Below are positions 1 to 64,000 of a stretch of DNA of 64,000 nucleotides, piece by piece. A program made the position numbers and the translations under genes. The notes under the pieces were generated by a model, which saw only the letters and a program-made list of their open reading frames with translations, did not search any database and was not told where the DNA came from. The stretch comes from Rhodosorus marinus CCMP1338 (taxonomy: Eukaryota > Plantae > Rhodophyta), in the NCBI GenBank assembly GCA_029953675.1, contig JAMWBK010000011.1, positions 744,001-808,000 of the forward strand, read 5' to 3'. Positions within the stretch are counted from its first letter, which is position 1, and every line of letters starts with the position of its first letter.

Positions 1-2
1 CA

Positions 3-371
3 GAAGGCACACTCTCGGCTAGAGATTTGCTGAATGACATCGCTACTGCATCCCAGTGGCCGAGCATAAGCGAGCTCGATGAGAAAGGTTCTCAAGGAGC
101 AAGGCAGAAAATGAAGAAAGCCCACAAGTGTCGGTTCTGTGAGAGCGAGTTCACGCAGAGCGGCCATCGGAATGAACACGAGGGCAGATTCCACTTAAAC
201 TTGGGGCACAAGTGTGATATCTGTCAGCAGACATTTGGGATGAGATCAAAGCTGCACAGACATCTTCGAAACGTTCATATTCAGGAGAAGAGGTTTGAGT
301 GCCACTGCGGAAAGCGATTTAACGAGAAGTATCACCTGAACCGGCACATGAAGATACACAAAGATACATGA
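3..371 (+). CDS. C2H2 zinc-finger protein, 3 fingers (5' end open at the window edge)
   Basis: Frame is open from base 3 (EGTLSARDLLNDIAT...). Fingers: CRFC..FTQSGHRNEHEGRFH, CDIC..FGMRSKLHRHLRNVH, CHC..FNEKYHLNRHMKIH. Paralogous to 3016 and 5102. Confidence 0.85.
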   Translation, partial: EGTLSARDLLNDIATASQWPSISELDEKGSQGARQKMKKAHKCRFCESEFTQSGHRNEHEGRFHLNLGHKCDICQQTFGMRSKLHRHLRNVHIQEKRFECHCGKRFNEKYHLNRHMKIHKDT

Positions 372-2884
372 CTTTGCGCCATTCCGCAGGTGCTTTTTTG
401 AGGATCAATATTTAATATCAATAAACTTAGCTTAATCATCGTATCACCAGTTAAGTTTCAATGTTGCCGCGTGTATCCGAGCAACCGGTAAACTTTGCCG
501 TTTGTAGTCAGGTAGTCCCGTCCTTTCTATGTCGTTGTAATTCTTCTAAAGGGTGGTGGTTTACTAACATAGCCTTAAGTGCTACGCACTGCGGAAAGGG
601 AACTACGCGCTAGGGCCAAAAGCATGCAAGCCCTGTCGGCCAAAAGAAAGGAGCAATCGCGTCCAGTGACCATTTGTAAAATCAATCATGCCTTCAGAAT
701 AGCCGTGAACAGATGCCCGACAAAGCACCAACACACGTTCGTGAAGCGACGAAGGAGGTTTCCTTTTGCAAGAGTGCTTTATCATCATCACAAGGCAACG
801 ATACAGCCTTTTCTACGAGGTTGAGAGCTCTCACTGTCATGCTATTCAAAGAAGTTTTCTGTTTTCGACTACTGTCCTTCATCCGAGGTCGGTAATAAAA
901 TTGACTCGCTCCGGATCCTGTTGGGCCCCACTGGAAGTCGAGAAATGGAGAAATGGTGACGTCGCGGCATATATCCACTCATTTTTCCTGTTAAAATTTA
1001 AAGCTCGACAAAAATCAGTGTCAGGGAAGAATGGCAATGATATGTTCTTTGAGACGGAAAATTTCAAATACTTTACAAAGCGGTAGGAATCGGTTGTATT
1101 TTCTGAGGAAGTCCGAAATGCACCCTATGGCGTTTGGTTCAGGTTGAGATTTGGAGTCCTCAAGTTTAGTAGAGCTGCTCATGTCAAACGATAGCAGCAC
1201 GCTCTGACATTGAGGTTCCGGAGGTTCCGGATCCAACAACGCATGTGAAGAAAGGCCGATGGATGATGTGATCTTCCAACTTTCATAGAGGGGGCGGTGG
1301 GGGGAGGAAGGGGAGTTTCTCACTACAGGTTTCAACTGAGACAAACGACTTGGAGTCATTTCAGAAGCAATCAACCTTCTTCCCACCAGCGCAGAAGCGA
1401 AATATTTTGTTGACAAGACCCACTTCAGTGAGCGATTCAATTACAAGGCGATAGTATAAAATGCAGATAGGAACCCGTCGAAATGTGCTTCGTTTAAAGG
1501 ACCCATATAAGTGAGAGTGACAGACAATTCGATCGTGGACAAGCAGATGGGAACCCGTAGACCTGCTTTTACATTTGATTGATTACTCGCCAGAAAAAAG
1601 CTGGAATTTTATGGACAGGCTGTCAGATTTAATTTTTTTGGTGGAAATATTTTGAAAGGTTACATCATCGTTTTCGACCGCTGAAACGGAAAAGTCAAAC
1701 AATATGAGAACTAGGCTGAGATTCAAGGTTTTTATTGGTCGGATGTAGAATGGGCGATCCTAGGAACCTTGGGGGAGCGATTCTCAAAAGCCTGTTTTTG
1801 TTGAGCAATCCGTGTGTCTCGCCTGCGTGGCACTAGTACTGGATGGGTTGAATATACCCGTAACTTCAGTTTCAACTACACCCTGCACAGGGACATTCTC
1901 CACAGGCGGAGGTTGGCGTAGAAACTGTTGAGTTTGACGCTCTACACAACACCCACACCAGCTCCAAAAAAAATAAACACCTTGCCACCACCAACAGTTC
2001 AATGTGTGCAACTGGAGTGGACGATGCTCACGAGTTTCTTGCCATCGAGTGGAGGCACGGAGGTACCACATTGGTGTGGTGTGGTTGGTTCCGGTCGTTT
2101 TCGGTATGAAGGTCAAGTTCATGCAGGAAACTTGGTGTGTTGTAGAAGACCTCCCCTGTTAGTACACTTCAAGTGCCTCCCTGTCCAAAGCAGTAGGTCA
2201 GAACCACATCCCACGGGCCAGGTCCAATGAACATTTTCGGTCTTTCAGTAGCACCCACTGCCTGTCAAACTGCGCCCAATACCTTAGTTTGTTAGGAAGA
2301 ACCAAATTAAAATTTAAGCTGACGTCGAGACATTTTCTCTTGACGACGAGGACTTGCTGGCCCCCTCAAATAGGCCATCTCCAACCGCCTCATAATGTGG
2401 AACGAGCGAGAAAATCCACGCCGCCTTCTCAATATAGAAGATCTTTTCTCTCGAATTATTTTCCAAAACATAAATAGAGAACGATGCCGCGGACATTCAA
2501 TCTTGGGCTGCAGCCAAAAATAATCTCGGAGCAATCAACGAAATAATTGGCTAAAAGCATTCATCCTTCGAAAACTTCGTACTTTTATTGGCTATAAAGA
2601 TGACTGCCCATCAGCAAACACGAACTATAAGAATTGTATTACGTTTTAAAATAAGGGGGTTTGGGATTCCTGAGAGTTGAACTCAATAAACTTGATTGAA
2701 TATTTGTTTTTGTAAGGATTGGGAGAATGAGAAATGCTATTTTTAAATCGCCAAGGAAACCAGGGAAGCGGTCCATCCTTGAATGTTGAAAATTTTAGAG
2801 GCGCCTTTCTTTGAAATCGAGTAATTTTTTTTTCCTTGCCTCACCTGGCCCAGGACCGTTTGGGGTTGAACGAGAAGATGACCT

Positions 2885-2893
2885 TATATATAA
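2885..2893 (+). promoter_or_regulatory. Candidate TATA box of the 3016 gene
   Basis: TATATATAA about 125 bp upstream of the ATG. Confidence 0.4.
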
Positions 2894-3015
2894 TCCAGGA
2901 AACACTTCCGGTGCAGTTCGTGGATGGATTCTGCAAGAGATCAAGAGCAAGCGGGGACAACAATGAACCTTTGACGTAGTTTATTGGAAAGTTGGAAGCT
3001 CGATACCAGTGTTAG

Positions 3016-3501
3016 ATGGACGTATGTTGGTTAGACATTCTGATGAACTCCGAGGGAGGACCGGATCCCATTTTTGATCGGACGGAGGCTGAAGAGCTGA
3101 AGCAGCTCTTCTACTCAGTTGGTGAGGAATCTATTCCATGGCGTAGTCTGCCATGTGACAGCGGAGAAGCTTCGAAAGAGTCCGAACTGGGGTGCGCGTC
3201 GGATGGATCGGCGGCCATGAAAGGAAAGCGCAGAGGGTACTCTTGTCGGTACTGTGAGAAGGAATTCACCCAGAGTGGTCACAGAAACGAACATGAGTGC
3301 AGATTTCACCTTCATATCGGGTACAGATGTGACACTTGCGAGAAGATTTTTGGAGTAAAATCGAAGCTGGACAGACACATTCGCAATGTTCACGGTAACG
3401 CGAGAAATTACAAGTGTTGGTGCGGAAAGGATTTCAAGGAGAAGTACTATCTGTCCCGTCATTTGAAGGCTCACGACAGGAAACGGAGTCCATCCCGATG
3501 A
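3016..3501 (+). CDS. Short C2H2 zinc-finger protein (161 aa, acidic N-terminus, 3 fingers)
   Basis: ATG ORF with helices QSGHRNE, VKSKLDR, EKYYLSR, matching fingers 2-4 of the long genes. TATA-like TATATATAA at 2885. An upstream exon is not excluded (AG directly precedes the ATG). Confidence 0.85.
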   Translation: MDVCWLDILMNSEGGPDPIFDRTEAEELKQLFYSVGEESIPWRSLPCDSGEASKESELGCASDGSAAMKGKRRGYSCRYCEKEFTQSGHRNEHECRFHLHIGYRCDTCEKIFGVKSKLDRHIRNVHGNARNYKCWCGKDFKEKYYLSRHLKAHDRKRSPSR

Positions 3502-5101
3502 GCAATTGACTGGGGTCGGAATTCTCAATTTTGGTTAATTTTTTTTATTCGCTAATAAAACCTAAAGTACTACTAGATATCCGTAAGTCCTTGCCATTCG
3601 ATCAACAGCCGCGACCGACTGCGGAAGGTACCTTTCCGAAACCCCTTGCGTTCCCGCCAAGGCGTGTTGTTTTGCGGGATTTACGCAACATGGAGTCACA
3701 TTGTGGCCGCAGGGGTTCGAGGGGACCCTTGTCGACCTTGGAATCACGTATGTCGATACTATTTTGGGATATTTCTATTTTTGGCATTTTCTGCATAGTC
3801 CTCGATTTCTTAAGCTCCGGGGAAGGAATTGTGCTCTCCGTTCCACCGAATTTTCGAGGTAGTTAGGAGCTGGAGAAGAAAGAGGGATGGATCCTTTAAC
3901 CTGAGCAAGCAGCCACGCTCATGCTGCTGCAATGGACCGCGATCCGTTTCTCCGCTGCCGGTAGAAGGGTGCCCCCATGCAGCGGACCTCGCAGCCCTGG
4001 AGGTGGGCAGGAATCATAGAGTATCGAGAATTGTGTGTGCACACCGTATGCTTTTTTTTGCTTTCGTCTGCAAGAACTGTCATGAACATAAATGGCTCCT
4101 CTCTTTTGGTGCAGTCTATTTTGCCCCTTCCGGATGCGTAAGAGCAGCTGCATTTCAAAAACATCCAATGTCTATGAATGCTGCTTAATAAGGCGCAGGC
4201 AGACGTTTGCGAAAAGTCGATGCGCTCTCAACCCGAATCCAACCCAAAAATAAACCAAAAAACTCAGGACGGTTGAAGGGAGGCTGAGCTCCAAAAAGAG
4301 ACCTGCTCGAGGCGAAGGCGGACTACAATCGATCTGCAGAGCAACAAGCGAAGACGGCCACGACTGCCTTTCCTCTGCAAGGTAAAATTGCCAGTCTTCT
4401 TCCTATACTATATTTGCTCGTTTGCTCTCCGCATTTATCCAAACTCGCCGTCGACGAAATTTCATTCTTAATTCATTTTCTAGACTATCTATTTTATTCT
4501 TAAAATCAATCTTAATCATACGTCCTAAAATTATTATGAAAATAATAGTTTGATCTTGAATAAAAGTTGAAAAAGCGAAGGACACCCAATTGACACAATT
4601 ATCACCAATGAACCGTCTGGTAGGTGTCTTTACGATTGTAACTTTTACGATAGAATTACTCAGCAAAAACCAGAAAGTGTATAAGCTTAAGACAGCTAGG
4701 CAGGTTGAATTGTGAATATATAGTCTCAGGAGTCCAGATTTAGAGCCCCGAGGGTTTTGGAGAAAAGGGACGGAAGTGGGCTTTAGTGGCCAGCTGCTGA
4801 TGAAGGAGCGGGTGCATATTGAATTGATGAAGAAACAATAGAACCAAGCTTCTATGGAGGATTGCGCGGCCCCTCATGGGGTGCGGATTCAGGATCCTTT
4901 GTCCCCGATTTGGAAGGTTGCGCTTACATTTCTCACTGTCATTGAGCTGCGCGCCACATGATGATGCTTAGCTGGCATTTATAACAAGGAGTACATCTCT
5001 TATGTACGACGAAGGCTTGTGTGTGAGGTATTGAGAGAGCAAGTGACGGGGGCTGAAGAAAGGTTCTACGAATCGTTTTGCGCTGTTCTCTTGTCTGCTC
5101 C

Positions 5102-5635
5102 ATGTGGGGTATTGAGAACGAATCTATGAGTTGGATTATGTATGAAGGAGATGATGGGCTGTTGAGGGATACCTGCATAGATCGAGGTGGAACGAGCCTG
5201 GAATCGATGAGAGATTGGCTCTGGTTAGATTCGGCTCGAGTGTTTGAGAGCGCGGACGAGTCGAGGGGGTCCGCACAAGCCCCGTTATCAGCTGGGTCAT
5301 CCTCCGGCCCTGGCCCGACGTCGTCCGGGTCAGCCTCAACAGAAGCCCCAATGCGTAGGAAAAAAAAGTTTCCGTGTCGGTATTGTGATAAGGAATTCAC
5401 CCAAAGTGGGCACAGAAATGAGCACGAATGCAGGTTTCACCTGAAGGTCGGCTACTGGTGTCCGACATGTGATGGAATTTTTGGGGCAAAATCCAAGCTG
5501 GACAGGCACGTTCGGAGTGTTCACAGTACGGCGAGAAACCACAAGTGTGAGTGTGGCAAAGACTTCAAGGACAAATGCAGTTTGACGCGGCATATGAAGG
5601 TCCACAGGCAGGGAGGTGATGGCGATCAGTCTTAG
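5102..5635 (+). CDS. Short C2H2 zinc-finger protein (~177 aa, acidic/Trp-rich N-terminus, 3 fingers)
   Basis: First ATG of the ORF is at 5102 (alternative 5126). Helices QSGHRNE, AKSKLDR, DKCSLTR. Close paralog of 3016. Confidence 0.85.
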   Translation: MWGIENESMSWIMYEGDDGLLRDTCIDRGGTSLESMRDWLWLDSARVFESADESRGSAQAPLSAGSSSGPGPTSSGSASTEAPMRRKKKFPCRYCDKEFTQSGHRNEHECRFHLKVGYWCPTCDGIFGAKSKLDRHVRSVHSTARNHKCECGKDFKDKCSLTRHMKVHRQGGDGDQS

Positions 5636-7004
5636 CTAGAGGGATCCCAGATTTTTCCTGCAATAACGACTTACTTATATATAGAGAAACAACAAACAGA
5701 TTGCCGGTTTACATCAAGCCCCGTTGCTAGGGTAGTTGTCTTGTCCTCGAGAAATGCGTTCCGGAGAGAAACTGGTATGCCCCGGATGCGCCCGTACTTG
5801 GTTAGTTGAGGTAAGAGGACGTATCGAGAACGGTGCGAAACCGCCCACTACTGGATGTCATGGCAGTTCAGGTTGTCACGTTCATCCTCAACTAACCTCA
5901 CAAAAAACCTTGCCGACGACGAAGCAGCGGCAACTTCAACTCTACGTCCCCACCGCATCGGCTCAGTCTCAGAGCGACCCAGTTTCACAGACGGCAATCC
6001 TCTACCTCCTGACACTAGAGGAGTTCGAGCAATTATCACCCGACCCTGGGCCACAGCAGACGGTGCCCAAATGTCCAAACCTCGTTTTCCGGTACAAAAT
6101 TTGAGGAATACGATTCGCACGTCTTGCCCTTTCTCCAATTAAAACTCCCAAAATTTTGGCGATAGCAAATCATATCTAGCCAAAGGCCCTTGCGACCAGT
6201 GCTCTAGTTCTGCGCAAGCAGTTTGAATCATTTTCTTGTATTCCGTATATTTTAAATGGTACACTCTTCCATCCAAAAATGGACCCGTTGACGGTCATGA
6301 GGAGCAACGGTCTTTAACTATTTTTAGATACATAGGGACAGGCGCGCCCAATTCGGCCTCAAGAGGTTCTCGGAAGTGCTTTGAACGGGTCTTCTAGTCA
6401 AGCGTAGTTCCTCGGTTGCAGTGGACAACCTGTCGGATGTTTCTAAGAAAATTTCTTCGCCGCCAAGAAAGGATTGTAGGTGCACTAGTTTGTTGCACCC
6501 TTGTCAATAACCTAGACTCTAGTTCCGAGCAGTGGTTAACACGATCTTGGAGTTGGGTCCATTCGTTCGTTCACAGGGTCTCGTGAAGCACATGAAGCAG
6601 GAAGGAGCTGGCTCATCAACCTATGGGTTTGTAAAGGAGACTAAAAGGTGCTAGTCGGGGTTCGAAGACAGCTGCAACCGGCCAGTAGAAGAGCTTGTGC
6701 GGATGAAGATGGGGTTGCCGATATCATCGTCCGCTTGACAGCTGCGTAGGGAGCGTGCGTCAAGCTGTAGATCGATCGCAGTAATTGCACGTGATCACAG
6801 CTTTGGGGCACTCAGACCCGAGTTGAGCCTCTTACAGTGTTTCCCCGTAAGAACCCCATGCCGTCACAGCTTGGACCGGGAATCATGTGCCAGAAGTAGT
6901 ACGGCAAAACTGAGTGATGTTGTATTGCGTGATTACAGCTACGAGTCGTCACGGTCCGCTGAGCTGATCCTCTTCGAAAAGCTGCACAAGAGCCCCTTCG
7001 CCAT

Positions 7005-7254
7005 CATTTCTTTGGAGGCTCTCCGAATTTGAGTCTGCCCGTGACTCCTCCAAACAATGAGATTGTCCCGCCGATACAGAGAGAACGAAGACTCCTTACT
7101 TATTATCCAGAAGGGTGGGGTTCCATGCTCTGCATTTCTTTGGAGCCTCGCGGAATTTGAATCTGCGTGATTCTCTCAAACCCGGAGAGTATCCCGCTGA
7201 CAAAGGACGAACGAAGACCTCGCTCACTACGCAGAACGTAGAACGTGGGGTTCC
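7005..7254. repeat. Degenerate tandem duplication, period ~128 bp
   Basis: CATTTCTTTGGAG..TC..(G)GAATTTGA.TCTGC...GAACGAAGAC...GTGGGGTTCC starts at 7005 and 7133. Confidence 0.8.
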
Positions 7255-10205
7255 TTTCTCCTTGTTTTGGATGGGTTGTCTATAGTAGTCTCCATAACGC
7301 GCGTGAAACGGGGGGAAGGTGAATTAGATCTTTGTTCTCCGAATTCAGTGAACCAAAACAAGGGAGTTCGCTGTCCAATTTACCAGTTGAGAACGTAATT
7401 GTACCATGGTAAAGAAGAAAACGATCCAGAAAACGACGTAAGCCTCCAATACGCCCCCAAACTGTGTTTGTGGTAGTACAATTGCTGTTCTCGCGCCCAG
7501 AAAGGCCCCCATGTTTTCTACAGCTTCTTCCCTGACGCATACCCGCTACGGTCTGCCCGCCCCATTAGAATTCCGATCCTCCAAATTGCGAAAGGGGTCA
7601 AAAGAGCGGTGCATGGTTTTGTGTACTCACGGCAAGCAAATTCCGATGGGATTGAGCTCTCTACTGCCAAGAGCTTAAGACGCGGAAACCTCTTCGAAAA
7701 ATCCCAGACACGTGCAACGCGCACTCAGACACGCTCCATCAAAAGTGAGTTGCATCCACTGACCACTTCTCCACGGACCTCTCCGCTAGCTCGGACAACT
7801 CCGCCAAGAAAAGCTTACAGTATACTCTCACCGTTGTGAGCCATTAAGGCTATACTTTGGTTTTCACTACGCGAAATGGCCGCACCAGTCCCTAAAAAAG
7901 GAGCAACCACCAACCCTTTCCCACCCCCCCCCCAAATTCCTACAAATGTCCACAGCATGCCCAAGCAGGTCAAAAAACCACGGAAATGGCTCCTATGCCA
8001 AACTGTGTTCAGACCTCCTGAAGATGATCCCTTTTAAAGTAAATAGAACAAAGTTTGAGGGTCCACCTGACGCTCCAGCCCACCACTTGAGAAAAGTGAG
8101 TCACCTCCATATACCTCCATTTTCCATCATAATTTTTGAGCAATCACTCACCCGCCTAGGCCTCCCCCCCCCCTCCCCAAGCCTTCTTCATGTACCCCTT
8201 AGCTAAATTGATCCACAGGACCTATACATTTGTAAAAGAAAAAGAGCCCCTAACCACTGAACGTTGCTTTCACGGACCACTCCTAGCATGAGCAAAGGGT
8301 CCCCCTGTCGACTGCTGAGGTTAAGCTCACAAACTACTACTTCACGTTGTTGTTTTTGTACCGTCATGGGAAGATGGATGTAAGCTATTTATGGAACTGA
8401 GAAAACGATTGGTACGTTACTGTAAGCCTAATAAGAATAATTAGTATTTCATAAAAGCGAGGTGCTTCTCCCCGGGGGGATTTTTCTCAAATGATTGGCT
8501 TCGAGATTCACAAAATCATGTGTTTTCTTTACTTTTGATAAAATCAGCCTACGAACAGCGGTGTGGGGTATTTTGGCGGGCAATAGAACCCCTTTTCGAA
8601 AGACTCGAAAAGTCGTGAAGGATAGTTTAATAGTCACCATCAGTCAATCCTTTAACCTCTAATACGTCCATATTGGTGTGATATTTAAAGGATACCTCGG
8701 TCAACTTGAAACAATCCCTCCCTTCCACATGACAGTTATAGGCACTCATTGTTTTACATGCTGGATTAGGGGGGCAAAATTCACCTAGATCAGTTTTTGA
8801 TGTTTATCGTAAATAAATCGAACACAATCTAAAAAAAGCATATTGCACGAAAATATCATAAAAAAGGCTCCTTGTCAAAGAAGAATTGCTCAGAATTCCA
8901 GAAAGAAAGAATAATTAAACCTGTACAGTAATTTTGTATTCACGAAAAATAATCCCCTCCCAGTTGAGGACTCCGACTTCTCCCTCATAGCACAAATTCT
9001 GAACACCGCCCCGTTCAACTATTTTTCGTTGTTTTTTTTTCCTAGATGAGAAAAAAAAATGTAGAAAAAAGCACTGCCCGGAAAAAATCTAGTTCTGCAG
9101 AAATAAATATGTGGATTCCAAAGCAGAATCTCTCTTTTGAACAGTTTTACGTTCTTTCATAAGTTTCACTTACGCACTCCCCCCCCCCCTCTTTTTCAAC
9201 CACTAGTTCTTTTGGAAACCATTTCAAGATACTTTTTCTAAGCAATCTTTGAAGATATGTTGAGTTCCGGAACACACACTTTAGTGGTAGCTCGGTAGCC
9301 CACTAGAGAGCAAACTCTACGCGCGAAACATGGAAAATCCCCAAAAACCCCGAAATCCAGTGGATTGGGAGAACAGAGCAAAACTTAAGCCGATGATGTA
9401 GTAAGGAAATCCCTCCGAAGCTCCGAGTCGCGTACAAGCTTTAGTGAAAATTATTCCGACAGTCGCAATATGGGGTCTTGTGAACCTTCGGTGCGGTGCT
9501 AAAAATGGCTCCGCCAAAAAGAAGGTCGTATGGAAATTGGTAGACTTTTTTACAGAAAAACCGAAGTAATTGAACTCTGGTTGAAAAAATTGGATGAAAT
9601 GACAAAGATGGAAAATGCGAAAGGAGGGCGAGATTTTCAATGATCTACTTTTAACATCGTCAGAGACACATATTTTAGTATAATATAGATTGCCTTTTGG
9701 TTTCCAAGGTGAGCTACGAGTTTTTTAAAAAAAATGGATTGGAAGGGAAGGGAGGGGGGGGGTAGGGGGGATCTGTTGGGGAATCAGCGATGAATGGGGA
9801 AAGCAAAATTCTTTTCGGCTGTGTGCGCTTCAAGCAACGTAACCAGAGCGTGGATGAATTGGATCGTTTTGAGATGTTAGGTGTGTTTGTCTTTGATTTG
9901 TTTTTTGGTGGGCCCCGGGGGAGGAAGGTAAGGGTCGCTGCCTGTACATGGTATTCATTGACAGGTGTGGCTTTTGTTTTTTTGTTTTTCGGATGCGAAA
10001 GTGCTTTCAAAATGCTGCGGAGAGTCTGCGTGGAGTCAGTAAGAGTTTTGGAGGCAACCTACCGAGGGGCAGGAATTTATGGCTTCTTTTCTAAATGGGG
10101 ATTAGGTTTATGGCCCCGCTGCGAGAGTAGTTTTCAAGCTTTTTGCCTGAGCCGTATCGGGTGTGAGCAATTACGATTCTCGTCAGAGCGGCAGGGACCC
10201 ATGTC

Positions 10206-10213
10206 TATATAAA
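10206..10213 (+). promoter_or_regulatory. Candidate TATA box of the 10333 gene
   Basis: TATATAAA about 120 bp upstream of the ATG. Confidence 0.45.
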
Positions 10214-10332
10214 GGGTCATGCTGAGCTCAGTGCGTGCATGTAAGCTGTCGTGAGAGCTGAGCGTCGAGGACACGTAGGGGAAAAGCTGTACTGAGAAAC
10301 CAAACTCGTTTGGAGACTATTTGCTTTAGAAT

Positions 10333-11469
10333 ATGGATGCTAGCGTTGACGTTGGGACGATCTTGTCAGATATCGCTACTTGGGAGGACATGGATGAGGG
10401 TCTGGACCTTGGTTTTTTTCAAAGCTTGGAGGCTCTAGGTGCTGCTGCGTTCGATGGGAACACGCGAAACGATGGAAGTAAGTTCCTTCACGGGTGTCCG
10501 GAAGAGAAGGCCGCGTGGTTGCGTTTCGAGGGTAACGGTCTGGGTAGTGACATCAACCCCGACTCCTGCTACCAGAGAGTGGTCGATTTGAAGAGGGATG
10601 TGTCCGTTAACAATGGGATCGCGGATGAGTTTTTTAAGCCGACTCTACTCAACGTTAAGAGACAGCCGGACATGACTATTAAGGGAGACGGCTGGATCCT
10701 TCACGGAGAAACCCCTATGAGGAACACCTGTGAACCGAACAGTGTCGAAACTTTGAGGTTTATTGAATTCTACGACGGCTCCGCCCCCTCTGTTGTTTTT
10801 TCAAAGAGAAGGGGGGCGGAGTTTGTTCTCATGAAGATGAGGATCGCAGACGATCACCACGCCGTGGTTCACACTGGAGTGATGAAGGCTGGATCGAACA
10901 CGGTGGATCAAGTTGCTGAGATGAAATTGAGGAGGGAGAGGTGCCCAACGATTCCTGGACTCACCTACGAGAATTGTCGATCATTCCATGGGGAAGAAAG
11001 CGAGCCTGCGGTTTGGTTCACTCTGCTGAAGATCGGAGGGCTCACCGGAACTTGGATTGTCGAGGACGAACTCAGGACGGGGTCCATCACGTGGGGACAG
11101 GATTCGGATAGACTGACGAGAGTGCACAGCTTCGAGTTTATCCAGAGGTGCTTAGGAATGGCTGGAATCAAGCCCAGGGTTCTGGAGTCACAATTTGCGG
11201 CTGCACCTCAGGGTTACTCTGCGGCCTCGGTGAGCAACGTGAGCGAGGAGTTCCCTTCCTCCGGTAGAGATATCAACGGGAAACAGTGCCCGCAGTGCCG
11301 CAAATGCTTTTCGGTGAAGTCGAAGGTGGTGCGACATATCAACACCGTCCACAAGAACATCAGACTTCACAAGTGTCATATGTGCGACAAGAGGTTCAAG
11401 GAGAAGGGACATCTGCAGAAGCACTTGAGATCCCACGTGAGGAAACAGCTCGTGAATGGACATATTTGA
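10333..11469 (+). CDS. Divergent N-domain plus 2-finger C2H2 protein (378 aa)
   Basis: ATG ORF with two C-terminal fingers (VKSKVVR, EKGHLQK = fingers 3-4). Distant matches to the family N-domain: GDGWILHGETP ~ GSGWAFxGGLP, LRFIEF ~ FRFMTF, LTGTWIV ~ LSGTWT, GIKPR ~ GVHPPR. Confidence 0.9.
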   Translation: MDASVDVGTILSDIATWEDMDEGLDLGFFQSLEALGAAAFDGNTRNDGSKFLHGCPEEKAAWLRFEGNGLGSDINPDSCYQRVVDLKRDVSVNNGIADEFFKPTLLNVKRQPDMTIKGDGWILHGETPMRNTCEPNSVETLRFIEFYDGSAPSVVFSKRRGAEFVLMKMRIADDHHAVVHTGVMKAGSNTVDQVAEMKLRRERCPTIPGLTYENCRSFHGEESEPAVWFTLLKIGGLTGTWIVEDELRTGSITWGQDSDRLTRVHSFEFIQRCLGMAGIKPRVLESQFAAAPQGYSAASVSNVSEEFPSSGRDINGKQCPQCRKCFSVKSKVVRHINTVHKNIRLHKCHMCDKRFKEKGHLQKHLRSHVRKQLVNGHI

Positions 11470-12805
11470 TAAGATAGGGAACAATTTTATTTGACAATTT
11501 ATTGTATAGAACAATGTACCAAAAAAACTACTTGCTTTTGAACGCAAACTCGATACTAGCGACTCCACCAAAAACGTGACGTTTTCGAAGAAGAACCAGG
11601 TGGCATTGAGAACCTCTCTCACATCATCGACAGGAGCCCGATCTCTCCCTTCAATTCGTTTGAGGTCTTTCTGACAGCAATCGTCGAGAATCGAAACAAG
11701 GTCGCCTATTCCATTTTCGTATAATCACGAACAACAGATACTTTATCTCGACCACAACGTTCCCTCAGGTCTCCAAATCCTCGGTAAAACGCGGTTGCAG
11801 ACGCATATTCCTGACCGGGCAATGGCGCCAAAAGTGAAGATCACGGCTCTAAAAAAAATAGCATCGCCTGCAAGATCGCCGTTGAACTGCACCCTGTACC
11901 GCCAACATCAAAAGTATTCTGAATCTCACGATTCATCGTGTCAACCGTACCCCCGGAAGGGCAACATGCCCTCCCCCCCCCCCGGTGTTCAAAGCTCATC
12001 ACAAGAAAAAAAGGAAAACATAGTAGAAGAAAACCAAACATGAATTAAGGGGAGCGTCAAAATTTTCACAATTGCTGAGGCTGCAAAATGCAACCAACCC
12101 ACCCGGCCCGCCCCCCAACAGGCGCCCGAGGGCGATAGCCTTGCAGGCGATGGATTGGGAAACGAAATGAGCTGACTTCTTAGGTGGTACTTCATTTAGA
12201 TATACAGTGAACTCGTTGTGATTTGGAATCATCAGCCATCGGCAACCGCAATCAAGCTTTCCTCTATTAAGAGAAAAAAAAGAAGGTAGAGTATCGCATG
12301 CAGTACCAAAAAAATAAAAATCAAATCCTTGTACATTCGAAATCGAAAACGAGGATTACACCGTTTTCAGATTTGCACAGTGAAGGCCTTCCCCCCCCGC
12401 CCCAAACCCGAGATTTTCTTTTCGTTAGTTCGCAGATTTGACAAAAAAATACTAGTATACTGCTCATAAACACGTAAGAAATCAATCAATATAAAAGACC
12501 AAGGGTATATGACTTTACTCTAAAAGTGATTGATACTAATATCACAAAAGAAATTAAGGAGCAAGACGAAGACCACCCTTCGAATTGTCTTCAATAGCTT
12601 CTTTTTCTTTCATCTTTCCCATTTTTTCGTACGTGTATTTTCCAGGAGGACATTCGCTAAACTAGTTAGTGTAAGCTCTCTCTCCCCCCTCTCTCTCGCT
12701 GGGCATCATAACCCAAGCCTACCCCCCAACCAAAAGATCCTAGCCACCTATCTCACTCCGAACAGCCTCCCTCCCTCCTCCGCAATCCAATCTCACAACC
12801 GGCGT

Positions 12806-13045
12806 GAATCCCCTCTGGAACCACGAAACAGCCTCTCTCCGTCTCGTTCTGTACCCAAAAATAAACCAACCGTCCAAAAACCAAGACTGAAACAGTAGAG
12901 GACAACACACGGCCTGGATTCCCTGCGGAACCACGAAACAGCCGTCTCACTATCTCCCTCTCTCTCTCTCGCTCTCATTCTGTGCCAAAAACAACCAACC
13001 GTCCAAAAAACAAAATCCGAAACAAGAGAGGACAACAACAAGCGG
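12806..13045. repeat. Tandem duplication, period 110-130 bp, with a CT-rich insert
   Basis: GGAACCACGAAACAGCC at 12817 and 12927. CCAACCGTCCAAAAA and GAGGACAAC also occur twice. Confidence 0.85.
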
Positions 13046-14087
13046 CCCCCTTCTCTCACCAGCAGCGCACCCACAACATTAAGTCTCACCCCATACGCTC
13101 TCCTTTCTTCCTTTTTTTGTGTCCTTTAAGGAATAAACAAACTCAATCAAAGATCAGACGATTAGGTTGCTATTGCTTAATAAATAAATATATATTATTT
13201 TCTGCCTTCTTCTAGTTCGAAGAAGGAAAAAAAAAAAAAAGCAAAACACATTGTCTGAACTCAGCCCTTTTTCCTGTTTTTGCCTTTCTTGCTCTTTTTG
13301 TTCATGTGTTTGGCCGTCCACTGATTTACTGTTAGATAGAAAATCAAGACCAAGTTTTCGGAAAGAAATGGTTAGGGGTTGAAGAATTCCTCCAGAATAT
13401 ATTTATGATTATTTCTTAGGTTGACAGACTGTCATTTATACAATGGTCAATGATTTTCTTGTTTCTTTCCACCCTTTTGTTTTTTGTTAACGGACCCGAT
13501 AGGGGCCGTTTTCTCCTTCCAAAGGCCCCGGCAATAGGCTACTTACTGTTCCTTTTTTCCTTGTTTTTACCCTTTTTGGAATTCGATCCTCGGCTTCGGC
13601 AAAGACTGATCATGTTTAAAATTGGACGTCTGTATTTTATTGTTTTTTTAGTAGTAGTTCGGTGGTCGACACATTAGTTGGCAAAGAGCGGATTTCGAGA
13701 TGATGTTGAGGCGAGAACGGAAAAGTGGAGGCTTTGGAATCGCTTTGATGCATTTTTTGGGTGTTTTGGAAAGCCCGGATTGTCTCGGAAGGGTTGAGGA
13801 AGATGGATGCGTCTGTTGAAGAGTGGTCATCTTCCTAAACCCTTCCAAAGGATGTTGAAGATAGCAGCCGAATCTGAAAATGCTGGTTGCTGAGAACGTT
13901 CTTCCTTTTTCTTGTTATGGTGATGGCAAGTGTATTGAACTTTCGCAGCCGTGCTTGGGGCAGTCAATCAGCTCAAACAGCCTCGGCCATGAAGAAGCAA
14001 GACTTCAGCCAGCCAATAAAACCTCCAGACCTTCAGGTGTGTTACTGTCTAAGTACGTTTTGCCCAGTTCCACATCAGAACTAAGCC

Positions 14088-14214
14088 AGGCTGATTCCCA
14101 GTAAAATGCAAGCCAAGCCTCGCATTACAAGCCCCGAATCGGGAGGCTGATTCCCGCTAAAGCCAAGCCTCGCATTACAATCGGGAGGCTGATTCCCGCT
14201 AAGGCCAAGCCTCG
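14088..14214. repeat. Three tandem 42-56-bp units
   Basis: AGGCTGATTCCC...GCCAAGCCTCG starts at 14088, 14144 and 14186. Confidence 0.9.
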
Positions 14215-14219
14215 AAACA

Positions 14220-15480
14220 ATGAAGCCAACCGGATATAAGGCACTCATCTCCCTCAGAACACAACTCTGAGCACCAGCAGACTATGACTGGGAACTGTGA
14301 GACTATGACTCGCAGTAGTCGGCGCAGGAGGCACTAAATGAACTCAGCAAAGCACCAAAGACCAGATAGAAGCTCTAATCCAGCGTGGCTCGGAACCAGC
14401 GACCAATCACTAGAAGCTAGTCGCGAAAGGAGGACTCTAGTAGAACAAGAAACTAAGAATCACCAATCTACCTACGGATAAAGGTCCAATAGCCACAGCA
14501 GCCTAAACTACTGCCTGGACCGGAAAAACTCACTCCAAAGCACCGAACCAGCAAAATATAGACCGTCCTGAAAACAAGAAACTGACCACTACCGGACAAC
14601 TGCTGCGCAACAACACCAAGACATCAATAAAATCCCGATACCAGCACTCACAAAGGCCACTCAGAAAATCAAAGAATCACTGCGTGACCATGAGCACCAC
14701 CGAGAATCCGCCAAGACAAGATGAAGTCCATTCAGTAGATGAAAGAATCACTGCCGGAGCAACACCAGCCAAGAACAGCCAGAAGATCATGAAGCAGAGG
14801 ATACAATCTAAGAGTGACCCTGCAAAGCTCCTCACTCAAATCCACCAAACAGGCCGTCACAACTCAACAAAGCTCCGAAGACAACCTAAATAAGCCAGAA
14901 TCCACTACTGAAAGCAAGACTTGGTTTCGCTTGACTCAAGAACAATGGCCAAGCGAAACCAACCTCACAAATACACTCAATCTGACTCTTAAGCAGAGGC
15001 AAAGCAACCAAGGAAACCAGCATCACCAAAAGATCAACGGACTCTTCACAGCCAATCCATCACACCGGCCTTACCCTAATTAATACACCGGAACACCTCG
15101 CCTCAGCTGCTTAGCCTCAATCAAGACTCCAGAGGACCTCACAGTTACTACTGTAGAAGCCTCCAAACTCAGCCAAAGAACTGAACTCACCCCAAGAAAG
15201 ACAATCACTGGACCATCAATCAAACCAGCCATGTCTCACTCCAAGCACCCACCCGGCCAAAAGATACAGGTGTTGGAGACAGGAATACTGCTATACCCCC
15301 TTCTCAACAACTCTCTATAGTATGCCTTGACTACCCCAGAACCAAGCTCAATCCTCGTGGTCATATCAATATCCTCCCCAACCTTGTCCTCCCTTCTCCC
15401 TCGCCCTCGTTTTGACATCCACCAGCCCCACCCACCAGCCCTCTTCCTCGTAACCCCAACACCGCTGCCAGCTTCAAACT
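14220..15480. other. Strongly A/C-skewed (+ strand) tract, probable degenerate retroelement-like sequence
   Basis: Visibly T/G-poor + strand with broken low-complexity reading frames (e.g. 14684-14893, 14814-15083). No RT or integrase motif was recognised. Confidence 0.3.
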
Positions 15481-15488
15481 GCGTTGAG

Positions 15489-15524
15489 TTTAGCACTGCC
15501 AACGTGTTGGCTGGCAGTGCTAAA
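15489..15524. other. Perfect 13-bp inverted repeat with a 10-nt spacer
   Basis: TTTAGCACTGCCA-ACGTGTTGGC-TGGCAGTGCTAAA. Confidence 0.95.
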
Positions 15525-16009
15525 CACGGTGGGTGGTGGTCCGCTCGCGGATGAAGTGCTCGTTCGCATCCGAATAGACGGCGTTGCCGCTCGTGAGGAT
15601 TCTATCTCCACAAATCCTGCCGCGAACGGAGCCGGTGCCGGCTGTCGACTGGAGGTTTCTGTGGGTTCCTTAGAGTTGGTTCCATGGGGAGTCGATCGGA
15701 CCAACCCTGGACAGCAAAGTTTTTTTCCTGAACACGGTCCGGAACCACGCGAGCTGGCTAGGGTGGGTCGTCCTTGAAAGCCACGGGTGTATAAACCGAA
15801 CCCAGGGAACGGAGTGGAGCCTCATGTCTTTTGAGTTCGTCCATTCAACTAGCACGGTTGAGGTGAGTCACCATTCTAGAACCCAAATTGCGTAAGTCAA
15901 CAGCATTCCTTTCGGTGTTCGGTGAAAATGGATTGTAGTGGTAACCTGAACCCATTGTTGAAAATTTCCAGGGCGTGGTCTACTATAAACCATAAGCGCC
16001 TGTACGAAG

Positions 16010-16480
16010 AACACATGCAGGGACAGAGAAGCAAAAATCCTGCACAAGATAAGTTGCTTTTGCTATGGGGGCCCGTTGTACTTCATCGTGCAGATTATCC
16101 GTGATCTCAACGTCCCAAACCCTTGGAAGCGACAAGCCTCAATATTTCTGACAGCTCCGTCCTCAGGTCAAGCTCAAGCGACCCTCATTCTGTTCGAACT
16201 CGCAACTGTGAATACTTCGCAAAAGGAATCGGAAGAAGCGCTACTGTACCGTCACCTTCTCCGAGCAACACCACATCCGCTATGTCCTCTCGCTAGCCTG
16301 CTAGCCCCTTGGTGGCCACACTTTTTATAGACTTTGTCCCCAACCTCCACCATATGGCAGCCTCGCTTTTGAAACCTAGCCCACTGAAGCGGCCGTACGA
16401 CCTCTGAAACTACCGTTGCGTATTCTGCCACCCCTTTTGTCTCAAAAAAGTTTTCTAAGTTGTGCTCGACAAGTTGTAGA
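16010..16480 (+). pseudogene. Possible decayed tyrosine-recombinase (Crypton/DIRS-like) fragment
   Basis: Frameshifted translation QDKLLLLWGPVVLHRAD / IIRDLNV...ATLILFELATVNTSQ...LLYRH...PLCPLASL has the order of the motifs R.D/E..R.L, KTNQ and RH...LCP..AL. Weak, by eye only. Confidence 0.25.
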
Positions 16481-18635
16481 CCGCGGGCATAGTAAGACGA
16501 CCTGATAGCGAGCCATCTTTATATCCTTCATGAGGTCCTAGATACAATCTGAGTTGAGTTTTTCCTCCGGTTATCATATGTTCACGTTGCTTTCAGTGTC
16601 TTGCTACGGTTTGCCCTTCCAGATCGAAGCTGTCACGCAGTAAACAAAACCCGTAGAAAACGCATTTAGCGGTCAATGCGAAATTGGCAGGATCCTTAAG
16701 CTACTGATTGTGAAGTCTTAGGAGGCTTCAAGCCCCCCGTTGTACTGCGAGTGATGTGGCTTCTCTAGCGGTTGACAGATAATGTGAAAAGTCCGCGACA
16801 TGTTGCGCTCTAAGAAGACTCTCGAGTCAAAGATCCCGCACCCAACAGGATGGCTCCGACGAGCAGTAGGTTGTTAGCAGTTGAGAGCCTGTTAGTCTAG
16901 ACCGAATTGTATGGACCATCGGTTAAGAGATGCCAGGCGAACAGCCTCGACCATCTCAAAATTGAGAGATAGAAAATGGCTAGGAGGCGTTCCTGTACGA
17001 TTCTTCCCTCGCCTGGCGTCAATCTCGAATCAATACAACCGGTTGCCATGGACAAATACTAACATTAGCCGCATATTTATACTTCAGGGAAAACGAGTGC
17101 GCCATGCACCCTCACCGTGACCGCGCACAGTACTTGATAGTATCTTAGTACACACTACAAGAACTCTTTCGAATAGAATTTTACAAGCGACCAGCAGCTG
17201 GCTATGAAAAAGGGGGAGGAGTTGTTTCCTGGTGAAAACTGAGAACACTGAATGCCAATTTTTGAGCATTCTGCAGCTCTAAGGGATGCGCCGTCGTGCC
17301 ACTGTCCAATGATTGAGAAATACACCGTCAAGACGATTGGACTGACAGGTCCGACTATCAATGTTTTGGGCGGTGAAAGAAACAACGGGAAAAGTCTTTT
17401 TCCAGCCTAGCTCCAGACGCGGCATTTAAATCGGACACTTTTGCCCCGTGGTGGCACAAAACCACAAACTGGATCAAACCAAACAGCGCTTCGCTTGCTA
17501 GCCAAAAGCCTGCGCATCGCTAGCTTTTAGCTAGCGAAGCGCAGTTAAATCCAACCGTCCAAACGCACAGCAACAACCTGTTCTGCGCACAGAATGGCTT
17601 CCACAGAGTCCCCCCTTTGACACAAAATAAAAGATCCGCTTACACCTGTGTACTACTACCGAATCAAGAACACTGGGAAACATCTCACGGTCCATCCTCC
17701 TCGTCGAGATTGGCAGAGCTCTCGCAGTACTATCAGCCGCTCAGTTCCCGCAGTCAGAGAAAGGCTCTCAAAAACCACCTTCAATGCGAGGGTAGACATG
17801 ATACCGAACTGTTTTCCAAGAAAGTCCACTACCTCAAGAAACCCATCTAAAAACATCCCCAAGAAGAGAAATCCAGTGCTAGCCCCTCGGAACGATCGCC
17901 TAGGGAAAGAGCTTGTTTTTCGAATACTTTTTCGATCTCGGCGATCTCTATCGAATGATAAATTTTAAATGAATGCATTCAGATAATCAACGAAAAGCCC
18001 GAAAATTATCAAAAGTACTAGTTTCAAAATAGGTATTGACAATATTTTTGTGATCTAGGCGATGTTCGTTTATATAATATTTTTGACTGAATGCCTTATT
18101 GCATTTCTGATATGCGCCTAAAAATAAAATTTGTATGATTTATGAAAACAGGTTTTGACAATAGTTTTATCACCTCGGCGATCATGAATAGTTTAATTCT
18201 TGTTGGTGTTCTTCGTTTACGGGAATAAGTTTTCTAAAAACTAATTATGATCTACGTTGGGACCGCTTGAAGGAGCTGAGGGATCCGGCGGTTCAGTTGG
18301 AAGAGACTGTCTGCCCAGTTGTGCCCAAACACAAGGATCAGCTAGGTGGCGCCGAGAGCAAGCAATGGCAAAAAAGAAAAGAGAAAAAGTACTGACCTTG
18401 AGCCGGTTGTTTGAGTTTTATGTTCCGGGACCGCATGCCTGTGTAACACCACCCCCCACCTTTCACGTTTTGTTCAGAGTCGAGGCGTTTTATAGATGAT
18501 TTCAGCGGGACCCAAGGAGCGCTCTTGATCGGGTCTTGACGGATTTTTCTTTTTGAGCCCTGCCTTCAGAGAAGAGCGTGCTGATATGCTACTGTAAGAT
18601 CATGGCTGCATCAACGAGGTCTTTCCGAGGAAGGG

Positions 18636-18644
18636 TTTATAAAC
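18636..18644 (+). promoter_or_regulatory. Candidate TATA box of member 1
   Basis: TTTATAAAC about 85 bp upstream of ATG 18726. Confidence 0.35.
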
Positions 18645-18725
18645 GAGCGGATTAGAAGAACGGGCTGTGCATTTGTCTCGCCGTTTTCTAGGAGCCATGT
18701 CGTCTGAGGAAAGCATGTTTCAGAG

Positions 18726-20102
18726 ATGGACTTGGTGGGACAGCATGTATCTATTTTGTCACCCCTCCTGGAGTGGGATTCGACGCAACTCAGCTGGCTT
18801 TTGTTTCATTCGCAGAAACAGAGCTTGCCTAGCCCCGGAGACTGTTCCGTCGTGCTGCTAGACATGAAATGGAGCATACCAGAGGCAACACGCGTGGCAC
18901 TTGATGCTTCCGAGGTCGGTCAGTTGATATCAATCTTCTCCGAGCCATCTTTGATGATGACGGAGTTGAGGGAGGAGACCTTTTCTCTGGGATCGTGTTG
19001 GGCATTTAGAGGTGGCCTTCCTGAGCACAAGGGTAGGGTGAATCGAGATTTTCAGGGATTTGAGCGTGTGAGATTCTTGAGCTACAGTGAAGACTCGAGA
19101 GCTGTTTCTATCTTATCAGCGGAGGTCGGTCCTGGGCTGTTGGCGTTTTCCAAGGTTGTAGAGGAGGATGGGAGGCACACTTCTTCGCTTATGGGACTCC
19201 TTGATACTGCCACGGAGACTATCACGCACTGTGCAGCCGCACAAAATCGTCATAGCTGCGATACATGCCGAGTTCAAAACGTTCCGTGCGATCCTCTGAA
19301 GTGCCATAACGAGCAGGACTTTGAGCTAGCACTCGATTACAGGAGGCAGATTCTGGAGCAATCAGAAAGCCCGAGAAGCATCTCGATGCAGTATATTATT
19401 CTTTGGCTTTCTGGTACATGGACCTGTCCCATGGAGCCCTTAGAGCCCATGACGTACAGCGCAACATGTCACCTCAACGGTTCAACCTTCGACAGCGCGT
19501 TGCTGTCGGTGCTTCAAGATGAAATATCCGGTTCCCACCCTCCGCGGGCCTCGTTCCGCATTGTCAGCGAAGGACGGAAGGAAATGGATCACTTTCTGGG
19601 TTTAGAACTGGATGAATTTGAATTCAGTTCCAGCGAGGAATGGTCACCAACTCTTACTCCCACCGCAGATTTCCTTTCACAACCGAGCGGAAAGGACCAC
19701 GGCGTTAAGAAAACAGAAAGGATCTGCCAGATCTGCAACGCAAGCTTCAGAAGGAGCTATGACCTCAAAAGACATACGGCGGCTATTCACGAGAAACGAA
19801 GGGATTTTATCTGCCCAAAGTGCCCCAAGACCTACACTCAAAAGGGCCACCTCAACGAGCATATCCGGATGGTCCACTGTGAGGAACCCGGACTTCAATG
19901 CCCAGTGTGTAAAAAGCAATTTGGGATCAAATCCAAGCTGGAACGCCACATCTCAACCGTACATGAGAACATGAGAAGCTTTAAGTGCTTGGAATGCTCA
20001 AAATCATACAAGGAAAGGTCGTACCTGAAGCAACATCTTCTTACCCAGCACAACATTCGAATGGAGGGGCCCACGAGCCCGAGACCGAAGGACTCACCCT
20101 GA
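18726..20102 (+). CDS. N-domain + Cys4 + 4xC2H2 zinc-finger protein (family member 1)
   Basis: 458-aa ATG ORF with LEWDS, GGLPE, CDTC-x6-C-x4-C, HPPRASFR and four C-x2-C...H-x4-H fingers. Confidence 0.95.
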   Translation: MDLVGQHVSILSPLLEWDSTQLSWLLFHSQKQSLPSPGDCSVVLLDMKWSIPEATRVALDASEVGQLISIFSEPSLMMTELREETFSLGSCWAFRGGLPEHKGRVNRDFQGFERVRFLSYSEDSRAVSILSAEVGPGLLAFSKVVEEDGRHTSSLMGLLDTATETITHCAAAQNRHSCDTCRVQNVPCDPLKCHNEQDFELALDYRRQILEQSESPRSISMQYIILWLSGTWTCPMEPLEPMTYSATCHLNGSTFDSALLSVLQDEISGSHPPRASFRIVSEGRKEMDHFLGLELDEFEFSSSEEWSPTLTPTADFLSQPSGKDHGVKKTERICQICNASFRRSYDLKRHTAAIHEKRRDFICPKCPKTYTQKGHLNEHIRMVHCEEPGLQCPVCKKQFGIKSKLERHISTVHENMRSFKCLECSKSYKERSYLKQHLLTQHNIRMEGPTSPRPKDSP

Positions 20103-21241
20103 AGGGATTACAACTCGGAAATACAACTAGAAACTTGTCCGGACTTTATGACTTGATTGAGCTCGTGCTTTGGTAGACTGCTCTAGGTAGGCCAGGGTCA
20201 CCGACTTCAGCTAATATATTTATACCATTTAATCTTGATCTACCTCTGTATCGAAAGAGCTGCTCTTGACCTGCAAGAGTCTTCTTGGCTGGTCCGGGAG
20301 AAACTTTCCTGCTCCTCAGAAGATTCGCCAGTGCTGGGCGGGCGCTAAGGCGAAACAAAAGCGAACAAAGATTCGGATTTGAGCTGAGATTCACCACATC
20401 GGAGGCGACAACTTATCGCAACTCAGCACTCCTCGTACTTTTGCAAACATCCTCCGTCACCATCAAGAATCCTGGAAGAAACCCAGCACCATTACAAGGA
20501 ACAGAAGCATCCGTACAATTAGTTTCAGAGAAGGCGAAAAGGTAAAAGTGTCTTCTATTTGGGGGATGCTAAGGACCTTGTCGGAACGAAAAGCAAGTGC
20601 GACCACAGGACTTGAGCACAGTTGCAAGAGTGATAATTCCAGTTTTTCAGAAGCTCAAGACGGAGCACTCAAAAAGGCTGACGATACGAACCCCTTTTTT
20701 TTCGTTGAGACTATAGAAGACTCAGTGGAAACCGAAGGTTTGATACCGAGCCGGGAAGCTTGCCGAAAGCTGATCGTCGAACCGAGGGCATCAACAAAGA
20801 CCGGGACAGGGAAGAGAGAGGAGTACCAAGGCATCCAGGAGCGAGTATCGTGAGTTTTCAGGTTCAGTCCGGCTCTGAACTAGTAGCTATCCGTCCAGTA
20901 AAGAGACCGCTTTCTGCTAATCGAACCATAGTCTAGAAAGTCATGCGATACAAGAAAGAAAATGGAGGACAATCTGTCCAGTTCAGAAATTACTACTATT
21001 CAATGTCGACTCAAGATTTCATGTATCAATCAATACTCTCGAAGTTGATCGTTTTGGATTGATTGAGATTCTCATTTTTGCCTCCAGGTTAGTTGCGTTG
21101 GGGATCAGGAAGTCATTGGGGGCGTTCGGCACTGTCCTAGAGGGTTGAGAGTATTTGGGGACCTTGAGGTATCTCCGAGGCCATTGGAGCGGGGGCTTCA
21201 GTTTCGTTTCGTTTCTTCAAGAACGGACCCAAGTTTCATAT

Positions 21242-22564
21242 ATGGAATATAGTGGTCGGCATGTATCGATCCTGTCCCATCATTTGGAATGGGATTCGCT
21301 GCCCTTCAACTGGCTGCTGTTCAGGTTTCAGCGCCAGAGCGTCCCTGTGGGTGGCGACTGGTCGCTGCTCTTCTGGCGGCTGAAGTATGACCATCCTGCG
21401 GGGATACGGAAGGCGATGCAGGCGTCTGAGTTCAGTCGGATGGTGTCGGTGTTTTCGCAGCCGTCGCTGATGATGATCGAGCACAGGGACAGGGACTTTG
21501 CGCTCGGTTCGTACTGGGGTTTCGTTGGGGGACTACCCGAGATGAACGGCCTTGCAAATACTGATTTTGGTGGGTTTAAGAGGGTTCGTTTCTTAACATA
21601 CTGTGAAGACTCTCGAGCTGTTATTATCTACATGACTGAAGTGGCACCTGGGGTTATTGCTTTCTCGAAGATCATCGAAGCTGATGCCCGGCATGTTTCC
21701 AACGTGACTGGACTGATCGATGCAGACAGTGAGGCGATTACAATGTGCGTTACGGGGTGGAAGAGAAGGAGCTGTGACCAGTGCGCTCTCGCGAGTATCC
21801 CCTGTGATCCTGCCGTTTGCAACAACGAGAAGGACTTTGATGCAGACCGCGCTGAAAGAAAGGCATTGCTCCTAAGATCAGGTGGCTTGACGTTGGAGTA
21901 TCACAGGATGTGGTGGAATGGAAGTTGGACTGCTCCAACAGGACCTATGGGTCCGATGACAGCGTTCGCATCTTGCACTTTGAAGGGGCCGGGGTTCGAC
22001 GTGGCTTTGCTTTCCGTAATGCAACATGAAGTATCGAACGTTCATCCTCCTCGCTCCTCATACCGTATTGTAAATGAGGGAATCAACGCGATGAACTACT
22101 TCCTATCGCTGGAGGACACAGAGGTTGAAGCGAGCGAAAAACTAGCTTCAAGCATCGACCTTTTGGAGGACCCTATTTCCTTGGATTGGCTATCACTTCT
22201 GGACGATAAGACCTGTGAGATTTGCGGGTCAACGTTCACGAGGGTAATCGATGTGAGAAGACATAAGGAGAATATGCATGGGAAGAAGAGAAAGTATGAG
22301 TGCTGGATTTGTCCAAAGTCGTACTCCCAGAACGGTCACCTTCGCGAGCACGTCCGACAGGCACATGTTGCTCAGGACGCGTTCTCGTGTACACTATGTA
22401 GTAAGAGATTCGGAGTCAAACACAAGCTGCAAAGGCACTTCACTACAGTTCATGAAAACAGGCGGCGCTTCGAGTGCGAAGTATGCTCGAAGAAATACAA
22501 GGAGAAGTCGTCGCTTAAACATCACCAGCTGGTCCACCACGTTCATCTATTCGAGGAATCATGA
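21242..22564 (+). CDS. N-domain + Cys4 + 4xC2H2 zinc-finger protein (member 2)
   Basis: ATG at 21242 (MEYSGRHVS) aligns with paralog starts. All family motifs and four fingers are present. Confidence 0.95.
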   Translation: MEYSGRHVSILSHHLEWDSLPFNWLLFRFQRQSVPVGGDWSLLFWRLKYDHPAGIRKAMQASEFSRMVSVFSQPSLMMIEHRDRDFALGSYWGFVGGLPEMNGLANTDFGGFKRVRFLTYCEDSRAVIIYMTEVAPGVIAFSKIIEADARHVSNVTGLIDADSEAITMCVTGWKRRSCDQCALASIPCDPAVCNNEKDFDADRAERKALLLRSGGLTLEYHRMWWNGSWTAPTGPMGPMTAFASCTLKGPGFDVALLSVMQHEVSNVHPPRSSYRIVNEGINAMNYFLSLEDTEVEASEKLASSIDLLEDPISLDWLSLLDDKTCEICGSTFTRVIDVRRHKENMHGKKRKYECWICPKSYSQNGHLREHVRQAHVAQDAFSCTLCSKRFGVKHKLQRHFTTVHENRRRFECEVCSKKYKEKSSLKHHQLVHHVHLFEES

Positions 22565-24166
22565 GGAGCTCGCATTGGATCAGGACGCAGTCCTGAGCAT
22601 ACACGAAAATCCTGCGGCAATGACAAAAAACTTTCCGCTATAAGAGCTCGACTTCCTTGGCCAAAAGGGCGGAGCCCGGGAATTCGGCCTCAAACAGTCA
22701 CGTTTCGCAGTAGTGATGCGGCACGTGTCTGTTTTCTTTTGAAATCCACATCAACTAAGAGTACGTAACGAGAGCAACTAGCCAAAGGCAAGAGAGCTGG
22801 CCAAGTGAACTGCAAAGTGCGTTTGCACAGCACGGCTGGGACTTGCTTGGCTGAGACTTGTGCGCAACGTCGAGGGCCATTACCAGGCCCCCGAGTACGA
22901 CGCAATACGCTAGCGCAGTACAGTCAGTTCGTTGAGAGTGAGGTCGGAGTGCGTATCGCCCTTTTCGATGACGTCTTCTCTGGGGTTACCAGACTGCAGG
23001 AAAAGACGACTATGTTGTTACAAACTGTTTTCCTACGAGGCGGGACGGTATGGGATAACGAAGAAGGACTTAATTCGCAGTAACAGCTGCTCAAGCTATG
23101 TTTTGGTCAGGGAAAACCGTGCGCCAGCTGTCCTCGTTGAGCCAGTTTTTCAGCTTGCTTGCCAGCGCCACTGTTTCTTTTGAAAACTCGTCCTGGGTAA
23201 CCACGTCTATCCAAATGACATGTTATCAACTTAAGGCTGTCAAGGATGACGAATTCATTTGTAAAAGTAGATCATTGAACAGCTCCGGCACTCCTCAGCC
23301 GCGGCACTATAGACGAGCCCCATCCAGCCGATAAATGCTCATTCCAGCCGTACGCGGGCAGATCTTTTCGTCCGATACCTCGACCTCGATGTATCGGTAC
23401 AGCGAACTAGATCCGTTTTCAAGCAGTGGCCAGAACTAGCACTTCAACATAAGGGCTTTCAGTGAAATCACTTGCGTCGACCCTCAAACCGGGCAAGCCC
23501 AACTCCAACTCGCGTCAACCCTCACAAAGGAGAATACAAAACATTTTAAACCATAATTCAAGAATTAGAACTCCTCCTAACGGCCCAAATTATATGACAG
23601 ACCAATAAACGCTGTTTTTACAATCAAAAATCCGTCTTTCTGCGGAGTGGCGAATTACTGGTCGGTGAGAGCCCAGTTAGCCAGGTTTCTTTTCTTTGCC
23701 AGCTTTACGGGACGGGAAAATCTGAACGAGCACTTGGTGGAGCTGCTTCATCGTTGTGTGAAGCTGACTTTCAAGTTCAGGTCCCTTCTTACTTCTACAT
23801 AAAGACGCTTCAGCTCTTCAGTTTTTTTTAATCTGTTACGTGTTTCTAAAGCGCTTCTCCTCTCGGCTTCAGGAGGGACTGCTGTTGATGCAATGGACTT
23901 GCGGAGCGGGAAAGCTTTTTTTTGCCATTCCTGACGTCGTTTTCGGAGCGGAGGACCTTCAACTTGACTGCGTTGCTTCTCCCTTAGCTATATATGTCCG
24001 CGAAGAACACCCACATGGCATCAATGTGCCGTTATTTCATCCAAACCCCCCTTTTGGAAGGACCGTTGAGTACACTAATAGCGAGATGTGTACACCAGGA
24101 GACTCGGTACAGCTTACAGCCGCGTCGGCAGACGAGCGTTTGCGGCTTGCTCAGGGTGTTGCGGGG

Positions 24167-25501
24167 ATGGACATCATCGGAGAGAATGTATTAAGCTTAT
24201 CACCTTTTCTACAATGGGATTCTACTCCATTCAACTGGCTTCTGTTCCGCTTGCAGAAGCAGACTGTCCCCGTTCCGGGTGAAGGCTCGGTTCTGCTATG
24301 GGACTCGAAGTGGTATGTACCGGAGGCGGCGAAGGTGGCCATGGAGGAGTCGCAGATTGGTCATCTGATCTCGAGGTTTGGTGAACCCTCGCTGATGATG
24401 CTAGAGCTTCGGCAGGAGGACTTCCTGCTGGGCTCCTACTGGTCATTTATTGGCGGTTTGCCTGAGGTGAACGGGCGAGCGAACGGCAACTTTGCAGGGT
24501 ATAACAGGGTCAGGTTTTTGACATACATGGCAGACCCTGGAATGGTTGTGGTATTCACTACTGAAGTGACACCCGGCGTTATTGCCTTCTCCAAAATCGA
24601 GGAGCTGGATGCTCGGCATGCGGCCCACACAGTTGGACTGATTGATACGACGACAGAGAACGTCATTCTGCGCATTAGGACGACTAGCAGAAGGAGCTGC
24701 GACGAGTGTGCGTCTTTGAATCGAGCATGTGATCCATCGACTTGTCAGAACGATCAGGACTTTGAGATGTCGAGAGCGGTAAGGCAGCTGCTCATTTCGC
24801 AACCTTCAAGCAACTACTCCCAATCGGCTCTAGACTATCAGCAGCTCTTTACAGATGGAGCATGGACGGGACCCCTGGGCAGTCCTGACCCGATGGTAAC
24901 CGTCGCCAGATGCTATTCGAAAGGTGCATTGTTTGATGTGGCTCTGCTTTCCGTAGTTCAAAACGAGATATCTGGAGTCCACCCTCCCCGCTCGTCTTTT
25001 CGTATTGTGAGTGAAGAATGGAATCAAATGGAGTACTATCAGGCCTTGGAGGACGTCTCCCGTAGCCCATTGGAAGAATCTTCACATAGTGAGGTGCGGT
25101 GTGCAAAGCCAAGCCCGCGCTCCTCTGGTACAGCAAAGCAAAGCAGAACATGTGAGATCTGTATGACCACCTTCCGCAGAAACTACGATCTGAAGAGGCA
25201 CTGGGCAGCGGTTCACGAGAACAGGAGGGACTTTGAATGTCTAATATGTGGCAAAACGTATACGCAAAAAGGGCATCTTAGAGAACACATCCGATCCGTG
25301 CACACGGATGATACAGCGTTCCAGTGCCGGATATGTAAAAAGCGATTTGGGGTTCAGTCGAAGCTGGAACGTCATGTCACCACCGTACACGACAGCAACC
25401 GGGGCTTCCAATGTAATCTATGCTCGAGAAGCTACAAGGAAAAATCATCCTTGAGCAAACACTTGCTGAAGCACCACAAGATTCGGAAGGGGAAAGACTG
25501 A
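24167..25501 (+). CDS. N-domain + Cys4 + 4xC2H2 zinc-finger protein (member 3)
   Basis: ATG at 24167 (MDIIGENVLS) aligns with MDLVGQHVS of member 1. The frame is open to 23840 but that extension has no paralog counterpart. Confidence 0.93.
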   Translation: MDIIGENVLSLSPFLQWDSTPFNWLLFRLQKQTVPVPGEGSVLLWDSKWYVPEAAKVAMEESQIGHLISRFGEPSLMMLELRQEDFLLGSYWSFIGGLPEVNGRANGNFAGYNRVRFLTYMADPGMVVVFTTEVTPGVIAFSKIEELDARHAAHTVGLIDTTTENVILRIRTTSRRSCDECASLNRACDPSTCQNDQDFEMSRAVRQLLISQPSSNYSQSALDYQQLFTDGAWTGPLGSPDPMVTVARCYSKGALFDVALLSVVQNEISGVHPPRSSFRIVSEEWNQMEYYQALEDVSRSPLEESSHSEVRCAKPSPRSSGTAKQSRTCEICMTTFRRNYDLKRHWAAVHENRRDFECLICGKTYTQKGHLREHIRSVHTDDTAFQCRICKKRFGVQSKLERHVTTVHDSNRGFQCNLCSRSYKEKSSLSKHLLKHHKIRKGKD

Positions 25502-26049
25502 CATGCCGTTTTCTGGAGTAGCGAGATGCGGTCGTTCAGGATGAGGATGGGTGAACAAAGAACGGGTCTGAATGACGGAATTAGGACAAAAGGAATTGGA
25601 CTAACATGAGGAAGACTAAATCAGCCGGGTACAGAGGATTATGTTATAGAAAACGCGCGGATTAATTAAACAAAAACTGTTCCAGCGTGCACAACTCTTC
25701 GCACACAGTACTTTGCCGTGGCGTACAAGGCAGCCAGACTAAAACAGGTTGCAAATCCGTAGAAAATTCGAGAAATTCGATGCGCCAGGAACTTCTCAAA
25801 GACAATGAACCCCAGTATCGTCTACGCCAAGCTATCTCAACCATCCCCGTTCCCCGCCTCGACTAAACATCAGCTTGGTTTTCGCGCCCGCTATCAACAA
25901 AAGGCGCGGCCGTTGCGATTGGCTTCCTCACAGAAAACTTGATCTGTAGTTGCCTACCCTTCTCGTCCTTCCATCAAGACAAGCAAACCCTCACCTCCTC
26001 AACCCGTCACATCCCTTTTGACCAAGCCACTGGCAGACCACATCAACGT

Positions 26050-26185
26050 GGGACAGACTGTCGGGGTTTTATACCCCGACAGTCTGTCCCGTACCCAATG
26101 ACAGACTGTCTCCGGCCCGAAAAGACGGATTGTCATTTCTGAGTTAGGACAGACTGTCCATTCTGTTTTGAAATGACAAGCTGTC
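26050..26185. repeat. Perfect 18-bp hairpin followed by a periodic GAC-N5-GTC palindrome array
   Basis: GGGACAGACTGTCGGGGT / ACCCCGACAGTCTGTCCC (26050-26090). GAC-N5-GTC starts at 26052, 26078, 26100, 26124, 26148 and 26175. Confidence 0.9.
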
Positions 26186-26370
26186 CCGATTTTTTTTGAT
26201 GGAGACCAACATGAGCTCAGTATACCTCCCTTCCTTATGGCTTCATTGTCTCCACTGTGCAGTTGTGAATCCACACCTCTTCTCTCTCTCAGCCGAACAA
26301 TGAAACGACCTAGCGCGGAATGTGGCCACTCTAGAAGGTCTCCGGTGACAAATATCGTTAGGGCATGAAA

Positions 26371-26416
26371 CCCACTGATCTTATGCCAAAGGTCCCCACT
26401 GATCTTATGCCAAAGG
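26371..26416. repeat. 24-bp direct tandem duplication
   Basis: CCCACTGATCTTATGCCAAAGG at 26371 and 26395. Confidence 0.95.
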
Positions 26417-27126
26417 GCAGTCTAAATTAGACGCAGGGGGAATTCGACTGGCTATATATTATTATTTACACCAAAAGAAAGTCAATTCTTTTACTGTACT
26501 CACAGTTCTCTGTTGAATCCTTAAGGTGTCTACTTCCCAGCCAACACAAATCCCCGCGTTTACCAAACGTCCAGGATCTCCACTTTCCTGCCGGAGAGGG
26601 TTTCATGGAAGTCTCTGTATTAGAAGGGAAAATTTCAGCTTGCTAACGCTTGAGGAAGGCGGGAGCCGTTCACGTATCTGGTGCGATTTTCTTGCTTTCT
26701 CTTTAGAACGTTATCTTGGTTTGTGTGTCTCTCTCTCAAGGCGGGGAGAAGAAGGAATGAGAGAGCTCTCTTCTGTTGAACTCCCAGAGCTGTGAGTGAT
26801 TTTGTGTGGATCCAGTTGAAGGGGCTCGCATTTTTGGAGAGGGGGCAATTGGAAAGAGTATATGTTCTGGTAGAAGCTTGGCCGCATCCTGCGCCCTGGA
26901 CGTAAGGTATTTATCTCGTCTGTCCTTTTGTTGAGGGGGAGGGGAGTTGCACGTTGTCCTGTTCAATATGGTCTAGTGGTTGGACTTGGTCAGCCCCACG
27001 AGGCAAAATGATATGTGAGATGAAGTCAATGGTCTGGCGTCCCCAAGCAATAGGCAGGTTGACTGTAGATTTCTAGAGCGTTGATTAAGCGGCCTGGGGA
27101 GTTTTTGTTTTTGGAACTGGAAAAGA

Positions 27127-28497
27127 ATGAACGTGGGTGCGGCTTTCTCGTCCGTCTCACGGCACTTGGACTGGGGTTCTGTCGCGGCGGACTGGTTGCT
27201 TTTCAAGACGCATAAATTGGCAGTGCCTCGTCCAGGTGAGTGGCAGACGCTGCTAATGGACACGAGAGTGTATGTGCCGGAAGATATGAGGGCGGTTCTA
27301 GAACAGAGAGAGGTCGCCCGGATGCTTGGAATTCTGCAGCAGCCTGTGCTGATGATGGTCCAACATGTTGAAGATAAGTATACGTTGGGGTCTGGATGGG
27401 CATTCCAGGGAGGTCTGCCGGAGCAAGACGGCGGGGTCAACAAGAGGTTCACGGGAGTCGTAAGGATACGCTTCATGCTGCACTATGAGGAGCAGAAAAC
27501 AGTCAATACTGTATCTTGCGAAGTGCAATCCGGGCTCGTGGCGTTTTTAAAAACTGGCGAAGTTGACGGAAGGTTCAATAGATCGGTTTGGGGAGTCCTC
27601 GACAAGGAGACTGAGAAACTTCTCGCAGTCAGTACGTCTGTTGCTCGAAGGGAATGTGATAAGTGCCGCATGCTTGGCGGTCCATGTGATCCCGAAGCGT
27701 GCGATACAAGTGATCAAGCTTTCGAAAGCCTGTGGGCTAGTAGAATGAAGGTGAAGGAGCGGTCAGTTTTCACACATATAGACATGGAGTACTTATGCCT
27801 TCTGTATGACCGCTCTTCTTGGAGTATTTCCCACGGGCCTGGTAAGCCGATTACTGCCGTCGTGGCAAGCTACAAAAGCGGACCTCTCTTCGAGGTCGCG
27901 CTGGTCTCGGTTGTGCAAGATGAAGTTCTAGGAATACACCCTCCGCGATCCTCGTTTCGAACAGTGAAATATGTGCGGGAAGCCGTTGAGTATGTTCTGG
28001 GTCATGACGAGGGAGAGGAGTCGTTGAACAAGCAAGAAGCGATTCTGGGTATGGAAGAGGATTCGGTAATTGAGAGCGGGTCTCCTGGCGTGAATGCATC
28101 GGCGGATGACAGCGGGTCTTCGAATCGGAACGTAGAGGATGCTAGAGCGGCTTGCGATCAATGTGGTATGAAGTTCAAGAGTAGGTGGGAATTGGAGAGA
28201 CATCGACGAGGGGTGCACCTGAAACGCCGAGACTTCAAGTGCAGTACTTGCGGGAAGAACTTCTCTCAACAAGGACACGTCAACGAACACGTTAGGGTGG
28301 TCCACAGTAGAGCAAATTTGCACCAATGCAAGACCTGTGGGAAGGGTTTTGGTGCCATGTCGAAGCTTCGGCGACACGTCCTCACCGTCCACGAAAAAGA
28401 GCGCAATTTCCACTGCAAAATGTGCAGCCAGTCCTACAAAGAGAGGTCGTACCTAAAACGGCACATGCGGAATCAGCACGGGGAAAAAATGCCCTAA
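27127..28497 (+). CDS. N-domain + Cys4 + 4xC2H2 zinc-finger protein (member 4)
   Basis: 456-aa ATG ORF with LGSGWAFQGGLPE, CDKC-x6-C-x4-C, HPPRSSFRTVKY and four fingers. Confidence 0.95.
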   Translation: MNVGAAFSSVSRHLDWGSVAADWLLFKTHKLAVPRPGEWQTLLMDTRVYVPEDMRAVLEQREVARMLGILQQPVLMMVQHVEDKYTLGSGWAFQGGLPEQDGGVNKRFTGVVRIRFMLHYEEQKTVNTVSCEVQSGLVAFLKTGEVDGRFNRSVWGVLDKETEKLLAVSTSVARRECDKCRMLGGPCDPEACDTSDQAFESLWASRMKVKERSVFTHIDMEYLCLLYDRSSWSISHGPGKPITAVVASYKSGPLFEVALVSVVQDEVLGIHPPRSSFRTVKYVREAVEYVLGHDEGEESLNKQEAILGMEEDSVIESGSPGVNASADDSGSSNRNVEDARAACDQCGMKFKSRWELERHRRGVHLKRRDFKCSTCGKNFSQQGHVNEHVRVVHSRANLHQCKTCGKGFGAMSKLRRHVLTVHEKERNFHCKMCSQSYKERSYLKRHMRNQHGEKMP

Positions 28498-29924
28498 AAG
28501 AATGAAGATACGTTTTGTCAGGCAAAACGCTCTGAGGAATCCGAAGGATTGGGTCTGGTCTCCCAGTCTTCCAAGAGCTGGCTAGATTTAATCCTGAACA
28601 GGAGAAACCCTTGGAGTGTGGTGATACATATTTATGAAACGATTTGTAAATAAGAAACCTTTTAAGACCTTAAGACCCTGCGAGAGAACCGAGGAATTGC
28701 AAGGCCTGGTGAGTGTGCCCACCCCAATTTCTATGGACCTAGGACGCAGTTCACGGACCCGGAAATCTTGGCAAACATCAACCAGATTTTCCGATCTAGG
28801 ACTAAAGCAAGTCAAGGGCTTGGTAGGTCGAAACAAGAGGTTGACATTTCATATCTGCTTGGTTACTGGACAAGGCAGAACGCTGAATCCTTGCACAGCC
28901 GGGGAATCTCCATCGGTGGTCGAAAGATCAACCTAACAGAGAATCTCAACGAGAACTGCGAGAGGTAGTCCCATAGCTGGAGTAGCATCACACAGCGCGC
29001 TTCAACCTTTAGCGTCTTCTTCCTCAACACCGTTTCCAATTAGGCCGTCGAATATCTCTCAGGCGTTTTAAGGGCAATGGATTAAGGTTTGTCATTTCCG
29101 CTGGGCAAAAAACCTGCAATAATGTCCGATAAATATCAGACGGATCGATAAAAGTTTATCGGACCTGAAAATACGTAACAATTAGCACGTTTGGGTTTCT
29201 GGCTCGTGTCCGATACAAGTTTGTCGGACCTGAATGAAAAAGATAAACGCTTTTGTTTGTCCGGTAAAGACCGATCTGCGTCCGATTTCTTCAATCAACG
29301 ACTAATAATGATTGAATTTCAAGCTTCTTCGGGGAAATTGATAAACAGTTCCTGGTTCGCGATGTCAATGGAAATCCCGCACCGAGGATTGTTCGGTCGG
29401 GTGTGCGTCGAGTTGCGGGCCTAGTCATCGAGGATACCAACGGACTGAGGAACGCGAGTGTAGACCTAACGCTCCTTTGTACCCTTTCGGCTTGGTACCT
29501 GCCCTCAGCCTCCCGTCCGAAGGGTGCAGCTGCGATTATTATTGGGAGGTATAAGGAGTTGGTGCACACGGAGGCGCTAACTCACGCTTAGGTTTTGCTT
29601 TCTGCGCGCTCTTATCGGCTTGCTCCACTTTTTATAGAGGTATTTGGGTTCGTAGATAGCGCTGGGGGGGCTTGGTTGCGGGAGTGTTACCGTGACCGCC
29701 ATGATGCTCTTTCTCGGCTGTTTCTTTATGTCTGACTCTCTGGTGCTGTAACGATGCCAAAGTTTTGGAAATGCGCTCTCTACGCCCTTACTAAGTACCT
29801 CATTCGGGGTCCTTGGCCTCCGATTAAACCAAGATGATGATGATGAAGGTGATTCACTGCATAATGATTCGCGCTCCAATACCCCAATGACTGTTAAACC
29901 ATTACATGAATTAGTATATCTTAC

Positions 29925-30153
29925 TCGGAGACTGAAACAAAAAGGGGAAAACAAAGACTGCTGAAGATCGTCGCGCCTCCAACATCAGAGCAGCGTTTAT
30001 ACGCCGTAACGGGAAACTTAAAACGGCTAACAACGAGAAAAGCCAGTCAATTCGCGAAACCAAGGGGAACCAACCAAATCCGTAAAGCCAAACCACTCAA
30101 ATACCAAGGGTACCAGTGAATAAGCCATAGCTGAAGCTCGAATTCCAGGGGAA
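29925..30153 (+). repeat. Dispersed ~230-bp repeat, copy A (probably transposon-derived)
   Basis: Aligns by eye with the reverse complement of 58012-58278: TCGGAGA.TGAAA...GAAGATCGTCG..CCTCCAACATCA..GCAGCGTT.ATACGCC...GGTACCAG...GAAGC.CGAAT.CC.GGGGAA. Confidence 0.8.
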
Positions 30154-30396
30154 TTTCACTTCTTTGTGAAATCTCCTAGTCGCAGCCACAGATCCACGTC
30201 ACTCCGCCACAGCTCGCAGATAACGGCTCACCCGAGGATTGGGAACAGCTTGCTGTCAACGTACGTAGCTAGGTGGCCGTCTTCACAACTGACGCCCAGC
30301 TCGGCAACAACACGGCGCTCATCATTATGGTAGCTCACCACCGCCAGGGACTTACTCACCCTCCACCTCCAAGACCGGCTGCCCGTACTAGACCCC

Positions 30397-30468
30397 TCAA
30401 GAAAGTAATCATAATTCAATATAGAAGGAGTGACAGCTTGTCATATCAAGAAAGTAATCATAATTCAA
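30397..30468. repeat. Short direct repeat flanking a palindrome
   Basis: TCAAGAAAGTAATCATAATTCAA at 30397 and 30446, with TGACAGCTTGTCA between them. Confidence 0.9.
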
Positions 30469-31531
30469 ATATCGGTGCTAGAGATGATTGATTATCCAAT
30501 CCAGAGTTGATTGAATTTAACGTTTTATCCGACCAGAAATCGGACTCGTTTTGCGTATGAATTAAAACCGTATACTAGAGGATTTTCTAGTGTATTGCAA
30601 TAGCCGATGCCAAAACAAATCAGACGCGTCCGATAATCGATATCGGACTGTCTATGACAACCTCCCAAGATGTAGAGTACACACTGCCAAGTCTCTTTAT
30701 TTTCAGAAAGCTTTGTGGAACGAGCAAAATTCTCGTCTGTACTGTAAACTTTATTCCAAAACACAAAAAAACTCAGAGTTTAATATTCCGAATTTCAAGA
30801 CCATGAACGCCAATTAAAAATTATTAATACGCATATGACGTAATTGATTGGCTGAATTTGCCGGTTTTGTACTTATAATTTACAAGGCAATCAGGTGTGC
30901 CCCCTTTTGAACTGTACGCTCTAAGGGGGGTGGGAGGCCGGCTAACTCAACAATTGAAGCGGTGGTAGCGGTTGCGATTTGAGGAAAACCATCAAGGAGA
31001 TGACTAATGGAGGCTCCTATTCTATTTACTAGATCTATGAGCTCGCCTGACTCTTCACTATCTCAAAGGACTGGCCCTTAGTTCGCAAGTTCTTCTTGTT
31101 TTGAGTTTGTCGTTGTTGATCATTTTTCCGGAGGGGAGTTTCGTTCGCGGCTTGGGTTTGCGGACTGTTTTCCCGATCTCGATTGAGAAACAATTCGCGA
31201 TTGCTTCTCTTCGCTGAGTTGTAGAGTTGTAGCGTTCTAACGCCGCCATAGTTTTAGCGACCTCGTTCTCTGGGCTTCGCCTGGCCTTCATCCTCTCAGG
31301 CGGGTCGTTGCGATGATAGTGTACACTCATTCGGAGTTTTCGTATTTGAGGGCGATGCGATGGAAGGGGTTTGTGTGGAGGTTTGGGTTGCTGGAGGAGC
31401 GTTGGGGTTCTAATTAGATATGTCTGTTCTGTTGTTCTGATCAGTTCATGACAAGAATGTAGTTGACCATGGGGCAGGAGGTTGGTTGGTGAGACACGGA
31501 GGCTGTTAAGCTCTTTGATCTTTCTGCGCAC

Positions 31532-32908
31532 ATGGATTGTAAGTGGGCATTGGAATGTATGGTTGGACGGCAAGTGTCTTCCGTTTGCCATCACCTGGAA
31601 GTGGACCCAATTGCTTCAAGCTGGATTATGTGTAAGAGCCATAGGCGGGCTGTGCAGCACCCCGGATACTGTTCTGTCCTGCTCCTGACCGTAAAGGTTG
31701 AACAGGTGGATATTTCTGAGCCATGGATAGAGGGCCATATGTCGAAAGTCTTGAATGTGATGACGCAGCCGCTACTTCTGATGACTGAGGTACAAGATGA
31801 GCGATATTCAATAGGTTCTGGATGGGCATTCAATGGTGGCCTTCCCGAGGTGGATGGGACGGTCAACATGAACTTTGGAGGAGTGGAGAGAATCCGACTA
31901 ATGACGCTGATCGGTGACAATGGCATGGCGGTGGTTGTTTACTCGTGTATCGTAGGACAGGGGCTGGTGGGTATGCTGAAGGTGATAGAGATAGACGAGA
32001 GGAGTGTGCACAGCTCTTATTATCTCGTTAACCAAAAGACAGAAACTATAATAGGTGAGGCGCAAGCGCTTAGTCGCCTTCCATGTACTCCGTGTTCAAC
32101 TAGCGGGCGTACCTGTGATCCCAGCGCGTGCGAAAACAAGGCGTCATACGATATAGAGAGAGCTTGTCGACAAGAGCTTCTCAACAGCATGGATTATCCG
32201 ACTTGCAACATGCAGTACTACGAGAAACTTCTGAGTGGGAGTTGGTCATCATCGCTAGGCTCCTCGGGCACAGCAAGACACAAGAGTACCTGCATTAGAA
32301 CGGGCACGGCGTTTCAGTCTGCACTTACTGCGGTGATGCAGCGCGAGATTGTGGACGTTCATCCCCCGCGCGCGTCCTTCCGCACGGTAAAAACCGGAAA
32401 AGATGAGATGGATTACTTCCTGGGGCTTGAGGAGCAGTCTGTCGCCGCTTTGAGCAAGGAGAGGCCTTTCACCAAGGATTCGATTAACCAGCGTCCCCAC
32501 ATTGGGAAGGTTTGTGTAGAAAGCGCGAGGGAATCAAAACTTATTTGCCCCGAATGTGGCAAGAGGTTCCCAAGAGAATGCGAGGTTAGGAGACACCGTA
32601 CAACTGTCCACGAGAAACGACGAGATTTCATATGTTCAATCTGCGCCAAGGCTTTTGGACAGCTGGGTCATATGAATGAGCATATACGCGTAACGCATAG
32701 TGGATGCAACATGTGCAAGTGTGGGACGTGCGGAAAGAGGTTCGGGAACTCATCCAAGCTCAATCGACATGTACAGACGGTACACGAGAAGGTACGGAGC
32801 TTCGAGTGCGAGCTGTGTGATGGGCGGTACAAGGAGAAATCATACCTGAAACGGCACATACTTAACAAACATGGTGTGGAATGGACTGAAACCTCGATAT
32901 GGAAATAA
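31532..32908 (+). CDS. N-domain + Cys4 + 4xC2H2 zinc-finger protein (member 5)
   Basis: ATG ORF (alternative start 31559) with IGSGWAFNGGLPE, CTPC-x6-C-x4-C, HPPRASFR and four fingers. Confidence 0.95.
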   Translation: MDCKWALECMVGRQVSSVCHHLEVDPIASSWIMCKSHRRAVQHPGYCSVLLLTVKVEQVDISEPWIEGHMSKVLNVMTQPLLLMTEVQDERYSIGSGWAFNGGLPEVDGTVNMNFGGVERIRLMTLIGDNGMAVVVYSCIVGQGLVGMLKVIEIDERSVHSSYYLVNQKTETIIGEAQALSRLPCTPCSTSGRTCDPSACENKASYDIERACRQELLNSMDYPTCNMQYYEKLLSGSWSSSLGSSGTARHKSTCIRTGTAFQSALTAVMQREIVDVHPPRASFRTVKTGKDEMDYFLGLEEQSVAALSKERPFTKDSINQRPHIGKVCVESARESKLICPECGKRFPRECEVRRHRTTVHEKRRDFICSICAKAFGQLGHMNEHIRVTHSGCNMCKCGTCGKRFGNSSKLNRHVQTVHEKVRSFECELCDGRYKEKSYLKRHILNKHGVEWTETSIWK

Positions 32909-33732
32909 TGCCAAACATCGCGACGATAACGATGTTTAAAATGATCTCCAGATGGTGCTGCGACGAGACAGCCGGGGAATGACAACTCCAATGGAAGGGT
33001 GATGGAAAGTGTACTCCCCAGGTTCCTGTTGCCAAAGTCAAATTGGGGATGCCGGCCCATCAGCGAGGCAACTATATTTAAGATATCCGACGAGAACGAT
33101 GTGGAGAGGCATCTATATTTAAGCTACCCAGCGAGAAAAAATTTCACTCCAAGTATAGTTTTAGTTTGAGAACGATTGCTCGCTGGTGGGGTGGCATCGC
33201 GAATCCTAGTCGCATTGACGTTTGTTTTCCTTTTTTGGACGGACCAGAGGACACATAAAGATTGCGACCTGATGCCAGATATCTGGTAACCTTATGCCTG
33301 CGGTGCTTCTGTGACTTTCCCTAGAATCCGTGTGTGACGCGCGAGCAAGGAATCAACTTTAAGCAAATAAAAATTAACCTGAAATATAGCCCAAATCCGC
33401 TCCGCCAAATTAGAGAAGTGTTTCCTACATATAAGATCAAAAAGCTATAATAAAGGAGATACTCCCGATTTCTCGCTTTTAGAGCCTTTTTTGGTCCCAA
33501 AACTAAACCATCTACCCAAAACATCGACTACATATTTCAATTTGTTTTAATATTCTTTTTGATCTGTTTTTTTGGAAAGGACGCTTTGGGCGTTTGGAGT
33601 CAGCCTCCAGTGGAGTCTACTGTCTTATCCTGACACTCGCTGCGGTGTGTGGAGTTGGAGAACTCTTGGAAGGCGAAATGGTATCCGGTAAGTCCTTGAG
33701 GACTTGTTAGGAGCGAAGTGGAGTGTTTCGAG

Positions 33733-34305
33733 CAAGAAGACAGTCTTAAGAATGCCTTTTTGTAGAGTCCGAACTATATAGACGTATATAGAACGTGAAG
33801 GAGAGGAAGGATTTTTTTCTTCCCTGACCGCGTCCGTGGTTCATTGGTATCCTTGCCTGCTGGTCGGGTTGGGTGAGCGAAACAGGAGCTCCCCCGTTTG
33901 TCGTTGGGGAGTGATGTGGTCAAGAAGACAGTCTTAAGTAAAGGCCTTTTTTTGTAGAGTCCAAACTATATAGACGTATATAGAACGTGAAGGATAGAAA
34001 AAATCCTTCCTATCGGAAGGATTTTTTCTTCCCTCACCCCGTCGGTGGTTGATTAGTATCCTGGCCTGTCGTCGAATTGGGTGAGCGAAACAGGAGGAGC
34101 TCCCCGTTAGTCTCTGGGAGAAATGTGGAGGGTTTTGGTCAAGAAGACAGTCTTAAGTAAAGCATTTCTTTAGAGTCCAGACTACATAGACGTATATAGA
34201 ACGTGGAAGAGAGGAACAAAATTTTTTTCCTGACCCCATCGATGGTTGATTAAAGTATCCTGGCCAGCTGGTTTTGGATTTGGGTTGCGAAAAAGGAGGA
34301 GCCCT
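33733..34305. repeat. Three tandem ~190-220-bp units upstream of member 6
   Basis: CAAGAAGACAGTCTTAAG...GTAGAGTCC.AACTATATAGACGTATATAGAACGTG starts at 33733, 33921 and 34140. Confidence 0.95.
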
Positions 34306-34900
34306 CCGGGCAGCTTACAAGTGAGCGGTGTGGGGACTAAAGGGAGTTGAGGTAAGAGACGTTGGGTTGTGAATGGAGGAAGGGGGGCGGGGACGTCTTC
34401 CTAGGAAATTTGACTTGCGGTTTTTTGGTTGTGGAAAGGACTTGCAAAGGAGCTTTCGCTGTTTCGTGTTGTGTTGGTGTTGGGGCTGGTTGGAAAACGG
34501 GTTTGCTCTGAGGAACTTGGGCGTTTGCTGGGAGTTTTCTATGAAAGCCTTTGTGTGACGCCTCCCAGTGGTGTTGTTGTTACCTTCTGCTGGTGCTGTT
34601 TTTGTGCGGGGTTTTGCTTCGGGAGGAGGGTTTTAACAAGCGAGTCAAGTTTTTTGCTTTGGGTGTCGGGTGTTCCTCAGTGTCTGGGGAGAACTCGTTT
34701 CGTTTTAAGCTGCCAGCGGAGCAAGAGGTTTCTGTTGCGCTTCGAGTTTTTGGGATTCTTTTTGGTTTTGTCTTCTCATCGTTTCGGACGGTGGGCTTCT
34801 TGAGGATGTTGGTGTCCTAGGAGTGGTACGCTGGGGGTTTCTTCCGGTGTTTATTTCTTTTTGGAAGGGGCGTGGGGTTTAGGGCAGTGTTCACGGAGCT

Positions 34901-36229
34901 ATGCAGGTTCCATTTTCGAGTCTGAGCGAGCACTTGGAATGGGACTCGATTCCTATGACCTGGTTGCTCTTTAAGAAGCACAAGTTGGCCGTCCCTCAGC
35001 GCGGTGAGTGGCGAATGCTGCTCATGGATATGAGAATGAAAGTTCCTGAGGTAACTGGAGCGGTTCTTGCCTCGTCGGAGGTCATTAAAATGCTGTCAGC
35101 GCTGCAGCAGCCGGCCATGTTGATAACAGATTACGTTGCGGAGAATTTTGTTCTGGGTTCCGGGTGGGCGTTCATGGGAGGTCTTCCAGAACTCGAGGGC
35201 TCGGCGAACGAGAGATTTGCTGGGCTGCAGCGGTTCAGGTTCATGACTTTCCTCGATTCTGGGAGGGTGACAAATATCTCGTGCATAGAAGTTCGTCCCG
35301 GGCTCATAGCGTTCGTGAGAGTAGAGGAGCTGAGTGGACGCTTGAACAGGACTTTCTGGGGCATCGTGGACAAGGAGGCGGAGATGGTCGAAGATTCGGG
35401 TATGTCAATTGATCACAGGGGCTGCGACATGTGCTATTCTTCGAAAGGAAAATGTGAAGCCAGATTGTGCGAGGACGAGCAGTACTTTGCTGACCTGTGG
35501 AACTCTAGGATGGTGCTGAAGCTCGGACTACAGCCGAGGTGGAAGACGTTGGAGTTCTTTACACACTGGTTTAGCGGCACCTGGACTATCCCAGTGGCAG
35601 ATTTAGAGCCAGTTAAGGTGTTGACGACTTGCTACAGAGCGGGAGCAGAATTCGAAAGTGCTTTGCTTGCCGTCGTGCAGGACGAAGTTCTTGGAGTGCA
35701 CCCGCCGCGGTCGTCGTTTAGGACGGTGAAATACGTGAGGGAAGCTGTGAAGTATTTTGTTGACCTCGAGGAGGGAGATCCACCTTTGCTGGGAGCGGAT
35801 TTACTGTCAGATTTCGACTCGGAAGGAGCTCAGAGTTTGTCTGGTCAGGAGGTGCTGAGTCCTGCACTGCCGAAGAATGTGTGCGGGATCTGCGGCGCAA
35901 AGTTCAAGAGAAACTACGAAGCAAAGAGACACCGGGAGACCGTTCACGAGAAACTCAGGGAAAACAAATGCTCCTTTTGCGGGAGGACTTTCTCGCAGAA
36001 GGGACATCTGAACGAGCACATCAGAGTAACACACAGGGAGAACAATGTGCATTCATGTCACGTCTGCGGAAAGAAGTTCGGTGTGAAGTCAAAGATGACC
36101 CGGCACGTTGCGACTGTGCATGAGAATCGGCGCACTTTCAAATGCGAGATGTGCAACCAGTGGTACAAGGAGAAGGCGTACCTTAAGCGGCATATGCTAA
36201 GCCAACACGGAGCCGCACTGGTGTCATAA
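34901..36229 (+). CDS. N-domain + Cys4 + 4xC2H2 zinc-finger protein (member 6)
   Basis: 442-aa ATG ORF with all family motifs and four fingers. Confidence 0.95.
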   Translation: MQVPFSSLSEHLEWDSIPMTWLLFKKHKLAVPQRGEWRMLLMDMRMKVPEVTGAVLASSEVIKMLSALQQPAMLITDYVAENFVLGSGWAFMGGLPELEGSANERFAGLQRFRFMTFLDSGRVTNISCIEVRPGLIAFVRVEELSGRLNRTFWGIVDKEAEMVEDSGMSIDHRGCDMCYSSKGKCEARLCEDEQYFADLWNSRMVLKLGLQPRWKTLEFFTHWFSGTWTIPVADLEPVKVLTTCYRAGAEFESALLAVVQDEVLGVHPPRSSFRTVKYVREAVKYFVDLEEGDPPLLGADLLSDFDSEGAQSLSGQEVLSPALPKNVCGICGAKFKRNYEAKRHRETVHEKLRENKCSFCGRTFSQKGHLNEHIRVTHRENNVHSCHVCGKKFGVKSKMTRHVATVHENRRTFKCEMCNQWYKEKAYLKRHMLSQHGAALVS

Positions 36230-37860
36230 GATTAAGAAAACTGGAAGGTTGGATATATGAACTTTCCAGCGTTAGGACGAAAACACGTGGTGTCTGTGCT
36301 CGTGAACGGCGAAATAGAATCGGGACCGAACAAGCTTCTCCGCATAACCAGCCTTTTGGTGAAGCAGTGGTCATGCCGAGCAAGGCGATTGCTGGAACCG
36401 ATGCAAGCTGGCAGTGGGGTTCTGCTTATGGCCTGAAGGGGGTTGTGGTTGTGTCGACTTCGCAGATTTGCTCCGTTGGCTAAGCCTGTGCGCACAGGCG
36501 AGAATGCTAGACGACGGGAGTAAGAGCAGTCGGTGGTGCGGCGGACGTGGACCTGTTTTTCGCTTGAGTAGCAAGTCTGCCACGCCGAAAACTCAATTTC
36601 GATACAAATTGGAACTCATCTGCTCCTGTCCTTGCTGCCGCCCAGCGAACGTTGTCGTACAGACTAGAGACTCGAAGTCTCTGTCGGACCTAACAGTTCA
36701 GTTTTGCTAAATTCTAATTGATGATTAAAATAATAATATTGAGTTTAGCTCCAAGCAAACAGCACACTGTAGCTTCACGCGTTGCTACGTTCGCACAACT
36801 TATTATCGGAACGGTGAAGCCCGGTCTGAGCAGGATAGTTTCCGGAGTCTTGTGCACGCAGCAAGCTGAGGAAGAATTCCCGAATGAGGTACGCTAGGAA
36901 GGGCGCAGAGAGCGCGCCTCCAGAACCAAAGCAGCGTTATTTCACCACAAAGTTAGACTCAAACAAGCGTAGAATCTAGACAGAGGATCAGGGCCGTCAT
37001 CGTAACACTAACTCAACCAGGCATTCAAGCCCTCAGCAACTAGGTGGGGGGGTGGGAGGGGAAAACCGATGAGCCCGAGCAGACTGCGGAGCCTCAGCGT
37101 TGGTAAGCGCCTCCGCGTACCCGAGGGTTCTCATGCCTCCGCTCCACCGGCTATTTAAAGATGCTTTTCGATCGGTGGCTTTCGTGGTTTTACTAATATA
37201 GCCCTTGAAATGTCCGCAGCGGGTAATTCCACTACGAACAACGGACGAATGTTTGCAAGCGGAGGCGTCGGCAGTAAGCCCAAGCTAGCAAGCTCTTAGA
37301 GTATCCCCATAAAGCGACACACTGAATGCACATAAGAGACTAGACATTCTGCAGGATAGTCAGCGATTACTTTTGGCAAAGCCTGAGCTTTTCAACGGTG
37401 GGCGGGGGGGGGGGTGAAACAGTTCATCGTATAGGTTCCCAGATTCCAATCCATTCTTGAACCTGACTTGTTTCCCAAGCGGATGAAATACCGTCGAGCA
37501 ACTTCCGAGACGCGTTGAAGCTCTTCTCCTGTTGTTGCATCGACGAGAACGAAAGCTAGTCGCCTGCTTCCCCCTTAGGATGGAAGGTAATCTATTTATG
37601 GGTGGAGGGCCAACTTTCGGAACGCTTTGTGAAGGTCGACGACTATTGTAGCGTTTTCGTTCCTCTTCTGGAAGATTTGCTTTGAGGAACTGCGGTTAGG
37701 AAGCTAGTCGAGAGGGACGAGAGACGGTTTCGTTTGTGCTTCTGAGGAGGCTGGTTGGCGCCAGTCGAATTCGGAGTGTGTAATTGAATTGGTTTCTTTG
37801 GTTCGAAGTGGGTCGCATTGTTTGCAAAAAAGTCTGGGCTATGTAGTTGCTAAGGCAAGT

Positions 37861-39240
37861 ATGGAGACTCCTTACTCGAGTCAAAGTGAGCACTTGGTAT
37901 GGGATTCCATGCCGATGAATTGGTCCTTGTTTAAGACGTACAAACTGGCGGCCCCGCAGCCATCGGACTGGGGAATGCTGCTGCTGGACATGCAAATTAG
38001 AGTCCCTGAGGCTACCGGGGCGGTTCTTGCATCTTCAGAGATCATGCAGATGGTAGGAGTTCTGCAGCAGCCGGCGCTGATGATGACAGAGTACATTTGC
38101 GACAGCTATGCGTTAGGTTCTGGATGGGCTTTCCTCGGGGGTTTGCCGGAGCTGAACGGCGTAGAGAACACGAGCTTTATGGGACTGCAGAGGTTCAGGT
38201 TTATGAGCTTTGTTGAGGGAGGGAAGATGGCGACGCTTTCGTCCGCGGAGGTTGGACCTGGCACCGTTGCCTTCGTGAAGGCGAAGGAGGTGGACGCGCG
38301 ACACAATGCAACTTGGTGGGGCATTGTGGACAAGGAGAAGGAGACTATCCTGGAGTACAGCACCTCCGTTACGCGGCGAGCTTGTGAAGAGTGCCGGGTG
38401 ATGGTGAAGACGTGTGACCCACGAACCTGTGCCAGCGACGTTTCCTCAGAAGACCTTTGGCACTGGAGTAAAAGAAAAGAGCTGAAGGATCATACCGGCC
38501 TCAGGAAGCTAACGTTGGAGTATACGCAGTATTGGCATCGTGATTCTTGGGCGATTTATGTTGGTCCTCTCGAGCCGTTGACAATTTCGCTTTCTCAGTA
38601 CTCGAGTGGTCCTGTCTTCCAGATTGCGCATATCGCAGTTGTTCAGGACGAAGTGCTAGGGCTACACCCTCCGCGGTCGTCGTTTCGAACTGTGAAGTAT
38701 GCGCGGGACTTGTTGAACTATCCCGATGGCCTCGAGGTGGGAAAGCCGTCTTCAGCAATAGGAGTCGAGCTTCTTAAGCCGGCGGGAAGCTCAGAAAGTG
38801 GAAGCAGTTCCGCAGATGCCGTCAGCGCTCCAGCCTCGCTGAAGGGCTTATGTGAGATCTGTGGGGCAAAGTTTAAGAGAAAATACGAAGCGAGAAGGCA
38901 CCGGGAGAATGTTCACGAGAAACTGCGGGAGCACCAGTGCGAACTGTGCGAGAGAACGTTCTCCCAGAAAGGTCACTTGAACGAGCATATCCGTGTGATT
39001 CATAGTGAGCAGTCTGTGAATTCGTGCACTATCTGCGGGAAGCGGTTTGGAGTGAAGTCCAAGATGGAGCGGCATGTGGCAACAGTACATGAAAATCGGC
39101 GATCATTTCAGTGTGAGGTGTGCAAGAAGTGGTACAAAGAGAAAGGATACCTGAAGCGGCATTTGCGTGTGGCGCACGAATTGGAATTGTCCTCGGAGAA
39201 GCTTAGAATAGGAGATTCTTCCGAAGACATGTCCGCATAG
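37861..39240 (+). CDS. N-domain + Cys4 + 4xC2H2 zinc-finger protein (member 7)
   Basis: ATG at 37861 (METPYSSQSEHL) aligns with member 6 (MQVPFSSLSEHL). All motifs and four fingers present. Confidence 0.95.
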   Translation: METPYSSQSEHLVWDSMPMNWSLFKTYKLAAPQPSDWGMLLLDMQIRVPEATGAVLASSEIMQMVGVLQQPALMMTEYICDSYALGSGWAFLGGLPELNGVENTSFMGLQRFRFMSFVEGGKMATLSSAEVGPGTVAFVKAKEVDARHNATWWGIVDKEKETILEYSTSVTRRACEECRVMVKTCDPRTCASDVSSEDLWHWSKRKELKDHTGLRKLTLEYTQYWHRDSWAIYVGPLEPLTISLSQYSSGPVFQIAHIAVVQDEVLGLHPPRSSFRTVKYARDLLNYPDGLEVGKPSSAIGVELLKPAGSSESGSSSADAVSAPASLKGLCEICGAKFKRKYEARRHRENVHEKLREHQCELCERTFSQKGHLNEHIRVIHSEQSVNSCTICGKRFGVKSKMERHVATVHENRRSFQCEVCKKWYKEKGYLKRHLRVAHELELSSEKLRIGDSSEDMSA

Positions 39241-39614
39241 CGTTGTGCCGAGCTGGAAGTGTATGTATTACCTGACGGGAGGCAGATGGATATAACTTAA
39301 TTTCCCCCAGTCCGCACTTGATGTGTGTTTTGACCAAAAAGTCGTCGTCTAACCAGGGGCACAATCTGTGTTAGCCTGTGGATCGATACTCGTCGACTTG
39401 GCAATTCACGACCAACTCCTCGCCCGGCTCGTGTCCGGTTCCCTAGCGCTGTTGAGGCAGAGAAAATTCATCTCTACTGAGGAGCTACTTACTCCTTTCT
39501 GCTCTATCAATCGAACTTCTCAAAACGTACCCAGCAGATCAAAGCAGGGTTTGTGCGCAAACATCGTCACGAGAGAATGTGGATGATGTTCGCATATATA
39601 CATGTGAACTGGGG

Positions 39615-39650
39615 CGAAGGCCGGTGTCGTGGGAACGACACCGGCCTTCG
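39615..39650. other. Perfect 16-bp GC-rich hairpin with a GGGA (GNRA) tetraloop
   Basis: CGAAGGCCGGTGTCGT-GGGA-ACGACACCGGCCTTCG. Confidence 0.95.
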
Positions 39651-41556
39651 ATGATCATTGATCACGCTGCCCACGAATACCAACGAACGTTGGCTAAAGC
39701 TGCCAGTCGATGAATACGAATCGCAATTCCTTTCGAAACCATGCTTTCTGAGCGACAATGAAAAATACCCGAAATTTAAATTAGAAAAATCATATCGTAT
39801 TGGCTACGATAGTTTTTATTTATTAATATATTTTGCTAGTAACCCGTGAATTGATGGGAATTCAGACGATATGCATCTTTTTATACCAATGAATAGCGTT
39901 CACATTTTTGCTTATATCCAATTATTAGAAGGTATGATCAGATGTTTGCCAATGACAATTGTATATTTATGTACTACGGTTTTGTCCTGTTTTGGAAAGT
40001 CAGGGTGTGACACTTGGAGCGTGAGGCAGCAAGCGATGGGGCAATGCGGGGGGCGGCCGTTGAGATAAATGAAGGACAGATTGGTCTTCAGTCTTGGAAT
40101 AGTTGGTTTTTTGATTGTCGGGAAATCTCATCGTCGTCGAAGCGGACTGCTCTGAGTCCCCTTCAGAAAGCCGTTAACTTCTGATTGCTCTATTGATCGA
40201 GAAGACAAGCGTCGCACTAGCTTGGCACACCTCAAAGTGCTATTGCGAGGAGCAGAAGCCCATGTGCCATACCCACTCATGTACACATACGTTGATGAGC
40301 GTGGATGGCTCGAACTCTGAACAACTCGCCAGTGCACTAAGAAAAGAACGAGCGTAAAAAAAAGTGTGATGTCCTAAAACAGCGGAAGCAAGTGTAAAAG
40401 AGCATTGCAAAACTTGTCGAGAGGGTGGTAAGCCAACTGGTCCATCCTTTCCAGCTTGGCTTTCCTTTCCATGACCTGAGCAAGGGGGCGGCCCTCTCCG
40501 AGTTTGCTGCGTCGATGATCAACCATCCTCGGACGAGTCAGGGTGTGCATACGGACACCCGGTCTTCAATTTTGCGAATGAGGACCATATTCTTCGTAAA
40601 ACATGTTCGAAACACTCAACCTCCGTTGTATTTCGCCAAACTGCGGTGCGCTCTTTACTGATTCCGTAATCCGCAAGCCCCGCAAAGTACGGATAGCTCC
40701 GTGAGCCGACTGTCTGAATTCCGCGTACCAGGGCGACATGCTGTTCATCGGAGAAGCTTCCACTTGCACCCGCTTTTTCGCCTAGTCCAAGCTTTGAATT
40801 TACTGTATTCTTTTTTTGCCTCCGATTGTCTGCGAGAACCAACCTGACCTTCCAACTGTGCCGAGCCACAAAGCCAGTCCGTAGTTGGAGTCCAGACCTA
40901 AAAAAAAAATTTAGAAAGCGCAATAGTCTAGATATACGGAGGCCGGACATGTTTTATATGTTCATAGGAAACTTTTGGACTATTGTGGTTCGCACTGTAA
41001 ATAAAACGGAGTATTCTAAGCTATATCAACTCTAGATGTAGTACAAAGAAAAGTATGAGTTCTAAGGAGCAAGCTTCGACGCCAATATGGAGAGCGCTTC
41101 TCCTCCACTTTTGGTTCATTTACACTCTCTAGCAGCTTCTCGCTCGAAGTCAACGGGTCAAAGTCTCGTCCAGGTATATTACCAGCGAGTCCTAGTCGGC
41201 AACCTATGGAGTAAGTCAGTCGTATTGTTTCAGAAGCCTGTAGGTAATTTCTGTGGTCAGGTCTCACCTGAGTTTGTTGGGCTTGTGGGTTGATAAAAGT
41301 CCATCCCCAGAAGGGTTTGGCGGGACAGTGATGGGCAAGCGAGATATTGCTCCAAGCCAGGGTGAGGAAAGCCAGATTCATTTGTTAAGGAATTGTTCGG
41401 GTTTGGAAGGCTGTGGAAAGGATTGAGAAGGTTTGCTTGCTGTTGGTAGTGCGTGGACTGACACCCCTCGCACGCGCGGGGGGTGGTTCTTTAGCGCTTG
41501 CCGAGGGTGGCTGGTTGATTTGAAACGAGCAGAGGAGGGGTCGCAACAGAGGCAGG

Positions 41557-43029
41557 ATGGACTATGTAGGAAGTCCTGCGTCGAGAATATGTCGTTACTT
41601 GGTGTGGAACTCAGTTCCGATGAACTGGATTCTTTTCAATCTGCACAAGCTGTCTGTTCCGGAGTCGGTGGATTGGAAGACCCTGCTGATGGACTCCCGG
41701 GTGGTTGTTCCCGAAGCGACGCTTCAGGTTTTGCAGGAAAATGAAATGAGCAAGATGTTGGCAGCTTTGCAGCAACCGTTCCTGTTAACGACCCAGTTCG
41801 GCAATGAGTCTTACTCGCTTGGCTCTGGATGGGCATTCATGGGTGGACTCCCGGAGGTGGACGGGGAAGTAAACCCTGGGTTCACAGGTTTGAAGAGGAT
41901 CAGGTTCCTAATGTACATGGAGGGTTCTGATGTAATCGAGCTGTTGAGTACTGAGGTAGTCCCTGGAATCGTGGCTTTTGTGAAGTCCACGGATGTGAAC
42001 GAGAGGGTAACCCTGTCGACTTGGGGGATACTGGACAAAGCGACGGAGACAATCATAGGGACGCAGCCTTCTGGCAACCTCAGAGTCTGCGAAATGTGCG
42101 AACTGTTGAACATACCGTGTAGCCCATCGACTTGTAAGAACGAAGAGGTATTCAAGGAGAAATTTGTTAGTCGGAATCAGCTAAAGGCCCGATGGGATTT
42201 CGAGAAACTGACAATGGAGTACGGCTATCAGTGGATGGTAGGAACATGGAAGGTTCCAATGGGAGATCTCGAGCCCATAACACTGAAGCAACAGTGCCAC
42301 AGTCGCGGTGCTTTGTTTGATAAGGCACTGGAGTGCGTGACCCAGGACGAAGTTCTAAGGGTTCTTCCGCCGAGGGCCTCATTTCGAGCTGTTAAGTATG
42401 AGAAGGACGTTGCTAGCTATTTTCTGGACCTGGAGAACGAGTATGGGATGTTAGGCGAAGAGTCATTCGCGGACGGTGGTCTCGAGCTCATCGGTACAAG
42501 CAGCCTTTTTGATGACGCTCTGGATCCTGCAGCGGGATATGAGGGAGCACATATTGTGGGGATTAGCTCGCAGTTTTCGGGGGAAAAAGGATTTCCGAGG
42601 GATGCTGACGAGTTGGCGGAGCGCGTGAGAATTCTAGACCGCAGATCAAGTGGCAGCGAGTCGAAAACTGCTTCGTGCGATATATGTGGGAAGCAGTTCA
42701 TGAGAGATTTTGAAGTTAAGAGACACAAAGTGACGGTTCATCAAAAGCGGCGGGACTTTGCCTGTGCAGAGTGCGGAAGAAACTTTACACAGATTGGACA
42801 CTTGAACGAACATGTAAGAGTTCATCACAGCGGGAAGAACCTGCACGTCTGCAAAGTCTGTGGGAAGAAGTTTGGCGTGAAGTCGAAGTTGAGACGACAC
42901 GAATCAGCGGTCCACGAGAATCGCCGTACTTTCCCATGCAGAATTTGTAACCAATCGTACAAAGACAAGTCGTATCTGAGACAGCACTGGATGAGTCAGC
43001 ATCCAAGGGAAAGGTGGCAAAACACTTGA
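41557..43029 (+). CDS. N-domain + Cys4 + 4xC2H2 zinc-finger protein (member 8)
   Basis: 490-aa ATG ORF with all motifs, a longer acidic linker and four fingers. Confidence 0.95.
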   Translation: MDYVGSPASRICRYLVWNSVPMNWILFNLHKLSVPESVDWKTLLMDSRVVVPEATLQVLQENEMSKMLAALQQPFLLTTQFGNESYSLGSGWAFMGGLPEVDGEVNPGFTGLKRIRFLMYMEGSDVIELLSTEVVPGIVAFVKSTDVNERVTLSTWGILDKATETIIGTQPSGNLRVCEMCELLNIPCSPSTCKNEEVFKEKFVSRNQLKARWDFEKLTMEYGYQWMVGTWKVPMGDLEPITLKQQCHSRGALFDKALECVTQDEVLRVLPPRASFRAVKYEKDVASYFLDLENEYGMLGEESFADGGLELIGTSSLFDDALDPAAGYEGAHIVGISSQFSGEKGFPRDADELAERVRILDRRSSGSESKTASCDICGKQFMRDFEVKRHKVTVHQKRRDFACAECGRNFTQIGHLNEHVRVHHSGKNLHVCKVCGKKFGVKSKLRRHESAVHENRRTFPCRICNQSYKDKSYLRQHWMSQHPRERWQNT

Positions 43030-43162
43030 GCACAGTCGTGAACACACCCCGGTCGTCAGAAAACAGGGAGTGAACACCCACGTATCATAGAGTTGGTTGA
43101 GGCTTCACTGGCACTAAGAACTCAGGTGGAAAGCAGGACGTCTTTTACAGACATAAATGTAA

Positions 43163-43178
43163 ATATATATATATATAT
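43163..43178. repeat. (AT)8 microsatellite
   Basis: ATATATATATATATAT downstream of member 8. Confidence 0.9.
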
Positions 43179-44050
43179 TCTCAAATCAGATGTAGAACAA
43201 CTCGTTTCTGAACTGGTGTTGGACTGTTAGCGCCGCGAGAATACGCTTCAATGAGTCGTTGCGAATCGGTCAGGGGACGTTCGGAGACTTGGCATACTCA
43301 ATCGGAACTGGATCCCGAACCCAAGCCGCCTGATTATGGACGTTTATGGATGCATAAACGAATCCGACTCTTGAGCTCGTAACAGACGGGAATACCGCGA
43401 ACAAACTGTGCCGGCACACCAATCCGCACCCTCCAGGGGCCTCGGACTCAGCGTTCAAGTCATGTACTCGAAGCAAATACAACCAGGCGGGGAGTAGACG
43501 GACCTGTACGTCCCCAAATCTTTAATCTGGCACAGATGCTAGAGGATCTCGACAAGCTACATATGACGCTGATTGTTCCTAAAAAAAGTGCTTGCGCTCC
43601 AGCCCGCACCCTTCAAGGTCGCGGACTAAAAATTCTCCACGATCCGTTCCTCATATCATGTTTTCTACAGCCGGACCGCATGCTAAGAGTTGGGGGGCAG
43701 TTTTCGTTTTGTCCGCGCTCTCTGCCGGCGGTCCGATCTCCACTAGTTAAAGACGTAGTTCGTGTGCTTGTCCGTCGTCCCTGATGGCTCCTCCTGCCAC
43801 CAAAATCCCCATCTGCTATCATCGTTGAGAGACAGTATCTTACTCTTTACAGTCCCACAAAAACTCAGCAGGATTTGCGTTCGGAAAGTCCTCTTTATAG
43901 AAATGCGCTTTTGGAGGAGACCAAAATGGCGTTTGGAAAGGAAGAGCCTGAAGCAGATGGTTGTCGGCTGGAGTAGGAACCCCTTCTAGACTTTTTCAGT
44001 CCTTGTACAATCTTTGTCCACTATTAAAAAAGGCCCTTCTTCCCCGTTGA

Positions 44051-44357
44051 AACGGACAAAGCGGAAGAGACATCAGGCTCACATGTTCTCCTCAGGGTCG
44101 GTAGATGCTGTATTGTCGTCTCGACGTTCGGGTTGGGACCAAGCGGATGGGTAGGTGGTAGGGAGTTGTCCCCTTCCGAGCTTGGTTTTCATATCTTGGA
44201 ACGGACAACGGACAAAAGCGGAAGAGAATCGCAAGCCCATGTTATGCTCAAGGTCTGTAGCTGCTGTATTGTCGTCTCTCTCGTTTCGGGTTGGCATCAA
44301 GGTTGATGAGGACGTGGTAGAGAGTCGTCACACCTTCCGAGCTTGGTTTTCATATCC
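44051..44357. repeat. Two tandem ~156-bp units upstream of member 9
   Basis: AACGGACAAA(A)GCGGAAGAGA at 44051 and 44207. TGCTGTATTGTCGTCTC and CCTTCCGAGCTTGGTTTTCATATC each occur twice. Confidence 0.9.
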
Positions 44358-44707
44358 TCTTTTTGTTATGTGGAAGAGGACGGCGTGTGGTGCGACTTGC
44401 CGATATTGTAGGTTAGGAGTCGGTCGTTGGAGAGGGGTTGATTTTGTTTTGACGGAGCGACGAGGTAGCTGTGCTGGGCTTGCGGGGGTAGGGGGTGGGA
44501 ATGTCTATGGCGATGTGAGCGCGGGAAGAGAGATGTTGGAGCTGGTGGAGGTAGGTTTCACTGAGGTTTTGATGCTAGCTTTCACGGGGGTGAGTTTGGG
44601 GCTGAACAGGGTTTGGGTTTGAGGTTGAGTTTTGTCAAAGGTCTACAAGGAGGCCTGTTGGGAGACGCGACGGTGCTCGCAAGTTGGAGAACCTAAGGTT
44701 CGAAGCG

Positions 44708-46174
44708 ATGGTGGAAAGTGGGAGTCCGTTTTCTAGTCTATGCGAGTACTTGGAGGACAACCCCGTTGCGACGAGTTGGACTCTGTTTGGGATGAACAAA
44801 CTCGCGATGCCGGATGCTGGAGAATGGCAAACGCTTCTGATTGACAACCGCACTTTCATTCCTGAGGCCACCCGTCAGGTTCTTGAACGCTCGGAAATCT
44901 GCAACTTGATGTACACTCTAAAGGAGCCTTGGCTATTGATGACCCAATTTGGCAATCGGGACTACTCGCTGGGATCTGGATGGGCGTTTATTGGAGGGTT
45001 ACCTGAGAAGGACGGTGTTGTAAATAAAGACTTCAAACGGCTCGAGAGAATCCACTGGCTAAGCTTCAGGGAAGGTTCGAAGATGACCACGCTTCTATTG
45101 AACGAAGTCGAACCAGGAATTCTAGCATTTGCCAAATCTCAGGAGCTGAACGAGAGGCAGAACCGGACAATATGGGGTATAGTGGACCAGAACACGCAGA
45201 GGATCTTGTCGTCGAACGTGTCCGATGATCATAAGACGTGTGATGCATGCCACTTGCTGGGCATCGCCTGTGAACCTCTAACCTGCCCTAACCAAGGTAT
45301 GTTTCTAGCTCAGTGGAATCGGAGAATGGAGATGCATGCCAATTGGGATTTTGAATTGCTAGCTATGGAGTACGGAGAGGGTTGGTTGAACGGGACGTGG
45401 AAGGTTCCAGTGGGGAATCTCGAGCCGGTGACAGTATTCAACTCTTGCCACAGACGTGGGTCGGTTTTTGATTCGGCGCTGCTTTGCGTTCTTCAAGAGG
45501 AAGCGCTCACTGTTCACCCGCCAAGGTCCACATTCCGAGTGGCTAAGTACGAACAGAAAGTTGTTGACAATTTTCTGGGTCTAGAGGGACACAACTTTTG
45601 GAACCGAGAGACCGCGGTACATGGTGGTGAACTCGTCCTGGGCGACAGCAGCTTGGATGACTCTACGCCATCTTCGGCTCAGGACGGCACGGAATCCTGC
45701 CAGTCGTGGATTAGAAGCGAGGGCTTGGCAAACAATGGTGGCGCCGTGGCGAAGGGGAACCACAGAGTTGGAAGCGAGGATGCTGATTCGAAGGCGTCGA
45801 GAAAGTTTCAGTGCGACGTGTGTGGAATGATGTTTAAGAGGAGTTATGAAACTAAGAGGCACCGAGCGACTGTTCACCAGAAACGCCGGGACTACACGTG
45901 CGCTGAATGTGGGAAGAATTTCACTCAGAACGGACATCTGAACGAGCATGTAAAGGTTTATCACATCGGGAAGAACGTGCCCACATGTAAGCTTTGCGGG
46001 AAAAAGTTTGGGAACAAGTCGAAGCTGAACCGACATGTGGCCACGGTTCATGAGAATAGCCGTACCTTCCAGTGCAACGTTTGCAGAGGGATGTACAAGG
46101 AGAAATCCTATCTCAAGCAGCACGTAATAAGCCAACATGGAGTTGAAAGCTGGAAAGAGGCGGTTGGGAGCTAG
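44708..46174 (+). CDS. N-domain + Cys4 + 4xC2H2 zinc-finger protein (member 9)
   Basis: ATG at 44708 (MVESGSPFSSL). All motifs and four fingers present. Confidence 0.95.
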   Translation: MVESGSPFSSLCEYLEDNPVATSWTLFGMNKLAMPDAGEWQTLLIDNRTFIPEATRQVLERSEICNLMYTLKEPWLLMTQFGNRDYSLGSGWAFIGGLPEKDGVVNKDFKRLERIHWLSFREGSKMTTLLLNEVEPGILAFAKSQELNERQNRTIWGIVDQNTQRILSSNVSDDHKTCDACHLLGIACEPLTCPNQGMFLAQWNRRMEMHANWDFELLAMEYGEGWLNGTWKVPVGNLEPVTVFNSCHRRGSVFDSALLCVLQEEALTVHPPRSTFRVAKYEQKVVDNFLGLEGHNFWNRETAVHGGELVLGDSSLDDSTPSSAQDGTESCQSWIRSEGLANNGGAVAKGNHRVGSEDADSKASRKFQCDVCGMMFKRSYETKRHRATVHQKRRDYTCAECGKNFTQNGHLNEHVKVYHIGKNVPTCKLCGKKFGNKSKLNRHVATVHENSRTFQCNVCRGMYKEKSYLKQHVISQHGVESWKEAVGS

Positions 46175-46819
46175 GAGACCCGAGAAGACCCTTCAACTGT
46201 ACTGCGTGATGACTTTAGGTTGTACACACGACAATCACGAAATTGAACGGAAAAGACTGTATCCTAGGGGCGAAGCGCTGCTGATCGGGGCTTTCGGGGC
46301 TCTCCCTTGATGAAGAACTCGCCTACTCGAAACCCTGCGACCATGAACAGCGTCATATTTATTGGGCCTTTAACCTCTCCTGGAGTTTTGATTCCTAGAT
46401 ACGGAATCGGCGCTTTTTCTTATTTATTGGCGAAAGAAGGAAACGTTGCATAATCCCACGCCAGCGACAACTTTGAAATCTCACAATGTCTACCATACCT
46501 ACGTTTATAAAACTATAGACTCGATTCGCATTACTCCTTCGCTCCTTGGGTCTGCTTGGGTCCATGAACCGCGAGATGTCCTTTTCGTCACGAAACAGAT
46601 CATGTACGCGGCATAATCACCTTTTCCGACCTCGATATTCTCGACACGAGTAGAGGATCCGCTGCAATCAGCCGTGCAAATCTGAAAAAGAAATTGAAAA
46701 GCGTGCGGAGCTAGTCAACGAGAAGATCTGCCCCACTTCCCAAAAAGCGAACCCATTGCCCTTGGCACAGCACTCTTGTGTGTGTGAAGTGGGAACAAGA
46801 CGGCTCTAAGCAGTGACGA

Positions 46820-47200
46820 TACGAGGTATAGACAGCGGAGCGCTTGTATCCATGCACACTCATGCAAGCACTCTCTACAGTTTAGCAGCTCCTGGCTTAC
46901 CTACTCTACCATGAACGGGAATAGACCACGAAGAGCAGCGATGCTATGTGCTTACATGCGTCAAAAGGGCTCTCGAGCCATTCAGGATGAGAAGGATAGA
47001 CGGCGGAGCGGATGTATCCGCAGTCATAGAAGCACTCTCTAGAGTTCAGCAGCCACCTGGCTCGTCTACGTTACCACAAACGCCAATAGACCACGAAGCG
47101 AAGCGTTGCTATCCGCGATGATTCTCGTAAGTCATGGAGGATGAGAAGGATAGAGGGCGGAGCAGATGTATCGGTGCCGTAGTTACTCCTGATAGAGTTA
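46820..47200. repeat. About 2.5 tandem ~155-bp units upstream of member 10
   Basis: GGATGAGAAGGATAGA.GGCGGAGC.GATGTATC at 46985 and 47139, with a degenerate copy at 46823. AAGCACTCTCTA and AATAGACCACGAAG occur twice. Confidence 0.85.
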
Positions 47201-47528
47201 CATGCAAAGCAAACAACTCGGCGGGCAGTGGGTGAGAGCTAGCACTTCTGCAAGGGAGCTGATCCAGTTTGCTCTGTGTTACAAACTGGACGTTGAATGA
47301 GTGAAGCAATTTTCGACCAGAGGGGGATGGGCACATCTTAGTTGAGGATGGAACGCAGCACGGGCTGCGACGTCGTTGAGATGGAACGGGCGCAGGGTTT
47401 GCATGCTTTTGCGTTTTCGAGACCAAGCTTCCCGTGAGGAGAGGAGTTGACTCCTCTGGAGGAGGAGAAATTGGCGAAAACGCTGTTTGCTTGGGCATCG
47501 TGACCGTAGCGTGAGGGGTTTGGGTGAG

Positions 47529-48863
47529 ATGGCTGCCATTGGAAGGCACTTTTCGAGTTTGTGCCCTGGTCTGGGGACGGGCTCGATTCCGATAGACTGG
47601 GCGCTTTACAAGATACACAAGTTGGTGGTTCCGGAGCCAGGTCAGTGGCGGATGATGCTTATGGACCTCCGGATGAACGTGCCTGATATCACTCGTGCGG
47701 TCCTGGAATCTTCAGAGTTGCTCAGCGTCCTCTCTGCGCTTCAGCAGCCGGTGCTTCTGATGACTCAGTATGGGAATGAGGATTACGCGCTCGGATCTGG
47801 ATGGGCGTTCGTACGGGGACTACCTGAGGTAAACGGATCACCGAACAGGAAGTTTGCAGGCCTCCAGAGAATCCGATTCACCAGCTACGTCAAGGATTCC
47901 AAGTTGACGACGATTCTCGCAATCCATATTTCGTCGGATATTGTTGCGTTTTCGAAGAGCGAAGAGTTGAATGGAAGGGCAAACCGCACCACTTGGGGCC
48001 TCGTCGACAAACGGACCGAGTTAATTCTGCAACTAAATACCGGGGACGACGACTACAGGCAGTGTGACATGTGCGGACTGGCTGGTACACATTGCGACCC
48101 GAGCACCTGCCTCCACGTTCAAAAATTTGAGGACCTCAGGCTGGAAAGGAACCGGATGAGGGAGAAATCGAGTATGGAAACGATAATAATGGATTATATG
48201 ATGAGCTGGTTGAACGGCGTGTGGAAGATTCCTGTGGGGGATTTCGAGCCGGTGACGCTGATCCACAGGCCGCACCGAAATGGGATGGTGTTCGACACCT
48301 GCGTACTATTTGTCCTGCAGGATGAAATAGTTGGTGTCCACCCGCCGAGGTCTTCGTTCCGAGCAATCCAATCTCAGAGGGCAGCTGCCCATGGGGTTTT
48401 TAGCTCGGAGGAAGGTGGCGCAGGGCCGCCGAGAGGAGAAGCTCCTACTTCGGACGATACGAATTCGGTAGAACAGAGCACTTCGCCAGCAGCAGGTTCC
48501 CCTGTGCCCAGAAATGTTTGTCGGGTATGTGGGATGGTCTTTAAGCGGCATTATGAAACGTCTAGGCATGTGGAAACTGTTCACCGGAAACGAAGGAACT
48601 ATTCGTGCCCGCAATGTGGAAGAAATTTCCTTCAGAATGGACACCTGCACGAGCACATCAGGCTCAGGCACAGCGCGGAGAAGCCGTATCAGTGCAAAAT
48701 TTGCAAAAGGGGTTTTGGTGGCAAGGCAAAGGTGGACCGACACATGGCTACAGTACATGAGAATCGGCGAAATTTCAAGTGCAGCAAGTGCAGCGGGTCG
48801 TACAAGGAGAAGTCGTACTTGAAGCGGCATATGATGAATCAGCACGGGATTGAGTTTACGTAA
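47529..48863 (+). CDS. N-domain + Cys4 + 4xC2H2 zinc-finger protein (member 10)
   Basis: ATG at 47529 (MAAIGRHFSSL). All motifs and four fingers; the only member with a near-canonical linker (HSAEKPY). Confidence 0.95.
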   Translation: MAAIGRHFSSLCPGLGTGSIPIDWALYKIHKLVVPEPGQWRMMLMDLRMNVPDITRAVLESSELLSVLSALQQPVLLMTQYGNEDYALGSGWAFVRGLPEVNGSPNRKFAGLQRIRFTSYVKDSKLTTILAIHISSDIVAFSKSEELNGRANRTTWGLVDKRTELILQLNTGDDDYRQCDMCGLAGTHCDPSTCLHVQKFEDLRLERNRMREKSSMETIIMDYMMSWLNGVWKIPVGDFEPVTLIHRPHRNGMVFDTCVLFVLQDEIVGVHPPRSSFRAIQSQRAAAHGVFSSEEGGAGPPRGEAPTSDDTNSVEQSTSPAAGSPVPRNVCRVCGMVFKRHYETSRHVETVHRKRRNYSCPQCGRNFLQNGHLHEHIRLRHSAEKPYQCKICKRGFGGKAKVDRHMATVHENRRNFKCSKCSGSYKEKSYLKRHMMNQHGIEFT

Positions 48864-50423
48864 GCGTGCGATTTTAATGGGCGCGCTGCATAGTCATCAT
48901 TGCCGACAATAGCAGACCGAAAAAAGGAGGATTGTTCTTATTCCGTGCCCCGAAAATGGTTGCTGGAAAGGGTAGCACATGAAGATTTGATTTCGCTATT
49001 CGTTGAGTGTGGACGACGGAAGCTCCGAGGAATGCTGCAATGGGCTTTTCTCGAGGCTACCCTACATAGGACAACCATCGCCTTGCGAAGCCTGTCAAGC
49101 GCTAGATGGATCTTGCCACTTTTGTGGAGTTTGCCTGATATTCTGAGTTTCGCATTCTTCTGGTATTCTGATACGTGTACATCCCCACTGGATTAGCGGG
49201 TTGGCGGGGGGAGGGGGTACATGAATCACAACGCCATTAGAACGCGAAACTGCTGGCGAAATCAGCAGAAATCGGCCAAGCGGAGTTCGTAGCTTGAGCA
49301 GTCCGGGCAGTTTCGCTTGAGGAGCCTTTTTGTGTTAGGAGCAGCTCCTGCCGCTGGAGACTTCGACGTGAGTGACTCTAGCCCTAGGTCCATTTATTCT
49401 TGTCTCAGTATAACCGCTGCCGACATGCACGAAAGGGAGCAACTACGACCAACAATCACAGCTCCAGCTAACGTCATATCAATGAAAGCTGAAGTTTTGG
49501 TGCTAGTTATCCACTATATATTTTGGCTTTTGAAAATCGAACTAAAACACGTCGCAAACCAAAGGAACAAGATCATTGCCCTGGAGCCCTGAAAGAGCTT
49601 TTCGCATTCAATGCTTTGCAATATCCCCCATGATCGCGCATTCTCCGTAATGTTTGTTCCAAGAAATTGCCTTAAGAAGAAGTTCCCTTGGGCAGCGAGA
49701 GAAAAGCTCCTTTGCCAGATCTATAGATAATGGTATTGTTTTCAATTGATAGTGTGCTCGATTCTCGTCTCACCTCTAATAGCATCGAGCTAACAACGGC
49801 AACAATTTGTTTAGAGCCTATCTACCCTGAGGAGCGGAAAGGGGGGCCGTTGATGACGCGCGTCCAACAACAAAGCACCGTTCGAACGCCAGAGAGTCAC
49901 AGACACCTCCGAGACGATGCTGTCAAGACGGCCGTGGCTCGTTGCGAAAAACACGATGACGCCAACGAGAAGTAACAACGTCTAACAGACCAAAAGCAAT
50001 CGATGATCGGCGGTACATTCCGATGAGACAGAGCCCAGTACCGAAAAGTTGGATGAGTCATCGCCGCAGCGTGCTGAGACTCCTTCAGTCGTCGCACTGA
50101 ACCAGAGGCAGCACCACGGCGTTGTTCAGACGTGGGAAGATATCGCACAGCGAAAGACCTGCTTCTACCAACGGCGGATCTATCGCTATACTTATGCATC
50201 GTGATTGATACTGTGGTCGTTTGTGTATTCTCTTGGACTTTCGCAGTCGCTCTCTGCTTACACTCAGATATGAGAATATTGCAAATAAAGTTTTTATTAA
50301 ACATATTATAATAATCCAATTACAATCTTCTCACAACTCATCCTTTTCCAAATATATAAATAAATAGAATAATGTAACGATTTCCGTTTTAAATATTACT
50401 TGAAACATCTTTTCTTGTCCAAT

Positions 50424-51000
50424 CCAATCAATCCCATAATGGAGACAACTTTGGCCAAGCACTGTAGTTGCTGTCTGATTGCTGCTTCTTGCGTTGCGCA
50501 GAGCTACGTCCTTTTTTTCGTAAGACTTCTAGTCGAAACCTCTTATGCGGAGATATATAAGCACAATCAATCCACCTCGTACCATCAAAGCAGCAGTTCG
50601 ACAGATATAGCCCCTCCAAATCAAGCCCATACTTGAGCCGCAACTTTGACAAGGTCTGTAGTTGTGGTCCGATCGCTCTCGCGGTGCACAGAGCTACGTC
50701 CATTTTTGCGTAAGAGTTCTGGTTGAAACCGCTTATGCGGAGATAGGTAAGCACAATCAGCCCACCTCGTGTCATCAAAGAAGCAGTTCGTAGACATGGC
50801 CCCTCCAAATCAATCCCATACTTGAGACAACCTCGACAAGGACTGTAGTTGCAGTCCGATTGCTGTTACTCCCGGCGTTTGCACAGAGCTACGTGCATTT
50901 TGTGTAAAAGGTCTGGTCGAAACGGCTTATGCCGAGACAGATAAGTACAATCAGCCCACCTCGCATCGTCAAAGACGCAGTTCTACAGACATAGCCCCTC
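50424..51000. repeat. Three tandem ~190-bp units upstream of member 11
   Basis: CCAA(A)TCAA.CCCATA starts at about 50424, 50616 and 50805. CAGAGCTACGT, GCTTATGC.GAGA and CCCACCTCG recur in each unit. Confidence 0.95.
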
Positions 51001-51614
51001 GTCGCTGTCAAAGCAGGGCTTTTTCGTTGTCACCAAAAGTATTGCAGGCGTTGCTATAACTCTAGAGCGAATCCCGCAGGAGCTATGGAAGCTGACTTGA
51101 TGGAAACTCCGGAAAAGACGTTGAGGCCGCACTATCAGCACATCCAAACTCCGGCAGATTCTGCGCTGAGGAAGGGGAAGGTGGATGCCTCACGAAAGGG
51201 AAATGAGAAGTATAGCTGTTGAGCAAACGGTAAAGCGAGGCACTTGCTCGTCTTTCGTCGTTCAAAGACAGGTTTGTTGCTTAAGATGGAGCACTTTGTG
51301 AGTGTGTGGAAGGAGTAGATGTGGAGTGACAACGGAGGGAACTTGGGTGAGGTGGTTTGTGCTTTGTTTTTGTTCTTTTTTTTTGGGGGGGGTTTGGTGA
51401 AAGTCTCGCTGGGAAGAGAGTTGTTTGAAAGAAAGGTTGAGATGAGGAATCGAAAAAGAAGCTCCTGCTTTGCTAATTTGGAGGAATTTTTTGTTGCTCC
51501 TCGGGAAGAGTGGGGTTCTGATGTGGTTGTTTATAGTTTGTTCCTAGGGGCTTGGGCTCCTTGAAAAGCGGGTGTTGGAAAGAGCATCGTGAGGGAGGAG
51601 GTCTTTTGAAAACC

Positions 51615-52991
51615 ATGGATTTGGTTGCAACAGAGAGTTTGGGTCGGTCCGTTTGCACGCTATCGTCTGTGTTTGAGTGGAACTCGATTCCTTTGAATTG
51701 GATGATGTTCAAGAGCGATAAACAGGCTGTTCCACACGCTGGAGACTGGACGATTATGTTGATGGATACGATTTTTAAAATTCCAGAGGCAACTGGTAGG
51801 GCACTGCAAAAGTCTGAGGTGGCTAGGATGATATCTGTGTTGAACCAACCGTCGCTGATGATGACGGAGGTTCACGAAAGGAACTATTCGCTAGGGTCTG
51901 GGTGGGCGTTCGTAGGTGGTTTACCGCAGTTGGGCCTAAGACTGAACTCAAAGTTTCAAGGACTGCAACGCGTTCGGTTTGTTACGTTCTTCGAGAACTA
52001 CAAAGCTGTTGTGGTCTTGTCCAGCGAAGTACGACCTGGGGTGATTGCCTTTATTAGACTCGCCGAGGTGAATGGGAGATACAACTACAGTATATGGGGA
52101 CTAGCAGAAAAAGATAGCGGAACGATAGTGGCGAGTCAGGACCACCTCGATAGACGAAACTGTGATATGTGCAATCTGATGGACATAGCGTGCGATCCTC
52201 GGAGCTGCAAGAACGAACAGTCGTTTGATGACCTGCGAGCGTCGAGAGAAGCAATTTTGGATCGGATGGAGTACCCCATGTACACGATGGAATACACCAA
52301 GGCGTGGCTTCCTGGCAAGTGGACAGTACCTGTGGGACCGTTGGAGCCAGTGACCTTCAGAACGTCAGGGTACATTTCTGGAGCTAGTTTTGAGTTGGCT
52401 TTGCTATCAGTGCGTCAAGATGAGTCAATGAGGGTACATCCTCCGCGAGGTACCTTCAGATTCGTCAAGCTTGGGATGAACGAAATGGACTACTTCCTGA
52501 ACCTGGAGGGGACGTCCACGGCGGAGACGGCTCTGTCAAATGGAACTCCTCAGATATCCTATGAAAAGCAAACTGACGAGGTTAGTGTTTTGGACTCTGT
52601 CGAGGAGGAGACTAAAGAGTTACCTCGGACGAAGGGGAGCACGAAAGTGTGTGAATTATGCGGTATGAGCTTCAGAAGAGTCCATGATCTCAAAAGACAT
52701 GGCGTGGCGATTCACGGGAAGAAGAAGGATTACACGTGCAGATATTGCCAGCAGACTTTTACTCAGAACGGACACCTTAATGAGCACATCCGAGTAACGC
52801 ACAGTGGCAGGAATGTTTTTAAGTGCGATATCTGCCAAAGCGTATTTGGAGCCAGGTCCAAATTGCAGCGTCACATCACAACGGTTCACGAGAATCGTCG
52901 AAATTTCGAGTGCGGAATTTGTCGTGGGAAGTACAAAGAAAAATCGTACTTGAAACAGCACATGCAGGCTGTTCACGGCGAGGAAATGTGA
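51615..52991 (+). CDS. N-domain + Cys4 + 4xC2H2 zinc-finger protein (member 11)
   Basis: ATG at 51615 in AACCATGG context (MDLVATESLG), 458 aa. Recent duplicate of 59418. Confidence 0.95.
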   Translation: MDLVATESLGRSVCTLSSVFEWNSIPLNWMMFKSDKQAVPHAGDWTIMLMDTIFKIPEATGRALQKSEVARMISVLNQPSLMMTEVHERNYSLGSGWAFVGGLPQLGLRLNSKFQGLQRVRFVTFFENYKAVVVLSSEVRPGVIAFIRLAEVNGRYNYSIWGLAEKDSGTIVASQDHLDRRNCDMCNLMDIACDPRSCKNEQSFDDLRASREAILDRMEYPMYTMEYTKAWLPGKWTVPVGPLEPVTFRTSGYISGASFELALLSVRQDESMRVHPPRGTFRFVKLGMNEMDYFLNLEGTSTAETALSNGTPQISYEKQTDEVSVLDSVEEETKELPRTKGSTKVCELCGMSFRRVHDLKRHGVAIHGKKKDYTCRYCQQTFTQNGHLNEHIRVTHSGRNVFKCDICQSVFGARSKLQRHITTVHENRRNFECGICRGKYKEKSYLKQHMQAVHGEEM

Positions 52992-55029
52992 GGAATTCCC
53001 GCTGTAACATCCTGTTGTACATTATCGCGCAGGTTCTTCCTCTAGGATCTTTTTTTTTATTTCTTTATCTTTCCTGTTAAAAATTTTTCTGACTTTGTCG
53101 CGAACCCACGAATCGTGAGCGCGCAACAACTTGAACTAGTCCTGATGTGCGGATTGTCACAAGCTCCTGATTGCAAATAAACGCTGATGAGACCGGGCGG
53201 TGAATCGTTCCCCATTGAGAACGCACACGAGCTGTGCAGCGGTGATCCGTGGGCACTTGGGCTGGCCTGGGGAACAGGTACCTGGAACAGAGATCAGTGG
53301 ACGTGCATAATCTGTGGGAGGGATGCCTACAGGCAGGGAATTGGCCCGACTAAGCATAGCATGACCACCCACTGTTCATGAGGGACCACGCTGCATCATT
53401 GATGGATACTCGCCATCAGCTTCTTCCTTCGCTCTTTTACGGGTAGCTAGGCTCTGAATGGCGGATAACGGCGAGAAGGCATAGAACATTCTTGCAAAGG
53501 CGGGGTGATAGCCTTTGTGCGGACTAGGATCCCACAGATCACAGCCCATGAGCACTCTTCTGGAATTCAGGTGATATCTGTGCGCCCTGAAAATTGAAGA
53601 CTCTATCAGCTATCATGGAGTCGGAAGCGGAAGGGCCCAATCACACGTAGGCAGAGATCAGTTGTTTTCGACACCATTATTTTCTAGTGCACGCACGGCG
53701 TTGTTAATATGAATGTTCAGTTAATCACAAGTATTCGTGATGGAAGAAATAAGCTAGTTCCCGGACGTCCGCAGAAGACTAGAAAACTCTTTCTCTGCGT
53801 TTGCGTTATGCGGTCGCACACACCGGCTCTTCCTACCGATCCAATTGTCCCTGTGCGTACTAGTAAAAGGTATAAGAAGAAGCCGTTCGTTGTAACAAAA
53901 ACTCGGGGAAAGACATTGACGAGCGCATACAGGAGTAACATCCCGAAGGTCCCATAGTGAGTTCTCCACTCCAAGGTTTTTGAGCACCCAACCTGCTCCG
54001 GATGTAGCGAAGTCGGCCAGTTTCCAGGTGCAGGACAGTATGGCGAAAACATGCAAGTAACTGACCCCTGTCGCAGTTACTTGGCAATGGTAGTCGAGGA
54101 TCAATGGAGAGTTGGAGGGACGTTCAAAACGCCGCACTGCGAAAATATGAACTCTGGAGTAGTGGCGTGGTTTCAGACTAGTACATACTGTGCTTCTCCT
54201 CGTTACGGAGATTGGATTAAACACCGTGGGAGACACCATTAGTAAAAACGACCATCACCACCACTAGATCGAAGAGTTCGATCATCACGTTGATGTACAG
54301 GATTCTCCGAGGCGCAGTGATCTGAACAGTGAGCGCCCCAAACACTGAAACAAGGATCTCTACGAACAAATGTGGGAACAAGGATAGTTTCTGCTGATCA
54401 AAGCATAGTGCAAATAACCTCCATGCGCTCCACAGTACCTCCGCAACCCTCAACTCCGTCCGGCCTTCATGCTCCGGGTCACCACTCTACATTCCAGCAT
54501 TTCGGGTTCCCAGCGGATACACATGAAGTCCCCGGAAATGCAGAACGGAGTCCCAGGCACTCCATTCTGATAATACCCGCTCCCATATCTCAAATATTCC
54601 CGGTTTACCTCAGGATCCTTGCCTACTCCATACACACAACCACTCACTCACCAACCCACACCAGCTCATAGACAGCGCTTCACCCTTCGGGTCGGACCCC
54701 GTCCTTTATCGAACAAAACCAACAACAAACAAGAGACAGAAAACGAATGGTGAGGTCAGTTGCTCAGAGGACCTTCCCTTTAAAATTTACATATCTGCTC
54801 CTCTCGAGTCCCGCCTACCGCAGCTACGGATGGTCTGCTTTGATAACAGCGGCATCATCTCAGAGGCTCTACCGGGGTTTCCAACTGTAGGCCCTACTCG
54901 CTAAAGTGTCCTGAAAAAAAAAGCCAAAGAGAGATTTCCGTGCTTGCTGACAGTCAATAACTAACCCGAAAAATAGTTTAATTACAGGGTCATGGACTTT
55001 TTCTCGTCAAGAGTGTCTTTTTTTGTGTT

Positions 55030-55445
55030 GTCCCACAACTGGATACTGACCGAATCGATCAGGTTCCTAGGGGAAATGGAGAATCACAGGCAAATCAGTA
55101 TTCAACCCCTACCAACTGCCTCACTGACGAATGCGGCAGTTGGTAGTCGAGCGCACGCGTAAACCTCTGTGCAAGGTATCGCTCTCACCGGTTCCAGCCA
55201 TTCATTGTGGAAAGCTTTGGTCACGTGGATAAGTCGGGTTTAGTGTGGTTGCGGAAATGTTTTGCTGAACATCCTACTGAATATTTGGCGCTCTTGAGGC
55301 GTTTAAGTGTCTCCCTTTGGCGATATTCCAGCCACATGCTTTCCGAGGCGCGTCATCGGCGCCTGGGGTTGCATGCTTCCCTCCCTAGTTATTAGTTCAT
55401 CTTCACGCCTTGCGTAGCGCTTCAGGCTATGCTAGTAAAGTCCAG
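55030..55445 (+). mobile_element. 5'-truncated, decayed 3' end of a non-LTR retrotransposon with a restriction-like endonuclease (R2-group, CRE-like)
   Basis: Manual translation across two frameshifts and a stop gives PQLDTDRID...ISIQP...AA...LCARYRSHRFQPFIVESFG...WLRKC...LLRRLSVSLWRYSSHML. This follows the RLE C-terminal pattern RxD...D[VI][ST][VI]...FxPxxxExxG...RLSxxL, then a short 3' UTR with a stem-loop. Confidence 0.7.
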
Positions 55446-55494
55446 TCCAGGTATCTGAAGATTGCGGGTTAGAGTCCCGTCGCGGTTGTCTTGT

Positions 55495-55703
55495 TGTTTA
55501 GAGTGGTTGCGGAAATGTTTCGCTGAGCATCCTACTGAGTACTTGGCGCTTTTACAGCGTTTGAGTGCCGCCCTATGGCGGTATTCTAGCAGCATGCTTG
55601 CCGAGGCGCGCCATCGGCGCCTGGGTTTGCACGCTTCCCTCCCTAGTTCTTAGTTCCTTTTCACGCTTTGCGTAGCGCTTCAGGCTATGCTAGTAAAGCC
55701 CAG
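55495..55703 (+). mobile_element. Second, more truncated copy of the same RLE retrotransposon 3' end
   Basis: About 200 bp homologous to 55245-55445 (offset 258). Encodes WLRKCFAEHPTEYLALLQRLSAALWRYSSSML...LPSS and carries the same 3' UTR. Confidence 0.7.
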
Positions 55704-56820
55704 GATATCCACTCGTCCTTGACAAACGCTTCGCGAACCGACCAGTTATCCCTCCGAACAATTGGAAACTCCTCCTGTGAACTTCTTACATCTCTTTCAT
55801 CGATATACCTTGCTCTCCGCTCTCTCTTCTTGCACGTAAACCACGGACTTGGAACAATTTTCAAACCTCGTCGACGGAAACTCCCATCGATTCCGACGGC
55901 AGCAGCCAATACGAAACTTCATAAACACAACGAAAGCTCTCCTGAAACACTTGAATCGTTCATTGACTTTCCAGAAAGTCTGTAATGATTGCATGGATGT
56001 TGGAATTCTGGCTCAGGCATTGAGTAGTGATCATATTGGGCTACCAGAGTCCTCAGAGATCATTTATGAGTTTGACAGACCTCTAACTATCAATTTAATG
56101 ACTTTTCTACATGCATGATGAATGTTTGCAATCGTCGGTTAGCCACAAGTGGACTCAGTCTAATATCCGAAGTCCGAGTAGTGCTAGCAAGGAAGAGAGG
56201 GAGAGGAAACGAAGAAAGAGATTTGCCGTGTAGGCAAAAGCTAAATTTATCGTGTTTTGATGGATGAGTTCTTAAGTGGGTTGTATCGATTGCCTATTGG
56301 TGTGAGCTTCACCATCAAATCGCATAGAACGGTTATCAGGAAGGAGGTTCACGAAAGCGGAATTGTTCGTGTCGAACCCTCCTTCTCCGTCGATTTTTTG
56401 AAACGAGAAGCCTAATCAGGTATTGCCTAAAGGATTCTGCTAAGCGGTTAGACGCTTTGGTTGTATTTCTTACAATCTCGATCGAAATAGACGTTGGATC
56501 AAATCATCGCGTTTCAAGACAATGGAGAACAGTTTATTGTCAAAAGTTTTACCTTTCTTATCAAAGAATTTGTGCGCCTGGTTTTCGTCCAAAAAAAGCG
56601 TTTTCTCGCTCCAATCGAATTCGTGGATCTCCCGGTCCATACCAAGAAACTACAACAAAAATTGATATACGACTAAGACCTATCGAATCCGTGCATAGCT
56701 CTCACCCCCAAAGAAACTATTAACTTGCATTGTTCCTAAAACTCATGTACGAGCAAAGCGCGCTGAAGGACAATAAGCCTTGTTTCTGATTACAAGTCTG
56801 TAGAATGTCTCCTTGATGAA

Positions 56821-56935
56821 TGAACTTGTTTAATCGGAGACTGAAAGGAAAACCCCCCGGGGAAAAAAAGACTAGGCGCCGCGAAGATCGCGCGAATCCA
56901 ACATCAAAGCGGCGTTCATACGCCACACCAAGAAT
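56821..56935 (+). repeat. Dispersed repeat, partial copy B (left arm of an inverted pair)
   Basis: TGAACTTGTTTAATCGGAGACTGAAA...GAAGATCGCGCGAATCCAACATCAAAGCGGCGTTCATACGCCACACCAAGAA matches copies A and C. Confidence 0.8.
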
Positions 56936-57310
56936 GTCTCCTTAGAGCACATTTTGTTGTCACGGCCTTTTGGGAGGGGGAGGGGGTAGAGTGGGGCTGA
57001 GATGCCGCATTTACAGAATGGGGCAGATTCCAATGGTGTTGATACCCCACTGACCCCATTGGTCCCACATCCGCGATTCCAACCGTCCTGTCCACTTTCT
57101 GATGCCCCAATTTCTTGCCTCAACGCTTGATGTGTGGATTACGTTGGCTCCAGAAGGGAGGTGAGGTGAAGCTTCCGGCAAGGCCTTGTCAACAGCTGCA
57201 GCTTCTCTGTTTTGCGAGCTTGTGACGGAGCCTTGTGAAGAGCGGCTGCTTCTATACAACCCCCAATTTTCCCCTCCTTCATCTCAATTTTCATTCAATT
57301 TGTTTTCATC

Positions 57311-57517
57311 ATACGAACACATACCTCAAGATATTGTATTTTAGGTGCATTAAGTGATATATTTAGGGGACAGTTTTTCATGAATATACTAAATAAAGTT
57401 GCATATGGCTCCAATACGAACGTACCTGAACATATTGTATTTTAGCTGTATTAAGTTGTATACTATTGGGACATTTTTTTTTCATGAATACTACTAAATA
57501 AAGTGGCATATGGATCC
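57311..57517. repeat. AT-rich tandem duplication, period ~103 bp
   Basis: ATACGAAC...ATATTGTATTTTAG...TTCATGAATA...CTAAATAAAGT.GCATATGG at 57311 and 57414. Confidence 0.9.
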
Positions 57518-57608
57518 TGTCCCATTTTTCGCCCAATCGAATCCCCCCAATTGTGCCCTAAATCAAAAGTTTTGGTAGTTTCTCATTGTGCCTTACACGC
57601 TCATATGA

Positions 57609-57870
57609 TATTTCCTGGCCAGTGCGCCAGAGTCAGAAAGGGGGTATTTTCTAGTGTTTTTTATATTATGAGGAGATTGTGAGTAACTAGCCGCTGGCAG
57701 TATGAGACGTTGTAAAAGAGTTGAAATATCCCTTTCTTACTAAACAATTTTGTAACCGTAGCTTTTCGTCCGCGCAGAGGTATTTCCTGGAGACTGGCGC
57801 CACAGTCAGAAAAGGGGGTATTTTTTTTATTTTCTAGTGTTGTTTTATACTGTGAGGAGATTGTGGACAC
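57609..57870. repeat. Tandem duplication, period ~172 bp
   Basis: TATTTCCTGG...GCGCCA.AGTCAGAAA(A)GGGGGTATTTT...CTAGTGTT...TGAGGAGATTGTG at 57609 and 57781. Confidence 0.85.
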
Positions 57871-58011
57871 TGGCGCCCTATACGACTGAGGTTCTAGTCC
57901 TCAGGCTAGTCGCTAGTTGCCGGCCGCGGGAGAGCGCTGTGGAATTGCCGCTGCCAGTGTGAGGCGTCGCAAAGAGTGGAAATATGTTGGGGGGTGGGGG
58001 CTTTCTTTGTC

Positions 58012-58278
58012 TTCCCCAGGCATTCGTGCTTCGGCTCTAGCTCATCGCCTGGTACCTCTAGTCATTAAGTGCTTTGGGTTTTCTGGATTCCGTTGGTTCT
58101 CGTTGGCCTGGGAATTGTCCCCTGACCGTCTCTCCTCGTTGTTTCTCCGTCCAAGTTTCTTGCTGTGGCGTATGAACGCTGCATTGATGTTGGAGGGGGT
58201 CGACGATCTTCGCCGAGCTAAGCCTGTTCTTTTCCCCCTCGGGTTGTTTTTCTTTCATTCTCCGATTAAACAAGCTCA
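58012..58278 (-). repeat. Dispersed repeat, copy C (right arm of the inverted pair with copy B)
   Basis: Reverse complement starts TGAGCTTGTTTAATCGGAGAATGAAA and continues GAAGATCGTCGACCCCCTCCAACATCAATGCAGCGTTCATACGCCACAGCAAGAAACTT. Confidence 0.8.
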
Positions 58279-59417
58279 CCACCGTAGGGAGAAAAAAAAG
58301 TAGTAGTTTCTAGTTGTTTTTTGGATATTATGAGTAGGGTGGTGCCAAGTGGATCCGGTTTTTCCCTGTTTAAGACTCACATCCCTCCTTAAACCCTCCT
58401 GTTTTCGCGGGTTTAACCACTTCTGGGTCGTAAACAGAGAAAAACCCTGACCCACTTGGCACAACCCAACTATTATGAGGAGGAGAACATTACTCGGGGT
58501 TGCTTCATGGTTTCTGCTTTTTGTTTTCATTTTTCTTCAATTAAGAATTTTGCTGGAAAAAAAAGCTTTCTTTTTTTTTTCCTGTCGCGCGCAGGTCCCC
58601 TTCCTCCTTGCGTTTTTTGAAAGCTTTTTATGGGTCCATGTCCTTTTCACGGTGAGCAGCTGCAGAGGGAACATTGGAAGAAATAGGTCGTGCTTGTGGC
58701 CCCAAAGTGGGATATTGTTTAGACGATATAATTTTTCGGGCCTCCTCGGCATGCCTTTCGAGTGACGGGCTCCTCACGCAATACGACTTTTTCTCTTTGC
58801 ATTTTGTAATGGGAAGGTTTGTTCGAAGATTTTTTCAGTGCAAGACGAGATTTTGATTTTTCTCGTTGCCAGAAAGGGGGGGGGGAGTTTTGCTGAGGAG
58901 AGAAGGGTTGATTGTACATTTGGGAGGTGGTAGGACCCCTCCTGGTAAGGATGAGGAGACGAGGGTTGGCATAATCGATATAGTGTTCGGGTGGGTAGTG
59001 GGCAGTGGGCGGTGGGTGGAATGTTTTGTTGTTGTGTCCGGTTTGGGGAGGTTTTGTTCGGGTATTCTCTTTGTTGAGCGGATGAGCTGCCGCTCTTAGC
59101 TTTTGAGTTGGAGGACTGTTTCAAGGTTGAGAGAGACACGGGATTTGATATTTGATGTATGTTGGGGCGGGTAATGGGGGGTAGGAGGAGGTGGAGCTCG
59201 TCTACTTTGAAGATTTCTTGTGGTGCTCAGCGCTTAATGGAGATCTGACGGCAGTTGGTCACGCGAATGGTTGTGGGAGGGTTCTGGCTGAGCTTTTGCT
59301 TTTGGATTGTTCTGGTTGTTTCGAGGTTTTAGGGGTTCTTGAAAGCGAGTTTGGAAGATAATTGCGCTCGAGCGGGGCCCGGATGTTGTGGAAAGAGGTC
59401 CTTGGTCTTTTGAAACC

Positions 59418-60797
59418 ATGGATTTGGTTGGAACGGAGACTCTGGGTCCGTCCGTTTGCACGCTATCGTCTTTGTTTGAATGGGATTCGATTCCTTTGAA
59501 TTGGATGATGTTCAAGAGCGATAAACAGGCTGTTCCACACGCTGGAGACTGGACGATTATGTTGATGGATACGATTTTTAAAATTCCAGAGGCAACTGGT
59601 ATGGCCTTGCAAAAGTCTGAGGTGGCCAGGATGATATCAGTGTTGAACCAGCCTTCGCTGATGATGACGGAGGTTCACGAAAGGAACTATTCGCTAGGGT
59701 CTGGGTGGGCGTTCGTAGGTGGTTTACCGCAACTGGGCCTAAAACTGAACTCAATGTTTCAAGGACTGCAACGCGTTCGGTTTGTTACGTTCTTCGAGAA
59801 CTACAAAGCTGTTGTGGTCTTGGCCAGCGAAGTACGACCTGGGGTGATTGCCTTTATTAGACTCGCCGAGGTGAATGGGAGATACAACTACAGTATATGG
59901 GGACTAGCAGAAAAAGATAGCGGAACGATAGTGGCGAGTCAGGACCACCTCGATAGACGAAACTGTGACATGTGCAATCTGATGGACATAGCGTGCGAAC
60001 CTCGGAGCTGCAAGAACGAACAGTCGTTTGATGACCTGCGAGCGTCGAGAGAAGCAATTTTGGATCGGATGGAGTACCCCATGTACACGATGGAATACAC
60101 CAAGGCGTGGCTTCCTGGAAAGTGGACAGTGCCCGTGGGACCGTTGGAGCCAGTGACCTTCAGAACGCCAGGGTACATTTCTGGAGCTAGTTTTGAGTTG
60201 GCTTTGCTATCAGTGCGTCAAGATGAGTCAATGAGGGTGCATCCTCCACGAGGTACCTTCAGATTCGTCAAGCTTGGGATGAACGAAATGGAGTGCTTCC
60301 TGAACCTGGAGGGGACGTCTACGGCGGAGACGGCTCTGTCAAATGGAACTTCTCAGATATCCTATGAAAAGCAAACTGACGAGGTTAGCGTTTTGGAGTC
60401 TGTCCAGGAGGAGACTAAAGAGTTACCTCGGACGAAAGGGAGCACGAACGTATGTGAACTATGCGGTATGAGCTTCAGAAGCGTTCACGATCTCAGAAGT
60501 CATGGCGCGGCAATTCACGGGAAGAAGAAAACTCATTCATGCAGATACTGCCCGAAGACGTTTACCCAGAACGGACACCTTAATGAACATATCCGAGTAA
60601 GGCACAGTGGGAGGAACATTTTCATGTGTGATATCTGCCAGAGGGTGTTTGGAGCAAAATCCAAGCTGCAACGTCACATCACAACGGTTCACGAGAAACG
60701 ACGAAATTTCGCTTGCGAATTCTGTTATGGGACGTTCAAGGAAAAATCGTACTTGAAACAGCACGTGCAAAAGGTTCATGGAGAGAAAGCAACGTGA
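59418..60797 (+). CDS. N-domain + Cys4 + 4xC2H2 zinc-finger protein (member 12)
   Basis: ATG at 59418 in AACCATGG context (MDLVGTETLG), 459 aa. Recent duplicate of 51615. Confidence 0.95.
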   Translation: MDLVGTETLGPSVCTLSSLFEWDSIPLNWMMFKSDKQAVPHAGDWTIMLMDTIFKIPEATGMALQKSEVARMISVLNQPSLMMTEVHERNYSLGSGWAFVGGLPQLGLKLNSMFQGLQRVRFVTFFENYKAVVVLASEVRPGVIAFIRLAEVNGRYNYSIWGLAEKDSGTIVASQDHLDRRNCDMCNLMDIACEPRSCKNEQSFDDLRASREAILDRMEYPMYTMEYTKAWLPGKWTVPVGPLEPVTFRTPGYISGASFELALLSVRQDESMRVHPPRGTFRFVKLGMNEMECFLNLEGTSTAETALSNGTSQISYEKQTDEVSVLESVQEETKELPRTKGSTNVCELCGMSFRSVHDLRSHGAAIHGKKKTHSCRYCPKTFTQNGHLNEHIRVRHSGRNIFMCDICQRVFGAKSKLQRHITTVHEKRRNFACEFCYGTFKEKSYLKQHVQKVHGEKAT

Positions 60798-62186
60798 GGA
60801 ATTCCTGCCCTGACATCCTGTTTACACCAATAACGCCGTGCAGCGCTTCCCTCCCGATGTAATTAATTATCCCACGCTCCTGACTACAAAGCTTTCCGCG
60901 TGGGACGGCGGGCGGTCGCTGGGTTCTCACCCTCCAGAATTCACACTGGCGTGCTCGGATGGGGTGATGGCTTCGCCACCATGTCTTGCCATTCCTTTCA
61001 GTCTCGAACAAGACGTGAGGCCTCAGCTAGCTCTCGAACCCCCACCTAGTTTCCCAACCCTGAACATTTACTTTATATAATTAATCATGAACTGTATACC
61101 TTGATTTTGTTTCTCATTGGATTCGATTGGTTATCAAATCCGAGCTGACGTTTCCTGTCCTTAGTCCGGATTCATCTATCCCGAAATCGCCCCGCAAATT
61201 CTCCCCCTCCCCCCCTACACCGTTGGAGTGAGAATCTATACGTCTGTTTTTTATTATTAACGGGAGCAATGTGGAAAGTAATATTTTTTCCTACGGGGAT
61301 GGTTGCTGGATGATATTCGGTCTTGCTTAATTTGTTTGTGTGCCCGGGATGGAAGTTGGTTTTTTGGATATATTATGGAGGATTATTTTGGATATAATGA
61401 CTAGATTTGGTTGAGTTGGTGCCTACTTTTCTCTGATTTGTGGTTGTCAGGTGATGGTGTTAGTGTGAGTTCGGTCGAATGGCTTTTGGGGGGGAGAGGG
61501 GGTTGGATCCTCTATAGTCCGTCTTAACCCCAGTTACTGAACGTAGAAGAGTCACAGAACTCTTTTGATTCCCATCTCCTCAATCTCCCACCAATTCCGC
61601 CCCCCTCCAACCCAGTATTGTACGGTTCCCAGTTCGTACCAGGAGCTAAGAGCCAGCCACTACCAAACTGAACTTCTTTTTTTCGGGTGCTTGAGGTTGT
61701 GTGAAGTGGAAGGTAAATCATCGTTTTGAGGTTTTTGAGGTCTTCGGCCGGGGTTTCGATGAAGTTCGCTACCAATTGGGTGATCTGCGGTCGATTTTGG
61801 ATTGGGTGGATTGGCGTTGGATTTGGATTTTGAGTGGGGTAGCTGAAGTTGAAGTACTGAAAGAGGGAATTGGGTCGTCCTGAGGTTTGCACGTCTTCGA
61901 CAGGGTCAGAGCGGGGTTTCCATGGCCGCCCTGGACTTTTTTTTTTGTTTGTCTTGGGGATTACCTAGGTCTTTTGGCTGAGAGGAGGGCATGACGTCCG
62001 GTCGATGAACTCGCGTACGTGCTCTGCTGGAGTGGCGGGGATTGACGGAGGTCTCCGTCTTTGTCTGGTTTCTGGTTTTTAGTATCAGGAGAGAGGTTCG
62101 AAGAGCGCTGCCCTGACGTTTTGAGCGATCAGACGTTCCAGTAGAGGATTTCCCAGGAGATCTACTAAGCGCGGTTCTTCTGGAGA

Positions 62187-63557
62187 ATGGAGTCACTTGG
62201 AACTCAGTTTTCCAGCCTGTCTCCTCATTTGGAATGGGACTCGATACCTATGAACTGGTCGCTTTTCAGGTTGCATAGGCAGGCCGTACCGTATCCCGGA
62301 GATTGGTCAGTGATGCTCATTGATATGCGGTTTAAGATACCCGAGTTGACGGAGTCTGTTATTAACGCATCCGTTAGCGCTCGAATGATCTCGTTGTTCA
62401 CCCAGCCATCGCTGATGATGACTGAGGTGCATTGCGACTCTTACATTCTCGGATCCGGATGGACTTTTCTTGGAGGTCTTCCGGACCTGGACGGGCTATC
62501 GAACGGCAGGCACGCTGGTATGCAAAGGATTCGCTTTTTGTCATGGCTTGAGAACAACAAGGCGAGGGCGCTTCTATCCAGTGAGGTTCGCCCAGGACTA
62601 ATCGTCTTCGCGAAGATCTCGGAACTGGATGGCAGATACAACCAAACTACGTGGGGCCTTGTGGGCCAGGATGATGAGACAGTCCTTCACACTCATGTGC
62701 ATCTAGAGAGGCGGACATGCGATGTGTGCCGCACCATTGGGAAGCCCTGCGACGATAGGATTTGCAAGTTCGAACAGTCCTTCCACGAGATGAGAGATGC
62801 CAGGATATCGCTTCTTGAGCAGATGACAACACGATCTGTGAATATGCAGTATACGATGGCGTGGTTGGCTGGCTCTTTTACAATCCCGTGTGGGCCGCTG
62901 GAGCCAATGACCGTCGATACGTCGTGCTATATATCGGGGTCGAACTTTGACAGGGCACTGCTTGCAGTCTTGCAGAGTGAGGTCTCCAGCGTACACCCGC
63001 CTCGATCATCGTTCCGATTCGTGAAGCTGGTCAAGGATGAGGTGGATGGACTCCTTGACACCGAAGTATATTTTTCAGCTGCAGAAGATCAATTCCTTAC
63101 GTTTCCAGCGGATTGTGCGTCTTCCTCGGGAGAAGGTTCAGGGCACAAGCAAGTGTCCACGTCGGCGTCAGAACCATTGGAGCCCAGGTCGACGGCGAAG
63201 AAACACGTGTGCGACGATTGTGGGGCCTCGTATGGGAGAGCCTACCACCTGAAACGGCACTGGACGGTGGTACACCAGAAGAGGAGGGACTACTTGTGCT
63301 CGGCTTGTGACAGGACCTTTACACAGAGTGGGCACCTGAATGAACACGTTCGAGTGGCGCACCGTACGGAGAACCTCTTCCAGTGTTCAAGGTGCGACAA
63401 GAGTTTTGGTACCAGCTCCAAGCTCACAAGGCACACACTTACTGTTCATGAGAACCGTCGTAGATTCGAATGCGACGTATGCATGAAAAGATACAAGGAG
63501 AAGTCGTACTTAAAACAGCATTTGCGCTCTCAACATGGTGTTCAAATGGAAGCGTGA
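62187..63557 (+). CDS. N-domain + Cys4 + 4xC2H2 zinc-finger protein (member 13)
   Basis: 456-aa ATG ORF with all motifs and four fingers. Confidence 0.95.
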   Translation: MESLGTQFSSLSPHLEWDSIPMNWSLFRLHRQAVPYPGDWSVMLIDMRFKIPELTESVINASVSARMISLFTQPSLMMTEVHCDSYILGSGWTFLGGLPDLDGLSNGRHAGMQRIRFLSWLENNKARALLSSEVRPGLIVFAKISELDGRYNQTTWGLVGQDDETVLHTHVHLERRTCDVCRTIGKPCDDRICKFEQSFHEMRDARISLLEQMTTRSVNMQYTMAWLAGSFTIPCGPLEPMTVDTSCYISGSNFDRALLAVLQSEVSSVHPPRSSFRFVKLVKDEVDGLLDTEVYFSAAEDQFLTFPADCASSSGEGSGHKQVSTSASEPLEPRSTAKKHVCDDCGASYGRAYHLKRHWTVVHQKRRDYLCSACDRTFTQSGHLNEHVRVAHRTENLFQCSRCDKSFGTSSKLTRHTLTVHENRRRFECDVCMKRYKEKSYLKQHLRSQHGVQMEA

Positions 63558-63630
63558 CCGTGGCAGTGCATGTTTGGTTTCTCTTTTTCCTTTTGTTCCT
63601 TGTGTTAAGAGCTTAGATAGAACAGGCGAG

Positions 63631-63945
63631 GAGGAATCTATTTATCAACTGATGGACTGGTAAAAGCTAAGGGCAATTATCTCGCTGTAGCTGCATCGTT
63701 AGACCGACGAGGAATCTATTTATCAACTGATGGACTGGTAAAAGCTAAGGGCAATTATCTCGCTGTAGCTGCATCGTTAGACCGACGAGGAATCTATTTA
63801 TCAACTGAAATAAAGGACTGGTAAAACCTAAGGACAATTGTCTCGCTGTACCTGCATCGTTAGACCGACGAGGAATCTATTTATCAACTCATGGACTGGT
63901 AAAAGCGAAGCACAATTATCTCGCTGTAGCTGCATCGTTAGACCG
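63631..63945. repeat. Minisatellite, four near-identical 78-bp units
   Basis: Units start at 63631, 63709, 63787 and 63870 (GAGGAATCTATTTATCAACT...GCATCGTTAGACCGAC). The third has a 5-bp insertion. Confidence 0.97.
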
Positions 63946-64000
63946 CAGCAGGCCCAACAAGGCGAAAGCGTGATCTAGTCGGGTAAGGGACCCCATTTAT

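Follow-up and report, generated by a model that had tools for sequence, protein, structure and literature searches.

A tandem array of C2H2 zinc-finger genes in the red alga Rhodosorus marinus is, on a judgement that leans modestly this way, a lineage-specific transcription-factor expansion in which a shared DNA-reading module is joined to a new, conserved regulatory domain. The array was analysed from a window, the whole stretch of 64,000 nucleotides at JAMWBK010000011.1:744001-808000, within which all coordinates below are counted. It carries 17 C2H2 open reading frames (ORFs), all on the + strand. In 13 of these the layout is the same, an N-terminal domain (N-domain) of about 290 aa, an acidic linker and four C2H2 fingers (F1 to F4). 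Knowledge of transcription factors in red algae hardly goes beyond family counts, with C2H2 proteins as the largest class (PMC8304369, PMC12567131). The class Stylonematophyceae would here gain a C2H2 family bearing a folded accessory domain that is described in no database.

The array extends beyond the window, which covers its 5' half. With an N-domain profile built from the 13 window copies, 29 ORFs were found in the array, and all array counts are lower bounds. Altogether there are at least 29 long genes and at least six short or degenerate ones (at least 35 in total) on one strand over about 126 kb; 16 further long genes lie downstream of the window and two further short genes upstream. 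Start-to-start distances are 2.5-4.4 kb, save for a single gap of 7.8 kb. Each window gene is one uninterrupted ORF, colinear with and equal in length to transcript-derived proteins. A sequence-only reading of this DNA had described 17 co-oriented, apparently intronless C2H2 genes, 13 of them with one architecture and mostly 2.5-4.4 kb apart. All of this was confirmed, with the qualification that the first ORF is cut by the window start and that the supposed 17-gene array is only the part of a larger one that falls within the window.

The window opens with short genes, which are real. They lack the N-domain and keep fingers 2-4 behind an acidic N-terminus. The first (1..371, +; 140 aa) is present as its 3' part, its ATG lying 52 nt upstream of the window, and has, besides the acidic N-terminus, homologs of the long genes' fingers F2, F3 and F4. 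The second (3043..3501, +; 152 aa) has three fingers of the F2-F4 type ('QSGHRNEH') after its acidic N-terminus and an MMETSP transcriptome ortholog, P0084, that is 80% identical; the third (5126..5635, +; 169 aa) is of the same type. A degenerate family member of 378 aa follows (10333..11469, +), in which F3 and F4 are kept and F2 is a relic. Its N-terminal region may weakly resemble residues 76-183 of the N-domain (hhalign E 0.0045, probability 7.7%).

The 13 long genes, all on the + strand with the N-domain, linker and four-finger layout, are numbered here in their order along the window. Gene 1 (18726..20102; 458 aa) has a public gene model that begins at 18864 and loses 46 aa of the N-domain. 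It is followed by gene 2 (21242..22564; 440 aa), to which the MMETSP fragment P0034 is 91% identical, gene 3 (24167..25501; 444 aa; P0030, 88%) and gene 4 (27127..28497; 456 aa; P0029, 86%). Gene 5 (31532..32908; 458 aa) is the window's most divergent copy, and its MMETSP counterpart P0019 is 78% identical. Gene 6 (34901..36229; 442 aa) precedes gene 7 (37861..39240; 459 aa), whose ortholog P0006 gives a dN/dS of 0.23 for the N-domain and 0.10 for the fingers. Long linkers are found in gene 8 (41557..43029; 490 aa) and gene 9 (44708..46174; 488 aa), the latter with the ortholog P0031/P0080 at 78% identity. The remaining copies are gene 10 (47529..48863; 444 aa), gene 11 (51615..52991; 458 aa), which is the positional ortholog of MMETSP P0002, gene 12 (59418..60797; 459 aa), the gene-conversion partner of gene 11, and gene 13 (62187..63557; 456 aa), the sequence behind both structure models discussed below.

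At least nine window genes have orthologs in MMETSP transcriptomes. This transcript evidence stems from a different and rather divergent strain (about 84% DNA identity), in which single copies are matched 1:1 by orthologs at 78-91% identity. One or more of its 'transcript' contigs covers two adjacent genes, and a published survey singled the transcriptome out for its outlying number of proteins (PMC12567131), so some carry-over of genomic DNA into the transcript evidence is possible. Repeated gene arrays are easily misassembled, which raises the question of an assembly duplication or a dead pseudogene array. That explanation is effectively refuted and can be given almost no credence. Each of the 16 complete window ORFs starts with ATG and has zero internal stops, the copies differ by 50-70% in protein and so cannot stem from collapsed or duplicated reads, they are under purifying selection, and an independent strain assembly has the same genes, with the same order for two neighbours.

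The strongest constraint was found in the fingers. By regular expression, each of the 13 long window genes has four at 29-aa spacing, and in all eight proteins scanned the PF00096 score was 34-65 bits against a cut-off of 25.2, which places them among the C2H2 proteins of Pfam. The helices characteristic of the family are QxGHLxEH and KSKLxRH. In F2 the contact residues Q-G-H-E are present in all 17 window genes and in 26 of the 27 array members scored. Within the same set of 27, F3 has K at +3 and R at +6 in every member and S at +2 in 24, while R at +6 of F1 occurs in 26. Where residues are fixed (F2 throughout; +3 and +6 of F3), the entropy is about 0-0.2 bits, and it is 0.61 bits at F3 +2, against 1.7-2.1 bits at the other non-ligand finger positions of the 27 paralogs. 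The contacts are largely fixed also in distant homologs from other genera. Since the DNA-reading module is nearly identical in the paralogs, it is a reasonable inference from their sequences that they read a common core DNA element.

C2H2 fingers can also bind RNA or protein. The array might accordingly encode something other than classical DNA-binding activators, such as RNA- or protein-binding fingers, factors for chromatin or transposon control, or genes of mobile-element origin. The linkers between fingers (HENRRxF is one example) depart from the canonical TGEKP type, and there is no enriched target motif nearby: the recognition-code guess GGNNGAGCG had 10 matches in the window, with 7 +/- 2.5 expected. 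However, the linkers have the canonical length of seven residues, the fingers are strongly basic with a charge of +9 to +18 (against -16 to 0 for the N-domain and an acidic linker), and positions -1, +3 and +6 are conserved, which together form the standard DNA-reading signature. Moreover, the genes and the stretches between them lack transposase, integrase and reverse-transcriptase domains as well as terminal repeats. These alternatives are judged very unlikely. A transposon or viral origin was also considered separately and rejected, as there were no such Pfam domains and no match in BFVD, DNA similarity between array units is restricted to coding sequence, and the ORFs in the gaps look non-coding.

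The sequence-only reading had set nearly invariant finger contacts against a diversified N-domain that retains only short motifs. The contacts are as invariant as was claimed, and the N-domain is indeed the more divergent part, with a mean pairwise identity among paralogs of 41% (range 30-96%) against 53% for the whole finger region, a value low enough that the contrast concerns the contact residues and not whole domains. The N-domain is not, however, reduced to short motifs, as it has 26 invariant columns among the 13 window copies and a confident predicted fold. Nor is it diversifying. The per-domain comparison of dN/dS and identity that had been proposed found the N-domain to be conserved, under purifying selection nearly as strong as that on the fingers: dN/dS between orthologs of the two strains is 0.16-0.27 for the N-domain, 0.06-0.21 for the fingers and 0.48-0.73 for the linker. 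The pN/pS values among paralogs are 0.40/0.76, 0.31/0.84 and 0.63/0.74, respectively. Across nine between-strain ortholog pairs, substitutions per site amount to 0.14 in the N-domain, 0.10 in the fingers and 0.32 in the linker, and no substitution hot-spot was detected within the N-domain. Its blocks of strongest conservation are common to all copies. The truly unconstrained part is the linker (35-82 aa; 18% identity among paralogs), which is fast-evolving, acidic and Ser-rich with scattered hydrophobic residues, a composition that resembles that of an acidic activation region.

Further analysis of the array addressed how it grew. Identity between array genes falls with genomic distance (Spearman -0.41; 0 of 2000 permutations as extreme), and for 18 of the 29 long genes the nearest relative lies no more than two positions away. 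Local duplications in tandem built the array, gene conversion intervened occasionally, and purifying selection maintains every copy individually. Genes 11 and 12 (51615 and 59418) are about 97% identical in DNA over the N-domain and linker (dS 0.10) and about 82% identical over the finger region (dS 0.71), and their flanks do not align; the N-domain of this pair was homogenised by gene conversion. Family pseudogene fragments were sought in gaps of 7 kb and 6.4 kb, where there was no N-domain HMM match and the ORFs look non-coding. Scans of the window for tRNA and Rfam families found zero RNA genes. A tandem-repeat scan of the window found few repeats, all intergenic.

The same observations could be explained by an array of functionally equivalent copies, whose number is maintained for the sake of expression level or simply results from unequal crossing-over. 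The tandem structure with nearest relatives adjoining, the conversion tract and the identical DNA-reading residues are all consistent with this, as is the lack of distinct promoter motifs (no element common to the 29 genes was found above Markov-shuffled controls in the 600 nt upstream, by k-mer presence at k = 7-10). Homogenisation must nevertheless be rare, because identity between most paralogs is only 30-50% and their dS is saturated. The 1:1 orthologs at 78-91% identity under purifying selection moreover imply that each copy has long been kept separately. Equivalence of the copies is therefore considered quite unlikely, and the lineage-specific expansion of individually retained regulators is preferred.

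The N-domain was modelled with AlphaFold2 from the sequence of gene 13. Two models (pLDDT 83, pTM 0.81; and pLDDT 88, pTM 0.83 with a 44-sequence alignment) have the same topology, and the domain is predicted to be a globular 10-strand antiparallel beta-meander packed with helices. It contains an invariant four-cysteine motif, CxxCx6Cx4C, at residues 178-193 (CxxCx6CxC in distant relatives), which probably binds zinc. The other invariant elements are an LGSGWAFxGGLPE loop and a VHPPRSSFR motif. Together these define a family signature, namely LGSGW-F-GGLP, Cys4 (CxxCx6Cx1-4C) and (H)PPRSSFR, then C2H2 fingers with QxGHLxEH and KSKLxRH.

Whether the N-domain belongs to a described family, as would have undone the earlier interpretation, was examined at several levels. 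Pfam returned only C2H2 models for full proteins (E <= 0.1) and had no match to the 13 N-domains (E <= 5). A profile search of PDB sequences gave nothing below E 0.1, the best matches being noise (aIF2-alpha, E 0.12; GAL4, E 8.1). Foldseek searches of two models against the PDB and one against BFVD gave nothing below E 0.02. By these searches the N-domain appears to be a previously undescribed domain, and with its probable Cys4 zinc site it offers a new subject for structural and functional work. The weak Foldseek neighbours are avidins, lipocalins, nitrophorins, FABP/CRABP, NanoLuc and de novo DFHBI binders, with a target-normalised TM of 0.44-0.50 and a probability of up to 0.9, at a query-normalised TM of about 0.2 and E >= 0.02. 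These weak matches to ligand-binding barrels would leave room for a small-molecule role.

The sequence-only reading's proposal of a sensor repertoire can be restated: the N-domain would be a ligand- or partner-binding beta-barrel, each paralog would answer to its own signal at one DNA element, and the short genes would act as constitutive or competing members. The proposal draws on the fixed contacts beside a more divergent N-domain (41% against 53% identity), on a confident beta-rich globular fold whose weak neighbours are all small-molecule-binding barrels, on 1:1 orthologs between strains, which indicate that the copies are not merely redundant, and on short genes that have fingers without the N-domain. 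However, no fold match is significant at these E and TM values, the dN/dS of 0.16-0.27 is N-domain-wide and without a substitution hot-spot, conservation peaks in motifs that all copies have in common, and one N-domain has been overwritten by gene conversion while the copy was not lost. Fixed fingers with a variable N-terminus are also normal in old C2H2 families (SP/KLF, plant QALGGH). The proposal is regarded as unlikely. Its narrower form, a new small-molecule- or metal-binding beta-barrel through which dozens of paralogs gate the same DNA element by different signals, is likewise thought doubtful, and one ligand per paralog would be a weakly supported step by analogy. Because the N-domain is conserved and not diversifying, the array looks like a lineage-specific expansion and not a demonstrated sensor repertoire.

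The range of the N-domain, another check that had been suggested, was determined by an exhaustive HMM search with the profile of the 13 N-domains against 1.84 billion representatives. It gave 46 proteins at E <= 0.001. The named matches are from Rhodosorus, Bangiopsis and Purpureofilum, all Stylonematophyceae. All inspected matches have the same N-domain and C2H2 architecture except the repeat protein P0048 (2,038 aa), which has 32 short matches to profile positions 253-276 and was taken as spurious. A word-index search with a distant-homolog profile (A3) found only two proteins and brought no gain in taxonomic range.

In the favoured interpretation of a lineage-specific expansion, the fixed fingers would bring all members to a similar core DNA element, and the linker would supply activation. 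The N-domain would be a shared regulatory module, most likely for a partner interaction or for oligomerisation that every copy has in common, with contact made via the LGSGWAFxGGLPE loop and VHPPRSSFR motif and the Cys4 site stabilising it. Behaviour specific to a paralog may then come from variable N-domain surfaces and different promoters. The short genes would supply the same fingers 2-4 and an acidic N-terminus without the regulatory domain. The array can be seen as a natural experiment in regulator diversification under frozen DNA-binding specificity.

Several known systems resemble the array in part. Vertebrate KRAB-ZFP genes likewise form large same-strand clusters by local duplication and combine an N-terminal accessory domain with fingers. 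In those proteins it is the KRAB domain that is conserved, and positive selection drives the finger contacts apart. The sequence-only reading had called the Rhodosorus pattern the reverse of this, which the fixed contacts support; by comparison across families, the fixed-finger pattern would be unusual only relative to KRAB-ZFP clusters. The Rhodosorus genes have fixed contacts, only four fingers and no introns, and no KRAB domain was matched at E <= 0.1 in full proteins or E <= 5 in the 13 N-domains. Membership was rejected on this absence and on a contact entropy of about 0 in F2 and at F3 +3 and +6 (0.61 bits at F3 +2) in 27 paralogs. BTB-ZF and SCAN-ZF membership was rejected as well, Pfam having matched neither BTB nor SCAN, as was that of the fungal Zn2Cys6 (Gal4-type) factors, given only four conserved cysteines where the Gal4-type pattern CX2CX6CX5-12CX2CX6-8C has six, no PF00172 match and a PDB GAL4 match (E 8.1) that is noise.

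Insect ZAD-C2H2 genes also form lineage-specific tandem clusters, and they encode a conserved N-terminal four-cysteine-zinc domain, a variable linker and C-terminal fingers. ZAD is a dimerisation module of about 75 aa, and the finger arrays and specificities of ZAD proteins are varied. The Rhodosorus N-domain, in contrast, is about 290 aa and predicted to be beta-rich, and it accompanies fixed finger contacts. It has no match to PF07776, and its Cys4 motif lies at residues 178-193 rather than N-terminally, so ZAD-ZNF membership was rejected. Should the N-domain serve in dimerisation or partner binding, it would be the equivalent in red algae of ZAD, SCAN or BTB.

Nuclear-receptor expansions, with which the sequence-only reading had compared the array, are lineage-specific and partly tandem, as in the HNF4-derived NHRs of Caenorhabditis. 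Like the Rhodosorus genes, they join a conserved DNA-binding domain to a more divergent globular domain. In Rhodosorus, however, the two domains stand in the opposite order, the fold predicted for the N-domain is beta-rich and not an alpha-helical sandwich, and there is no match to the zf-C4 or ligand-binding domain (PF00105/PF00104), and membership was rejected. Were the sensor repertoire true, nuclear-receptor-like logic would have arisen a separate time beyond the animals, in this single-celled red alga. THAP4, in which a zinc-finger DNA-binding domain is joined to a ligand-binding beta-barrel, offers another comparison. Small up-and-down barrels of the THAP4-nitrobindin/calycin kind are the only recurring, if weak, Foldseek neighbours of the N-domain, although nitrobindin is absent from its top 50 matches, the matches are not significant, and the N-domain is twice as large, with extra helices and the Cys4 site. 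If it does bind ligands, a new class of eukaryotic one-component regulators would be at hand.

A parallel in logic is offered by SP/KLF and plant Q-type (QALGGH) C2H2 factors. Sequence searches found no relationship of the Rhodosorus family to either group. Their C-terminal finger contacts are near-identical and read a common core motif, and their N-terminal regulatory regions differ. This is the logic of the Rhodosorus array, with the difference that the N-termini of SP/KLF and Q-type factors are mostly unrelated and largely disordered and their genes dispersed, whereas in Rhodosorus the fingers are coupled to one homologous, apparently folded domain in a single array.

The C2H2 genes of the window belong to a real, sizeable and lineage-specific tandem family with a new accessory domain. 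All 17 C2H2 ORFs proposed by the sequence-only reading were found, each on the + strand, and its thirteen genes of one architecture (long genes, 18726 to 63557, +) align over their full length. They encode an N-domain of ~290 aa, a linker of 35-82 aa and four fingers (F1-F4) with a constant 29-aa spacing. Short genes at <1-371 (truncated by the window start), 3043-3501 and 5126-5635, all on the + strand, encode an acidic N-terminus, and their fingers are homologs of the long-gene F2-F4. A degenerate member (10333-11469, +) retains F3 and F4 together with a remnant F2, and its N-region bears at most a weak similarity to the N-domain. The proposed spacing of 2.5-4.4 kb was confirmed for start-to-start distances, with a single gap of 7.8 kb. 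Moreover, the 16 complete genes all start with ATG, have no internal stops and are colinear with transcript-derived proteins, therefore the genes can indeed be called intronless.

The public model of the 18726 gene begins too far 3' and trims the N-domain (18726-18863), giving 412 aa instead of the 458 aa backed by the ORF and the family alignment. Two public models in the downstream stretch L003, NDN08_007234 (430 aa; L003:9740-11290) and NDN08_007236 (390 aa; L003:15599-17032), look shortened likewise. Two gene-free gaps in the window, 11470-18725 (7.3 kb) and 52992-59417 (6.4 kb), are unusually long, and neither remnants of the family nor RNA genes nor credible ORFs were found in them. Strong strand skew was seen at 14-16 kb (AT skew +0.24, GC skew -0.18). 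Three intergenic tandem repeats, at 63627-63945 (78 nt x 4, 91% identity), 50426-51000 (194 nt x 3) and 33805-34205 (209 nt x 1.9), are not common to the array units.

An initial N-domain profile search matched only R. marinus proteins numbered NDN08_0072xx on a single 1.44-Mb contig. With the same profile, 16 further N-domain genes, all on the + strand, were found downstream of the window up to record position ~863 kb. At least two further short C2H2 genes lie upstream. The extent of the array is a lower bound, its ends lying in neither the downstream stretch (L001, L003 and L002, record 799075-863371) nor the upstream one (L009, record 737043-744000). The two most distal downstream copies are divergent and carry the cysteine motif CxxCx6CxC, like those of other genera. 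Across the roughly 126-kb array, the only opposite-strand genes seen were a DEAD/ResIII (DEAD-box) helicase gene and a 127-aa ORF (L003:11837-13680, minus). A singleton long-type gene, NDN08_007190, is found about 73 kb upstream. Around it (L004, record 660846-682198) are six minus-strand paralogous genes with a mutual identity of 22-31%, no Pfam match on record and an F-box-like 'LPxKDRLxLALCSK' motif at the start; they form another tandem family of this contig.

Within the array, identity declines with genomic distance (Spearman -0.41; 0 of 2000 permutations as extreme), and 18 of 29 genes have their closest relative no more than two positions away, a pattern consistent with local tandem duplication. 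Between units, only the coding sequences are similar in DNA.

The sequence-only reading had called for an N-domain HMM search across proteomes. An exhaustive search of 1.84 billion representative proteins gave 46 matches. The named ones belong to Rhodosorus marinus, Bangiopsis sp. CCMP1999 and Purpureofilum apyrenoidigerum, which are all Stylonematophyceae; the remainder are from 'Logan' assemblies. All inspected matches have the array architecture except P0048, a 2,038-aa repeat protein which was taken as spurious (32 short stretches, profile positions 253-276 only). At least eight long window genes and one short gene have 78-91%-identical orthologs in MMETSP and JGI transcriptome assemblies. 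The source of these orthologs is a different, divergent strain, with about 84% DNA identity even in flanks. Three of its contigs (L006, L007 and L008) are only about 83-87% identical to the window in DNA, non-coding flanks included, with dS of 0.2-0.5; the two 'Rhodosorus marinus' sources may differ beyond strains of one species. A published survey (PMC12567131) marked the MMETSP-source transcriptome as an outlier for protein number. L008 (JGI 3300017118 transcriptome contig, 5752 nt) carries, in unchanged order, orthologs of the 62187 gene and of NDN08_007228, which follows it; synteny is therefore conserved between strains. Either read-through transcription or carry-over of genomic DNA would account for this two-gene contig.

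Contact residues were scored at helix positions -1, +2, +3 and +6. In F1 they are R-[Y/H/F/W/I/C]-[D/E/H]-R, with S for one or both of the R residues in 2 of 13 long genes; F2 reads Q-G-H-E in all window genes. F3 reads x-S-K-R (H or A at +2 in 2 of 13 long genes) and F4 [E/D]-[S/A/G]-[Y/S]-x. Among 27 array members, every F2 position as well as F3 +3 and +6 has an entropy of about 0-0.2 bits; F3 +2 reaches 0.61, and the remaining non-ligand finger positions 1.7-2.1 bits. Further, the contacts of F1, F2 +3 and F3 +2/+3/+6 are retained in distant homologs of other genera. The near-invariant contacts are a solid part of the original observation.

The N-domain had been described as keeping only short motifs, which does not hold: among the 13 copies it has 26 invariant columns, and its mean pairwise identity is 41%, between the 53% of the finger region and the 18% of the linker. 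Paralog dS is saturated, yet pN lies far under pS in the N-domain (0.40 vs 0.76) and the fingers (0.31 vs 0.84); the two values are similar in the linker (0.63 vs 0.74). Second-strain orthologs from MMETSP-derived contigs, a cleaner selection test than paralogs, gave dN/dS of 0.16-0.27 (N-domain), 0.06-0.21 (fingers) and 0.48-0.73 (linker). In nine ortholog pairs, amino-acid changes per site are 0.14, 0.10 and 0.32 in the same order, and no substitution hot-spot was found within the N-domain. Therefore the N-domain is a constrained domain, slightly less so than the fingers, and the free part is the linker. The striking proposal of fixed heads with diversified sensors is half right.

No N-domain match was found in Pfam at E <= 5 or in PDB sequences. 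AlphaFold2 returned the same confident model from 13- and 44-sequence alignments (pLDDT 83 and 88, pTM 0.81 and 0.83), with ten long strands forming an antiparallel meander and several helices; four invariant cysteines sit in a predicted helix-loop (residues 178-193). Foldseek gave nothing below E 0.02 (PDB with both models, BFVD with the first). Its recurrent weak neighbours are small up-and-down barrels, namely avidins, nitrophorin-type lipocalins, CRABP, NanoLuc and de novo barrels (target TM 0.44-0.50, query TM about 0.2). The model is read as a beta-meander or barrel-like fold without an identifiable relative. Conservation across all copies is strongest in LGSGWAFxGGLPE (88-100), RRxCDxCx6CDPxxC (176-193) and VHPPRSSFR (269-277), and variability is highest in strand 165-176, helix 199-212, loop 213-219 and strand 238-248. 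The N-domain has a net charge of -16 to 0, compared to +9 to +18 in the fingers, and the acidic, Ser-rich linkers contain dispersed Leu, Phe and Trp residues. Together these properties fit DNA-binding fingers, an activation-type linker and a non-DNA-binding N-domain.

The array most likely encodes a transcription-factor family with one common DNA-reading module. Paralogs would differ by promoter, linker and N-domain surface, and the N-domain, stabilised by a putative Cys4 zinc site, would serve all of them as a regulatory module that binds partners or oligomerises. Short genes encode the F2-F4 module and an acidic region without the N-domain. Alternatively, N-domains behind the common head could each sense a different signal, a sensor repertoire to which the weak barrel resemblance and the modestly greater divergence of the N-domain lend some weight. 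It is the less likely reading, and evidence against it comes from a mosaic pair, 51615-52991 and 59418-60797, whose DNA is about 97% identical across N-domain and linker (dS 0.10) and about 82% across the finger region (dS 0.71, dN 0.11). Their flanks do not align, and 51615 is the positional ortholog of an MMETSP gene by flank alignment. This indicates a gene-conversion tract across the N-domain that ends near the finger start, and such conversion counts against each N-domain holding a unique, must-keep specificity. For the preferred transcription-factor family, self-regulation of the array is unsupported, since neither a common motif in the upstream regions of array genes nor enrichment of the code-predicted binding site was found.

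Red-algal transcription-factor surveys give C2H2 abundance merely as counts (PMC8304369; PMC12567131), and no description of the array or the N-domain was found in the literature searched. The genome-release paper concerns mitochondrial minicircles and mentions neither zinc finger, C2H2, transcription factor nor gene family (PMC10250338). By its domains the family is none of the KRAB, ZAD, BTB, SCAN, nuclear-receptor or Zn2Cys6 types, the defining domain of each having been sought and not found. In logic, with fixed fingers and variable N-termini, the array is like the SP/KLF and plant Q-type C2H2 families, and in genome organisation it is like ZAD- and KRAB-type clusters.

Follow-up and report, generated by a model that had tools for sequence, protein, structure and literature searches.

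The plant HD-ZIP III/IV homeodomain-START proteins set a precedent for transcription factors that carry a lipid-sensor domain, and human THAP4 joins a THAP zinc finger to a haem-binding nitrobindin β-barrel. The accessory domains KRAB, SCAN, BTB and ZAD of C2H2 factors are protein-interaction modules, not ligand sensors. To our knowledge, almost nothing is known about the control of red-algal C2H2 factors. In most red algae, roughly 20–40% of the transcription factors predicted belong to the C2H2 class (PMC12567131).

The window, a 64,000-nt stretch of contig JAMWBK010000011.1 of Rhodosorus marinus CCMP1338, harbors a family of C2H2 proteins with a large N-terminal domain (N-domain). Thirteen full members, the number given in an initial annotation of this DNA, lie in uninterrupted tandem on the + strand from 18726 to 63557 (Table 1). 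All 13 genes share one layout, in which a linker, acidic or rich in Ser/Thr, connects the N-domain to four C2H2 fingers. The N-terminal ~295 residues of the first gene are encoded by 18726–19620. Relatives on the same 1.44-Mb contig of R. marinus carry the annotation "hypothetical protein". Gene 1 exhibits 89% identity to P0001, a transcript-derived protein of another Rhodosorus strain. The likely start of gene 3 is the ATG at 24086 (MCTPGDS...), and the N-terminal extension is also present in the R. marinus transcript protein P0003. Rfam gave no match in the whole window, and k-mers shared among the 800-nt upstream regions of the 13 genes revealed no convincing common promoter motif.

Table 1. 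Features of the array in the window; residue numbers refer to gene 1.
Feature	Position (nt)	Strand	Residues	Remarks
Gene 1	18726–20102	+	458 aa	From the ORF list; N-domain, linker, four C2H2 fingers
N-domain core	18726–19535	+	1–270	AlphaFold2 model m384b846c753e
LGSCWAFRGGLP	18987–19022	+	88–99	On strand 3 and the next loop (alignments A2, A3)
ERVRFLSYS	19062–19088		113–121	Gene 1
LLAFSKVVEE	19137–19166		138–147	Gene 1
LMGLLD			155–160	Gene 1; WGxxD in most paralogs
Cys4 motif CDTCRVQNVPCDPLKC	19257–19304	+	178–193	C178, C181, C188, C193; C-x2-C-x6-C-x4-C
WLSGTWTCP	19404–19430	+	227–235	Late W-x-x-G-x-W at the start of strand 9
C-terminal core helix, FDSALLSVLQDE	19482–19535	+	253–270	Long, amphipathic
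QDEISGSHPPRASFR			264–278	Gene 1
Clade-specific tail	19536–19610	+		HPPRxxFR, then acidic-hydrophobic helix EMDHFLGLE (aa 286–294)
Acidic Ser/Thr-rich variable linker	19611–19724	+		Paralog lengths 55–102 aa, pI mostly 4–6
Four C2H2 fingers	19725–20051	+		7-residue linkers; Pfam PF00096 (zf-C2H2) E = 4.8e-18, four stretches
Gene 2	21242–22564	+		N-core 21242–22042; ortholog P0015, 91% identity
Gene 3	24086–25501	+		N-core 24167–24979
Gene 4	27127–28497	+		N-core 27127–27936; ortholog P0010, 86% identity
Gene 5	31532–32908	+		N-core 31532–32359
Gene 6	34901–36229	+		N-core 34901–35698
Gene 7	37861–39240	+		N-core 37861–38664; P0006 begins METPYSS
Gene 8	41557–43029	+		N-core 41557–42363
Gene 9	44708–46174	+		N-core 44708–45514; transcript protein P0005
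Gene 10	47529–48863	+		N-core 47529–48338
Gene 11	51615–52991	+		N-core 51615–52436
Gene 12	59418–60797	+		N-core 59418–60239
Gene 13	62187–63557	+		N-core 62187–62993
Degenerate 14th member	10333–11469	+		A3 profile matches positions 68–179, E = 1e-5

The array resembles the animal KRAB/SCAN/BTB/ZAD-C2H2 clusters in that a lineage-specific N-terminal domain is joined to a C2H2 array and amplified in tandem, and ZAD likewise has a Cys4 zinc site. However, the Rhodosorus N-domain far exceeds the animal domains in size and has no sequence relationship to them, and only four fingers are present. Compared with the KRAB and ZAD clusters, the direction of change is reversed; the finger contacts are frozen in Rhodosorus while the N-domain diverges. 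THAP4 is a conceptual precedent, a zinc-finger DNA-binding module together with a candidate ligand domain of the β-barrel type. It has another type of finger and its domains in the opposite order, shows no detectable homology, and is not among the Foldseek matches shown. THAP4 itself is single-copy and widely conserved, whereas the Rhodosorus family is lineage-specific and tandem.

The N-domain had been described as unassigned and β-rich, and this description holds, with no Pfam match and ten strands in two AlphaFold models. An hmmscan of 31 N-domains against Pfam-A at E ≤ 10 matched no domain family, and zinc fingers were the sole Pfam match of the full-length proteins. Against PDB sequences, single-sequence and profile queries alike returned noise only (aIF2-alpha, E = 0.11; GAL4, E = 8.2; P5AFcnA, E = 0.34). 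Among 1.84 billion proteins (representatives), a profile search recovered 46 relatives of the N-domain, and every full-length one has it joined to 3–4 C2H2 fingers by a disordered acidic linker. The named relatives come from Rhodosorus, Bangiopsis and Purpureofilum, all stylonematophycean red algae, and distant members are present in the Logan assemblies SRR22824282 and SRR22824290. Alignments A3 and A4, used in word-indexed homolog searches, brought no further relatives. Judged by sequence, the N-domain constitutes a new protein family, restricted to the Stylonematophyceae as far as named sequences go. P0030 (2038 aa, 32 short matches to profile positions 253–276) was ruled out as a member; this translated tandem repeat resembles the family just in the LQ.E....PPRSSF stretch.

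Structure prediction, recommended in the initial annotation together with Foldseek, gave a confident model. The AlphaFold2 model m384b846c753e, made from 31 sequences, has a pLDDT of 90.2 and a pTM of 0.84, and its secondary structure agrees with that of the first AlphaFold model (pLDDT 81). Both display ten long antiparallel strands connected mostly by tight hairpins. An N-terminal wrap containing the conserved W24 precedes β42–50, α53–61, α63–71 and seven meander strands (75–176). Between strands 8 and 9 lies a 53-residue Cys4/helical insert with α196–212 and α221–228, after which β230–236, β239–249 and α253–270 complete the order. The N-domain is a genuine, independently folding domain of ~270 residues. 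Its two halves, aligned by hhalign, revealed no internal duplication (probability 0.4%).

The Foldseek searches identified no significant structural relative. Neither model matched a PDB entry below E = 0.05, and no match was found among the BFVD viral structures. The best matches, all non-significant, are up-and-down β-barrels, including 8ah9, a de novo 8-strand barrel (TM 0.44–0.49 on the target), avidins, nitrophorin 7, a tick lipocalin, the FABP-like NanoLuc and outer-membrane barrels. Those of the calycin type (bradavidin, E = 0.63 and TMt 0.44; nitrophorin 7, E = 0.44; NanoLuc, E = 0.18–0.85) have a query-normalised TM of at most 0.25. START-like Ups1 lipid carriers also matched weakly (E = 0.12–0.9, TM ≤ 0.28). 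Of the suggested small-molecule-binding barrel, the β-rich character is borne out by the prediction; nothing in Foldseek is significant, and the weak barrel matches leave a barrel-like shape as a lead only.

The N-domain shares with FABPs and other calycins an up-and-down antiparallel meander, and FABPs likewise have ten strands, the first two of which are joined by a helix-turn-helix. It differs from them in its length (~270 residues against 130–180), in the added Cys4/helical insert, N-terminal wrap and long C-terminal helix, and in its conserved G-x-W (G230, W232), which is in strand 9 and not in the first strand. Neither in structure nor in sequence is its similarity to them significant. 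The β-α-α-βn-α order, the long amphipathic C-terminal helix and the weak Ups1 matches recall the helix-grip of Bet v 1/START (SRPBCC) proteins. Yet the N-domain has ten strands as against 7–9, and the START, Bet v 1 and polyketide-cyclase Pfam models were unmatched.

All motifs listed in the initial annotation are found in gene 1 (Table 1). Among the paralogs the element LGSCWAFRGGLP has the lowest entropy of all elements, and its G89 and W92 are near-invariant family-wide. G230 of the late G-x-W is at least 90% conserved family-wide, and Q264 reaches the same level. The late W-motif was said to occur in most members, which is accurate; the strict W-x-x-G-x-W is present in 8 of the 13 and G-x-W in 10. 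A second, early G-x-W (PGDW, aa ~38–40, before the first strand) occurs in eight paralogs, though not in gene 1 or the distant relatives. Composition alone predicts 0.3–0.7 copies of a bare G-x-W per domain, and the tripeptide has no discriminating power. GSGW, WxxGxW and Q264 persist in relatives of just 15–25% identity. In paralog comparisons, synonymous sites are saturated and dN is well below dS; the array genes are real and constrained. The persistence at 15–25% identity and a dN well below the saturated dS indicate that the shared motifs result from descent, not chance. Site-wise analysis of positive selection is unsuited to these paralogs because their synonymous sites are saturated.

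The domain had been proposed to end in the HPPR motif, with an acidic helix after it. Both are present, but the folded core stops near aa 270 and the tail beyond it is clade-specific. The tail is kept in the 13 paralogs and absent in distant relatives, which confines it to the Rhodosorus clade, and its pLDDT is lower (62–84). It is a candidate activation or docking motif and might act in activation.

The Cys4 motif was missed in the initial annotation. Nothing else in the family is as conserved as its four cysteines. The motif is invariant in the 13 paralogs, and 31 diverse members (33% mean identity) all retain C178, C181 and C188, the fourth Cys lying at +2 or +5; the spacing in distant relatives is C-x2-C-x6-C-x-C. 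Conservation and knuckle-type spacing both correspond to the pattern of a structural zinc site, and Cys4 is presumed to be a structural metal (Zn) site, putatively bracing the insert. The first three cysteines have the C-x2-C-x6-C spacing of Gal4-type Zn2Cys6 proteins; the Rhodosorus motif, in contrast, has four Cys and is inside an acidic globular domain. A Gal4-type cluster was rejected, with four conserved Cys against the six required and a GAL4 profile match of E = 8.2.

The expression C-x2-C-x12-H-x3-5-H gives four C2H2 fingers in each of the 13 genes. The contact residues in gene 1 are RYDR / QGHE / ISKR / ESYQ. DNA-contact residues are near-invariant family-wide, as RY(D/E)R, QGHE, xSKR and ESY(Q/R), a feature that the initial annotation did not record. 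The finger pI is 9.7 in gene 1 and 9.3–10.2 across the paralogs, and the N-core is acidic in all 13 (pI 4.7–6.2, net charge −2 to −17). One-to-one orthologs in transcriptomes of another Rhodosorus strain display 86% identity in the N-domain, 90% in the fingers and 75% in the linker, the part least conserved between orthologs. The mean identity of paralogs is 40% for the N-domain versus 52% for the finger region. Strand 8, helix 196–212 and loop 213–220, all around the Cys4 insert, are the most paralog-variable elements.

Because the N-domain is what differs between paralogs, it may be a signal-input module. The reading we favour, tentatively and at somewhat short of an even chance, is that it serves as an input domain specific to each paralog, for a ligand or a partner, while the DNA-binding output is common to all. 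The proteins would be sequence-specific transcription factors, all reading essentially one DNA element. The ten antiparallel strands of the N-domain would make up a large and strongly curved meander sheet; a helix-turn-helix would follow strand 1, a long amphipathic helix would stand at the C-terminus, and the Cys4 site would stabilise the insert. In FABPs and Bet v 1/START, architectures of this kind surround a small molecule of hydrophobic or amphipathic nature. The weak neighbours that recur, small up-and-down barrels that bind ligands and carriers of lipids (8ah9, avidins, nitrophorin, NanoLuc, Ups1), speak for a barrel-like character. To speak of a ligand-binding architecture here would be to draw on strand order and on weak, non-significant matches. 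Each paralog may bind a different ligand, or less specifically a partner, in or on its N-domain. Occupancy would then alter how active the neighbouring acidic tail and linker are, together a candidate activation region, or where the protein resides or how stable it is. Different signals could thereby converge on one cis-element.

A bolder and unlikely form of this proposal is that the Stylonematophyceae independently invented "nuclear-receptor-like" one-component factors, with a previously unseen α+β fold, braced by a Cys4 metal site, that binds small molecules or senses redox or metal state. Each of the 13 or more tandem paralogs would respond to a signal of its own and pass it, by way of an identical four-finger reader, to one DNA element. 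The proposed logic is shared with nuclear receptors, which are one-component ligand-regulated factors whose paralogs differ in the sensor domain. Nuclear receptors, however, have an all-α ligand-binding domain, C4 fingers and the reversed domain order, and ligand binding in Rhodosorus is hypothetical. The N-domain is a large, confidently predicted accessory domain without sequence or structural relative. If it is a sensor, it would represent a new eukaryotic way of coupling signals to transcription, in a compact study system whose 13 paralogs would share one output motif.

The N-domain could instead be a protein-protein interaction or oligomerisation module, analogous to BTB, SCAN or ZAD, that sets paralog pairing or cofactor choice with no small molecule involved. 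The well-studied N-terminal partners of C2H2 arrays are all interaction modules, ZAD with its Cys4 site included. Variation among paralogs is greatest in surface-type helices and loops that surround the Cys4 insert; these fit an interaction surface or relaxed constraint as well as a pocket. In the tandem paralogs the strongly conserved strand and loop LGSGWAFxGGLPExxGxxN may offer a common docking surface. Against this, the N-domain is 3–6 times the size of KRAB, SCAN, ZAD or BTB and has a large meander sheet, and the Pfam models of these four were unmatched in both the full-length proteins and the N-domains. Such a module seems on the whole somewhat unlikely; it would still be a new domain family, possibly a new fold, deserving a Pfam entry and a structure. 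The cysteines, at the top of conservation and with three of them invariant in 31 sequences, might themselves be the functional centre, as a redox-active metal, Fe-S cluster or thiol switch in redox or metal sensors; compact Cys4 motifs hold [2Fe-2S] in sensors such as SoxR. But structural zinc knuckles show the spacing C-x2-C-x6-C-x(1 or 4)-C just as typically, a fourth Cys at varying distance points to a structural site that tolerates change, and the sequence gives no sign of Fe-S. This idea, which leaves the divergence elsewhere in the N-domain unexplained, appears quite improbable.

Membership in the calycins, as a lipocalin, FABP or nitrobindin and possibly in circularly permuted form, was raised in the initial annotation. 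It is suggested by ten antiparallel strands in FABP-like order with a helix-turn-helix after strand 1, by the avidin, nitrophorin 7, tick lipocalin and NanoLuc matches, and by the presence of G-x-W motifs. No calycin match reaches E < 0.05, however, the best being E = 0.18; the lipocalin, FABP and nitrobindin Pfam models were unmatched in 31 members; and the domain is about twice the size of a calycin. Neither copy of G-x-W, a chance-level tripeptide, is in a family-wide conserved first strand. The late copy opens strand 9 after the insert, and the β-α-α-β9 order needs no permutation, of which no sign appears. We regard a true calycin as very doubtful. Equally remote is the idea that the N-domain is an enzyme or adds a second means of binding nucleic acids; the Cys4 site and the conserved Arg residues (R114, R116, R150, R206) could speak for it, as could a size compatible with catalysis. 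The core is acidic in every paralog, which argues that the N-domain is not a second DNA-binding domain; beyond R116, E146 and Q264 there is no conserved constellation of catalytic type, and no likeness to any enzyme or DNA-binding fold appears.

A degenerate 14th member precedes the array. The central part of its N-domain is recognisable, with 25% identity in alignment A1. The Cys4 motif is lost, and two fingers are left (Pfam zf-C2H2).

Gene 1 encodes a protein of 458 residues, the first ~298 of which correspond to nt 18726–19620. Its C-terminal third comprises four canonical C2H2 fingers (Pfam zf-C2H2, E = 4.8e-18). Downstream, 12 further genes of the same architecture follow on the same strand to nt 63557, and the coding regions of all 13 (18726–63557) are uninterrupted ORFs. 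The 31-Mb R. marinus genome holds 24,821 introns in 8392 genes, about three per gene on average (PMC10250338), so the intronless array is atypical. A degenerate 14th copy (profile match E = 1e-5) keeps two fingers and an N-domain recognisable only centrally; its Cys4 motif is gone. The probable start of gene 3 lies 27 codons before the conserved MD.. start; P0003, an R. marinus transcript-derived protein, has this extension as well. The motifs quoted in the initial annotation are all found at the expected positions in gene 1.

Positions of genes, motifs, predicted structural elements and other features (nt of the window; aa of gene 1)
Feature	Position	Detail
Gene 1	18726-20102 (+)	uninterrupted ORF
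Gene 3 extension, probable	24086-24166 (+)	MCTPGDS...
Gene 11	51600-53021 (stretch compared with gene 12)	
Gene 12	59404-60826 (stretch compared with gene 11)	
Degenerate copy	10333-11469 (+)	
Short finger ORF	27-371 (+)	
Short finger ORF	3016-3501 (+)	
Short finger ORF	5078-5635 (+)	
Spacer tandem repeat	33717-34226	period ~209 nt
Spacer tandem repeat	46808-47172	period ~160 nt
Spacer tandem repeat	50426-51000	period ~194 nt
Spacer tandem repeat	55238-55703	period ~258 nt
Spacer tandem repeat	63569-63945	period ~78 nt
Gap, genes 11-12	52992-59417	6.4 kb
A+C-rich stretch	14000-15500	AT skew +0.24, GC skew -0.18
Motif	aa 88-99	LGSCWAFRGGLP
Motif	aa 113-121	ERVRFLSYS
Motif	aa 138-147	LLAFSKVVEE
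Cys4	aa 178-193	C-x2-C-x6-C-x4-C
Motif	aa 227-235	WLSGTWTCP
Motif	aa 264-278	QDEISGSHPPRASFR
Motif	aa 286-294	EMDHFLGLE
Predicted short helices	N-terminal	
Predicted β-α-α	β42-50, α53-61, α63-71	after N-terminal helices
Predicted strands	75-82, 87-95, 111-122, 125-135, 138-146, 151-160, 165-176	seven, joined by hairpins
Predicted helices	α196-212, α221-228	after Cys4 segment
Predicted strands	β230-236, β239-249	
Predicted helix	α253-270	long, amphipathic
Predicted helix	273-295	lower confidence

The N-domain has no match in Pfam, either as single sequences or as 31 diverse members at E ≤ 10, nor does any PDB chain rise above noise in sequence or profile searches. Across 1.84 billion representative proteins, an exhaustive HMM search yields just 46 at E ≤ 1e-3, among them the database protein P0030, a repeat artefact. 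All full-length relatives carry 3–4 C2H2 fingers downstream, and matches without fingers are short or truncated sequences. Named relatives all come from Rhodosorus, Bangiopsis or Purpureofilum (all Stylonematophyceae), and several others from Logan assemblies. The nearest are from Rhodosorus marinus transcriptomes; two more distant members stand in GenBank as "hypothetical protein NDN08_007190" and "NDN08_007250 [Rhodosorus marinus]". Public labels read only hypothetical or "C2H2-type domain-containing", and the domain is absent from the descriptions in a survey of red-algal transcription factors (PMC12567131).

Paralog pairs show dN of 0.4–0.6 with synonymous sites saturated. Their mean identity is 52% in the finger region and only 40% in the N-domain. 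Essentially all 13 paralogs have RY(D/E)R, QGHE, xSKR and ESY(Q/R) at the finger contact positions (-1, 2, 3, 6), and these remain largely unchanged in relatives with only 15–25% N-domain identity. Because these canonical recognition residues are near-constant, the whole family probably reads one DNA element. In animal KRAB- and ZAD-finger clusters it is the fingers that diversify, whereas here the N-domain diverges more. Tandemly arrayed zinc-finger factors with an accessory domain particular to their lineage are an already known kind; the N-domain itself and the reversed divergence pattern are new.

Six paralogs have one-to-one orthologs in another Rhodosorus strain (78–91% identity), and the listed source of at least one of these (P0003) is an MMETSP transcriptome. 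Identity between orthologs is 90% in the fingers, 86% in the N-domain and 75% in the linker. Thus the N-domain is under nearly as much constraint as the fingers, and the linker has the character of a disordered spacer. The best-supported picture of the family is a paralog-specific input domain on a shared DNA-binding output: the proteins would be lineage-specific C2H2 transcription factors whose new accessory domain supplies the input.

AlphaFold2 gives pLDDT 81 and pTM 0.80 with the alignment of 13 paralogs, and 90.2 and 0.84 with 31 diverse members; secondary structure is identical in both models. Past about residue 273, family conservation declines and pLDDT block means are 62–84, against ~90 in the core. 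The HPPR and acidic-helix motifs are therefore a clade-specific appendage, outside the folded domain they had been thought to end. No internal repeat is detected by hhalign of the two halves.

With both models, Foldseek against PDB finds nothing below E = 0.05, with query-normalised TM-scores never above 0.25, and nothing in BFVD. Weak hits to lipid carriers and up-and-down β-barrels recur, namely to the de novo 8-strand barrel 8ah9 (probability ~0.7, TM 0.44–0.49 on a 115-residue target), avidins, nitrophorin 7, a tick lipocalin, FABP-like NanoLuc, Ups1 and outer-membrane barrels. FABPs have the element order β-α-α-β9, and Bet v 1/START proteins typically have a long C-terminal helix; the predicted N-domain appears to share both, each a lead only.

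Membership of the calycin superfamily, proposed on a late G-x-W motif, is very improbable. PGDW does precede strand 1 in 8 paralogs, and is absent from gene 1 and distant relatives; the conserved G-x-W begins strand 9, not strand 1, and composition predicts 0.3–0.7 G-x-W per N-domain by chance. Pfam and Foldseek are negative too, and on all these grounds both membership and the suggested circular permutation are unsupported. The weaker form of the proposal survives: the data are compatible with a β-rich, barrel-like, possibly ligand-binding domain.

In gene 1 numbering, the positions conserved family-wide are W24, P74, G89, W92, R116, E146, C178, C181, C188, G230, Q264 and P273. The Cys4 motif, missed by the initial annotation, is invariant at all four Cys in 13/13 paralogs and is spaced C-x2-C-x6-C-x-C in distant relatives; three of these Cys are the only strictly invariant columns of the 31-sequence alignment. 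In a nuclear protein it is most likely a structural zinc site, and a redox or Fe-S role is improbable.

For the input, the architecture makes small-molecule binding our tentative first choice; protein–protein specificity ranks next and is rather doubtful, ahead of the Cys4 redox or metal role. The most paralog-variable elements (strand 8, helix 196–212, loop 213–220) lie around the Cys4 insert, not the meander, which cuts both ways. Ranked last with the calycin reading, a second DNA-binding domain or an enzyme has very little probability; the former is argued against by the acidity of the N-core (pI 4.7–6.2, net charge -2 to -17) and linker beside basic fingers (pI 9.3–10.2). The linker is Ser/Thr-rich with hydrophobic-acidic patches, and composition suggests that tail and linker form a candidate activation region.

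Genes 11 and 12 are 97–100% identical in nucleotides over N-domain and linker (dS 0.08) and only 81–86% over the fingers (dS 0.72), and share no similar sequence ahead of the start codons. The pattern points to a gene-conversion tract or mosaic duplication. The gap between them, about twice the usual spacing, shows a local GC skew reversal at ~54–56 kb and no ORF with a Pfam match; an intron-rich gene or decayed copies may lie there. Several intergenic spacers carry their own, mutually unrelated tandem repeats. The degenerate member and gene 1 are separated by 7 kb free of genes, and the A+C-rich stretch, without long ORFs, falls there. Three short ORFs (114–185 aa, spaced 3.1 and 2.1 kb) each encode three C2H2 fingers closely resembling family fingers 2–4 (TQSGH.NEH, G.KSKL.RH, KEKY.L.RH) without the N-domain; these ORFs could represent either a sister family made of fingers alone or the 3′ exons of genes that escaped recognition.
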